Source: an uncultured Bdellovibrionales bacterium (GTDB taxonomy: Bacteria; Patescibacteriota; Minisyncoccia; Moranbacterales; UBA11712). Taken from it: 35,067 nucleotides of DNA. The notes under the pieces were generated by a model. The model searched no databases and was not told the origin of the DNA. It saw nothing but the letters and a program-made list of their open reading frames with translations. The stretch is taken from the NCBI GenBank assembly GCA_964519445.1, contig CAZFIH010000004.1, forward strand, positions 1 to 35,067, written 5' to 3'. Numbering within the stretch: position 1 is the first letter of the stretch; the number at the start of each line of letters is the position of its first letter. Below are positions 1-35,067 of this stretch, one piece after another. The translations under genes were made by a program, and so were the position numbers.

Positions 1-58
1 CCCGAGTAGAAAGCGGGGAAATCCGGAAACCGCGTTCGACGAGTCATAAGTGCTTTCC

Positions 59-367
59 TTATTTCAATTCTTTCTTCTTCTTCTCAAATTCTTCTTTGGT
101 TACCTCGCCTTTGGCGTATCTCTCCTTGAGAATTTCAATGGCTCTGTCACCTTTTTGTTTTTTTCCCTTTCCGCTTTCAGCTATATACTTGACGAGATAG
201 ACAGCTCCCGCGATCAACAATATCCAAAAAAGAAGCATAAAGATACCTCCTCCAAAAAATCCGAAAGTTCCCATACCCATGTGGTGGCTGTAAAAATCAT
301 CGCCGTAATGAGCCAGGGTCATTAGCGGAAGAAATAAAAATGGCAGGAATAGGTATTTTTTCATCAT
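59..367 (-). CDS. SHOCT-domain small membrane protein
   Basis: Start moved to MMKKYLF. His/Met/Gly-rich segment, one TM helix and a C-terminal AIEILKERYAKGEVTKEEFE SHOCT motif. It lies directly downstream of the copper ATPase. Confidence 0.85.
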   Translation of the reverse strand: MMKKYLFLPFLFLPLMTLAHYGDDFYSHHMGMGTFGFFGGGIFMLLFWILLIAGAVYLVKYIAESGKGKKQKGDRAIEILKERYAKGEVTKEEFEKKKKELK

Positions 368-402
368 AATTTCTAGTACGTGCCATCCGAAAAACAATTG
401 CG

Positions 403-2469
403 TTATTTATTCCTCACTTTCAACGTCTTGGCATTCACAGCGACGATTACGGTACTCAAAGACATAAACACCGCGCCCACTGCAGGTGATAATAGAATTC
501 CGTACCCGGCCAAAACGCCGGCTGCCAGCGGAATCGCAAAGACATTATAGCCCGTCGCCCAGACGAGATTCTGGATCATTTTCCGGTAAGTCGCCCTCCC
601 AAAAAGAATCAGGGAGGCGATGTCCCGTGGGTTGCTGTTCACGAGAATGATATCCGCTGTCTCGGCTGCGATGTCGGTTCCGGAACCAATCGCGATTCCG
701 ACATCGGCCTGTGCCAGAGCTGGGGCATCGTTGATTCCGTCTCCGACCATCGCCACAAGCTCCCCTTTTCGCTGGAGCTCTTTCACTTTTTCCTGTTTTT
801 CATCGGGAAGCACTCCGGCGAAATAGCCGTTTATTCCCAATTCCTCAGAAACGGCTCTGGCGGAGTTTTCGTTGTCACCCGTCAGCATCCATATTTTTAT
901 ATTCTGCTTCTTGAGGGATTTCACGGCTTCGTGTGATTCCTCGCGGACAGTGTCGGCCAGATTTATGGCACCGGCAAGAATATCTTTTCCGTTTTCCGAA
1001 ACAACCGTGAGGATCAAGGTGCCCTCGACATTTTTCAAATCTTCGGGAATGTCGAAACCGAGCTCCTTGGCATACCCGGGGCTCACAACCATGGTCTTTT
1101 TTTCTTCGACTTCAGCTTCCACCCCTTTTCCTTTGAGCGCCCGGAAGCCGTTTATTTTTACTGTTTCAATATTTCGCTTTTTGGCTTCCTCGAGGACGGC
1201 TTTGGCAATCGGATGCTCGGAGTTTCTCTCAAGGCTCGCGGAAAGCTTGAGAATGTCGTTTTCGCCGTAATTGTCATCGAGTGAATAAATTTTCTTCACG
1301 CTGAATGTTCCCTCGGTCAAAGTTCCCGTCTTGTCGAAAATAACGGTTGAGACATTCCTCGAATTCTCAAAAGCCGTCCTGTTTCGGATAAGCAGACCGT
1401 TTTGAGCGGAAAGTATGGAGGAAATTGCCACGACGAGCGGTATGGCAAGTCCCAGGGCATGGGGACAGGTGATGACCAACACCGTAGCCGTCCTCTCGAT
1501 GGCAAAGGCGAGATCCCCTCTTGCCAAGAACCAGGAGACGAAAGTTATGGCCCCGACTGAAAGAGCGATTACTGTAAGCCAGAAAGCGGCCCTGTCGGCA
1601 ATGTTCTGCGTTTTGGACTTCGATGCCTGGGCGCCCCGCACGAGATTTATCACTTTCGAAAGATAAGATTTTTCACCCACTCCTTCCGCTTTCACCGTGA
1701 GGGATCCGTCCCCGTTCAAAGATCCGCCGATGACCTTGCCGCCTTTTCCTTTGGAAACCGGTTTTGATTCCCCTGTAACCAGCGATTCGTTAACGAAACT
1801 CTCGCCTTCGAGAATCGTACCGTCAACCGGGATTTTTTCTCCCGGCTTCACGAGAATCGTGTCACCTTGCTCGATTTCGCTGGTGGCCACATCAACAATT
1901 TCTTCTCCCTTCACGAGATGAGCTTTGTCTGGAATAAGTTGGGTAAGTTTTTCGAGGGCGCTCGAAGCCCCCATAACCGATTTCATTTCCATCCAGTGCC
2001 CGAGGAGCATAATGTCGATCAGGGTAACCAGCTCCCAGAAAAACAGTTTCCCTTCCAGCCCGAAGACTACCGCCGTGCTGTAGAAATAGGCTACCGCGAT
2101 GGCAATGGAAATAAGCGTCATCATCCCGATAGCCCGAAAGCGGATCTCGTCGTAAGCCCCTTTTAGGAATGGATAGCCTCCATAGAGAAATACGATCGTG
2201 GAAATAAGGAAAAGCACCATCCTGTCGCCCGGAAACTTCAGGGAAAATCCGAGAAATTGCTGGACAAGAGGAGAAAGCGCGAGAACCGGAACGGTCAAAG
2301 CCAAAGATACCCAGAATTTCTGCCGGAATTGGGCCACAGAGTGGCCAGCGTGCTTGTGAAAACCCCCTTCTCCGGGAGCGGGCCCTCCACAGCAACTATG
2401 CGAGGAGTGATTCATTTTTTCGTGAGCGGCATCCCGGCCGCTGCCGTGATTTTCATGATCGTGATTCAT
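403..2469 (-). CDS. copB: Copper-translocating P1B-type ATPase (CopB-like)
   Basis: His-rich N-terminus (MNHDHENH...), TGES, CPH transmembrane motif, DKTGT phosphorylation site, SEHP, GDGIND, YN and MSLS motifs. Start taken at ATG 2469. Confidence 0.92.
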   Translation of the reverse strand: MNHDHENHGSGRDAAHEKMNHSSHSCCGGPAPGEGGFHKHAGHSVAQFRQKFWVSLALTVPVLALSPLVQQFLGFSLKFPGDRMVLFLISTIVFLYGGYPFLKGAYDEIRFRAIGMMTLISIAIAVAYFYSTAVVFGLEGKLFFWELVTLIDIMLLGHWMEMKSVMGASSALEKLTQLIPDKAHLVKGEEIVDVATSEIEQGDTILVKPGEKIPVDGTILEGESFVNESLVTGESKPVSKGKGGKVIGGSLNGDGSLTVKAEGVGEKSYLSKVINLVRGAQASKSKTQNIADRAAFWLTVIALSVGAITFVSWFLARGDLAFAIERTATVLVITCPHALGLAIPLVVAISSILSAQNGLLIRNRTAFENSRNVSTVIFDKTGTLTEGTFSVKKIYSLDDNYGENDILKLSASLERNSEHPIAKAVLEEAKKRNIETVKINGFRALKGKGVEAEVEEKKTMVVSPGYAKELGFDIPEDLKNVEGTLILTVVSENGKDILAGAINLADTVREESHEAVKSLKKQNIKIWMLTGDNENSARAVSEELGINGYFAGVLPDEKQEKVKELQRKGELVAMVGDGINDAPALAQADVGIAIGSGTDIAAETADIILVNSNPRDIASLILFGRATYRKMIQNLVWATGYNVFAIPLAAGVLAGYGILLSPAVGAVFMSLSTVIVAVNAKTLKVRNK

Positions 2470-2560
2470 ATTCCTAATACTATTACAACTTGAGCCATCA
2501 ATAAAATGCAAAAAACCCAACAAATATTTGGTTTTCAAATAATCACGAAAGAGTTATTGA

Positions 2561-2920
2561 TTACAATTGATGGCCAAATTCCGGTTTTTGAAAAACCATC
2601 AAAAGAAATCCGTTCACCAGCGCCAAAACGACGCTGAACGCCAGCGCCCACCAAAAATTGTCGACTGTGAAACCCGGGACAATTGCAGCCACCAGCATAA
2701 TCAGAAGCGCGTTGATGACGAAAGTGAATAACCCCAACGTGAGAATGTTTACCGGCAAAGTCAGAAAAATGAGTATCGGCCTCAAAACGGCGTTCACGAT
2801 GCCGATAAACATGGCAGTTAGGATTGTCGCGAAAATCCCCGCCACCGCGACGCCCGGTATTACGTAAGCAGTGATGTAAACAGCAACAGAGAGAATAATC
2901 CAAGAAATTAATATTTCCAT
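2561..2920 (-). CDS. Phage holin family (YvlD-like) 4-TM membrane protein
   Basis: Family motif NAVLRPILIFLTLPVNILTLGLFTFVINA, followed by VPGFTVDNFWWAL. Confidence 0.85.
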   Translation of the reverse strand: MEILISWIILSVAVYITAYVIPGVAVAGIFATILTAMFIGIVNAVLRPILIFLTLPVNILTLGLFTFVINALLIMLVAAIVPGFTVDNFWWALAFSVVLALVNGFLLMVFQKPEFGHQL

Positions 2921-2935
2921 TTTTGTATTGGTTAA

Positions 2936-3060
2936 TTATAAGCTAAAAATTTCAAAATTTGAATTCCTCGCAGGCGAAATGGAAACGGCGCCGAGTACCC
3001 CTATAAAAGCAACACCGAAAAGAAGATTATTCCCCAGGCAAACAATTTGATTTTTTTCAT
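2936..3060 (-). pseudogene. Possible frameshifted small membrane protein
   Basis: ATG at 3060 gives MKKIKLFAWGIIFFSVLLL*. A second frame continues hydrophobic (LLFGVAFIGVLGAVSISPARNSNFEIFSL*) to a stop just upstream of the holin gene. Confidence 0.3.
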
Positions 3061-3143
3061 GGAAAACTCTTAATTAATTGTCAGTCAGGCTTTGCAATGT
3101 ATTACAAGCGAATTTTTATATTATTTCGCCTTGCTTCGGCTTT

Positions 3144-4301
3144 TTAACGAGACAAATAAGCGGGTGAAAACCGGATAATTTTGTCATCGCCTTCCCCCGG
3201 TCTTCCCCGTCCGTCCGTGTTGCTGGTAAGGACATAAAAAATTTTATCCGGACCGACTACGACTTGGCGAAGCCTCCCGTATTGGCCGTCCAGATGTTCA
3301 GTCAGCTCTTCTTCGGCAATTTTGTATTCATAAAGAGTCCGGCCGCGAAGCCCGGCAAAAAAGATACTGCCGTCAAAATAGGCCGCCCCGCTCGGCGCCC
3401 AGGTAGTCGTCGGACCTGAATTTATAACCGGCGTTTCCATTCCCTCGCGAGACTCTCCGCCCTGAATAACCGGCCAGCCGTAGTTGGCGCCGCGCTTGAT
3501 GAGATTTAGTTCGTCGTAACCAGAGAGAATGCCGGAGCGGCCGTGCTCGGTGGCCCATAGTTGTCCATTGTCATCCCAGTCCAAGCCTTGGGCGTTGCGG
3601 TGGCCGTATGAATAGACGGGACTGCCGAATGGATTGTCTTCCGGAATTGAACCATCGTCCCGAACGCGCAAAATTTTTCCGGCGAGGGAATTTGTGTCTT
3701 GCGCCAAATTACCGTTTCCGGAATCACCCGTCGTAACATACAAAAATCCATCCGGACCGAAAGCGACTCTTCCTCCGTCGTGATTGGAGCCGGCCGGAAT
3801 ATTGTCAACAATGACAGTCTGTTCCGAAAGCTCGTCGCCCGACAGCTTATAGCGTTCCACGACATTTCTGGTCGCGCCGCCCCTCCTTGTCGTGAAATAA
3901 AGATACAGCCAGTTATTACTGGAAAAGTCGGGATGCAAAACCATGCCCAGAAGCCCGCCTTCGCCAATGTGAAGCGTCCCGGAAACGGGAATCGCAAAGC
4001 CGTCTTTTCCCAGTCGCTTGAGTGTCCCGGGACGTTCGGTGACCAACCGACTGCCGTCGGGAAGAAAGGTAAGTTCCCAAGGAATATCAAGATTTTGAGC
4101 AACAACTTCAGGATCTGTTATCCGACCATTGCCGAGATTTCCGTTTTCTCCGGTTTGCCCTTCAGCTTTTTCGCTATCGGCAACCCCGGGAAAAGAGGGA
4201 GCAATGCCATCAGTTTTGGAGTCCGGCCAAAATCTGTAGGCGGCTACGCCTGCCGCCCCTACCAGCACTGCAATTGCGGCAATTAGCAGACTTTTTTTCA
4301 T
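3144..4301 (-). CDS. PQQ-dependent sugar dehydrogenase (Asd/YliI family beta-propeller)
   Basis: N-terminal anchor; PWELTFLPDG, GEGGLLG, HDGGR, YGHRNAQG, NYGWP and GRLR motifs. Confidence 0.9.
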   Translation of the reverse strand: MKKSLLIAAIAVLVGAAGVAAYRFWPDSKTDGIAPSFPGVADSEKAEGQTGENGNLGNGRITDPEVVAQNLDIPWELTFLPDGSRLVTERPGTLKRLGKDGFAIPVSGTLHIGEGGLLGMVLHPDFSSNNWLYLYFTTRRGGATRNVVERYKLSGDELSEQTVIVDNIPAGSNHDGGRVAFGPDGFLYVTTGDSGNGNLAQDTNSLAGKILRVRDDGSIPEDNPFGSPVYSYGHRNAQGLDWDDNGQLWATEHGRSGILSGYDELNLIKRGANYGWPVIQGGESREGMETPVINSGPTTTWAPSGAAYFDGSIFFAGLRGRTLYEYKIAEEELTEHLDGQYGRLRQVVVGPDKIFYVLTSNTDGRGRPGEGDDKIIRFSPAYLSR

Positions 4302-4351
4302 AAAAATATTTTATTTCTTAAATATGTTCAGTTTTTCAATTTTTGAAATTC

Positions 4352-5527
4352 TCACTCGCTCTTTTTCATCTTGAGCCAAAGAAAAATATCCCGCCGGCTA
4401 ACAAGCCCGACAATTTCTCCTTCCTGCATAACCGGAATTTGATGAATATTTTTCCGCGACATTCGGCGCAAAACGTCGTTGATTTCGTCATCAGGAGAAG
4501 CTGTTTCCAGATCCGGCAGTCTGGTCATGGCGTCTTTGACAATTTTTTCCGGCCATCGCGGCCTGGCAATCTTCTGAAGATCGCTCAAGCTGATTATGCC
4601 TGAAATTTTGCCTTCCTTTTCGACAACATAAGAAGAATCATCGCTCCCAATGAGATACGTGTCCACAAAATCTTCGAGAGGCAAACTTTCGTCCACCGTT
4701 TTGAAATCGGTTCTCATCAAGTCTCGAACCCGCAGATTTTCGAGCTGGCCCATAATGACGACTTGCTTATACGACTGGCGGGCGGCATTGGTAAGAAACC
4801 AGCCGATAATCGCAATCCACAGTCCGCCGGCGACTCCTTTTCCGAAAACTGGTATGGCAAATCCGAAAATCATCAACAGGCCGCCGAAAATGAAAAGGTA
4901 ACCGACCGCTTGCCCCAAATATGAGGATATCCGAGTCGCCGATTCCAGATTGCGATTGAAAGCCCAAATGGCCGAGCGCAGAATTCTTCCCCCGTCAAGC
5001 GGAAATCCCGGAAGAAGATTGAAAATGCCGACCAGAATATTGACCATGCCCAGCCAAAGAAGCATTAGCTGAAAAGGAGAAAGTCGGGTGGCAATCTCGC
5101 TCGGCGTGACTGTTTGAGGATCAAGTCCTCCCAGCATCGGCCTCGAGATAAAAAGAAAAACTATTCCGATGACAACGCTGGTGGCCGGGCCGACTACCGC
5201 CATTAGAAACTCTGTGGAGGGAGAATCGGGTTCTTTTTCAATATTCGAGACTCCACCCAAGAGAAAGAGGGTAATTTGCGACACGTTCAATCCCCTGGCT
5301 TTGGCAACCAGAGAATGGGCCATTTCATGGGCAAGAAGAGAAACAAAAAATATGATTGATCCGACAAAGCCGAGGAGCCAATGAAATACGACAGAACGAT
5401 CGGGATAAAGCCCCGGAAAGAGACCGACTGCCAAATTGACCGTTATCAAAAGAAAAATAATTATCCAGCTGACGTGAATCCGAATATCTATACCGAAAAT
5501 CCGGCCGATTTTGTAGCTGTTTTCCAT
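4352..5527 (-). CDS. Site-2 protease (M50) with C-terminal CBS pair
   Basis: HEMAH zinc motif, FNLLPGFPLDGG, two CBS domains. Start taken at MENSYK. Confidence 0.92.
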   Translation of the reverse strand: MENSYKIGRIFGIDIRIHVSWIIIFLLITVNLAVGLFPGLYPDRSVVFHWLLGFVGSIIFFVSLLAHEMAHSLVAKARGLNVSQITLFLLGGVSNIEKEPDSPSTEFLMAVVGPATSVVIGIVFLFISRPMLGGLDPQTVTPSEIATRLSPFQLMLLWLGMVNILVGIFNLLPGFPLDGGRILRSAIWAFNRNLESATRISSYLGQAVGYLFIFGGLLMIFGFAIPVFGKGVAGGLWIAIIGWFLTNAARQSYKQVVIMGQLENLRVRDLMRTDFKTVDESLPLEDFVDTYLIGSDDSSYVVEKEGKISGIISLSDLQKIARPRWPEKIVKDAMTRLPDLETASPDDEINDVLRRMSRKNIHQIPVMQEGEIVGLVSRRDIFLWLKMKKSE

Positions 5528-5624
5528 AAGTATTACTACAAAAAACAGCCGCAGATATTGCATACGCGCAAGATATCGAAGCTTCGGAAGTACTATTGAT
5601 ACAGGGATTACTCGAGGAGTGTAA

Positions 5625-6233
5625 ATGCGGGCCAGAATGAATATATTTTCCGAGGAAAAAAACTCCGATTCGGAAAAATCTCTCCGTCACGAGCCCAATT
5701 GGAAAGAGAGAATGTTTTTTCTTTTTTCCGGAATGGCGATGAGCATCCCTTTTACTTTGTTTTTCAGTTCTATTGCCGACCAGTTTTTGCAGAGAAGCCT
5801 TCCCGGCTTTTTGACGGTCCCCCTGCTGGCGATTCTCGCCGCTCCGCTTCTTGAGGAATTTGCCAAAGCCTTTCCGCTTTTTTACCGACACCGTGAAAGC
5901 CAAAAATCCATTGTCACCCTCGGATTCCTGACCGGTTTGGGTTTCGGTATAATTGAATTTTTTCTCTACGTTTTGGCCTTCGGGGCTCCAATACTCGTCC
6001 GGCTGCCGGCCATGTTTTTTCACGCTACCAATACGGCCATTGTCGGATACGGAATTTCCATAAAGAGAGCATTGCCTTTTTACGCTTTGGCTGTTTTTCT
6101 TCACGCGGCAATCAATTTCGGAGCAACGCTCGCCATGTCTCCAATTCTTGTCCCGCTCGCGGCTGTTCTGATATCCTATATCGTCGCATTTGTGATCATG
6201 CGTCTTTCCTCCCGGCGGATTGTCGCGTATTAA
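5625..6233 (+). CDS. PrsW-family intramembrane glutamic protease
   Basis: APLLEEFAK, GFGIIE, HATN and HAAIN motifs; multiple TM helices; GAGGAG upstream of the ATG. Confidence 0.85.
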   Translation: MRARMNIFSEEKNSDSEKSLRHEPNWKERMFFLFSGMAMSIPFTLFFSSIADQFLQRSLPGFLTVPLLAILAAPLLEEFAKAFPLFYRHRESQKSIVTLGFLTGLGFGIIEFFLYVLAFGAPILVRLPAMFFHATNTAIVGYGISIKRALPFYALAVFLHAAINFGATLAMSPILVPLAAVLISYIVAFVIMRLSSRRIVAY

Positions 6234-6257
6234 ACTCAAAATGGGTTTCGCAATTTC

Positions 6258-6289
6258 CCAAAAACACCCCCCACACAGGGTGTTTTTGG
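6258..6289. terminator. Bidirectional intrinsic terminator
   Basis: Perfect 12-bp stem CCAAAAACACCC/GGGTGTTTTTGG between convergent genes. Confidence 0.75.
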
Positions 6290-6324
6290 CCAGCAATTTT
6301 TTTTCATCCATCTGCGCCTAGGAC

Positions 6325-7158
6325 TCATTCGAAGTAAGCAAAGATGCTTTTTACTTTTCCCCAAGCATACTGTAAAGCATTTATCTCTTCCGCATTTTGA
6401 TTGATCGCCATATCCTGATTCATTTCTCCGGCCACTGCGTCGGGATGGATTATGTCCTCAAGAAAATCAAAGAAAGATGGATTTCCTTTTCTCGCCAACG
6501 GCTCCTTTTCGGGTTGGGGCGCGGGCGGCGTGATGGGCTCCGCGATTTGGGGTTCCGGATTTTCAATATTCTCCCCTGTTGAAGATGATCCGAGGTCACT
6601 TTCTTTTTCAGGAATCTCAACAGTCGGCTCGGGTTCGGCAACCGGAGCAGTCTCCGGCGGCTTTGGAGCAGGAGCCGGTTCTTTTTTGGCGATTGGCTTC
6701 GGCCGCTCTACATAATCAGTGGTCATCTCCGCTTTCTTATCTTTGTAGTCAAATTCAATTTTGATTGTTTCACCCGGATGGGCCGTGAACTTGATGGAAG
6801 CGAACTTTTTTCCGCCTTTATATGTCGTCCTGTCTTCAGTCCCTCCGCGATAAGCGCTTATCTTGTAGTCGCCGTCCTTGGCATCATCAAATGTCACTTT
6901 GGTCCCAAACTCTTTTTCCACGTAATGGCCGTCATCTCTGTACATCACCATTTTGTACTCGCTGGATTTTCCGTGATAGTCGTCAATTTCGCATTTGATT
7001 ATCGTTCCGCCGTGATCAAGCACCCAGTCTTTGCTCCGGGCCCCATATCCCCACCAGGCGTTGGCGAGAGCCGAATGAACCGGCAAAACAAGGCAAAAGG
7101 CAAGCAAGGTACCGAGAAAAATATTCAAATTAGCACGATCGTTTTTCATATTTTTCAT
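6325..7158 (-). CDS. Hypothetical secreted protein with Pro/Glu-rich linker
   Basis: Signal peptide (…VHSALA), beta-rich N-terminal domain, and a PAPAPKPPETAP low-complexity region. Confidence 0.75.
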   Translation of the reverse strand: MKNMKNDRANLNIFLGTLLAFCLVLPVHSALANAWWGYGARSKDWVLDHGGTIIKCEIDDYHGKSSEYKMVMYRDDGHYVEKEFGTKVTFDDAKDGDYKISAYRGGTEDRTTYKGGKKFASIKFTAHPGETIKIEFDYKDKKAEMTTDYVERPKPIAKKEPAPAPKPPETAPVAEPEPTVEIPEKESDLGSSSTGENIENPEPQIAEPITPPAPQPEKEPLARKGNPSFFDFLEDIIHPDAVAGEMNQDMAINQNAEEINALQYAWGKVKSIFAYFE

Positions 7159-7312
7159 AATAACAATTCGATTTCATTTATTCAAGTCTTTGTTTTATTT
7201 TTCAGATTATCAGAAAAAATATTTTCTAAATGCACGCCACAGCCCTTTCGAAATCTAAACCGGCTTACGCATGTAATACAATCTAAGAGCCTAATGAGTT
7301 GATTTATTGCAA

Positions 7313-8176
7313 ATGAAAAGGGAATTTGTCTATTTGATTGCAATCATAAGTGTTCTCGCTATAGTCTCTCTTGTATTTCTCTTTGGGTCCAATTTCGATT
7401 CGAATTATTTGGTAGAGTCCCGAATCAGCAATAGCGACCAATCCGAAGAATCAGAAAAAGAAAGTAATTCCCCGCAGAAAGGAGCTTCGGAGCGGCCTGA
7501 TGTTAATTCTGGCGCTCTTCTCCCCGACCTTTGGGTGCAAAAACTGGCCAGTGCCTATATCGTCGCCGGCGCGGACGGCAGCCGGGCACTTCGCTTCCCG
7601 GGTACCTTCGCCAATACCGGCGACGGACCGCTCGAACTCGAGGGAAACCCCAATGAAGATGGCGAGACGATACGCGCGACGCAAATAATCTACCAAAAAG
7701 ACGGATCAAAAGAAGAGCGTCTGGCCGGCGATTTCATTTTCCATCCGACCCATCGCCATTGGCATTTTGAAGATTTCGTTTCTTTTTCCCTTCTCGAAAC
7801 TGAGAATGATAATCAACCAGGCCGAGAACTGGTTAGTACCGGGAAAATCACCTATTGCATCCACGATTACGGTTCGCTCCCCGATGATTATCCCGGAAAA
7901 CCGGGAAGCATCGTGTATCCCTGGTGCGCCGCCTCGTTTGAAACCCAGGGAATTTCCGTCGGCTGGGTGGATACCTACACGGCCGATGTTCCGGGACAGG
8001 AGCTGGATATTACGAACCTGCCGGACGGAACCTACGCCTTTCGGGCCGTCGCCGACCCGGAAAACCGGCTAATAGAAAAAGACGAAAGCAACAATACGAC
8101 AATTACGTTCATCGAAATAGAGCAAAATTCAGTCCGAATATTGGATAATCATCCTTACGATCCACAGCAGCCGTAA
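7313..8176 (+). CDS. Lysyl-oxidase-like protein, membrane anchored
   Basis: FHPTHRHWHF copper-binding His motif, KITYC, GISVGWVDTY, LDITNLPDGTY and DPENRLIEKDESNN match the LOX catalytic domain. N-terminal TM helix. Confidence 0.8.
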   Translation: MKREFVYLIAIISVLAIVSLVFLFGSNFDSNYLVESRISNSDQSEESEKESNSPQKGASERPDVNSGALLPDLWVQKLASAYIVAGADGSRALRFPGTFANTGDGPLELEGNPNEDGETIRATQIIYQKDGSKEERLAGDFIFHPTHRHWHFEDFVSFSLLETENDNQPGRELVSTGKITYCIHDYGSLPDDYPGKPGSIVYPWCAASFETQGISVGWVDTYTADVPGQELDITNLPDGTYAFRAVADPENRLIEKDESNNTTITFIEIEQNSVRILDNHPYDPQQP

Positions 8177-8880
8177 TCGCACGGATCAAGCCAGTTAGAA
8201 AGGAGTTCCGGTCTGGTGATGTAGCCTTTGAGCTCGCAATTTTTTCCAAGATGAATCGCGAGGTGCAAGTGCTTCCGCGCGCCGTCGGTTTCTTCGCTCT
8301 TGTCGTCACCGAGATGTCCGATTATTTCACCGGCTTTCAGATTCTCGCCGGTTCTTTTTTTTATGCTCACGAGATCCAAGTGTCCGTAAACTACAGTTAT
8401 CGGCTCGCCCTCGAGTTCGCATTCCTGGACCCCTACCCCGCCGTAACCGGTCGCGTATTTTTTGAGAATCAAGGTGCCGTCGCAAACGGCCCGCACGGGA
8501 ACATCGCGATTTAATTCTTCGGGAAATATTTCCCAATCAACGCCGGTGTGGTAGCCGAGGAATTTATCCGGCTGAACCGGGGAAGTTTCCGGAGTGATGT
8601 ACATTCCGAAATGTTTTTTGATGATTCTCTCCTCCGCCCGGTCCATCGGCGGGACAAAATCGGAATCGCTCTCTACTCTCTCGTAATTATTAACATCGCT
8701 GTCTTTAACCTCTTGACTTGCAGGTGTTGTGTCCTTATCATTCTTACTGTTATTCACTTCCTGAACTTCACCGCTGGCTATCAGAGGCGTATCTTGCTCT
8801 CTGGATTTGTAATACATAAAAAAACCCGTCAGCAAAATTACGATGAATGTAAAATATATGTAAATTCGGTAATTTCTCAT
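8155..8880 (-). CDS. M23 family metallopeptidase
   Basis: HTGVD (HxxxD), YGHL and HLH motifs; N-terminal TM anchor. Confidence 0.85.
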   Translation of the reverse strand: MRNYRIYIYFTFIVILLTGFFMYYKSREQDTPLIASGEVQEVNNSKNDKDTTPASQEVKDSDVNNYERVESDSDFVPPMDRAEERIIKKHFGMYITPETSPVQPDKFLGYHTGVDWEIFPEELNRDVPVRAVCDGTLILKKYATGYGGVGVQECELEGEPITVVYGHLDLVSIKKRTGENLKAGEIIGHLGDDKSEETDGARKHLHLAIHLGKNCELKGYITRPELLSNWLDPCDYGCCGS

Positions 8881-8979
8881 ACTTCAAGCAAAAAATCACG
8901 CTCTATTTTGGCATACTTAATGACATTCGCGGAGACAGGCAATATATCCTGATACGCAATCCCAAGATTTCCTCATTCG

Positions 8980-9007
8980 AAAAAAACACTTACCGAAGTA
9001 AGTATTT
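8980..9007 (-). terminator. Intrinsic terminator after the HEPN toxin gene
   Basis: Minus strand reads AAAUACUUAC-UUCG-GUAAGUG followed by a U tract (cUUCGg tetraloop). Confidence 0.8.
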
Positions 9008-9031
9008 GTTGAAAGTTGATTTGCGAAAAAA

Positions 9032-9370
9032 TCAACCAGATTTGCTCTGATATTTCTCCAGAGCTGATTTCAAAGCGATGATGTCTTCTGCAGCTGTTTT
9101 CCAAACTTCATTCAAGTCTACGCCGAAATAATCGTGAATTAACTTGTTTCGCATTCCAATAACATTCCTCCAGGGAATTTCAGGGATGGATTTCATTAAG
9201 CCGTCGGACAATCTTTTTGAGGCTTCTCCGACAACTTCCAATTTTCTCAAAACTGCATCCTGCGTCTTTTTGTCTTTCAGGAATTCATCAAATGAAATAC
9301 CCGCTATGTACTCCTCAATCCCTGAAATAGCTTCGAGGATGTGTCCAATGTATATTTTATCGCTTTTCAT
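9032..9370 (-). CDS. HEPN/DUF86 RNase toxin (HepT-like)
   Basis: RNKLIHDY (RX4H) motif and EVVGEASKRLS. Overlaps the upstream MNT gene. Confidence 0.9.
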   Translation of the reverse strand: MKSDKIYIGHILEAISGIEEYIAGISFDEFLKDKKTQDAVLRKLEVVGEASKRLSDGLMKSIPEIPWRNVIGMRNKLIHDYFGVDLNEVWKTAAEDIIALKSALEKYQSKSG

Positions 9371-9653
9371 AAATAACTTTCAGGTCTTTCATTACTTCTT
9401 CCTTAATAAAGGGGCTGATGAATCCCTCCGTCACTAAATCAACTTTTTTTCCTAACTTCTCGGACAATGATATTTCCATTCCGACAAGCTTAAATAGTCC
9501 AATCGGTTTTCTGAATCTGACGAGCAAATCTATGTCACTGTCTTTTTTTTCCTCCCCTCTTGAAAACGAACCAAAAACACCAGCGAACTCAACGCCGTTG
9601 CTTTCAAAAATTGGCTTTATTAAATTGAGGTCAATTTTTTTCTCTTCGTTCAT
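9357..9653 (-). CDS. Minimal nucleotidyltransferase antitoxin (MntA-like)
   Basis: FGSFSRGEEKKDSDIDL (GSX10DXD) motif and KVDLVT. Start at MNEEKK, alternatively 9659. Confidence 0.9.
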   Translation of the reverse strand: MNEEKKIDLNLIKPIFESNGVEFAGVFGSFSRGEEKKDSDIDLLVRFRKPIGLFKLVGMEISLSEKLGKKVDLVTEGFISPFIKEEVMKDLKVIYEKR

Positions 9654-9659
9654 ATTCAT

Positions 9660-9689
9660 ATTATACGCATAAAAGGGGAAATTCATCAA
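9660..9689 (-). promoter_or_regulatory. Sigma70 promoter of the toxin-antitoxin operon
   Basis: TTGATG-18nt-TATAAT, ending 6 nt before ATG 9653. Confidence 0.65.
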
Positions 9690-9709
9690 ATTTCTCAAAT
9701 TTCCCAATC

Positions 9710-9733
9710 AAAAACGCCCAGTAAAAGGCATTT
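9710..9733 (-). terminator. Putative terminator
   Basis: AAATGCC-TTTTACTG-GGCGTTTTT hairpin downstream of the 9767-11158 gene. Confidence 0.55.
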
Positions 9734-9766
9734 ACGATTCTTGATTCTATCGATAATTTGAACAGG

Positions 9767-11158
9767 CTAATCCAGCTCCTCTTCAAAAACAGCTTTAGTC
9801 AGCGGACCGACATAACCCGTTGAAGGCAAATTATGTTCTTTTTGAAACTCAATCACCGCGTTGGTGGTAATTGGGCCATAATATCCGGTAAGATATTTTT
9901 CTTCCAAAAATCCGGTTGAATTGAGCGCTTTTTGGATATTGACAGTGCCTTCTTCCGTGTTCGAGTCAAAGTCATCGCCGGTCATTTTTCCGTATTTTAT
10001 GTTATCCAAGTTTATCTTTTTCTTGGCTTTTTCCCTATCCGTATCCGGATTAGTGACGCTCACCGTCCTCTTGTGATCGGTTTTCACCTTGAGCAAGTCT
10101 GCCAAGCAAAACTTGGCCTCAAGTTCCCGTTTGGATTTCTTCTCTACTGAAAAAGCTTTTGTTCCCCCAATTTTCACCTTGGAGTTCTTTTTGAAGTGAT
10201 TCCCCTTTATTTCCAAAACAACTCTTGTCTTGCAGGAAACTCCGTTGTTATTGTCGTACTGATAGGCTTTCCAGCTCTTGATGTCGGCTTCTTCGTCATC
10301 ATCGTCATCGTCATTATCAACATCCCCCTCTTCGGTCTCCGCAATGCTGTTGTATTGGCTCACCGCAAAATATGAGGCATGGGATGTTTCAAAAGAACAA
10401 CTTCCTCCCACTACAGTGCAATAGGCATCCATCGGCTCCCAGCCGTCGTCTCCGCCGTCGCTTCGCCAGAAGATATTGAGCGTTTCGCCGTCGTATCCCG
10501 AACCGACATCAAAGGCAATGGTGACATCATTGGAAAAAGTCAGATCAACATTTGGTATCCCGAAGCGAAGTTTCCTGATTATCCTCTCGTTATTCGGATC
10601 TACGCCTTCAGCGTACCATTCACTGATATCGAATTCACCGCCGCCCGTCTTCGTGACATTCGTTCCCGCTGCGAAGCTAAGGGAAAAATGTTCTTCCTCG
10701 GAGGCATAAGAATAGTCAGCGGGAAATACTATCAAGGAGGTTGACAAACTGGCTTCGTCGCTCTCGTAGTAGATTTCTATGGGATAATCGTCGCTAACGT
10801 AGACCGCGGAGGAGTCGGAATACACGTCACCGCCAATAACAGATGCAGCCCCAACAGCGTGAAATCCGTCCGGTAACGCTTCGCCCGGCTCCAATTGCAA
10901 GCTCCAGCTCCCGTCTCCGGCAACCGTTGCTTCCCGATCCACGTATCCAATAATCACCACGGAAACAGAGACGCCGGGATCACTCACCGTTCCCCTGATT
11001 ACGGGAGTATTATCCGAAGTCAACAAATAATATACAGTGACAGAAGGAGAATCAGCTTTGGCTGTGGAAGAAAAAAAGAGAAACGCAAAAGCGGATAAAA
11101 GTACAGCTAAGAAGATGATTTTTTTATTTCCGGTTTCTTTGTGAATATTTTTTCTCAT
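9767..11158 (-). CDS. Secreted multidomain surface protein: Ig-like, acidic linker, IPT/TIG-like and C-terminal peptidoglycan-binding domain
   Basis: Signal peptide (…STAKA); TSDNTPVIRGT Ig-like motif; poly-Asp linker; IKGNHF TIG-like; GYYGPITTNAVIEFQKEHNLPSTGYVGPLT is PG_binding_1-like. Confidence 0.8.
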   Translation of the reverse strand: MRKNIHKETGNKKIIFLAVLLSAFAFLFFSSTAKADSPSVTVYYLLTSDNTPVIRGTVSDPGVSVSVVIIGYVDREATVAGDGSWSLQLEPGEALPDGFHAVGAASVIGGDVYSDSSAVYVSDDYPIEIYYESDEASLSTSLIVFPADYSYASEEEHFSLSFAAGTNVTKTGGGEFDISEWYAEGVDPNNERIIRKLRFGIPNVDLTFSNDVTIAFDVGSGYDGETLNIFWRSDGGDDGWEPMDAYCTVVGGSCSFETSHASYFAVSQYNSIAETEEGDVDNDDDDDDEEADIKSWKAYQYDNNNGVSCKTRVVLEIKGNHFKKNSKVKIGGTKAFSVEKKSKRELEAKFCLADLLKVKTDHKRTVSVTNPDTDREKAKKKINLDNIKYGKMTGDDFDSNTEEGTVNIQKALNSTGFLEEKYLTGYYGPITTNAVIEFQKEHNLPSTGYVGPLTKAVFEEELD

Positions 11159-11199
11159 TTTTTTGTGAATATGAAATAAATGTGTTTAATTCTGCCTCT

Positions 11200-11598
11200 C
11201 TATTCTTCATTCCATATCGCGATTATTTCACCCCCTGAAACTTCCGTGGTTTCATCCCCCCGGTTATCACGCCCAATGCGATAAAAAACTTCTCCATTTT
11301 TCTGAAATCGATCCTTGATGCGGTAAATTTTGGCTGTGCCGCCTTCTTTGAACACTATAACTGTTCCTGCCGGCAAATTCTCCTTGTCTTCCACGCATTG
11401 ATTGAATACCATTCGTGACCCCGACTCGAAAGCCGGCTCCATAGAATCACCGCCGATTGCCACGGGATAGGCGCAACTGATATCGCCTACGACAGGCATA
11501 GATTGGAACGCCGTGACCCCAAAAAAACGGCCGGCAATAAAAATGCCGGCAACCGCCAAAACAACAACTGTTATGATTATACTCAATATTTTTTTCAT
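11200..11598 (-). CDS. Signal peptidase I (S26)-like protein, divergent
   Basis: TM anchor, GDSMEP serine box and GRDNR box. The general-base position reads KIYRI. Confidence 0.6.
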   Translation of the reverse strand: MKKILSIIITVVVLAVAGIFIAGRFFGVTAFQSMPVVGDISCAYPVAIGGDSMEPAFESGSRMVFNQCVEDKENLPAGTVIVFKEGGTAKIYRIKDRFQKNGEVFYRIGRDNRGDETTEVSGGEIIAIWNEE

Positions 11599-11654
11599 TT
11601 TTTCATATTTTAACATGCTTAGGGATACAAAACAATAATATTGAATTTATAATC

Positions 11655-11683
11655 CAAAAAACACCTTATAAAAGGCATTTTGG
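11655..11683 (-). terminator. Putative terminator
   Basis: CCAAAATGCCTT-TTAT-AAGGTGTTTTTTGG hairpin downstream of the DUF456 gene; resembles 9710-9733. Confidence 0.6.
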
Positions 11684-11706
11684 AGACATATATCGGAGGC
11701 ATTTGA

Positions 11707-12183
11707 CTAGACCAGCTTAGCGAAAAAGTAGATGGCCGCGGCCGCGGAGTAGGCTGTTTGAAGGACAATCATCATTATGCTACCCAGAACTACTCCTATT
11801 CCTGCTTTAAGCGCCTCGTTTCCGATTTTTCCTGCCGAGTATTCCCCCGCCACCGCTCCGATGAACGCCCCGATAAAAATTCCCATAGGAGGAAAGAAGA
11901 TTATTCCAATGAGCGCTCCAATGATGGCACCGTAGGTTCCTTTTTTGGTTGAGCCGGCGAATTTGGCGCCCAGAATTGGAGCGAGATAATCAGCGATTGT
12001 GAGAAGAACAACTAAGGTTCCGAAAATTATCAGGTGATATGCAGGTATTTCGTTAGAACCTTTTTCAATAAAAAGCAAAACGATCCCCGCGAAACTCAAA
12101 ATCGGCCCCGGAAAAGCCGGCAGAATGCTTCCGACGATTCCGAGAACCACCAGAATCGATCCAATGATAGAAAGTGTTTCCAT
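11707..12183 (-). CDS. DUF456 (YqgC-like) membrane protein
   Basis: GSILPAFPG, GAKFAGST, GAIIGALIG and GIFIGAFIGAVAGE pattern. Start at METLS. Confidence 0.85.
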   Translation of the reverse strand: METLSIIGSILVVLGIVGSILPAFPGPILSFAGIVLLFIEKGSNEIPAYHLIIFGTLVVLLTIADYLAPILGAKFAGSTKKGTYGAIIGALIGIIFFPPMGIFIGAFIGAVAGEYSAGKIGNEALKAGIGVVLGSIMMIVLQTAYSAAAAIYFFAKLV

Positions 12184-12275
12184 ATCTTTCAAATATATTT
12201 TAACTCTAATACTCAAAATGGGCTAATTCGAGTTGGCCGATTATTTCCCAATAAACAATTCTCAGCGCGATATTA

Positions 12276-12299
12276 AGTAACGTACCATGGTACGTTACT
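12276..12299. repeat. Perfect 24-bp palindrome
   Basis: AGTAACGTACCATGGTACGTTACT is its own reverse complement. Confidence 0.9.
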
Positions 12300-12363
12300 C
12301 CAAAAACAACCTTAGCCTGCGCCGTCGAATGAGCGGGATTAAGCGGAGTTGCTGAAATAAAAA

Positions 12364-12431
12364 TCTCCCTGGAAAATTTACCCGTTCACTTTCCGCGAAA
12401 AAGTGACTTCGGGGAGGTGATTCGTGGGAGA
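12364..12431. repeat. Structured intergenic repeat, copy A
   Basis: TCTCCC…CCCG-TT-CACTTT-loop-AAAGTG-ACTT-CGGG…GGGAGA nested hairpin; homologous to 20945-20993 and 22100-22159. Confidence 0.75.
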
Positions 12432-12443
12432 AGCACAGATTAT

Positions 12444-12887
12444 CTATTCACTTGGTCTGATTTGGATATTTTCAGCTGTTATGCTTCCGTCCTGATTAGC
12501 TTTTCCGTTAATCATTAACTCCTTTCCATTCTCCAAATCACCTGATGTTCCGTCGGTCGTCTTGCCAATCTGGGTGGAATCAGAAAAATAGATGATTTTT
12601 GAACCGCCGTCTCTGGTCTTGATGGTAACGCTATTGTCATCTTTGAAAATTATTTCGCCTGCGATAAACTGCCCGTTTTCACCATTGCGGCCCAGTCCGC
12701 CAGGCATTGCTCCGGGCGAGGTGCCATTTTGGCCTTTTCCTTGAATCATTCTGTCATCTGAATTCCGCATCTTGGATGCTTTCTGGTTTTCCTGCTGTTT
12801 TTTCTCAAATACCGTACCTCCGTAAAAAGCTCCCGTCCCAATAACGATTCCAGCGATAATCACGATTGTCAATGTCTGTTTTTTCAT
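12444..12887 (-). CDS. Hypothetical membrane-anchored protein (DUF5666-like OB fold)
   Basis: TM helix with FYGG, Gly-rich linker, then GEII…SVTIKTRDG…DSTQI…DL…GKANQDGSITAENIQI. Confidence 0.7.
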   Translation of the reverse strand: MKKQTLTIVIIAGIVIGTGAFYGGTVFEKKQQENQKASKMRNSDDRMIQGKGQNGTSPGAMPGGLGRNGENGQFIAGEIIFKDDNSVTIKTRDGGSKIIYFSDSTQIGKTTDGTSGDLENGKELMINGKANQDGSITAENIQIRPSE

Positions 12888-12906
12888 ATTACTCGAAATT
12901 TAATTA

Positions 12907-12960
12907 TTACTCGTATCTCAAAGCCTCAATGGGACTCAAGCTAGCCGCACGTCTTGCGGG
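12907..12960 (-). pseudogene. Orphan 3' end of a second MacB-like permease
   Basis: Translates as PARRAASLSPIEALRYE*, versus [17 protein letters not shown] at the end of the intact gene 56 nt upstream. Confidence 0.85.
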
Positions 12961-13016
12961 ACCCGCCTGTCTCGCTTAGGCCGCACTTCTTCAAAAACTT
13001 TCAATGGTTTCAGGGC

Positions 13017-14237
13017 TTATTCATATCTCAAGGCGTCTATCGGATTCATCGCTGCGGCTTTGCGGGCAGGATAAAATCCGAAAACAATTCCAACCACAGC
13101 CGAAACACCGAACGCCAGCAAAACAGCGGAAAGGGAGATTTCGGTTGCGAGGCTTTCGACGAAATGCGTGACTGTCATTGAAGCCAGCCAACCCAAAATT
13201 ATTCCGAAGAATCCTCCAAGAAAAGTCAATGCCACCGCTTCAGCCAAAAATTGCAAATTGATATAGGTTTTTTTTATACCCACCGCTTTTCGGAGTCCTA
13301 TCTCTCTGGTTCTTTCGGTAACCGTTGTCAGCATCATATTCATAATTCCAATGCCGCCGACTAAAAGCGAAATGCCGGCAATTGAAGAAAGCAAAACGGT
13401 GAATGTTCCCGTTATGCTCGTGGCAGTGGCGATAATGTCGTTTTGGTTCATTATATTGAAATCCGCCTGTGCCGGATCCGAAATTTTGTGTCTCATAAGC
13501 AAAAGCTCGGTAATCTGCTCTTGAACCGATGCCATTATGTTTTGGTCCGTCGCCGCAATGCTGATGTTACTCAAAAATTGACTGCCTGAAAGATAATGCT
13601 GAAAGCTGCTGATGGGAACATAGACCATATCATCCGGGTTTGAAAAACCACTTCCGCCCTTTGCTTCGATAATCCCGACAACCTTGAATTCGATATTGTT
13701 TATTTTAATGCTCCCGCCGACTGGATTAGCGTTTCCTCCAAACAAATCGTCTCTTGTTGCAGCACCCAAAACCGCCACTTTCGCCGAAATCTTAGTCTGG
13801 CTTTCCGAAAAAAAACTGCCGATTCCCATCTGAATATTTCTTGTGGTCATATAATCTCCAACTGTGCCGACAACTTGAGTGTTGGTGTTGCTTCCTTCGG
13901 CGGTCACCTGATAGCGGCTGGATTGTTCGGGAGCGACCGCTTTTATGCCTTGAACCCGGTTTCTGACAGCTTCGGCGTCTTCTATTGTCAGCGTTTGGGA
14001 ACTTCCTCTTCCTTGGCTGATTCCGCCTCCGCCCCTTTGAGTGCCTGGCATTACCGTAATTAAATTGGAACCGATTGATTCAACTTTCTCCTGGATAGAA
14101 TTTTTGGCTCCTTGGCCTATGGCAACCATTGTTATCACCGACGCTATACCGATAACAATACCAAGGATAGTGAGTCCGGATCTGACTTTGTTTCCCGAAA
14201 GTGTCCAAAAAATTTCTTTTATCAAATCTATAATCAT
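13017..14237 (-). CDS. MacB/YknZ-like ABC transporter permease
   Basis: [12 protein letters not shown], periplasmic core, [34 protein letters not shown]. Confidence 0.93.
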   Translation of the reverse strand: [406 protein letters not shown]

Positions 14238-14911
14238 TTTTTTATGTCTTTTTCAACTAAACCGTCACGGATGCTGATAATTCTTCTGGCGTATTTGGCA
14301 ACTTCGTCTTCGTGAGTGATGAGCACAATCGTATGTCCTTTATTGTTCAATTCTTGAAATGTCTTCATTACAATTTGTCCTGTCTTCGTGTCCAAATTTC
14401 CCGTCGGTTCATCCGCCAAAATTATGGACGGATCATTGATTAAGGCTCTCGCAATGGCAACTCTTTGCATCTGTCCGCCGGAAAGCTGGTTGGAGAGATT
14501 TCCGAATTTGTCTTTTTCCACTGCGGCATATTCCAGAGCTTTTTGGGCTCTTGACTCCCTTTCTTTTTTGGAAATGCCGCTGTAAAGAAGCGGAAGCATC
14601 ACATTGCGAAGGACCGTCGTTCTGGGAAGCAGATTATAAGATTGAAAAACAAACCCGATCTTATTTCTCCGCAAATTGGAAAGCCGGTCGTCGTCCATTT
14701 TAGAAACTTCTTTGCCATCCAAGAAATACTGCCCGACACTCGGAGTATCCAGTGCTCCAAGAATGTGCATCAGCGTTGATTTTCCGCTTCCCGAGGGACC
14801 GACAATGGCAACAAATTCGCCTTCATTTACCTTGAAAGAAACACCTTTGAGAGCTTTTGTTTCTACTTGACCGTTTTTGTATATTTTAACGATATCTCTG
14901 CATTCAATCAT
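14234..14911 (-). CDS. ABC transporter ATP-binding protein (MacB/LolD type)
   Basis: [35 protein letters not shown] and ITH motifs. Confidence 0.95.
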
Positions 14912-14928
14912 GTCATCATCTGAAATTT

Positions 14929-16122
14929 CTAAAGCTTCCCTCCGCCAGTTACTCCGGGAAGCTTCAAACTTCCCGATCCACCTGAATTTTGCGAAGTCGC
15001 ACTGTTGGAATCAATTGTTTGAATCACCACTTGTTCCCCAGTTTCGATGCCGCTTGTGATTTCCGTTTGGGTGTCGTTGCTTTGACCGATTTCCACCGCT
15101 TTTCGTTCGGGACTGGCTTGTCTGTCTTTGAGAACCTCCACGTAATTTTCGCTTTGGTCGCTTTTGACGGCGCTTGAGGAAACAATCAAAACACCCTGCT
15201 TGGTATCGGTTATGATGGAAGCGGTAACGCTCATCTGCGGCTTGATTTTTTCATCCAAAGTGTCAAAGCTGATGGTTACGTCATAACTGACCACGCCTTG
15301 CTCGACTTGTCCCAAAGCGTCTATTTTTTCCACTTTGCCCGAAACTGTCATCTCTTCCAGAGCGTCAAATTTCACCATTGCTTTTTGTCCAACAGAAATT
15401 CTGGCAACATCCACTTCGTTGACGGAAACGGATGCTTTTAGGGTTTCCAAATCCCCGATTATTATTGGCGCGTTGGTATCGCTTGTCCCCGAAGTGCGGC
15501 TCAAATCATCTCCGTTTTTGATATTTATTTCATTTATTGTTCCCGAAATCGGCGCAACAGCTTTTCTTTTCGCCGCATCCGCCTGGGCATTGCGGTAATC
15601 CGCCAATGCCGTGTCCGCGTTCATCCGAGCTTGGACGATTTTAGATTCAGCCAAATCAATTTTGTCTTTCAAAACTCCTTTCTCTTTTTTTGTGTAAGCA
15701 TCATCGTCCTCGTCGTCTTCGTCTTTGGCTTTCTCGTAGGTCGCTTCGGCATTGTCCTTGTCAATTTCCGCCGATTGCAGTGAATTTTTAGCGGACTCAT
15801 AGGAGGCCGCCGCTCTTGAAACACTTACGGAAAGTTCATCGTTAACGATATTGAAAAGAAATTGACCTTCAGTCACCTGGTCCCCGACTTCAACCGCAAG
15901 ACCCGAAACGGTGCCGGTGATGGTCGGGTCAACCGTTTCCTGCTGGTCAACCACCACGTTGCCGCTGGCGGAAATAGAACTAATCAGCGTGCCCTTTTCG
16001 GCGGTTTCGGTTATGTATTGAACTTCGTCCGACGATGAATTTGATTTATGCCGCCAAAAATAAAATCCCCCGATTATTATCAGCAAGCCAATCGCCGCCC
16101 AGACGTATTTTTTCTTCTTCAT
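14929..16122 (-). CDS. Periplasmic adaptor / membrane fusion protein (MacA/YknX-like)
   Basis: N-terminal TM, split lipoyl-like halves (VEVGDQV…APISGTI), coiled coil, VNEVDV…GQ. Confidence 0.9.
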   Translation of the reverse strand: MKKKKYVWAAIGLLIIIGGFYFWRHKSNSSSDEVQYITETAEKGTLISSISASGNVVVDQQETVDPTITGTVSGLAVEVGDQVTEGQFLFNIVNDELSVSVSRAAASYESAKNSLQSAEIDKDNAEATYEKAKDEDDEDDDAYTKKEKGVLKDKIDLAESKIVQARMNADTALADYRNAQADAAKRKAVAPISGTINEINIKNGDDLSRTSGTSDTNAPIIIGDLETLKASVSVNEVDVARISVGQKAMVKFDALEEMTVSGKVEKIDALGQVEQGVVSYDVTISFDTLDEKIKPQMSVTASIITDTKQGVLIVSSSAVKSDQSENYVEVLKDRQASPERKAVEIGQSNDTQTEITSGIETGEQVVIQTIDSNSATSQNSGGSGSLKLPGVTGGGKL

Positions 16123-16127
16123 TTAGT

Positions 16128-16625
16128 TCAATTTTGGATAGAATTAACTTCAAGCGGAGCCTCGAATATCCGAATGAGTATCGCTTTCACCACTCCGCTT
16201 TCATCGGGCTTTCCCATTACCACAACTCTCTCGTCTGTTTTTATATCACCGATGCTTAGCTCGTCGGAGCGTCTTTTTTTGATGATGGTCTCGCTCGTCA
16301 CTTCCGCGGTGTTCTCCTTTCCGTCCCTGTCTTTGACTATCAGCTTGTTATCGGCGATTGAAATAACCGTACCGGCCATACCGAAGCCGTTTCGAAAATC
16401 ATCGCCTTCAAAATTTCGCATCATTGGTCCTAAAGACCCGGAACGGGGGAAAGACGGACGAGAACCCGCAAAATTCCGTTCATAGTTTTCTCCCCATTTG
16501 TAGGAATATCTGGCTTTGTGAAAGCCGATTTTGATTCCCACAGCCAGCGTGCCAGCCAGAATTAAAATAATCCCGACTGCGATGGTGGCAATTTTCAGCT
16601 CTTTGGATTGGAAAAAATTTTTCAT
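16128..16625 (-). CDS. Hypothetical membrane-anchored protein (DUF5666-like)
   Basis: Single TM, then GTVISI…VTSETII…DIKTDERVVVMGKP…AILIRI. Same fold pattern as 12444-12887. Confidence 0.7.
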   Translation of the reverse strand: MKNFFQSKELKIATIAVGIILILAGTLAVGIKIGFHKARYSYKWGENYERNFAGSRPSFPRSGSLGPMMRNFEGDDFRNGFGMAGTVISIADNKLIVKDRDGKENTAEVTSETIIKKRRSDELSIGDIKTDERVVVMGKPDESGVVKAILIRIFEAPLEVNSIQN

Positions 16626-16642
16626 CGTGGTTTCTTATTGGG

Positions 16643-17062
16643 TTACATTGAGAACAAATTCGTGTTAAATCGATTGGGATAATTTCTGGCTTTAAGCAGA
16701 AAATTGAGGAATACGAGAGAAGCAAAAACAGGAAGCAATATGACAGCCAGACTCACAGCTGGGAAAGTTTCCACAAGTGATGGAAAGTAATAATTCCAAT
16801 GGCTAAAAACAATCATAGAGTCGGAAAACGCCAATGACGCCATTTCCCAAAAATCAGAGTTCCAAATGCGGCTTCCGAAATTCATTATTCCGTATCCCAT
16901 TGTCAAAAGAGAAAAAAGAAATCCGAAACAAGATAACGCCAGTTTCCATGCCGCTTTTCTTTTTTCCAGCCTGTTTATCTTAGACAAAATCAAACCCTCC
17001 AAATTATCATTCGGCTCTTTTTGCGAAATGTTTTTGAACGCTTGATAGAATTTATCGCTCAT
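16643..17062 (-). CDS. Putative membrane anti-sigma factor
   Basis: Directly follows the ECF sigma gene; short cytoplasmic N-terminus plus two TM helices. Confidence 0.6.
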   Translation of the reverse strand: MSDKFYQAFKNISQKEPNDNLEGLILSKINRLEKRKAAWKLALSCFGFLFSLLTMGYGIMNFGSRIWNSDFWEMASLAFSDSMIVFSHWNYYFPSLVETFPAVSLAVILLPVFASLVFLNFLLKARNYPNRFNTNLFSM

Positions 17063-17098
17063 ATTTATAAATACGAATGAGCCGCCTTTTCGGACACA

Positions 17099-17656
17099 CT
17101 ATTTTTTATCAAAGACTTTTTTAAGCTCCTTGAGGCCTCTTTGATGATAGACTTTTACGGTGTTATACGGCTTTCTGACAATTTCGGCAATTTCTTTCAA
17201 TGTAAAATCATCTTTATAGCGAAGTAAGAGAATAATGGAATATTTTTCTGGAATCTTTCTAATTTTGGTTTCAAGCTGTTTTTCCAAATCTTTAATCTCA
17301 GCCATCTTATCAGGCAAGACACAATCTTCGGCTATTTCTTCCAACTTATTGTTTTCGCCGTCCGCCTCAAAGCTGGAAAAGGGAATGGCCTTTTTCTTTT
17401 TGAAGTAGTCAAACGCGGAGTTTCTGGCAATCACAAACAGCCAAGTTTTGAAGCTTTTTGTTTTGTCAAACTTCTTGATATTTTTCCAGGCTTTTATGAA
17501 CGTGTCTTGCGTTAAATCTTCCGCCTGCGTCCGGTCTTTTGTAAGTTGATACGTAAAGTTATATATCGGTTTAAGATATTTTTTTACCAATTTTTCAAAA
17601 GTGGAGTTATCTCCGCTTAAGTATTCGTCAATTAGTTTTTTGTCTTCATCGTCCAT
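17099..17656 (-). CDS. ECF RNA polymerase sigma factor
   Basis: AEDLTQDTFIKAW, FKTWLFVIARN and LKEIAEIV…NTVK. Start at MDDEDK gives 185 aa. Confidence 0.93.
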   Translation of the reverse strand: MDDEDKKLIDEYLSGDNSTFEKLVKKYLKPIYNFTYQLTKDRTQAEDLTQDTFIKAWKNIKKFDKTKSFKTWLFVIARNSAFDYFKKKKAIPFSSFEADGENNKLEEIAEDCVLPDKMAEIKDLEKQLETKIRKIPEKYSIILLLRYKDDFTLKEIAEIVRKPYNTVKVYHQRGLKELKKVFDKK

Positions 17657-17671
17657 ATTTGGATTATACCA
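17657..17671 (-). promoter_or_regulatory. Extended -10 promoter (leaderless) of the ECF sigma gene
   Basis: TGGTATAAT followed by 6 nt and the ATG. Confidence 0.65.
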
Positions 17672-17682
17672 CAGCAAAGAGG

Positions 17683-17834
17683 AGCGGACTCCCAAAATCT
17701 CCCTCAAAACTTGCCCGTCCTTTGGCGGGTTTTGCCCTCCGAGACCCCGACGTAGGATGGGGATTTGTTTCATGGTAATAACACTCCGCAGAGTCGCGCC
17801 GCCACGAAACAGGCGAGAAAAGCGCCCTTGAGGG
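17683..17834. repeat. Structured intergenic repeat, copy C
   Basis: 27-mer AGCGGACTCCCAAAATCTCCCTCAAAA matches 34968-34994 at 26/27. Enclosing stem CCCTCAA/TTGAGGG, with internal hairpins. Confidence 0.75.
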
Positions 17835-18009
17835 TGTCCTATTTCGTCTGGGACAATCAAAAGTGCTCGCGTTCCGAATTTTCTTCGTTCTTTTTTTCGC
17901 ATCCGGGCGGACTCCTTCCGCCGCGCGCAATTTTTCTTTTCTCTTCGCCGGATATTTGCTATATTATATTGCAAGTAAGGCAAAAAAACGAAACTTCAAA
18001 CAAAAACCG

Positions 18010-19689
18010 ATGCATGAGATTATTTTTTTGCAAATCGGCATTCTTTTGGCCATTACCGTCGCCTTGGCGTTTATCGCCCGCTATCTGCGCCAGCCGCTGA
18101 TGATCGCTTATATCATTGCCGGAATTTTTTGCGGCCCTATTTTTTTTGACCTGATAAACGGCAGCAGAGACACGCTCGGCACTTTCGCCCAACTGGGTGT
18201 GGTTCTTTTGCTTTTCGTCATCGGGCTTAGCCTCAACCTGAATTATCTGAAAAAAATAGGCCGGGTGGCCATAGTTACCGGCCTGGGTCAAATTATCTTC
18301 ACATTGTCCATCGGGTTCATAATCCTGGCCGCTCTGGGATTTTCTCCGGTATCAGCCGCGTATCTGGCGACCGCTATCACCTTTTCCAGCACAATCATAA
18401 TCACAAAACTTCTTTCCGACAAGAGGGACACCGAAAAAATATACGGGCGCTACACCATTGGATTGATGATCGTGCAGGATATTATCGCGGTTTTGATTTT
18501 GGTCGGACTGGGAACCATAGATCAAAGCCACGGCGCGCTCGCCTCTTTCGCTTTTTTGCTGATGAAGGGACTTCTGGCAATTTCTCTGTTCGTTTTTGTT
18601 TCCAGATATTTCCTGAATACGATTCTGGAAAAAGTTTCCGAGACCGGAGAATTCCTTTTTATATTCACGGTTGCCTGGTGCTTTGGAATCGCCGGTTTTG
18701 TCCATTGGCTCGGGTTTTCATTCGAAATCGGGGCCATCACCGCCGGAATCATGCTTGGCTCGTCCCCCTTTCAAACGGAGATAGCCAGTCGCATCAAGCC
18801 TCTTCGTGATTTTTTTATCATCCTGTTTTTCATTCTTCTGGGCAGTCAGATGGGGATTTCAAACTTCGCGAACATTATTATTCCCGGCATTATCCTTTCC
18901 ATTTTTATTCTGGCGGGCAACCCGCTGATACTTTACCTGCTTTTCCGGTTTTTCAAATTTACCCGGAAAAACAGTTTCCTGGCCGGCCTGACGGCCGCCC
19001 AGGTAAGCGAATTTGGCTTTGTTCTTCTTTTCACGGGCAACCGGCTCGGCCATATCCAGGAAAGCGAACTTTCAATTTTCACGATTGTCGCGCTGATAAC
19101 GATATTTTCGTCTTCCTATCTTATCAGCCACAATAATAAGGTTTACAACCTGGCTCTCCCGTTTCTTGAAATCTTCGGACGCGACCGCCGCCGCCAGCGG
19201 GAACAGCGAATGAAAGAATCCTATGAGGTCTGGATTCTCGGCTGCCATCGAATGGGATGGCGAGCCTGCCAGGCGCTCATTAAAAAAGGAGTCGGCTTTG
19301 CCGTTGTTGATATCAATTCCGCGACCATAGCCAAGCTTGAAAAACAAGGAATCCCCGCCCTTTTTGGCGACGTGGCGGACATCGAATTTTTGGAGACTTT
19401 GCCTTTGAAAAAAGCCCGGTTGCTGATTTTGACGGCTCCTGATCCTGAAGACCAAAAAACGCTTGTCTCCTATGTAAGCCGGTTCAAGAAACCTCCGGAG
19501 ATCATCAGCAATTTGCACCACTATAAGCACTTTGAAGAATTGTATTCAATGGGCACCAGCTATGTCATAATGCCGCATCTCCTCGGCGGACAGTGGATTG
19601 CCGATATTCTGAAAAAATATCCCTGGAGCAAAAAAACGCTCCACAAACTCCGAAAACAGCAGATAGGGCAAATCCATGTTGATTTTTGA
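18010..19689 (+). CDS. Cation:proton antiporter (CPA2/Kef-type) with TrkA-N (KTN) domain
   Basis: LRQPLMIAYI, LLFVIGL, FSST, VQD and QVSEF motifs; C-terminal GCHRMG Rossmann-like domain and FGD. Start at MHEIIF. Confidence 0.92.
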   Translation: MHEIIFLQIGILLAITVALAFIARYLRQPLMIAYIIAGIFCGPIFFDLINGSRDTLGTFAQLGVVLLLFVIGLSLNLNYLKKIGRVAIVTGLGQIIFTLSIGFIILAALGFSPVSAAYLATAITFSSTIIITKLLSDKRDTEKIYGRYTIGLMIVQDIIAVLILVGLGTIDQSHGALASFAFLLMKGLLAISLFVFVSRYFLNTILEKVSETGEFLFIFTVAWCFGIAGFVHWLGFSFEIGAITAGIMLGSSPFQTEIASRIKPLRDFFIILFFILLGSQMGISNFANIIIPGIILSIFILAGNPLILYLLFRFFKFTRKNSFLAGLTAAQVSEFGFVLLFTGNRLGHIQESELSIFTIVALITIFSSSYLISHNNKVYNLALPFLEIFGRDRRRQREQRMKESYEVWILGCHRMGWRACQALIKKGVGFAVVDINSATIAKLEKQGIPALFGDVADIEFLETLPLKKARLLILTAPDPEDQKTLVSYVSRFKKPPEIISNLHHYKHFEELYSMGTSYVIMPHLLGGQWIADILKKYPWSKKTLHKLRKQQIGQIHVDF

Positions 19690-19720
19690 CTTTGCCGGAC
19701 ATTGCCGCGTTGCGGCAAAG

Positions 19721-20761
19721 TTATAATCGTTCCTGTTCCTGGCTGATGGTACGATAAATATCAAGAAGAGCAAAGAGCAGGCAAAGGGCAATCGGGCCCA
19801 AAAGAAATCCAAGAGGACCAAAAAGGCCGATGCCGCCCAATATAGAAAGAAGGATGAGGAACGGATGAAGGCGTGTTCCCTGTCCGACAAGTTTTGGTCC
19901 CAAAAAATTATCAACAAGCCCCACGGCTGTTATTCCCCAAAGGACAAGGCCGACCGCGAAAAAAGTTTCTCCGCTCAAGAAAAGGAACAAAACGGCAGGA
20001 ACGATCACCAAGGCCGTCCCGACGCCCGGGATTAGCGCCGCAATGGCCGCGACACTGCCCCAAAGAGTCGCGTTAGGAACTCCGAAAATATAAAATCCGA
20101 CCGCGGTAAGCGTGCCTTGGGTGAGCGCCACCGCTAGATTTCCCTTGACGACTGAATTAACCGCCAGTGCAAGCTTGCTGAAAATAGTTTCGTCGTGAAT
20201 ATCCCGCAAAGGGCTATAAGCGATAACGGCTCTTTTGAGTTTTTGCCCGTCCTTGAACAAATAATAAAGAGCGGCAAGAAAAACAAACGCGCTGACGATC
20301 ATTCTCGCCGCATTCGTAAAAAGAGGACCGAGATGCAAAAGCAGCCAGTTCAGACCCTGCCTCGCGTATTGGCTGAAATCAACTGAAAAATCTAACGGCA
20401 CGGGAAGAAATCTTTCGAGGCTGCTCGTCGCGCCCCCCAGACCGCGAGAAAAATCAATTGCTTCGCCGTTTTGCGCAAGAAAAGAATAAAGCTGCGTCGC
20501 TTCCCGGAAAATCTGTATGCCCACGAAAACAATGGGCACAACAACAATAACAAGAACAAGAACAGTGGACAGCAATGCCGCCGGGACTTCTTTTTCCCGC
20601 GTAAGAACGAAAATTCTTTTGTGAACCGGACCAAAAACGGTCGCGATAACCATTGCCAAGACAAGCGCGTAAAGAAATGGCCTGAAAATAAAGAAAGTCA
20701 GGATAAAAATTCCCGCAAGGAGGATCAGCAGAAAATAAAGTTCTGTTTTTTTATGGTTCAT
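19721..20761 (-). CDS. AI-2E family transporter
   Basis: YYLFKDG, ALIPGVGT, VDNFLGP and LHP…SILGG…FGPLGFLLGP motifs. Confidence 0.92.
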   Translation of the reverse strand: MNHKKTELYFLLILLAGIFILTFFIFRPFLYALVLAMVIATVFGPVHKRIFVLTREKEVPAALLSTVLVLVIVVVPIVFVGIQIFREATQLYSFLAQNGEAIDFSRGLGGATSSLERFLPVPLDFSVDFSQYARQGLNWLLLHLGPLFTNAARMIVSAFVFLAALYYLFKDGQKLKRAVIAYSPLRDIHDETIFSKLALAVNSVVKGNLAVALTQGTLTAVGFYIFGVPNATLWGSVAAIAALIPGVGTALVIVPAVLFLFLSGETFFAVGLVLWGITAVGLVDNFLGPKLVGQGTRLHPFLILLSILGGIGLFGPLGFLLGPIALCLLFALLDIYRTISQEQERL

Positions 20762-20803
20762 TTATTTAAACACTGTTGCCGGCTCGATAAAATAATACCA
20801 TAT

Positions 20804-20836
20804 AACACAAAAAACACCATATTTCAGGTATTTTTT
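20804..20836. repeat. 33-bp direct repeat copy 1 (terminator-like hairpin)
   Basis: AACACAAAAAACACCATATTTCAGGTATTTTTT; 32/33 identical to 21885-21917. Confidence 0.85.
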
Positions 20837-20944
20837 ATTTTATCTGCAAGCTCTTGCGGCCGCCGTCGCTTTCGCTTTGGCGAGCTAAGGTTGCCTATTA
20901 ATATCCTGATCGATGAGGATTTTAAATATCCGCCAAAAAGTTTT

Positions 20945-20993
20945 CCCGCTCGCTTTCCGCAGAGAGTGCTTCGAGGAAGTGATTTGTGGGAGA
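20945..20993. repeat. Structured intergenic repeat, copy B
   Basis: About 42/51 identical to 12381-12431 by manual alignment; ends 2 nt from the stop codon at 20996. Confidence 0.75.
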
Positions 20994-20995
20994 TA

Positions 20996-21265
20996 CTAAG
21001 AATATTTCTCCAGGGTCTCTAAGGTTGCTTTGACTGTCGGGTTTTTAGTGTTGAGAAATTCTACTTTTTTAAATTTCTTTTTGATGTTTGTTATAACCTC
21101 GTCAGCCCAGGAAGGCGTCAAGACCTTGACGCCCGAAAAATCAATTTCAATAACATCGTCCTTGCACAAATCTTTAGTAAGATAGGCTGACATTGCTAAA
21201 AACGCCTCCTTGCCGGCAGGCCTGGAAGTCAAAATTTCTCCAAATTTTTTCAGTTCGATGCGCAT
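20996..21265 (-). CDS. STAS-like DUF4325 protein
   Basis: ILTSRPAG and IEIDFSGVKVLTPSWADE pattern; 89 aa. Confidence 0.8.
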   Translation of the reverse strand: MRIELKKFGEILTSRPAGKEAFLAMSAYLTKDLCKDDVIEIDFSGVKVLTPSWADEVITNIKKKFKKVEFLNTKNPTVKATLETLEKYS

Positions 21266-21269
21266 AAAA

Positions 21270-21848
21270 TTATTTTTTTATTCTTAGTATCGCCAAGCAA
21301 CCATTTATTTCCTTTTCTGAATCAATAACATTGAAACTCCTGCTCAATACGGCTTTTGCTTTGCCTGAATAAAAATCCATGTGAAAATTCAATTCCTTGA
21401 CATTTTCACGCACAAACTTCAGTCCGTTCCCTCTCGGCTCGGGTGCCCTGCCCGAAACTACTTCAGTGAAAGCAATGTTGAGAGCTTCGCGATCATCTTT
21501 CAGCTCCGGCCTAACATTTTTCAGTGTTGCCCAAACCCCCTGCCCCCTATCCGCCAAAACAATTAACAGATCGTTATAAAAATAATCATAACCAAAAAAA
21601 GTTCCCGGAATATCTCTCCAGCTGCCAAGGTTATGGTCAAACGAATTGTTTCCTATTTCGCCTGCAACGGCTGCGGCGATGTAAATCTTGTCTTCATTGG
21701 CTTTCCCGCTCTCGAGCAAATCTTTAATCATCTTTTCCAGTCTTGCCGAAAAAACATCTCTGGTTTTGCAATAATTCTTGCCGGAGACATCAACATATTC
21801 CGATTTTTCGCTAATCCATTGCCAAGCTTGCTTTGCCAAATTTTCCAT
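21270..21848 (-). CDS. Histidine-kinase-like (HATPase/GHKL) ATP-binding protein
   Basis: EIGNNSFDH (N box), ADRGQG (G1) and RGNGL (G2). No sensor or HisKA domain is visible. Confidence 0.78.
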   Translation of the reverse strand: MENLAKQAWQWISEKSEYVDVSGKNYCKTRDVFSARLEKMIKDLLESGKANEDKIYIAAAVAGEIGNNSFDHNLGSWRDIPGTFFGYDYFYNDLLIVLADRGQGVWATLKNVRPELKDDREALNIAFTEVVSGRAPEPRGNGLKFVRENVKELNFHMDFYSGKAKAVLSRSFNVIDSEKEINGCLAILRIKK

Positions 21849-21884
21849 AGTTTTCTGTTTAGTCTATATCAAACCTATCACAAA

Positions 21885-21917
21885 AACACAAAAAGCACCA
21901 TATTTCAGGTATTTTTT
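21885..21917. repeat. 33-bp direct repeat copy 2
   Basis: AACACAAAAAGCACCATATTTCAGGTATTTTTT. Confidence 0.85.
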
Positions 21918-22099
21918 TGTTGGATTTGCGTCCGCCAGAGGCGGATTTGAGTTTTGTTGCTCCGGCGCGGTGTCGGAGACAAAAATCAAAAGCTTTTGCC
22001 TGCCCGAAGTGCAGTATTGTTTCAGGCGGGCGGCTCAATAATATAACTTCGTTATTTACAGGGTAAAGTTGCCTAAATACTTGCGCCCTAGAAAGCCTG

Positions 22100-22159
22100 C
22101 CCGTTCAGTTTCCGCAGAAACTGCTTCGGGTTTACCCGCTCACTTTTCGCAAAAAAGTG
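22100..22159. repeat. Two tandem core hairpins of the structured repeat family
   Basis: CCCG-TT-CAGTTTC-CGCA-GAAACTG-CTT-CGGG (22100-22130) and CCCG-CT-CACTTTT-CGCAA-AAAAGTG (22135-22159), abutting the stop codon at 22160. Confidence 0.75.
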
Positions 22160-23119
22160 TCAAAAAATCAAATTGAAACCGTAGCCGATAAAAATCATCC
22201 CAATTGCCACAACCGCAAAAAAAGCAAAGAGCAACGGCAATTTCATAACTCTTTTGAGTATCAACGCTTCCGGAAGTGAAAGTCCCACCGTCGCCATCAT
22301 AAAAGCCATAGCCGTTCCCAGCGGTATTCCCTTGGCGACCAGAGACTGAATAACGGGGACTACTCCGCTGGCGTTGGAATAAAGCGGAACGGCGAGAATT
22401 ACCGCCAAGGGAACAGCCAAAGGATTTTCTTTGGTGATGTATTTTTCAAAGAATCCTTCAGGCACATAGCCGTGGATTACCGCCCCCACTCCCACTCCAA
22501 TCAGGACATACAATCCTATTTTTTTGGTAATCACGAGAGCCTCTTTGGAAACAAGTTTTGCCACTTGCCAGGAAAATCTTTTCTTTTCCTCTTTTCGAAT
22601 GTTATCTTTGGCTTTGATTTTCCAAACATATTCCTCCACGTATTTTTCCAGCTTCAGTTTTCCCAGAATTGCTCCGCCAATCATTCCGATTAAGATTCCC
22701 GCCACTGCGTAGATCAAAGTGACTTTCCAGCCAAAAAGTCCGATAAACAGGGTCAAGGCGACTTCATTAACCAAAGGTGAAGTTATGAGAAAAGCAAAAG
22801 TCACTCCGAGCGGTATGCCCGCTTCCACAAAACCGATAAAAAGAGGAATAGAGGAACAGGAACAAAAAGGCGTAATTGCTCCAAAAATTGTCGCCAGGAA
22901 ATAATCCAATCCGAAAAATTTATGCTTGGTCAGGAAATCTCTTAGCTTTTCAATCGGCAGATAATACCGAAGCAGGCTCATGAAATGAGTGATGACAAGC
23001 AATAGTAAGATTATTTTGATGCTGTCATAGACAAAGAAATTGATTGAATCTCCCAGTCTGGTATGTTCGATAAGCCCGAAAATATTATATGTCAGCCAAT
23101 CGGCAAATTGTTGGATCAT
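22160..23119 (-). CDS. arsP: ArsP-like (DUF318) permease
   Basis: TPFCSCSSIP, FLITSPLVNE, AVPLYSNA and LSLPE motifs; last gene of the ArsR operon. Confidence 0.82.
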   Translation of the reverse strand: MIQQFADWLTYNIFGLIEHTRLGDSINFFVYDSIKIILLLLVITHFMSLLRYYLPIEKLRDFLTKHKFFGLDYFLATIFGAITPFCSCSSIPLFIGFVEAGIPLGVTFAFLITSPLVNEVALTLFIGLFGWKVTLIYAVAGILIGMIGGAILGKLKLEKYVEEYVWKIKAKDNIRKEEKKRFSWQVAKLVSKEALVITKKIGLYVLIGVGVGAVIHGYVPEGFFEKYITKENPLAVPLAVILAVPLYSNASGVVPVIQSLVAKGIPLGTAMAFMMATVGLSLPEALILKRVMKLPLLFAFFAVVAIGMIFIGYGFNLIF

Positions 23120-23140
23120 AACGATTAGATAATAAAAAAT

Positions 23141-23503
23141 TTAGTTTAATTTCAAATCTTCTTTTCGAGCTTCCAATTCTTCTCTGACTTTCGGAATGAG
23201 CTGGAAATCCTTGACTATTTCTTGGGCTTTTTCTCTGGTCTTGTCTTCTTCGGCGAAAGTGATCGCTTTGGCCGGACAAAGGTTAGCACAAGTCTGGCAA
23301 GCTACCATGCAATTATTCGGATTGGCAACTTTTGATTTTTTGTTTTCATAATCGAATTTATAAACGCCCCGCCCGCAAGAAGTAACACACATTCCGCAGC
23401 CGATACATTTATCTTCGTCCACTTCCGGATTCCATTGGATGTCTTGGCGATCCACACCGTGGAACTTGGCAAATTTCGGGTCTTGTTTTTGTTGTTCATT
23501 CAT
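23141..23503 (-). CDS. 2x[4Fe-4S] ferredoxin family protein
   Basis: CIGCGMCVTSC and CMVACQTCANLCP motifs. Start at MNEQQK. Confidence 0.9.
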   Translation of the reverse strand: MNEQQKQDPKFAKFHGVDRQDIQWNPEVDEDKCIGCGMCVTSCGRGVYKFDYENKKSKVANPNNCMVACQTCANLCPAKAITFAEEDKTREKAQEIVKDFQLIPKVREELEARKEDLKLN

Positions 23504-23525
23504 TGTTTTGAATTTAATTATTATT

Positions 23526-23837
23526 TTAATTTTTTGATCTGTCTTGTATTCCAAGAACAACTAAATTATCTAATGCTTTTATGCCTCTTATTTCATCTTT
23601 TTTCATATAAATGCTTTGATTTTTTGTTAAGGTAATTTCTCCATTAATATCAGTAAAAATTCCCTTGCCCTCAAGAACGGTTAAAAGTACAGCGTAATCT
23701 TCAGGGTGAGGCGGTATTTCCATGCCCGATTTCAAACAGATTAAAGCGGCATGAAAACCTTTAACGTTAAGAAAATGCTTTTTAATCGGTTTTTCGTCGG
23801 AAAAAATAATTTTTTCGTTTAGATTATAATTCTTCAT
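23526..23837 (-). CDS. Cupin-domain protein
   Basis: GMEIPPHP…VLEGKG cupin motif 1; 103 aa. Confidence 0.8.
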   Translation of the reverse strand: MKNYNLNEKIIFSDEKPIKKHFLNVKGFHAALICLKSGMEIPPHPEDYAVLLTVLEGKGIFTDINGEITLTKNQSIYMKKDEIRGIKALDNLVVLGIQDRSKN

Positions 23838-23843
23838 GATTTT

Positions 23844-24374
23844 TTAAATTTCGTTAATTTCAAATTTTTTATCTCGCAAATACCACTGCATAAAATATCC
23901 GACGGCGATAAATAGCGGCAGGGCAACCAGTGTTCGCGCGAGCGTGAATTTCAATCCCAGATAACCGATTTCAATGCCGAGCATAGGAATTTTAAGCGAT
24001 GAAAAAGCGCCCAGATAAATGAAAATATTTTTGATGCTGGCGCCTTTTTTGTAGAGAATGTAGGCCACCGGAAAAGCGCCGTAAAGAGGGCCCGCCTGAA
24101 GCATCGCCAAAATGATAACGGTGAAAATCCCTTTTATGCCGGAGTCTTGGCCGATATGTTTTTCTATTTTCTCTTTGGGAAACCAAACATCAAACAAACC
24201 GACAATGATAAATAAAAAAGGAATAAAGGTGATCATTTCAATAAATGACTCGGTGAAACTTTGGTAGATAGTTTTGCCCGGATCAAAACCAAATGAAAAA
24301 GAGCCGATAGCAAAAATCGCAAAGCTGAAAAGCCAAATATAAGGTTTTATTTTTTGCAAGTTTTTTTTGGTCAT
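23844..24374 (-). CDS. Small permease subunit (DUF318-like half-transporter)
   Basis: IEKHIG, AGPLYGAFP…KKGA and KIPMLGIE; paired with the adjacent half-size permease. Confidence 0.75.
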   Translation of the reverse strand: MTKKNLQKIKPYIWLFSFAIFAIGSFSFGFDPGKTIYQSFTESFIEMITFIPFLFIIVGLFDVWFPKEKIEKHIGQDSGIKGIFTVIILAMLQAGPLYGAFPVAYILYKKGASIKNIFIYLGAFSSLKIPMLGIEIGYLGLKFTLARTLVALPLFIAVGYFMQWYLRDKKFEINEI

Positions 24375-24853
24375 AAAATGATTCCGATTAAAATCCCGAT
24401 AATGATCGCTACGATAAAATTCAAGGCGTTTCTTAAGATCGCCACTTTTTTGCCGAAATACTTGATTTCCAAAGGCAAAGTGACAACACCGACCATCATC
24501 AGTGTCGTCATAAAAACTGCGACTGTAGAATAGGACGCGCCTTGCTTCAAGAGACCCGAAGCGATTGGATAGGAAATAAATCCGGGGATAAGAGTGATTG
24601 AACCGATAATCGCGGCAATCGCAAACCCGATTGCTCCCGAACCGACACCTAAATATTTCACGATCATCTGCGGCGGGACGATAAACAAAAGCAAACTGAC
24701 CAAAATCAAAATATTTAAAAATGGGATAACGATATTCCTGAACATTTTCCAGCCTTTCTTGAATCCTAAAATCGTCCTTTGTCTGTCCAGTAAGAATGAA
24801 ACCAAGCTGGTGAATATTGAAAAAGATATAAATATTAAAGCGTTATTCATCAT
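24371..24853 (-). CDS. Small permease subunit (DUF318-like half-transporter)
   Basis: IVKYLG, GSITLIPGFISYP…GA and TLPLEIKYFG; 4-nt overlaps with both neighbours. Confidence 0.75.
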   Translation of the reverse strand: MMNNALIFISFSIFTSLVSFLLDRQRTILGFKKGWKMFRNIVIPFLNILILVSLLLFIVPPQMIVKYLGVGSGAIGFAIAAIIGSITLIPGFISYPIASGLLKQGASYSTVAVFMTTLMMVGVVTLPLEIKYFGKKVAILRNALNFIVAIIIGILIGIIL

Positions 24854-25566
24854 AAACTAATTAAAAATTTTACAAGATATTGCGTATAGTATGCACCCGC
24901 CAAAAGAAAAATTGTTGCTACGCCGTATCGCATCACTTTTTCAATCTTTCCCATCGCGTTATACATCTTGCCCACTTTCTCCACACTGAACGCCAAAACA
25001 ATGGAAAAAATAATAACCGGTAAACCCGTCCCCAAGGCAAAAAGCGGCGGCAGAAGCAGACTTTCCGTCGATGAAAGAACCAACGGAACAAGCATCCCAA
25101 AGAATAAAACCCCGCTATAAGGACAAAATGCCAGAGCGAACAAAACTCCCAAAAGCAAGGTGCCGATGTGTCCTTTGGTTGCGAGCCACTCTTTCATTTT
25201 TTCCACCTTCTCGCTTTTTGAACCGAAGTTTATTTTAATCACCCCGAACATTACGAGAGAAATAAAAATCAGAACTATCCCCAAAACTTTGTCGCCCCAG
25301 CCCTGAAAAATGCCGGCAATCTGAAATGAAGAAAGTCCGAAATAAATTAGTGTCGCCAAAAGCGTATAACTTATTCCCCTGCCAAGGGTATAAATGAGAC
25401 CGCTGATGAGAGTGTGTTTGGCGGTTTTGATGTCTTTGGAAATGTAGGCGATAGCGGTGATGTTGGTCGCCAAGGGGCAGGGACTGATCGAGGTCATCAC
25501 GCCCAAAACAAAAGCGGAAAGAAGCGGAATATTATATTGGTCAATTAAGGTGTTTAGAAACTCCAT
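24850..25566 (-). CDS. arsG: ArsG-family (CcdA/DsbD-like) membrane protein
   Basis: SISPCPLATNITAI, YTLGR, LAFCPYSG and GTGLPV motifs. Confidence 0.8.
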   Translation of the reverse strand: MEFLNTLIDQYNIPLLSAFVLGVMTSISPCPLATNITAIAYISKDIKTAKHTLISGLIYTLGRGISYTLLATLIYFGLSSFQIAGIFQGWGDKVLGIVLIFISLVMFGVIKINFGSKSEKVEKMKEWLATKGHIGTLLLGVLFALAFCPYSGVLFFGMLVPLVLSSTESLLLPPLFALGTGLPVIIFSIVLAFSVEKVGKMYNAMGKIEKVMRYGVATIFLLAGAYYTQYLVKFLISL

Positions 25567-25600
25567 AATTTTTTCAATTTAATTATTTATGAATTTGTTT

Positions 25601-25858
25601 TTATGACAATGCCCTAAAAAGGTCAGCCGGACTAAAACCTATCACTCTTATATCTTTATCCTTCAGAAATTTAGTCAGTTCTTTATCTATGGAATCAATC
25701 TTTTTGCCGGATAAGAAATTTTCTATTTCAATAACCGCTTCTTCCGGATGAATAAAAAAATCTCCATTGATCGTAATTTTTTCAATCTCTGAATTATCGA
25801 TTCCGACTTTAATTCTTAGCAATTTACCGTTGGGTATTTTGTAAATTATTTTTCTCAT
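25601..25858 (-). CDS. Lipoate-protein ligase accessory (C-terminal) subunit, LplB-like
   Basis: KIPNGKLLRI and ITINGDFFIHPEEA motifs; adjacent to the ligase catalytic domain. Confidence 0.85.
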   Translation of the reverse strand: MRKIIYKIPNGKLLRIKVGIDNSEIEKITINGDFFIHPEEAVIEIENFLSGKKIDSIDKELTKFLKDKDIRVIGFSPADLFRALS

Positions 25859-25859
25859 A

Positions 25860-26615
25860 TCATCTCCAATAATTCCATTTATTACTGGTATATTTTTCTT
25901 TAAATAATCTATCGGCCTCTTTCAGCTCATCGGCCGTCAATTTTCCCCGAGTAATGGTTGTTTCAAAAACTTTTCGGAAGCCTTTCGTTAAGCTTCTCTC
26001 CAGCTCCTGACAAGAAATTTTACGCCCTAATTCTTTTTTTAATGAAGTAACCCGCTCTTCGACCGTCCGGATCAATTTGTCTTTTATTTTTTCATCCGGA
26101 ACTTTCAACACGGAAAACATTTTTTCCACATCGATATCCGTCAAAATAGTACCGTGTTGCAAAACTACTCCTGCTTTTCTGGTTTGAGCATTACCGGAAA
26201 TCTTTTTTTCACCGGCTAAGATATCATTTATCGGCTTAAATTTTGCCTTAATTCCCAACAAATTCAAACCTTCAATAATCCCGGCGCAGATTTGCCCATA
26301 AGATTCCACCACATCACTCGAAACTTCTTTTTCTGAAATCACCAAAGAATAAGTCAATTCACCCTCGTGAAAGACCGCGCCTCCCCCCGTATATCTTCTC
26401 ACCGCATCAACTCCCAACTCTTTGGCTTTGGCGACATCTACTTCTTCTTTTAAGTTTTGGAAAAATCCCACACTGACACAAGCCGGCTTCCACCTGTAAT
26501 ACCTCAACGTGTTCGGGACTTCTTTTCTGATGCGAGCCGCGAGAATGGCTTCATCAACAGCCATTTGCATCGCCCCCCTCGTTTCTATTGTTTCTATTGA
26601 TCTCCATTGGTTCAT
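25860..26615 (-). CDS. lplA: Lipoate-protein ligase catalytic domain (LplA-N/LipM family)
   Basis: MAVDEA, VRRYTGGGAVFH, NDI…KKISGNAQ and LQHGT motifs. Confidence 0.9.
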   Translation of the reverse strand: MNQWRSIETIETRGAMQMAVDEAILAARIRKEVPNTLRYYRWKPACVSVGFFQNLKEEVDVAKAKELGVDAVRRYTGGGAVFHEGELTYSLVISEKEVSSDVVESYGQICAGIIEGLNLLGIKAKFKPINDILAGEKKISGNAQTRKAGVVLQHGTILTDIDVEKMFSVLKVPDEKIKDKLIRTVEERVTSLKKELGRKISCQELERSLTKGFRKVFETTITRGKLTADELKEADRLFKEKYTSNKWNYWR

Positions 26616-27460
26616 GAACTTCCAGCAAAATTTTTAGCCTTATATGAGCTTCTGACCAAACTCCCCGCAACAGCCTTTTTTATTCCCAGCTTTTTTGCGA
26701 TTGACGCGATTTTTCCAAATTCATTCTCCCTGTAATATTTTTTTACCGAGAGATGGGACGAGCTTGGCCGTAAATATTGGCCGACCGTTAAGATATCGCA
26801 GCCTGTTTTTTTCAAGTCTCTTAATGTTTCAATGATCTGCTTCTCTGTTTCTCCCATTCCCACCATGAAACCCGACTTGGTTTTCATCTCGGGAGAGATC
26901 TCTTTGACTTTTTTGAGCAACCTTAAAGACATTTCGTAATCCCCTTTTGGCCTGACCGACCCGAAAATATCGGCAACGGTTTCCAGATTATGGTTAATGA
27001 CATCCGGCCCTGCTTTCACTATCTTTGCGAGAACCGGCCAATTGCCTCGCAAATCGGAAATCAAAATTTCAATTTTGCATTCAGGAGATTTTCTTTTTAT
27101 TGCTTTAATCGTCTTGACAAACTGCCCTGCTCCGCCGTCCGACAAATCATCCCTGGCAACACAAGTTATCACCGCGTAATCAAGCCCCATCCTTTTGACA
27201 GCGGCCGCGATTCTTTCCGACTCGGCTGAATCAACCGCCTTGGGTTGTCCCTTTTTAATATTGCAGTAAGCGCAATTCCGAGCGCAGACATCGCCCAAAA
27301 TCATAAAGGTGGCGGTGCCGCAAGAAAAACATTCGTAACGATTGGGGCAGTTGGCTTCCTGACAGACCGTAACCAAGCTGTGCTTATCAATAACATCTAA
27401 TGTTTCTTGATACCGCTTTTTGTCATAATTTTTTATCCTTATCCAATCAGGCAAAGTCAT
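26612..27460 (-). CDS. lipA: Lipoyl synthase (radical SAM)
   Basis: CQEANCPNRYEC (CX4CX5C), CARNCAYC, RDDLSDGGA, NHNLET, GQYLRP and RSSY. Confidence 0.96.
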   Translation of the reverse strand: MTLPDWIRIKNYDKKRYQETLDVIDKHSLVTVCQEANCPNRYECFSCGTATFMILGDVCARNCAYCNIKKGQPKAVDSAESERIAAAVKRMGLDYAVITCVARDDLSDGGAGQFVKTIKAIKRKSPECKIEILISDLRGNWPVLAKIVKAGPDVINHNLETVADIFGSVRPKGDYEMSLRLLKKVKEISPEMKTKSGFMVGMGETEKQIIETLRDLKKTGCDILTVGQYLRPSSSHLSVKKYYRENEFGKIASIAKKLGIKKAVAGSLVRSSYKAKNFAGSS

Positions 27461-27464
27461 AGTT

Positions 27465-27734
27465 TTATGAAAACACTGTATTTATTTCTATTAATTCAAT
27501 CATTGCCTCATAAGTTGTTTCTTTTGCCCCGGCATTGTTTTTCAATCCGCGTAAAACCAAATCATTTTTCAAAACTAAAATTTCCATTTTTTTGTCTGCG
27601 GCTGATTTTATTAAATTATTATTTTGATTGTGGACAAGCAAAGTTCCATCTTGAATGAGAATAATTTTATCGCCTTCTTCCATGAACCGAAAAATTCCTT
27701 GGTTTTGATTGTTTGATTTGACTATAAAAAGCAT
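27465..27734 (-). CDS. DsrH/TusB-like protein
   Basis: ILIQDG and DLVLRGL motifs; third gene of a DsrEFH-like trio. Confidence 0.8.
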   Translation of the reverse strand: MLFIVKSNNQNQGIFRFMEEGDKIILIQDGTLLVHNQNNNLIKSAADKKMEILVLKNDLVLRGLKNNAGAKETTYEAMIELIEINTVFS

Positions 27735-27738
27735 GGTT

Positions 27739-28092
27739 TTAAAAATTAATAATGACCTCGGACGATCTGACCAAATTTTTTATTTTCAGAACGGAAAGGA
27801 TTTTTACCGGTTCGATTTCCTCTTCTGAAATTCTATTTTCCTGCAAACTCTCCTTGTCCGCAAAAATTTTTAAGCCAAATTCTTCGGCGTTAGACAGGCC
27901 TTCTTTAATACTGCCGGCGCCAATCTTTTCCGGCTTTTGATTTTTCAACAAAGAAAAAACGCCCGATCCGCTGAAAAGAAGCTTTGTATCCAGATCCATG
28001 CCGGAAAAAGCAACGCCGGCCCGCACCGCTTCGGCCGGGAAAACAGTGCCGATGGGCGGATTATTTACGATTATCAAAACTTTTTTTGCCAT
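27739..28092 (-). CDS. DsrF/TusC-like protein (no Cys)
   Basis: PPIGT…EAVR, GVFSLLKNQ and ESLQENRI pattern. Confidence 0.78.
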   Translation of the reverse strand: MAKKVLIIVNNPPIGTVFPAEAVRAGVAFSGMDLDTKLLFSGSGVFSLLKNQKPEKIGAGSIKEGLSNAEEFGLKIFADKESLQENRISEEEIEPVKILSVLKIKNLVRSSEVIINF

Positions 28093-28103
28093 ATATTTTA
28101 TGG

Positions 28104-28448
28104 TTAGATATTAATAAATTTATCGCATTCATTTACCATGTCAGCCAGTCCAGGCAGGCCCTCAAGCTCGCCCGCCGGCAGCAGCTGATTGCGCTTTATA
28201 CCGCGGAATTGCACGCAGACTCCGCAAATCTTAATCTCCGCGCCTAAGCCGGATAATTCTTCCATCCTTTGATATAAATTTCTTTCTTTTGACGAATTCA
28301 AATCCTTATTTACGGCGATAACACTATCTATGTAAAGAAAAATTTTCACCTGATGTTTTTTAGCGATTGCCGCCTTGCTTAAATAATAAAGAGTATCAAT
28401 GTCTTGGTATGTATAAGGCGGCCGTGTGACTAAAAATCCTATTGTCAT
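28104..28448 (-). CDS. DsrE/TusD-like sulfurtransferase
   Basis: RPPY, IFLYIDSV and ICGVCVQFRGI with the conserved active-site Cys. Confidence 0.85.
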   Translation of the reverse strand: MTIGFLVTRPPYTYQDIDTLYYLSKAAIAKKHQVKIFLYIDSVIAVNKDLNSSKERNLYQRMEELSGLGAEIKICGVCVQFRGIKRNQLLPAGELEGLPGLADMVNECDKFINI

Positions 28449-28462
28449 ATTTTTTATGTTTT

Positions 28463-28527
28463 ACCCTGTTAGAAATTTTAAATAAAGCAGAAAAAAATAA
28501 TAAAATGCCTAAAATTTCTAACAGGGT
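28463..28527. repeat. 18-bp perfect inverted repeat
   Basis: ACCCTGTTAGAAATTTTA (28463-28480) / TAAAATTTCTAACAGGGT (28510-28527), with a 29-nt spacer. Confidence 0.9.
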
Positions 28528-29552
28528 TAATTGTTTCTAATAAATAAAAAGTAAGCCATAGTCCAGCCGCCGAGAATTATAAAAATACCCGCCACTAGAC
28601 TGGAGATGGCTAGTTGTGGAATACCGCTTAAAATATGGCCGATATTGCAGCCGTCGGCAACAACCGCGCCGAACCCCATCAAAACGCCGCCGGCCAAAGA
28701 TTGCCAGGCTATCCTAGGCCTTGGGAAACGGAATTTAAATTCCCCGGCAATAAACGAACCCAAAAATGCGCCAAAAACAAGGCCTATCACCTCAAACGAT
28801 TCCCATGTTAAAAAATTTTCGAAACGGATGATTGATTTCAAAATCGTTTCAAAACCCATGGTTATACCGAGGGCATAGTTGCGCCCGGAAAGGGAAGAAA
28901 AAACGAAAGCCAAGAGTCCAATGAGCCCGATAGCTAATCCGGCGCTTTGCCATGACCAGCCTTTTTTAAAAATATCAGATATCAAACCGACCCTTTCGTC
29001 TTTTGGGACGGAATATTTAATTTTGTTTCTTTTTTGTCCAAACAATAACCAAAAAATTAAAACTGAAAAAAAGGCAATCCAAAATATATTCGGCAAACCG
29101 GTTATAGAGCCCAGAGTCAAAGAACCTAAACCATAACTCTGGGCGACTGCGGTCAATCCGGATAAAATTCCGTCCTTAGCCAGATAGGCCGCGCCGACAA
29201 ACCCGAACAAAGCCAGCCAAGAACCTATCATTCCTTCCCCGACTCGATAAGCAGTGCCGCTGGCGCAACCGCCGGCTATCGCCATCCCCACCCCAAACAC
29301 ATAAGCGCCCAGAGGCACGGCCAGCCAATAAAACAACTTTGGGTTATATTCTATTAATCCAATAGAATTAAGAACATAAAATCCAACCAATTCAATCCCA
29401 AGAGCCAAGCCAACCGCCTTGAGCAGTGTAAAATCTTTAAAAACTAAAGGATCGCGAAACGCTGAATTCATGCAAAAACGTCCCCGCTGGAGCGCAAATC
29501 CGAAAATAACTCCAATTGCCAAACCGCTAATAATTGTAAAAACCATTGGCAT
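28527..29552 (-). CDS. YeeE/YedE family sulfur-compound (thiosulfate) transporter
   Basis: QRGRFC, AGGCASG and DGCNIGH: the three conserved Cys motifs. Confidence 0.92.
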   Translation of the reverse strand: MPMVFTIISGLAIGVIFGFALQRGRFCMNSAFRDPLVFKDFTLLKAVGLALGIELVGFYVLNSIGLIEYNPKLFYWLAVPLGAYVFGVGMAIAGGCASGTAYRVGEGMIGSWLALFGFVGAAYLAKDGILSGLTAVAQSYGLGSLTLGSITGLPNIFWIAFFSVLIFWLLFGQKRNKIKYSVPKDERVGLISDIFKKGWSWQSAGLAIGLIGLLAFVFSSLSGRNYALGITMGFETILKSIIRFENFLTWESFEVIGLVFGAFLGSFIAGEFKFRFPRPRIAWQSLAGGVLMGFGAVVADGCNIGHILSGIPQLAISSLVAGIFIILGGWTMAYFLFIRNN

Positions 29553-29559
29553 AGGACGA

Positions 29560-29814
29560 TTATTTAACTTGTATCAAAAGACGATGATCCGGTCCATTAT
29601 CAATTTTTTCCAACTTCAAAAATTTGTGCCCTTCTTTTTCACTGTTTCGCGGAATGCGCTCCAAAGACAAGGGATAATCGGTTAAGACCTCTAAAATTTG
29701 GCCGGAGCTCATTTCCTTTAATTTTTTTCTGGCCTTAATGTCTGGATAGGGGCAGATTTCCCCGCGAACATCCAGACTCTCGTCAATTTGGCAAGCATTT
29801 TTATCTTCAGTCAT
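29560..29814 (-). CDS. TusA/YeeD/SirA family sulfur carrier
   Basis: LDVRGEICPYP and GQILEVLTD motifs. Start at MTEDK. Confidence 0.9.
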   Translation of the reverse strand: MTEDKNACQIDESLDVRGEICPYPDIKARKKLKEMSSGQILEVLTDYPLSLERIPRNSEKEGHKFLKLEKIDNGPDHRLLIQVK

Positions 29815-29836
29815 ATTTTTTATTGTTATTTTTTTA

Positions 29837-30301
29837 TTAAAGCTTGGTCCCCGGATCCGTACAGTCCTGCTCAACGCAAAGCTTGATTCTGGCTTCCATT
29901 TCCGCTTTCATGCCGTTAGAAAATCCGACGAACGGCTCTCCTTCGCCAATAAAAGTCGTCGGAACGCCTTGCGCGGTTGTGCCGTAAGCCTTTGCCATCT
30001 CTTGAAAAAGCGCGGCGTTATCCTTGCTTTTCCAGGTTTCAAATTCTTTAACAGCCAAATCGGGATATTTACGCTTCATCTCATCCAAAAATGGTTTCTC
30101 AGTCGCGCAATGCGGACAGCCGTCTCCCCAGAAAAAATATATCGTCACTTTGCCTTCAGTGTCACTAATTTCGGCAACCTGATTTTCCTCCGAATAAGCA
30201 CTTTCCAATGATGTGTTTTCTTTCCGGTTTTCGGAAGAACAGCCGGAAAAAATGAGAAGTACTCCCGCCAGCAATCCTATTGATAAATAAATTTTTTTCA
30301 T
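29837..30301 (-). CDS. Thioredoxin/glutaredoxin-like lipoprotein
   Basis: Lipobox FSGC, WGDGCPHC and GVPT cis-Pro loop. Confidence 0.85.
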   Translation of the reverse strand: MKKIYLSIGLLAGVLLIFSGCSSENRKENTSLESAYSEENQVAEISDTEGKVTIYFFWGDGCPHCATEKPFLDEMKRKYPDLAVKEFETWKSKDNAALFQEMAKAYGTTAQGVPTTFIGEGEPFVGFSNGMKAEMEARIKLCVEQDCTDPGTKL

Positions 30302-30311
30302 AAAACCAAGT

Positions 30312-30728
30312 TTACTGATTATCGTTATTTTTCTTCATGCCTGAATCCACCCACTTTTGAGCCTCATCAGCCTTTAACAATTTTTGAACCTCTGATTGAT
30401 CGGAAATTTTTATTTTGGCGATCCAGCCCTCATCATACGGACTTTTGTTGATAACAGAAGGCTTGTCAAAAAGCGGGTCATTAACTTCAATTACTTCTCC
30501 GGAAAGCGGGCTTCCCAGATGGCCGCTCCATTTAAGCGCTTCCAGAGAAACATAAGTTTCTCCCCTTTTAAGCGCCTGTCCTTCTTTCGGTAACTTGATA
30601 AACACGAATTCCTTTACCTTGTCCGCGGCGGGTTTAATTACGCCCAGCACCGCAGTGTCATTCTCGATGCGCGCCCAAGAATAGTCCCTGTTATAAAATA
30701 AATTATTCGGCAAATTATTGTTTGTCAT
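30312..30728 (-). CDS. GcvH-like lipoyl carrier protein (stand-alone)
   Basis: YSWAR, FIKLP, LEALKW (lipoyl-Lys position), SPLSGEVIEVN and INKSPYDEGWI. Confidence 0.88.
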   Translation of the reverse strand: MTNNNLPNNLFYNRDYSWARIENDTAVLGVIKPAADKVKEFVFIKLPKEGQALKRGETYVSLEALKWSGHLGSPLSGEVIEVNDPLFDKPSVINKSPYDEGWIAKIKISDQSEVQKLLKADEAQKWVDSGMKKNNDNQ

Positions 30729-30731
30729 AGA

Positions 30732-32525
30732 TTATTCCTTATTTTTGTTAATAATATCATTTTGTTCGCCAGTATTATTTTCACTTTCTTTTGATGCCTC
30801 GGGCGTGAGCAAATTTTCTTCCGTGCCAACTTTAACTCCAAATCTTGGCAGAATTTTGCGGTGGATGAACAGAATCAAAAGAGAAACAGCAATCGCAACA
30901 ACAAAAACCAATAAAGAAGTGCTTATATTATTCATCAAATCCGGATTAATAAACATTACCAATGCCAGCGCCAGCATAATCATACCGCCGATTAACTTCA
31001 GGATGCGCCCGTGTTTTTCTTCAAAACGGCTTGCTTTCAGCGTTAAGGTGGCAGCTCCCACAACTACCATCTCATCTAAAAGGTAAATCAAAAGATATAA
31101 CAATAAAAGCAAAGCAAAGACTGTTCCTTGTATATGATTTTGGGCGATTATATTAGTCCAGATTACCGGAAAACCGGCTGTGCAGGGAAGTTCTACCAGC
31201 ACCACACCCAAAGCCATAGCGGCTGTGGCAAGCACCATTCCCCAGGTTGATTTGTCGCCTTTCATAATACCCCGCGCGTCTTTAAATATTTTTGGCTTAT
31301 ATTTGTCGGATATCGTAAAAGATATACCTTTTTTATACCAAAAATAATCTTTAATATTAACAAGGGCAAAAGTAAGAGCAAGCAGGGCCACTGCGATTTG
31401 AATCCATCTTAAATAACCGATATACAGGAATACGTTCAAAAGCCCAACCATAAACAAACCGTAAGCGATCGTGGTTACCAAAAGAAAGGTTAGGCCGACC
31501 AAAAATATTTTCTTTCTTGAGCCGGAATGAATCACCATTCCCAAAAGAAAAGCAATCAGCCACAAAGAACAGGGATTAAAACCGTCAACAAAAGCGATAA
31601 TAACCGTTGTTACAAAAAGCGGCGTAGAGGAAAGATCAATTTCGCCCACAATCGGAAATTTTATTTTTTCCTGCGCTTCGGGAGTGATATCTGTTGATTG
31701 GGGCAAAAAAGGAGTAAATCCTTTAATATTTTCCAACGGACAAATGCAACCTTCTTTTTGGCACGAAATTATTTCCCTTTCCAAATAATCTTTGATTGTT
31801 GTTTCTCCTATATAATATCTGTCGCCTAAAAATACAATCGGATAAGAAGCTGTTACCAATCCATATTTTTCTTTAAATGATTGATATAACCGATTCTCTT
31901 CCTCAAGCCCGACATCGTGCTTTTTTATAATTAAGCCGTATTTTTGTTCCAGGTTTTGCAGAAAATTACTTATATCCGAGCATTGGGGGCAGTCTTCTTT
32001 ATAAAACAAGTGCAGACAAAGTTCATCCCGGGCTTGATTTGACTGAGAATCAATATTTTCTTTTTCGTCGAATTCTTTGTTTGATGTAATAGAAGAAATT
32101 GCCGACTCCGGTTCCGTCTCTTCTTCAATTCCGGCTTTTACCCCGGGACTGATACAGCCATTTTCCAAACAATCAACTATCTTTTTTTCAATATCCTCCG
32201 CCATATAATCGGCGTAACCGACGATTGGCTCAAAGTCCCCGATAAAAGTTGTCGGCACTCCCCGGGCATGGATGCCGTATGCCTCGGCGACTTCTTGGAA
32301 TAATTCGGCATTTTCTTGGTTGTTCCAAGTTTCAAAACTTTTTACTTCCAAATCAGGATATTTTTCTTCCATTTTTTCCAAGAATGGTTTTTCCACGGCG
32401 CAGTGAGGGCAACCATCGCCCCAGAAGAAATATATCACTGTTTTCTCCGCGGCACTTACCTGATTTATTCCAACTAATAAGCAGATGAAAATCAGGATCG
32501 AAATAATTATTTTCTTAGTGAGCAT
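30732..32525 (-). CDS. Two glutaredoxin-like domains fused to a CcdA/DsbD-like membrane domain
   Basis: Signal peptide; CPHC and CPQC domains; DGFNPCS and ELPCTAG transmembrane Cys pair. Confidence 0.85.
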   Translation of the reverse strand: MLTKKIIISILIFICLLVGINQVSAAEKTVIYFFWGDGCPHCAVEKPFLEKMEEKYPDLEVKSFETWNNQENAELFQEVAEAYGIHARGVPTTFIGDFEPIVGYADYMAEDIEKKIVDCLENGCISPGVKAGIEEETEPESAISSITSNKEFDEKENIDSQSNQARDELCLHLFYKEDCPQCSDISNFLQNLEQKYGLIIKKHDVGLEEENRLYQSFKEKYGLVTASYPIVFLGDRYYIGETTIKDYLEREIISCQKEGCICPLENIKGFTPFLPQSTDITPEAQEKIKFPIVGEIDLSSTPLFVTTVIIAFVDGFNPCSLWLIAFLLGMVIHSGSRKKIFLVGLTFLLVTTIAYGLFMVGLLNVFLYIGYLRWIQIAVALLALTFALVNIKDYFWYKKGISFTISDKYKPKIFKDARGIMKGDKSTWGMVLATAAMALGVVLVELPCTAGFPVIWTNIIAQNHIQGTVFALLLLLYLLIYLLDEMVVVGAATLTLKASRFEEKHGRILKLIGGMIMLALALVMFINPDLMNNISTSLLVFVVAIAVSLLILFIHRKILPRFGVKVGTEENLLTPEASKESENNTGEQNDIINKNKE

Positions 32526-32543
32526 ATTTTTATTTTGAATTGC

Positions 32544-33197
32544 TTACAAAGCAGAGTTGATTTCGGCTATTATTTCCGCGTTGCATTCCGAAGGACAATA
32601 AAGAGTCGGCTGTCTGGACAGTCTCACTCTTTCTCCGCTCCCTTCTAAAAGATGAACAATATCAGCCCTGGAATAATCCGTATTCTCCCAAGATGTAACC
32701 GCTATGCCTTTTTCAAGATATTGATAAATGTCATTGACTTTTTCTATTTTTTCAACCGGAAAACTGTTTTTAATCAAATCAACATCCAAGTCCGTATAAA
32801 TCTGATAGTCTTTTAATTCACTCTCTTGGATAGAAAATTCTTGGGAACCGATAAATGAAAATCCTCTGTCGATTACCACTCCTTCCATCCGCGGCTCGTT
32901 GTATTTCAGTGTCCGGCCGGCCAACACAAAATCTGCTCGTTTGTTTTCCATCAACTCAACGCTTTCGGATGTGGATCGAGTAGCAATAATTTGATATTTT
33001 TGGGAATCTAGCTTTTCGGCTATCTCCCGGCAAGTCGGGCAAGCGGCAATGATTATTTTCCTTCGCGTTTTATCAATATTATTATCAATCGAGCTTATTT
33101 CGTTTTCTTTTTCTTTATTTTTGCCGATAACAATCAGCAAAACAAAGGCTGACAAAATAAGAAGTGAAATTATTTTAGTTTTATCCAATCGTAGCAT
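32544..33197 (-). CDS. Hypothetical exported protein with CPTC motif, possible type-II binding-protein fold
   Basis: N-terminal TM, ACPTC, STSESVELMENKRADFVLAGR and C-terminal CPSEC. 1-nt overlap with the upstream gene. Confidence 0.65.
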   Translation of the reverse strand: MLRLDKTKIISLLILSAFVLLIVIGKNKEKENEISSIDNNIDKTRRKIIIAACPTCREIAEKLDSQKYQIIATRSTSESVELMENKRADFVLAGRTLKYNEPRMEGVVIDRGFSFIGSQEFSIQESELKDYQIYTDLDVDLIKNSFPVEKIEKVNDIYQYLEKGIAVTSWENTDYSRADIVHLLEGSGERVRLSRQPTLYCPSECNAEIIAEINSAL

Positions 33198-34018
33198 TAA
33201 CTTATTTTTTGTTTAAAAAAATCAATGATGTCTTTTTCATTTGTGTGGCATTTTCCATCCGCCCAGAGAAACGGGACGCCGAATGATTCCAGATCGACGT
33301 CGCACTGCATCGCGTCGTTGCCCAGCTGTTCCAGATCGGCTTCGCTTTCGCTGATGTTTTTTTCTTCAAAATCAAGTTTGTCTCTCACGCCGTTTTGCTG
33401 GAAATACTTTTCAATGTTGGCGCAACCGGGGCAATTATCACCTGAATAAAAAGTAATGTCCTCGCTTTCCGGCTCTTTTTGCGCTTCCGCCGATACCGTT
33501 TCGCCAATCATTCCGCGTATTTTCTCCGAAAGATAATCGGAAAAAGCCTGCTTGTTTCCCAAAAGCCTCCACGCTTGCACCTCTTCCCTGATATTATCCT
33601 CACCGTCAATAATGGCGTTCAAAAAAAGTGATGAACCGACCGCTTTGAATTTCTTCGCCACCTCCCTATTTTCCGGCAAATCGACGTTGATCTCCCGAAA
33701 TTCAATTTTTCCGTCTTTGAGTTCCGGCGCGAAGTTTTCGTCAACCGTCGCTTTGGCATATTGCCCCATTATTACGCAGGCATAACAGCGAGCAGTCGAA
33801 TGAAAGGCGTAAACTTGGACTTTTTCCGCCGGCTTAGTCTCTTGAGCTTCGGATTTTTGCGAACTTTTTTGTGTATTGGAATCACTTGACTGCGTTTTTT
33901 TGTCCGGACCAAAATTGGCGTAAATAACGGCAATAGCTGCTATCAAAACGGCGCCGTAGAGTAAATATATTCCTAATTTTTTCACCCCGTTAGAAATTTC
34001 TTTTTTGTTGTTTTCCAT
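33197..34018 (-). CDS. arsF: ArsF-family thioredoxin-fold protein with an extra C-terminal glutaredoxin domain
   Basis: VYAFHSTARCYAC…INVDLPEN…GSSLF, then YSGDNCPGC…GVPFL. Start at MENNKK. Confidence 0.72.
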   Translation of the reverse strand: MENNKKEISNGVKKLGIYLLYGAVLIAAIAVIYANFGPDKKTQSSDSNTQKSSQKSEAQETKPAEKVQVYAFHSTARCYACVIMGQYAKATVDENFAPELKDGKIEFREINVDLPENREVAKKFKAVGSSLFLNAIIDGEDNIREEVQAWRLLGNKQAFSDYLSEKIRGMIGETVSAEAQKEPESEDITFYSGDNCPGCANIEKYFQQNGVRDKLDFEEKNISESEADLEQLGNDAMQCDVDLESFGVPFLWADGKCHTNEKDIIDFFKQKIS

Positions 34019-34064
34019 AATTTTCAGATATTTCCCCGTTATATTTGGCAATTTCTAACGGGGT
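33984..34064. repeat. 15-bp inverted repeat enclosing the arsF start codon
   Basis: ACCCCGTTAGAAATT (33984-33998) / AATTTCTAACGGGGT (34050-34064), with an internal partial copy CCCCGTTA at 34034. Confidence 0.9.
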
Positions 34065-34070
34065 AAATGA

Positions 34071-34334
34071 TTATTTGGAAAGGATAGATTTGATTTCTTC
34101 CACATCGGGAATTCTTCCCGAAGCTTCAACTTTTTCATCAACGACCAAAGCCGGCGTTCCCATTACGCCGTAGCTCATAATATCCTGGATTTCGGTTACT
34201 TTTTCAATATCCGCTTTCATTTTCAATTCCCCTAACGCTTGCCTCGTGTTGGCTTCCAGTTTTTGGCAATTGGGACAGCCCGTTCCCAAAATTTTGATGG
34301 TCACCCCGTTAGAAATTTTTTTATCATCTGGCAT
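34071..34334 (-). CDS. Small redox-active disulfide protein (MTH895/Thioredoxin_3 family, ArsE-like position)
   Basis: IKILGTGCPNC and YGVMGTPALVVD motifs. Confidence 0.88.
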   Translation of the reverse strand: MPDDKKISNGVTIKILGTGCPNCQKLEANTRQALGELKMKADIEKVTEIQDIMSYGVMGTPALVVDEKVEASGRIPDVEEIKSILSK

Positions 34335-34385
34335 ATATTTTATTTACTACAAATCCCGTTACAAAAATAGAATTTCTAACGGGGT
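34303..34385. repeat. 15-bp inverted repeat enclosing the thioredoxin start codon
   Basis: ACCCCGTTAGAAATT (34303-34317) / AATTTCTAACGGGGT (34371-34385), with an internal partial copy CCCGTTA at 34355. Confidence 0.9.
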
Positions 34386-34393
34386 TCATAGAT

Positions 34394-34612
34394 TTATTTG
34401 GTTAATTTTATCGGATTGCATAAATTTTCTTTCTTATTTGCCAGCCTTCCACAGCAACGGCAGACATATTGCGGATTATTCACCAATGGAAGTATTTTAT
34501 CCATATCGAACTGATTATGCGGCTTGGCAAGCTCACAAAGTTTGTTTTCCCTATTGTTGTTCCCGCAACCGCAACCGCAGGAACTGCTAGTATCGCAACA
34601 ATTGTTTGCCAT
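34394..34612 (-). CDS. Small Cys-rich protein (10 Cys in 72 aa)
   Basis: CC, CGCGC, LC, CRCC and LCNP; starts 4 nt after the arsR stop. Confidence 0.75.
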   Translation of the reverse strand: MANNCCDTSSSCGCGCGNNNRENKLCELAKPHNQFDMDKILPLVNNPQYVCRCCGRLANKKENLCNPIKLTK

Positions 34613-34616
34613 AAAT

Positions 34617-34928
34617 TCAGTCTTTGATTATTTGATTGAATAAAGCCTTGTATTGCTTCAGGACTTTTTGATTGACGCTGTAAATAATGAAGGCGCTTTC
34701 TTTTCTTTTTTCAAGCAAGGATAGTTTTTCCAATTTAGATAAATGGTGGGAAACCAAATTCTGCGGCAACTCCAACACTCCGAAGATTTCACAAACGCAA
34801 AGCTCCTTCTTCGTCAGAAGGCACAAAATCCTCAAACGATTGGTGTCCGAGATTGTTTTCAGAAATTCCTTTAGCTCAAGGATTCCTCGCATCCCACCGG
34901 AACCTTTCCCACAGCAATATTTGGCCAT
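34617..34928 (-). CDS. arsR: ArsR/SmtB family transcriptional repressor
   Basis: SDTNRLRIL, ELCVCEI, QNLVSHHLSKL helix-turn-helix, and an N-terminal CC pair. Confidence 0.92.
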   Translation of the reverse strand: MAKYCCGKGSGGMRGILELKEFLKTISDTNRLRILCLLTKKELCVCEIFGVLELPQNLVSHHLSKLEKLSLLEKRKESAFIIYSVNQKVLKQYKALFNQIIKD

Positions 34929-34934
34929 AATGAA

Positions 34935-34963
34935 ATAATATCAACGCTCATTGATATCGTCAA
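34935..34963 (-). promoter_or_regulatory. Sigma70 promoter with overlapping ArsR-type operator
   Basis: TTGACG-17nt-TATTAT (TG-extended), 6 nt before the ATG. Perfect 7-6-7 inverted repeat ATATCAA-N6-TTGATAT at 34938-34957. Confidence 0.85.
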
Positions 34964-34967
34964 GCAA

Positions 34968-35032
34968 AGCGGACTCCGAAAATCTCCCTCAAAATGAAAT
35001 GTTTCCAGTGAGATAACACCCCGTAAAGTCGC
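34968..35032. repeat. Structured intergenic repeat, copy D (may extend beyond the window)
   Basis: AGCGGACTCCGAAAATCTCCCTCAAAA, plus TGTTTC…ATAACACCCCGTAAAGTCGC similar to 17766-17797. Confidence 0.75.
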
Positions 35033-35067
35033 TACGCTCCCACGGGGCAAGCAAAGAGCACCAAATG

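Follow-up and report, generated by a model that had tools for sequence, protein, structure and literature searches.

A lipoyl carrier paired with a membrane thiol-disulfide protein in a 22-gene operon suggests a transmembrane relay common to CPR bacteria and DPANN archaea

Introduction

In the mycobacterial Lpd-lipoyl-AhpD relay, a flavoprotein, a lipoyl protein and AhpD form a trio. In sulfur relays of the DsrEFH type, the usual acceptor is DsrC/TusE, and in the oxidase DsbA the classic motif is CPHC. We analysed a 13-kb operon that a tiny symbiotic bacterium has in common with ultra-small archaea. The operon lies in a 35,067-nt stretch of DNA, here called the window. It pairs a self-made lipoyl carrier with a membrane protein that acts on disulfide bonds outside the cell, which points to an unusual use of lipoic acid. 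The literature searched contained no description of such a lipoyl-protein membrane relay or of this use of lipoic acid; the original prediction had likewise known of no described system with this composition.

Results

Twenty-two co-oriented genes extend from 34928 to 22160 on the minus strand behind one sigma-70-like promoter, with 139 nt of contig left on the upstream side of arsR. All ORFs of the original prediction were found in place, its family labels were upheld, and its single promoter/operator corresponded to a sigma-70-like site overlapping an inverted repeat. Intergenic distances, computed from the ORFs as listed, ranged from -38 to +78 nt, the YeeE/DsrE gap being the largest. The promoter was joint-best among 34 promoter-like sites, where 27.0 +/- 5.2 such sites were expected. 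The inverted repeat is a candidate ArsR operator; in a related CPR genome (G507), a similar repeat, ATATCAAT..ATTGAT, lies upstream of the ArsR gene.

34935..34963, minus strand: sigma-70-like promoter, TTGACG-17-TATTAT with TG, 10/12 matches
34957-34938, minus strand: inverted repeat ATATCAA-N6-TTGATAT overlapping the promoter, read from the sequence

The lipoyl carrier and the genes for its modification were as follows.

30312..30728, minus strand: GcvH-like lipoyl carrier (PF01597, 115 bits)
26612..27460, minus strand: LipA, canonical lipoyl synthase (NF004019, 390 bits; TIGR00510, 348 vs 310)
25601..26615, minus strand: LplA large subunit (25860-26615) and LplB (25601-25858) (PF21948, 182 bits; NF053749, 71 vs 65)

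The carrier has its lipoyl lysine, K66, within the clade motif EA[LVI]KWSGH and falls in a tight clade common to CPR bacteria and DPANN archaea. It is the sole GcvH of the host genome (G000; 992 kb) and the sole lipoyl-type domain there above the Pfam cut-off. LipA contains the motifs CX4CX5C, CX3CX2C and RSSY, and LplA and LplB constitute a two-part lipoate-protein ligase. The original prediction had noted that GcvP/T/L, 2-oxoacid dehydrogenase and sHdr genes were missing from the window, and the absence of GcvT, E2, the E3-type domain and sHdr extended to the whole host genome, which is 98.7% complete: the search returned no GcvT, E2 catalytic domain, E3-type dimerisation domain (Pyr_redox_dim) or CCG domain of the HdrB type, and no other lipoyl protein above the Pfam cut-off, which leaves the GcvH-like carrier as the only protein served by the lipoylation genes of the operon. 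In a set of 28 genomes that encode the carrier, searches returned GcvT for 0/28 and E2 for 1/28.

Immediately upstream of the carrier is a membrane protein with thioredoxin-like domains, and two further extracytoplasmic proteins are encoded nearby.

30732..32525, minus strand: 597-aa protein with two Trx/Grx-like domains and a membrane domain (alignment A3)
29837..30301, minus strand: thioredoxin-fold lipoprotein, lipobox FSGC, active site CPHC
32544..33197, minus strand: 217-aa membrane-anchored extracytoplasmic protein, earlier called the CPTC protein (alignment A5, fold prediction)

In the 597-aa protein, a signal peptide is combined with a Trx-like domain (CPHC), another domain of the Trx/Grx-like type (CPQC) and a membrane domain. 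The two invariant Cys of the membrane domain, in NPC and LPCT, lie in predicted helices (A3). This domain had no Pfam match, neither sequence nor fold comparison with the PDB gave a significant match (the model was of moderate confidence only, pLDDT 69), and its profile comparison with the ArsG/DsbD_2 alignment was not significant, so that kinship with DsbD rests on one paralogue. This 236-aa protein of the host genome scored above the Pfam cut-offs for DsbD_TM (30 vs 27.1) and DsbD_2 (28 vs 24.9) and aligned with the membrane domain at an hhalign probability of 99.7 (E 6e-26). The domain thus appears, from sequence comparison, to be related to the DsbD/CcdA transmembrane domains. The Trx lipoprotein and the first domain of the 597-aa protein are paralogues (58% identity), and 24/24 full-length loci encode a thioredoxin unit with CP[HF]C on the outside, either fused or as a lipoprotein. 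An oxidative rather than reductive role of the relay is possible, as CPHC in the outward-facing Trx domains matches the DsbA motif and VKOR was absent from 5/5 module genomes searched.

The 217-aa protein had no Pfam or NCBIfam match; it has an invariant Cys-Pro-Thr (A5) and occurs in 10/27 loci. Its AF2 model (pLDDT 83) gave Foldseek PDB matches to phosphate-binding proteins and LysR/OxyR effector domains at E ~1e-7 with low TM-scores (0.29-0.36), and its ESM Atlas lead was PhnD-like (0.89). The predicted fold would be that of a type-2 periplasmic-binding protein.

The pairing of carrier and membrane protein was conserved. A homologue of the 597-aa protein, its outward-facing Trx domains usually CPHC, was immediately upstream of the clade GcvH in 26/28 loci (the window, G483, G507, 18/20 DPANN and 5/5 metagenome loci), and both exceptions, G723 and G789, have it on a different contig. 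LplA and LipA were usually downstream. In a phylogenetic profile of 401 genomes sampled from the DPANN phylum, the membrane domain was matched at 289 bits or higher in 36 genomes, each of which was among the 45 with a clade GcvH (36/36; 35/35 and 43 when the 1/36 and 2/45 genomes flagged unpublished were excluded). Locus and genome counts throughout include related genomes and are not independent samples. Relatives of the membrane protein in the absence of any GcvH were common (218/401 genomes of this phylum at E 1e-20 or better), so the family as such needs no lipoyl partner.

The recurrence in unrelated taxa that the original prediction had looked to for support was found. In a DPANN archaeon (G616, locus L175), gene order equalled that of the window: membrane Trx protein, GcvH, Trx lipoprotein, TusA, YeeE, DsrEFH, LipA, LplA and LplB, then ferredoxin, cupin, ArsE, ArsF, ArsG and permease. 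The sulfur-relay version also occurs in another archaeon (G870), where it is spread across two contigs, and in G507 ArsR-ArsE-permease-ArsF-ArsG is contiguous with the lipoyl core.

Downstream of the Trx lipoprotein, the sulfur-relay genes follow.

29560..29874, minus strand: TusA/YedF-like sulfur carrier, CPYP motif (PF01206, 72.8 bits); likely start ATG at 29814
28527..29552, minus strand: YeeE/TsuA-type sulfur-compound (thiosulfate) transporter (PF04143, 279 bits)
27465..28448, minus strand: TusBCD/DsrEFH-type sulfur relay subunits DsrE (28104-28448), DsrF (27739-28092) and DsrH (27465-27734)

TusA was 73-80% identical to its homologues in G616 and G870, where the order DsrE-DsrF-DsrH was also unchanged. 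YeeE scored 284 with NF052577, below the cut-off of 400, and occurred in only 3/46 carrier-bearing genomes (the host and 2/45). The host genome, when searched, contained no DsrC/TusE. In 20/27 loci, the slot after the carrier held a flavoprotein (Pyr_redox_2 + Pyr_redox_dim) with a CoADR-like Cys, accompanied in 8 loci by an AhpD/CMD protein; carrier, flavoprotein and AhpD of these relatives correspond to the trio of the mycobacterial relay. About 8 loci without LipA still have the flavoprotein, indicating that the flavoprotein does more than assist LipA. TusA-YeeE-DsrEFH took this slot in three genomes, the host and two DPANN archaea; sulfur relay and flavoprotein were never found together, and the host genome has no homologue of the CoADR-like flavoprotein or AhpD. 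In these three genomes the sulfur relay occupies the position that elsewhere belongs to an NAD(P)H disulfide reductase, which favours a partnership of YeeE-TusA-DsrEFH with the lipoyl group, in redox or sulfane-sulfur chemistry, over a function as the sulfur supply of LipA.

The remaining genes include those of arsenic-type families.

34617..34928, minus strand: ArsR/SmtB-family repressor, 103 aa (HTH_5, 49 bits; NF033788, 78.5 vs 55)
34394..34612, minus strand: 72-aa Cys-rich protein, 12 Cys, no family
34071..34334, minus strand: MTH895/ArsE-family thioredoxin-like protein, CPNC, probably cytoplasmic (TIGR00412, 108.9 bits vs cut-off 62)
33197..34051, minus strand: membrane-anchored fusion protein of an ArsF-family domain (CYAC) and a glutaredoxin-like domain (CPGC) (NF040494, 112 vs 60); likely start ATG at 34018
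24850..25566, minus strand: ArsG-family DsbD_2-type membrane protein (NF040495, 288 vs 200; PF13386, 69.8 bits)
24371-24853 and 23844-24374, minus strand: two half-size ArsP_1-family permeases (ArsP_1 matches)
23526..23837, minus strand: small cupin (sub-threshold Cupin_2 match, 23.4 bits vs cut-off 27.2)
23141..23560, minus strand: 2x[4Fe-4S] ferredoxin (family match); likely start ATG at 23503
22160..23119, minus strand: full-length ArsP_1-family permease, FCSCS motif (PF03773, 211 bits)

ArsR has Cys-Cys at its N-terminus and C-V-C in the alpha-3 region, and C[VA]C was kept in 6/6 ArsR homologues adjoining related loci. The Cys-rich protein had no homologue in any related locus by tblastn. 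ArsE homologues were found in L139, L175, L178 and L186, and the ArsF homologues of L139, L175 and L186 are lipoproteins with CxxC. ArsG has two membrane Cys, in SPCP and FCPY (alignment A4). Permease pairs resembling the half-size pair also occur on host contigs C21 and C57; the full-length permease matched at the Pfam level only, the NCBIfam SaoE and SO_0444 models scoring below their cut-offs. CPR and DPANN copies of the cupin were 81-82% identical, and G616 has a ferredoxin homologue (43% identical) at the equivalent position.

As(III) binds tightly to dihydrolipoyl dithiols, and the original prediction had proposed the lipoylated carrier as an As(III)/methylarsenite decoy or shuttle. The only specific pointers to this function are ArsR, through its C-V-C motif, and the family name of the permeases. 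The invariant neighbour of the carrier was the membrane thiol-disulfide protein (26/28) and no ars gene, ArsR/ArsE/F/G/permease genes accompanied the lipoyl core in only 5/28 loci, and neither Acr3 nor LMW-phosphatase-type ArsC was found in the host genome searched. An arsenic decoy is not required, and the comparison points to a different mechanism, although the dihydrolipoyl arm may have an arsenite-binding role; the original interpretation is partly supported, by the recurrence and by the lack of classical lipoate enzymes in the host genome.

Discussion

We consider the chances about evenly balanced that the operon encodes a lipoyl-protein-driven transmembrane thiol-disulfide relay, here induced by thiol-reactive stress. 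Such a relay would couple cytoplasmic redox chemistry with extracellular cysteine chemistry, the lipoylated GcvH-like protein serving as cytoplasmic dithiol carrier. The comparison shows gene content, conserved order, co-occurrence and the lack of classical lipoate enzymes, from which we infer every transfer of electrons or sulfur, its direction and the nature of the inducer. Lys66 of the carrier would receive octanoate or lipoate from LplA/LplB, and the sulfurs would be inserted by LipA. The dihydrolipoyl arm may then exchange electrons with the 597-aa protein, at the two membrane Cys of its DsbD-related domain. From there, electrons would pass to the outward-facing Trx domains of the same protein (CPHC and CPQC) and to the CPHC lipoprotein. 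The lipoprotein of binding-protein fold (217 aa), which has an invariant Cys, probably belongs to the pathway as a client or sensor.

In most relatives, the lipoyl group would be recharged by the CoADR-like NAD(P)H flavoprotein, sometimes with an AhpD-like protein. In the host and the two DPANN archaea, YeeE-TusA-DsrEFH lies in the flavoprotein slot, and the lipoyl group would thus most likely be coupled to an imported sulfur compound. Our guess is that TusA/DsrE carry persulfide or thiosulfonate sulfur and that the lipoyl dithiol resolves or loads it. ArsE as cytoplasmic Trx, ArsG as membrane protein of the DsbD_2 type and ArsF with its CxxC on the outside may form a second, parallel relay of like design, and the ArsP_1 permeases may transport a solute that reacts with thiols.

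The ArsR-type repressor, through its C-V-C site, would derepress the whole set upon encountering a thiol-reactive agent, for which soft metals or metalloids, oxidants and sulfane sulfur are candidates. Regulators at related loci differ, yet every candidate bears cysteines: a membrane-anchored winged-helix protein with CxC was found in 15 DPANN loci, ArsR with C[VA]C in 6 loci, and a two-component system at the G483 and G507 loci.

The operon and its genomic setting

The 22 ORFs proposed to form one operon were recovered on the minus strand between 34928 and 22160, neighbors being separated by -38 to +78 nt. Nearly all gene labels of the original prediction were supported by Pfam and NCBIfam: ArsR, an ArsE-family thioredoxin (Trx), an ArsF-family protein with an extra glutaredoxin (Grx)-like domain, a 597-aa protein whose membrane domain is joined to two outward Trx/Grx-like domains, GcvH, a Trx lipoprotein, TusA, YeeE, DsrE, DsrF, DsrH, a canonical LipA, LplA, LplB, an ArsG-family DsbD_2 protein, three ArsP_1 permeases (two half-size and one full) and a two-cluster ferredoxin. 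The cupin scored under the Pfam cut-off, and the 72-aa Cys-rich protein and the 217-aa "CPTC" protein matched no family in Pfam or NCBIfam. The principal features are as follows.

34963-34935: sigma-70-like promoter, 10/12 matches
34957-34938: 7-6-7 inverted repeat overlapped by the promoter
34928-22160, minus: the 22 ORFs
30732-32525, minus: 597-aa protein, directly upstream of the carrier
30312-30728, minus: GcvH-like lipoyl protein (the carrier)

An inverted repeat of a similar kind lies 5' of the ArsR gene in a related genome, G507. The contig ends 139 nt upstream of the operon.

The host genome (G000; 992 kb in 90 contigs, 98.7% complete) contains the window as an entire contig. The 12.8-kb block had a G+C content of 0.402, which ties for the lowest of 159 genomic windows of that size (genome mean 0.447, sd 0.015). 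The four sequencing runs listed with this DNA were all of DNA and came from one microbial-mat study. A mis-binned contig was considered and rejected, since a sigma-70 factor and M23 and peptidoglycan-binding genes are aboard and the related genome G483 has its copy of the lipoyl module on a 1.3-Mb contig.

A lipoyl carrier without its classical enzymes

The lipoyl lysine of the carrier, K66, was invariant in 36 sequences (alignment A1) and in 31 members of its own clade (alignment A2), where it is surrounded by the motif EA[LVI]KWSGH. In a protein search, the closest relative (82% identity) bore the NCBI name "Patescibacteria group bacterium"; about 80 proteins in all had 50-82% identity, and then came ordinary GcvH proteins at 45% or less. 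Source names in the clade include Patescibacteria, Aenigmatarchaeota, Nanoarchaeia and Woesearchaeota. The A2 profile matched 3 of 151 relatives of the host genome, namely the host itself, G483 and G507; the latter two belong to the same order and a different family, and none of the 18 genomes of the host's own family matched. Among 401 sampled genomes of the phylum holding a Woesearchaeota genome (the DPANN sample), 45 matched at E 1e-25 or better, or 43 without two that are flagged as unpublished. Of the 80 loci retained from a metagenome scan with the same profile, five were clade members and the remainder were ordinary GcvH genes.

Lipoic acid is the swinging arm of a few metabolic complexes and, as recognized lately, of the sHdr sulfur-oxidation system. 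We considered whether ordinary lipoate metabolism explains the carrier, which would then serve glycine cleavage or relay lipoyl groups to 2-oxoacid dehydrogenases encoded elsewhere, with its neighborhood arising by chance. The carrier passed the GcvH subfamily model NF002270 (123 against a cut-off of 117), as this explanation would predict, and the division of the host genome into 90 contigs also speaks for it. However, the equivalog model TIGR00527 was not reached (101.6 against 115.85), and the gene order is kept across two domains of life. Moreover, GcvT (PF01571) was found in none of 28 carrier-bearing genomes, the host included, and the E2 catalytic domain (PF00198) in one of them, which is not the host. 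The host genome gave no match to the E3-type dimerization domain Pyr_redox_dim (PF02852), its sole Pyr_redox_2 gene being TrxB-like (contig C65); the best candidate for another lipoyl domain (PF00364) scored 19 bits, under the cut-off, and a second GcvH was likewise not found. We therefore regard ordinary lipoate metabolism as a very improbable explanation. The HdrB-type CCG domain of the sHdr core (PF02754) also had no match in the host, so that the search of this 98.7% complete genome for gcvT, E2/E3 and shdr genes, which the original prediction had called for, returned none of them.

LipA itself is scarce in this phylum: only 7 of 401 sampled Patescibacteria genomes, the host among them, passed the LipA cut-off (TIGR00510), and the other six carry LipA-LplB-LplA alone, with GcvH nearby in some. 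A LipA scan of genome contigs gave 14 loci, the best from Thermoplasmata and Woesearchaeota, where LipA-LplB-LplA stood without any further gene of the operon. With the carrier, a full lipoylation kit is retained in genomes of about 1 Mb in which none of these lipoate-dependent enzymes were found.

Conserved organization of the locus in CPR and DPANN

We compared 28 loci: the window, G483, G507, 20 loci from DPANN genomes and five metagenome contigs. The homologue of the 597-aa protein lay directly upstream of the carrier in 26 of them, and in the two exceptions (G723 and G789) it was on another contig. Other genes were counted by ORF clustering over 27 loci, one (L053) being too short; these counts, like those of genomes, ignore kinship, and related genomes are not independent samples.

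Genes accompanying the carrier and the 597-aa protein homologue (loci of 27)
LplA: 22
CoADR-like flavoprotein (Pyr_redox_2 and Pyr_redox_dim domains): 20, including a 60-aa remnant (G507) and a split copy (L185)
LipA: 15
LplB: 14
217-aa protein: 10
AhpD-like CMD protein: 8
DUF169: 4

Signs of decay were visible at two loci. In G507 (L139, 12994-14154), the flavoprotein is reduced to its 60-aa remnant and LipA is missing; in G741 (L185, 5289-6633), the flavoprotein is split into two ORFs of 198 and 252 aa.

The carrier and the membrane domain of the 597-aa protein also coincide at the level of genomes. Each of the 36 genomes of the DPANN sample whose membrane-domain match reached 289 bits (35 of 35 without one unpublished genome) is among the 45 carrier genomes. 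Weaker relatives of the membrane domain are widespread (218 of 401 DPANN genomes), and many of the weaker matches span in-frame TAA, TAG or TGA codons. The lipoylation kit is kept beside one particular membrane thiol-disulfide protein in CPR bacteria (Patescibacteria) and DPANN archaea alike.

The membrane protein and a putative lipoyl-driven relay

The membrane domain has two invariant cysteines within predicted helices, C43 (NPC) and C172 (LPCT), in its alignment (A3). It matched nothing in Pfam and no PDB sequence, and a Foldseek search of the PDB with its predicted model (pLDDT of only 69) returned nothing at E 0.001 or better. A3 was not significantly similar to the ArsG alignment in hhalign, and it matched a 236-aa paralogue from contig C21 of the host genome with an hhalign probability of 99.7. 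Because this paralogue passes the Pfam cut-offs for both DsbD_TM (PF02683) and DsbD_2 (PF13386), we took the membrane domain to be of the DsbD/CcdA type; with moderate confidence, it is probably a divergent member of that group, as judged from sequence.

All 24 full-length loci encode a CP[HF]C thioredoxin unit on the outside, whether as a fused domain or as a separate lipoprotein. The motif was CPHC in 18 of 24 fused proteins and in 14 of the 15 lipoproteins whose active-site region was intact. The 217-aa protein was modeled as a type-2 periplasmic-binding-protein fold (pLDDT 83), and its Cys-Pro-Thr is invariant.

The carrier has no metabolic client, is fixed beside a DsbD-type membrane protein with outward Trx domains and, in most genomes, is followed by an NAD(P)H disulfide reductase (in some by AhpD). 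The simplest account of this arrangement makes the lipoyl dithiol the redox partner that the 597-aa membrane protein would have on the cytoplasmic side, although we infer every transfer step of such a relay. A complex prediction for the membrane domain (A3) and the carrier (A2) scored 0.01, which speaks neither for nor against binding.

Thioredoxin is the cytoplasmic partner of DsbD, CcdA and ScsB. As in the window, a two-Cys membrane domain joins the cytoplasm to outward thioredoxin-fold domains or Trx lipoproteins in these systems (E. coli DsbD, ScsB-ScsC and the pneumococcal CcdA-Etrx lipoproteins), and published accounts further describe Trx-like domains fused on the outside of DsbD and ScsB, as in the 597-aa protein, and a tie of Scs to metal or oxidant stress, as in the operon (PMC3322552, PMC3914529). 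Electrons in these systems come from cytoplasmic thioredoxin, whereas the conserved cytoplasmic neighbor in the window is a GcvH-like lipoyl protein for which a ligase and a synthase are encoded alongside, and the relatives of the window add an NAD(P)H reductase beside it. The window's membrane domain also differs from DsbD in having no direct Pfam DsbD match or solved fold, its kinship running through one paralogue. Our literature search, with supplementary gene tables outside its scope, returned no account linking a lipoyl protein to a DsbD-type membrane protein, nor one of this operon in CPR or DPANN. If the carrier feeds the membrane protein, it would be a third link from the cytoplasm to extracellular cysteine chemistry, besides thioredoxin and quinones, in just those organisms whose life is spent on other cells and which rely on their surface proteins. 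It would also be a small system that can be expressed in E. coli for study.

In the mycobacterial peroxidase relay (Lpd, lipoyl-DlaT, AhpD, AhpC), an NADH flavoprotein reduces a protein-bound lipoyl group that passes electrons to an AhpD-type CxxC protein. Eight related loci have all three kinds of protein side by side (flavoprotein, lipoyl carrier, AhpD-like protein), whereas the window has neither flavoprotein nor AhpD. In addition, the lipoyl protein of the mycobacterial relay is a metabolic E2, and here it is a free-standing carrier in genomes without 2-oxoacid dehydrogenases. The GcvH-L/LplA2/SirTM operon of Staphylococcus aureus and streptococci is likewise described as pairing a second GcvH paralogue, one without a metabolic role, with a dedicated ligase, and as being tied to oxidative-stress resistance (PMC12440151, PMC4518038). 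Compared with that operon, the window has no sirtuin, macrodomain or E2 complex to receive lipoate, and it has a membrane partner and a de-novo LipA.

The relay could also run in the opposite direction. Disulfides in secreted proteins would then be formed by the CPHC proteins, and the electrons taken up would cross the membrane domain and reach the lipoyl disulfide, a quinone-free substitute for DsbB/VKOR; either the flavoprotein (with NAD+ as acceptor) or sulfur compounds would re-oxidize the lipoyl group. CPHC is the DsbA-type active-site motif, and its prevalence in the fused proteins and lipoproteins favors such a direction, as do the finding of no VKOR in five module genomes and the textbook tendency of E3-type flavoproteins to oxidize dihydrolipoyl groups. 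CPR and DPANN lineages are reported to be missing quinones and respiratory chains, which would fit as well. However, lipoamide is far more reducing than DsbA-type proteins, and therefore electron transfer onto the lipoyl group would be uphill. The DsbD family is known solely for importing reductant, and AhpD, present in eight loci, suits a reductive relay of the peroxidase type. CPxC proteins such as DsbG and ScsC are reportedly kept reduced by DsbD and ScsB (PMC3322552). An oxidative relay is thus unlikely, and electrons would more probably run outward from the lipoyl dithiol, although flow across the membrane may go either way.

A variable slot and the sulfur relay

The position between the carrier (plus the Trx lipoprotein) and LipA/LplA, here called the slot, was filled in four ways: by the flavoprotein, at most loci; by AhpD and the flavoprotein; by DUF169 with or without the flavoprotein; and by TusA-YeeE-DsrE-DsrF-DsrH. 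The last filling was seen three times (the window; L175 of G616; contigs C80 and C73 of G870), in constant order, never beside the flavoprotein and with LipA directly after DsrH in all three. YeeE was found in 3 of 46 carrier-bearing genomes (the host and 2 of 45 others), and both other copies lie inside the module. The host genome contains no homologue of the flavoprotein or of AhpD, and no DsrC/TusE was found in it. The recurrence in unrelated taxa that the original prediction looked for was borne out by G616, which has nearly the entire composite of the window, including the ferredoxin (43% identity), the cupin (81%), ArsE, ArsF, ArsG and a permease.

Since the sulfur relay fills the slot in the window, we infer that the lipoyl group is coupled there to imported sulfur; it may reduce sulfane sulfur bound to TusA/DsrE or may itself be reduced at the expense of sulfide. 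An alternative is to read the whole module as one of sulfur metabolism, in which a lipoyl protein of the sHdr-LbpA kind and TusA/DsrE would act on imported thiosulfate or sulfane sulfur, releasing sulfide for biosynthesis or detoxifying polysulfide, while the membrane Trx proteins act on sulfane sulfur outside. YeeE, TusA, DsrEFH, a carrier resembling LbpA, a ligase dedicated to it and a repressor of the ArsR type are all described as companions of sHdr clusters (PMC11094781, PMC6067878, PMC11582611, PMC12423496), and this DNA was seen solely in microbial-mat metagenomes. The flavoprotein that occupies the slot in relatives is of the CoADR type, a group that takes in NAD(P)H persulfide and polysulfide reductases. 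However, neither sHdr (CCG domain) nor DsrC was found in the host, and the rarity of YeeE among carrier-bearing genomes does not favor a general role in sulfur metabolism. Sulfane-sensing ArsR proteins of the SqrR/BigR type carry a second cysteine at the C-terminal end; the window ArsR does not, and it scored 38 against a cut-off of 155 with the BigR model. Such a module would also leave unexplained the conservation of the core without any sulfur transferase. Taken together, we consider a sulfur-metabolism module possible but unlikely.

The sHdr-LbpA system (Hyphomicrobium denitrificans and others) is described as having a GcvH-like lipoate-binding protein outside glycine cleavage, a two-part dedicated lipoate ligase, a lipoyl synthase, TusA, DsrE-type transferases, a YeeE-like importer and an ArsR-type repressor (PMC6067878, PMC11094781, PMC10332631), and all of these have counterparts in the window. 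In contrast to that system, the window has no sHdr genes, a canonical LipA in place of LipS1/S2 and DsrEFH in place of DsrE3, and the conserved partner of the carrier is a membrane thiol-disulfide protein, with sulfur genes in 3 of 46 carrier genomes. A still broader proposal is that a lipoyl hub couples sulfide, thiosulfate or polysulfide, imported by YeeE and carried as persulfide on TusA/DsrEFH, to disulfide chemistry outside the membrane of respiratory-chain-free cells. It would amount to a minimal, sHdr-independent, lipoate-linked sulfur redox pathway that replaces both the NAD(P)H reductase and quinone-dependent systems and that has passed as a cassette of 13 kb between the DPANN archaea and the CPR bacteria; we hold this to be a rather doubtful extension.

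The ars-type genes and regulation

The window ArsR exceeded the cut-offs of HTH_5 and NF033788 and carries a C-V-C motif, which is typical of metalloid- and soft-metal-sensing ArsR/SmtB proteins. ArsR homologues were found in six loci, all with C[VA]C, and by a tblastn match in G811. ArsE (TIGR00412, 108.9 against 62), ArsF (NF040494, 112 against 60) and ArsG (NF040495, 288 against 200) also exceeded their cut-offs. Five of 28 loci (those of the window, G507, G616, G811 and G913) have a cassette of ArsE/F/G and permease next to the core.

At 15 DPANN loci, the gene immediately upstream of the module encodes a membrane-anchored winged-helix protein of about 170 aa (DUF7343, 28 bits) in which a CxC is conserved at the membrane, for example:

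L178, 12198-12722, minus
L179, 12033-12575, minus
L183, 12132-12635, minus

It is a candidate membrane-bound, thiol-sensing transcription regulator. Judging from the C-V-C motif of ArsR, the winged-helix regulators with their CxC and the two-component systems, thiol-reactive stress may be what induces these genes, and nothing identifies arsenic in particular as the inducer.

The original prediction had cast the carrier as an inducible decoy or shuttle that passes As(III) or methylarsenite to ArsP-type permeases, with YeeE-TusA-DsrEFH supplying sulfur to LipA. The C-V-C motif, the ArsE, ArsF and ArsG scores, the three ArsP_1-family permease units and the position of LipA straight after DsrH in the three sulfur-relay loci are compatible with this, and the part of the prediction concerning the ars-type cassette held, since that cassette recurs beside the lipoyl core in four further genomes. 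The decoy role did not hold equally well: the lipoyl core stands without the cassette at 23 of 28 loci, and the conserved neighbor of the carrier is a membrane thiol-disulfide protein. The sulfur relay occupies a disulfide-reductase slot and is missing from 12 of 15 LipA loci. Neither the arsenite pump Acr3 (TIGR00832) nor an LMW-phosphatase-type ArsC (PF01451) was found in the host genome; the full-length permease matches only a broad Pfam family and the ArsE/F/G names come from NCBIfam labels. An arsenic decoy therefore appears improbable to us, and decidedly so.

Chen, Zhang and Rosen reportedly described ArsEFG as organoarsenical resistance genes in 2019 (cited in PMC9144182). Genes 3, 4 and 17 of the operon resemble that system in exceeding the ArsE, ArsF and ArsG cut-offs under an ArsR. 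In the window, however, ArsF is fused to an added Grx-like domain and the three genes are split by an 8.5-kb lipoyl/sulfur block. With ArsE as a cytoplasmic Trx, ArsG as a DsbD_2 protein and ArsF carrying an outside CxxC, the three would repeat the three-part layout of the lipoyl relay. By this domain logic, ArsE/F/G look like a thiol relay rather than a nitroreductase and a pump. If the lipoyl carrier feeds the membrane protein, part of the poorly understood ArsE/F/G and ArsP_1 families would gain a testable function.

Origin of the module

A quick maximum-likelihood tree was built from the carrier, membrane domain and LplA (26 rows, SH-aLRT support, midpoint root). The three CPR loci and one metagenome contig formed one clade (98), which was sister to a DPANN clade with G616 (96), and both lay inside a wider DPANN diversity. 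Together with the frequencies of the carrier (45/401 in the DPANN sample against 3/151 among the relatives of the host) and the low G+C content of the block, this midpoint-rooted tree fits a transfer of the module from DPANN archaea into one CPR order. Genes would then have been exchanged on the scale of an operon between these two groups of ultra-small prokaryotes.

Neighboring genes

Downstream of the operon by 311 nt, on the same strand (20996-21848), are a 192-aa protein without a family and an 89-aa STAS-like DUF4325 protein. Elsewhere in the window (403-2538 and 13017-16122) are a P-type (E1-E2) ATPase and an export set, HlyD-ABC-MacB/FtsX; G483 has the same export set (L141, 14123-17152; 35-61% identity) a few kb from its module but on the opposite side. 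On contig C21, the host genome has a smaller second cluster (L195, 3761-6044). It combines two half-size ArsP_1 permeases with the 236-aa two-Cys membrane protein, a stand-alone one of DsbD_TM/DsbD_2 type, and also holds a NifX-like Nitro_FeMo-Co protein and a DNA-binding protein of the DUF134 family. With the operon, this makes two pairings of a DsbD-type protein with split ArsP_1 permeases in one genome.

The small cupin (window 23526-23837; L141 10883-11200; L175 3305-3625) showed 81-82% identity between CPR and DPANN, whereas the remaining shared operon proteins showed 23-73%. In G483 and G616, it is followed by a DUF4405 membrane protein of 67-72 aa.

Follow-up and report, generated by a model that had tools for sequence, protein, structure and literature searches.

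Here we describe a stand-alone GcvH-like protein, encoded in a window of 35,067 nucleotides (the whole stretch of DNA analysed), which probably acts as a dedicated lipoyl dithiol/disulfide carrier feeding a CcdA-like transmembrane thiol relay, a reading to which we assign a probability of roughly 55%. The usual partners of an H-protein are missing from the genome, and a membrane protein with two cysteines and outward-facing thioredoxins is co-encoded with the carrier, so that the lipoyl arm probably carries redox power in thiol form, not fragments of glycine. A literature search, in which subscription journals were thinly covered, returned no description of a lipoyl H-protein paired with a thioredoxin-membrane fusion of this kind.

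The carrier gene starts with ATG, carries AAGGA about 9 nt 5' of the start, and is separated from its two neighbours by 3 nt and 10 nt within a co-directional array (Table 1). Its product matches Pfam GCV_H over residues 11-127 with an E-value of 1.8e-33, far beyond chance, and passes the broader GcvH subfamily model of NCBIfam (NF002270, 123.1 versus a cut-off of 117), but fails the GcvH equivalog model TIGR00527 (101.6 bits versus 115.85). The AF2 model of the protein (pLDDT 87.6) reaches TM scores of 0.85-0.92 to H-protein structures and superposes on them with an rmsd of 1.2-1.5 A at 33-37% identity; the Foldseek match to 1ONL has an E-value of 2.2e-13 and TM scores of 0.85/0.92. The segment LEALKWSGHL begins at residue 62 and places K66 in register with the lipoyl-lysine of the pea and Thermotoga H-proteins, at the hairpin tip, where the lysine is invariant in two alignments of 33 and 25 sequences. 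A sequence-only reading of this DNA had noted a retained lysine in this unusual context, a protein free of cysteine, and a position between two exported CPHC thioredoxin genes, and all of these hold: K66 aligns with the known lipoylation site, cysteines number zero, and the CPHC motifs lie at residue 39 of the upstream product and residue 62 of the downstream one.

Table 1. Minus-strand gene array around the GcvH-like gene (window positions)
Feature	Position	Strand	Details
Upstream part of the co-directional array	32544..34928	-	five ORFs, ArsR-type regulator to 217-aa protein
ArsR-type regulator	34617-34928	-	ELCVCE, N-terminal Cys pair
Cys-rich ORF	34394-34612	-	72 aa
Thioredoxin_3	34071-34334	-	
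ArsF-family + Grx-like protein	33197-34051	-	284 aa; ArsF-family 112.3 bits vs cut-off 60
Protein without family	32544-33197	-	217 aa
Exported Trx + second Trx/Grx-like domain + 7-helix membrane domain	30732..32525	-	597 aa; Pfam Thioredoxin, Glutaredoxin, TraF
GcvH-like lipoyl carrier (putative)	30312..30728	-	138 aa; K66 in EALKWSGH; 0 Cys; pI 5.9
Thioredoxin-fold lipoprotein	29837..30301	-	154 aa; lipobox-like FSGC; CPHC-62; weak Pfam Thioredoxin_2, Redoxin, AhpC-TSA
TusA-like sulfur carrier	29560..29874	-	CPYP at residue 41; Pfam TusA 2.1e-20; NCBIfam YedF-like 67.5 bits, under cut-off
YeeE/YedE-type sulfur-compound transporter	28527..29552	-	Pfam Sulf_transp 5.8e-83
DsrE-, DsrF-, DsrH-like (TusD/C/B-like) trio	28104-28448, 27739-28092, 27465-27734	-	Pfam DsrE 6.7e-22 and 7.1e-15, DsrH 5.1e-12
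Canonical lipoyl synthase LipA	26612..27460	-	CX4CX5C at 33, CX3CX2C at 59, RSSY at 270
Split lipoate-protein ligase	25601..26615	-	LplA catalytic subunit 25860-26615, LplB small subunit 25601-25858; Pfam LplA-B_cat 1.6e-53
Separate CcdA/DsbD_2-type membrane protein	24850..25566	-	238 aa; Pfam DsbD_2 3.8e-19

The array also holds the enzymes needed to mature such a carrier. The synthase scores 348.1 against the TIGR00510 cut-off of 310.25, versus 37.6 against a cut-off of 270 for LipS2; the small ligase subunit passes the NCBIfam LplB model (71, cut-off 65), and the score for LplA_large is 226 against 480. We infer that the GcvH-like protein is lipoylated at K66 by these cassette enzymes. The best minus-strand promoter-like site lies at 34963-34935, just upstream of the ArsR gene, promoter-like sites overall being no commoner than in shuffles. 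Of the sequencing runs sharing words with this DNA none is of RNA, and the five DNA runs, from two studies, all have word shares of 0.34 or less.

In the 992-kb genome, which is 98.69% complete, a family search returned one GCV_H match, no GCV_T or GDC-P match, and no Biotin_lipoyl match over the cut-off, that is, no E2 lipoyl domain. The genomes of five relatives likewise gave no GCV_T and no GDC-P (0/5 each), and their lipoyl-domain matches consist of the GcvH-like gene itself, in three genomes, and one weak partial match. The residues that would line a glycine-cleavage cavity are replaced as well. In the E. coli H-protein the aminomethyl arm is held by Glu-12/His-13/Glu-14, Ser-67, Asp-68 and Tyr-70, according to the accessible part of Zhang et al. 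2020 (PMC7733448); at these positions the window protein has D15-Y16-S17 and G69-H70-(L)-G72 instead. Among 112 aligned proteins with the canonical motif, His (105) and Glu (89) precede the conserved Trp, and Ser (83), Asp/Glu (96) and Tyr/Phe (85) follow the Lys. The same columns in 84 relatives of the window protein hold Tyr (73), Ser (77), Gly (84, a residue that is part of the motif defining this clade), His (78) and Ser/Gly (69), so that H-E...S-D..Y of GcvH reads Y-S...G-H..S/G.

Set against the canonical H-proteins 1ONL, 1HTP and 3A7A, then, the window protein shares the Pfam family, the fold and a lipoyl-lysine on the same hairpin, but it lies below the equivalog cut-off, its genome lacks the P- and T-proteins, and its gene sits in a cassette for thiol redox chemistry. 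It is also less acidic, with a pI of 5.88 versus a median of 4.14 for canonical GcvH (n=72), the median of its own clade being 5.17 (n=77). Canonical glycine cleavage is rejected on account of the missing partners together with the replaced cavity residues. More broadly, an ordinary H-protein in any canonical use, whether glycine cleavage with divergent partners, lipoyl relay to an E2, or supply of aminomethyl-H-protein for [FeFe]-hydrogenase maturation, would agree with the subfamily score and the close superposition, but is extremely improbable given the failed equivalog model, the altered cavity, and the failure to find GcvT, GcvP or another lipoyl-domain protein in this genome or the five others.

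The protein belongs to a small clade, defined by the motif EA[LVI]KWSGH, that is found in CPR bacteria and DPANN archaea; cysteine is absent from 63 of 77 of its members. In a quick tree search on 134 columns and 223 rows, 83 of the 84 KWSG-motif proteins fell on one side of a branch, apart from 108 of the 112 canonical-motif proteins, with an SH-aLRT support of 89 (below the 95 mark), the contrast being one between motif-defined groups. The tree covers proteins of 115-160 aa, without bona fide LbpA or GcvH-L. The earlier proposal that this is a further functional class with its own ligase and synthase is supported, as it fits the KWSG branch, a 98.7%-complete genome in which no GcvT, GcvP or CCG domain was found, and the presence of LipA, LplA and LplB in the same co-directional array; a grouping with canonical GcvH together with gcvPT in the genome, named beforehand as evidence to the contrary, is not what we found. 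Its description as an orphan stands insofar as GcvT and GcvP are missing, but not otherwise, the gene being part of a conserved cassette.

This cassette was followed across 62 related loci, many of which are cut at contig ends, so that the neighbour counts are lower bounds. Of the 58 loci in which this could be assessed, at least 55 have the thioredoxin-membrane gene as the co-directional neighbour immediately 5' of the GcvH-like gene, in many of them only a few bases away, as here. The usual genes on the 3' side encode a thioredoxin (of about 150 aa, following directly in many loci), an AhpD-like (CMD) or DUF169 protein, a CoADR/Nox-like flavoprotein, LipA, LplA and LplB. At least 32 of the 62 loci have LipA, 44-47 LplA and 30-31 LplB; by ORF clusters, the flavoprotein is found in at least 40, the CMD protein in 13 and DUF169 in 12, and a separate CcdA/DsbD_2 protein is present in at least six. 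The flavoprotein scores 264.7 bits as CoA-disulfide reductase and 116.3 as lipoamide dehydrogenase, all under the cut-offs, and the CMD protein carries a CxxCxxxH motif and scores 59.2 bits for the AhpD core domain, above the cut-off of 27.8. The probable conserved functional partners of the carrier, not recognised as such in the sequence-only reading, are thus encoded on either side of it by the thioredoxin genes, and most of all by the thioredoxin-membrane fusion gene on its 5' side.

That fusion protein has a signal-peptide-like N-terminus, CPQC at residue 179 in addition to its CPHC, and two cysteines in its membrane domain, Cys319 (NPC, helix 1) and Cys448 (PCTAGFP, helix 4). Across 28 sequences the membrane-domain residues D314, N317, P318, C319, C448, G451 and P453 do not vary, a long cytoplasmic loop is also invariant (N390, K392, D393, K399, G400, S402, R418), and in the AF2 model of the domain (pLDDT 76) the helices are broken at both cysteines. 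In DsbD and ScsB, thioredoxin-fold domains are fused to a two-cysteine membrane relay, and in the known CcdA/DsbD/ScsB relays the electrons come from cytoplasmic thioredoxin. The partner resembles these systems in having one essential-looking cysteine each in membrane helices 1 and 4, an N-out topology and exported thioredoxin-fold clients; it differs in its seventh helix, in the invariant cytoplasmic loop and in the lack of a significant sequence match to DsbD families, and a lipoyl H-protein is encoded here in thioredoxin's place.

The kinship of the membrane domain with CcdA is unproven. A Pfam search with E-values up to 10 returned only DUF202 and no DsbD family, hhalign gave a probability of 0.25% for the fusion family against the DsbD_2 family of the window itself, and Foldseek returned nothing from the PDB for the domain model at E <= 0.001. 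With VIA-align, CcdA (5VKV) aligned over 188 of 224 residues (Z 8.1, rmsd 4.2) and came third, level with helical proteins that are unrelated; a language-model atlas placed the domain at 0.85-0.90 to SfLAP/DsbD_TM clusters, which we take as a lead only. A predicted complex of the GcvH-like protein with the membrane domain (residues 1-285 of the C-terminal part), run without controls, scored 0.01 against a mark of 0.32 and counts neither for nor against the pairing. Gene adjacency is in itself no proof that carrier and membrane protein bind each other.

In the transmembrane relay that we favour, LplA/LplB would put octanoate or lipoate on K66 and LipA would add the sulfurs, after which the dithiolane arm of the cytoplasmic carrier would alternate between disulfide and dithiol. 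The arm would trade electrons with the cysteine pair of the membrane protein encoded 3 nt upstream, and reducing power of the cytoplasm would thereby reach the fused thioredoxin domains and the thioredoxin lipoprotein encoded downstream. In most relatives the adjacent CoADR/Nox-like flavoprotein would use NAD(P)H to recharge the arm, and the AhpD-like protein would be a further client on the cytoplasmic side. In this window TusA-YeeE-DsrEFH occupies the slot of the missing flavoprotein, as it does in the loci L004, L005 and L062; presumably the arm is linked here to sulfur derived from thiosulfate or persulfide, or else is recharged by the TrxB-TrxA pair encoded elsewhere in the genome. We infer that carrier and membrane protein are physical partners, and likewise which way the electrons flow and what the sulfur relay does. 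The oxidase DsbA has CPHC as its active-site motif, and the exported domains may therefore be oxidising rather than reducing. A search of the genome for an extracytoplasmic sink returned a single MsrA frame without a signal peptide. It counts against this reading that tblastn found no flavoprotein, CMD or DUF169 partner in the genome, and that the separate CcdA/DsbD_2 protein of the array and TrxB-TrxA could serve the exported thioredoxins without a lipoyl protein.

Protein-bound lipoate is also used as a dithiol reductant outside metabolic complexes. According to the part of PMC12440151 available to us, protein-bound lipoate serves as the reductant of AhpD in M. tuberculosis, and thioredoxins and peroxidases are among the natural targets that lipoyl-GcvH/E2 reduces; two relays are cited there, namely Lpd-DlaT-AhpD-AhpC of M. 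tuberculosis and the hydrogenosomal H- and L-proteins of Trichomonas acting with OsmC. With such precedents the window protein might be the hub of a cytoplasmic antioxidant system, recharged by a flavoprotein or TrxB/TrxA and reducing AhpD-like or peroxidase-type clients, the thioredoxin-membrane gene being merely co-regulated in a thiol-stress regulon. The occurrence of CMD in 13 and of the flavoprotein in 40 of the 62 loci would agree with this, as would the three loci (of 58) that have no adjacent membrane gene and keep the GcvH-like, CMD and flavoprotein genes. However, the membrane gene, at 55 of 58 loci and a few bases away, is a far steadier neighbour than CMD, and the genome itself shows no CMD, flavoprotein or peroxiredoxin-class match over the cut-off beyond thioredoxin-like frames; representatives of the flavoprotein, CMD, DUF169, HTH-membrane and 160-aa lipoprotein families, used as tblastn queries, found no match in it at E <= 1e-3. 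We regard the antioxidant hub as distinctly unlikely. The system also differs from the two cited relays in that the relatives' candidate reductase is CoADR/Nox-like rather than Lpd or an L-protein, and the main partner is a membrane protein, in organisms without another lipoyl enzyme.

The genes in the flavoprotein's slot raise the possibility of an LbpA-like function, in which the arm would receive or reduce sulfane sulfur supplied by YeeE (import), TusA and DsrEFH, for example freeing sulfide from a thiosulfate-derived persulfide for assimilation or for the sacrificial cluster of LipA, the thioredoxin neighbours being secondary. TusA, YeeE and DsrE/F/H stand between the GcvH-like/thioredoxin pair and LipA both in this window and in L004, L005 and L062, and the pI of the clade and of the window protein lies above that of canonical GcvH, a higher pI being an LbpA-like trait according to the part of Kumpel et al. 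2026 (bioRxiv) that was available. But these relay genes were found by tblastn in only 4 of the 62 loci (a lower bound), so the function of the clade is not definable by the sulfur relay, and the TusA match and the Dsr trio, the latter set against the TusD/C/B models, all stay under the NCBIfam cut-offs. As far as the accessible text of Cao et al. 2018 (PMC6067878) describes it, LbpA is the lipoate-binding protein of sHdr sulfur oxidation and has two conserved cysteines. Like LbpA, the window protein is a GcvH-like lipoyl carrier that stands alone and is clustered with dedicated genes for its maturation; it also shares the TusA/DsrE-type neighbours and the less acidic surface. Yet it has no cysteine; no CCG (HdrB-type) domain matched in the genome or among the 19 window neighbours; the LbpA system uses sLpl(AB) with LipS1/LipS2 whereas the synthase here is a canonical LipA; and the constant partner in the clade is the thioredoxin-membrane protein. 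Since the protein fails on the cysteines, the sHdr genes and the synthase, membership in LbpA is rejected, and a sulfur-carrier function more generally appears unlikely.

The dithiol form of lipoate is a classical target of arsenite, and the array begins with a Cys-paired ArsR-family regulator and includes the Cys-rich ORF, the ArsF-family domain and ArsP_1-type permease ORFs. The arm could accordingly chelate As(III) or another thiophilic metal in an ArsR-controlled resistance island. ArsR, ArsP-type permease and ArsF-like neighbours, however, occur in only 15, 13 and 5 of the 62 loci (lower bounds), which leaves As(III) binding with peripheral support from the first two; arsenic chemistry is unlinked to the constant partners, and ArsR-family regulators also sense sulfane sulfur, according to the available part of PMC12423496. 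We consider metalloid or soft-metal handling very improbable. GcvH-L of the SirTM/macrodomain operon (S. pyogenes 5A35; S. aureus, in the accessible part of PMC12440151) is similar in that this GcvH paralogue, too, has a ligase of its own and serves defence against oxidative stress instead of glycine cleavage. Its structural match to the window protein is weaker than that of canonical H-proteins (E 6e-8, 22% identity), its host range and partners differ, and Pfam found no sirtuin or macrodomain among the 19 array proteins.

Returning to the carrier for a transmembrane thiol relay, we would tentatively extend this reading to the cell as a whole: lipoate may have a single, so far undescribed job in these minimal cells, in which the lipoyl H-protein would replace thioredoxin at a CcdA-like two-cysteine relay driving surface thiol chemistry. 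A CoADR-like flavoprotein would recharge the arm in most lineages, while here imported thiosulfate or persulfide sulfur would be coupled to it through TusA-DsrEFH, tying environmental sulfur to the redox state of the envelope. The cassette is compact, and the claim is thus directly testable in vitro.

The known settings of lipoate are five metabolic complexes and sHdr sulfur oxidation, besides a few side-roles in antioxidant defence. If our reading is true, organisms of about 1 Mb that lack those complexes keep a full lipoate assembly pathway for one small carrier. If the carrier supplies a relay of transmembrane cysteines, CcdA/DsbD-type systems would gain a new kind of electron donor, and a membrane protein family unrecognised by Pfam would acquire a function open to testing. 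It would also be explained how CPR bacteria and DPANN archaea, living as they do on other cells, maintain their surface thiol chemistry.

The sequence-only reading described a GcvH-like carrier with its lysine kept within LEALKWSGHL, devoid of Cys and encoded between two exported CPHC thioredoxin genes, and the ORF, Pfam match, alignment and motifs bore out every part of that description. The product matches Pfam GCV_H (E 1.8e-33), solved H-proteins align with it end to end and place their lipoyl-lysine at K66, the motif begins at residue 62, and the Cys count is 0. It passes the NCBIfam GcvH subfamily model (123.1 vs. a cut-off of 117) and fails the GcvH equivalog model (101.6 vs. 115.85), and its AF2 model (pLDDT 87.6) lies within an rmsd of 1.2-1.5 A of H-proteins.

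Features of the GcvH-like gene and its neighbours
Feature	Coordinates	Strand	Details
ArsR-family regulator	34617-34928	(-)	ELCVCE and N-terminal YCCGKG
Very Cys-rich ORF, 72 aa, next after ArsR	34394-34612	(-)	No Pfam or NCBIfam family matched
ArsF-family domain fused to Grx-like CPGC domain	33197-34051	(-)	ArsF 112.3 bits vs. cut-off 60
Trx-membrane protein, 597 aa, upstream of GcvH-like gene (3 nt gap)	30732-32525	(-)	Signal-peptide-like N-terminus, CPHC at 39, CPQC at 179
GcvH-like ORF, 138 aa	30312-30728	(-)	ATG start, AAGGA ~9 nt upstream
Downstream neighbour, 154 aa (10 nt gap)	29837-30301	(-)	Lipobox-like FSGC, CPHC at 62
ORF, 160 aa (4 nt overlap with next)	24371-24853	(-)	ArsP_1 permease profile
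ORF, 176 aa	23844-24374	(-)	ArsP_1 permease profile
HgcB-like 4Fe-4S ferredoxin	23141-23560	(-)	-
SaoE-like permease	22160-23119	(-)	120.8 bits, under cut-off

A role as the H-protein of glycine cleavage was rejected, given the absent partners, the failed equivalog model and the replaced aminomethyl-cavity residues. The genome holding the window (992,136 bases, 90 contigs, estimated 98.69% complete) has a single GCV_H match, the GcvH-like protein itself, with no GCV_T, GDC-P or CCG (HdrB-type) domain and no Biotin_lipoyl match over the cut-off. GCV_T and GDC-P are likewise missing (0/5 each) from five genomes that each carry a relative (G301-G305), where three genomes show a lipoyl-domain match that is the GcvH-like gene and the one further match is weak and partial. 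According to the available text of Zhang et al. 2020 (PMC7733448), Glu-12, His-13 and Glu-14 of the E. coli H-protein hold the aminomethyl-lipoyl arm, which is released over Ser-67, Asp-68 and Tyr-70. We compared these cavity columns between canonical-motif rows and rows of the clade sharing EA[LVI]KWSGH in an alignment of 223 H-like proteins. The residues preceding the conserved Trp are H (105/112) and E (89/112) in canonical rows, as against Y (73/84) and S (77/84) in clade rows; after the Lys, S (83/112), D/E (96/112) and Y/F (85/112) give way to G, H (78/84) and S/G, although the clade label is itself defined by positions 67-69 and only the other cavity columns count as independent evidence. 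Model and alignment together indicate a retained fold with altered cavity chemistry. The protein shares the H-protein fold with GcvH but departs from it in three tested GcvH-defining features; it also lacks three of four tested features of LbpA, as set out in the available text of Cao et al. 2018 (PMC6067878), and no SirTM or macrodomain was found among the 19 proteins scanned around the gene.

A word-indexed search returned 108 relatives, and EA[LVI]KWSGH is carried by relatives at 50-82% identity whose named sources are Patescibacteria, Aenigmatarchaeota, Nanoarchaeia and Woesearchaeota. K66, W67, S68 and G69 are invariant across 25 clade members, and H70 nearly so. A branch with SH-aLRT 89, below the 95 mark, splits a quick ML tree: 83 of the 84 KWSG rows fall on one side, together with 10 other rows that nest within them, 108 of the 112 canonical rows fall on the other, and a K-W-x-G group is placed between. 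The clade is shifted to a less acidic pI (median 5.17, n=77; window protein 5.88) relative to canonical H-proteins (median 4.14, n=72), a trait that the available text of Kumpel et al. 2026 (bioRxiv) connects with the way ligases tell GcvH and LbpA apart. Only 5 of 300 sampled other genomes of the same phylum gave a match, at 30-36% identity in all five, so that none is clade-like, which makes the cassette a sporadic one. When 1.84 billion representatives were searched exhaustively, 7869 proteins reached E <= 0.001 and only 6 reached E <= 1e-30. The top-scoring protein of that search, P0110 (1391 aa, from outside the window), combines three GCV_H domains with FAD_binding_4/FAD-oxidase_C, a 4Fe-4S dicluster and two CCG domains, a fusion joining lipoyl carriers with a GlcD/HdrD-like oxidoreductase; P0119 has two GCV_H domains. 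A second GcvH-like group (P0088-P0093, P0120 and others), of ~143 aa and with ESGKW[VL]G, falls between the clade and the canonical H-proteins in the tree; Cys is absent from 15 of 18 members, and one member has a source label of Actinomycetia.

The genomic setting of the clade was traced through 62 loci from a pattern scan (one genome per species); some taxon labels in record titles look automatic, and we take them as showing only that small-genome bacteria and archaea are both present. Contig ends cut many loci, so all cassette counts are lower bounds. With window proteins as tblastn queries, we found the Trx-membrane protein in 58 loci and Trx in 56, two counts that are not independent because the queries share a domain, alongside LplA (44), LipA (32), LplB (31), ArsR (15) and TusA, YeeE, DsrE, DsrF and DsrH (4 each). 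Further families, absent from the window, came from independent ORF clustering: a 440-aa pyridine-nucleotide-disulfide oxidoreductase (40 loci), whose best model is CoA-disulfide reductase (264.7 bits, under cut-off) and which scores only 116.3 as lipoamide dehydrogenase; a 164-aa membrane HTH-like protein (22 loci); an AhpD-core protein with CxxCxxxH (CMD, 13 loci); and DUF169 (12 loci). Genes of the cassette are usually arranged as (regulator), Trx-membrane, GcvH-like, (Trx), (CMD or DUF169), flavoprotein, LipA, LplA, LplB, and the Trx-membrane gene is the immediate same-strand upstream neighbour of the GcvH-like gene in 55 of 58 assessable loci, leaving out two that begin at the GcvH-like gene and two without an ORF call. 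Since CMD and DUF169 share the slot after the GcvH-like or Trx gene and were never seen together in one locus, DUF169 may stand in functionally for an AhpD-type client.

In the C-terminal membrane domain of this constant partner, D314, N317, P318, C319, C448, G451 and P453 are invariant in 28 aligned homologues, as are N390, K392, D393, K399, G400, S402 and R418 of a K/R-rich loop. In the seven-helix AF2 model of the domain (pLDDT 76), helices 1 and 4 each break precisely at one of the two Cys, and the signal peptide and positive-inside rule would place the Trx domains outside and the positive loops and tail in the cytoplasm. This arrangement is that of CcdA/DsbD, a likeness of layout, with any kinship hypothetical. 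Pfam gave no DsbD match to the domain, hhalign of the family against that of the window's DsbD_2 protein reached a probability of only 0.25%, and Foldseek with the model found no match at E <= 0.001; CcdA 5VKV aligned over 188 of 224 residues at Z 8.1, tied with unrelated helical bundles, and the SfLAP/DsbD_TM clusters of a protein atlas are a lead only.

The window's own array runs through 22 minus-strand ORFs from ArsR (34928) to the permease ending at 22160, with gaps of <=78 nt. The ArsR-type regulator and the 72-aa ORF suggest a putative thiophilic metal(loid) or sulfane-sulfur sensor with a small metal- or thiol-binding protein, and the ArsF-Grx fusion, HgcB-like ferredoxin and SaoE-like permease resemble organoarsenical arsEFG-type genes. 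The 160- and 176-aa ORFs align to N-terminal stretches of the 294-position ArsP_1 profile that overlap each other (17-134 and 7-139) and could be a two-piece or duplicated half-size permease. Elsewhere in the window, visual inspection of a 711-aa ORF (403-2538, minus strand) shows CPH and DKTGT motifs, as would suit a heavy-metal P-type ATPase.

Downstream of the GcvH-like/Trx pair, the array continues with TusA, YeeE, DsrE, DsrF and DsrH, followed by LipA, LplA, LplB and a separate DsbD_2 protein. LipA is canonical (TIGR00510, 348.1 vs. 310.25), with RSSY and both cluster motifs, and LplB scores 71 vs. a cut-off of 65. The TusA-to-DsrH block occupies the flavoprotein's slot in the window and in three other loci (L004, L005, L062), and lies 5 kb upstream in L014. 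Because DsrH is followed directly by LipA in all five (window junction 27465-27460), the sulfur relay possibly supplies sulfur for the lipoyl synthase's sacrificial cluster. No relatives of the flavoprotein, CMD or DUF169 were found by tblastn in the genome holding the window; its only Pyr_redox_2 protein is TrxB-like (319.6 vs. 343.45), and this CPTC reductase is encoded in a row with a WCGPC thioredoxin and an exported CPHC thioredoxin-like protein of 201 aa that has a C-terminal anchor (G000:C65, locus L065, 1456-3487).

Lipoyl-dependent thiol relays and CcdA-type transmembrane relays are already known kinds of system. Full-text literature search turned up neither a pairing of a lipoyl protein with a CcdA/DsbD-like relay nor lipoate use in CPR/DPANN, DPANN phyla being mentioned only as without LipS1/S2 (Tanabe et al. 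2023). Reduction of thioredoxin-like and peroxidase clients by protein-bound lipoate has precedents in M. tuberculosis AhpD and in the Trichomonas H and L proteins with OsmC, according to the available text of PMC12440151. We propose that the GcvH-like protein would act as a lipoyl dithiol/disulfide carrier for the two-Cys membrane protein encoded next to it and, by way of that protein, for the exported thioredoxin domains, with AhpD-like proteins as a second client of the lipoyl arm. The direction of electron flow would follow from redox potentials; CPHC is also the motif of DsbA, so an oxidising role of the exported domains is possible. In most lineages the CoADR-like flavoprotein would be the entry point for NAD(P)H, and in the window its replacement as source or sink could be persulfide/thiosulfate sulfur via TusA-DsrEFH or, alternatively, TrxB/TrxA.
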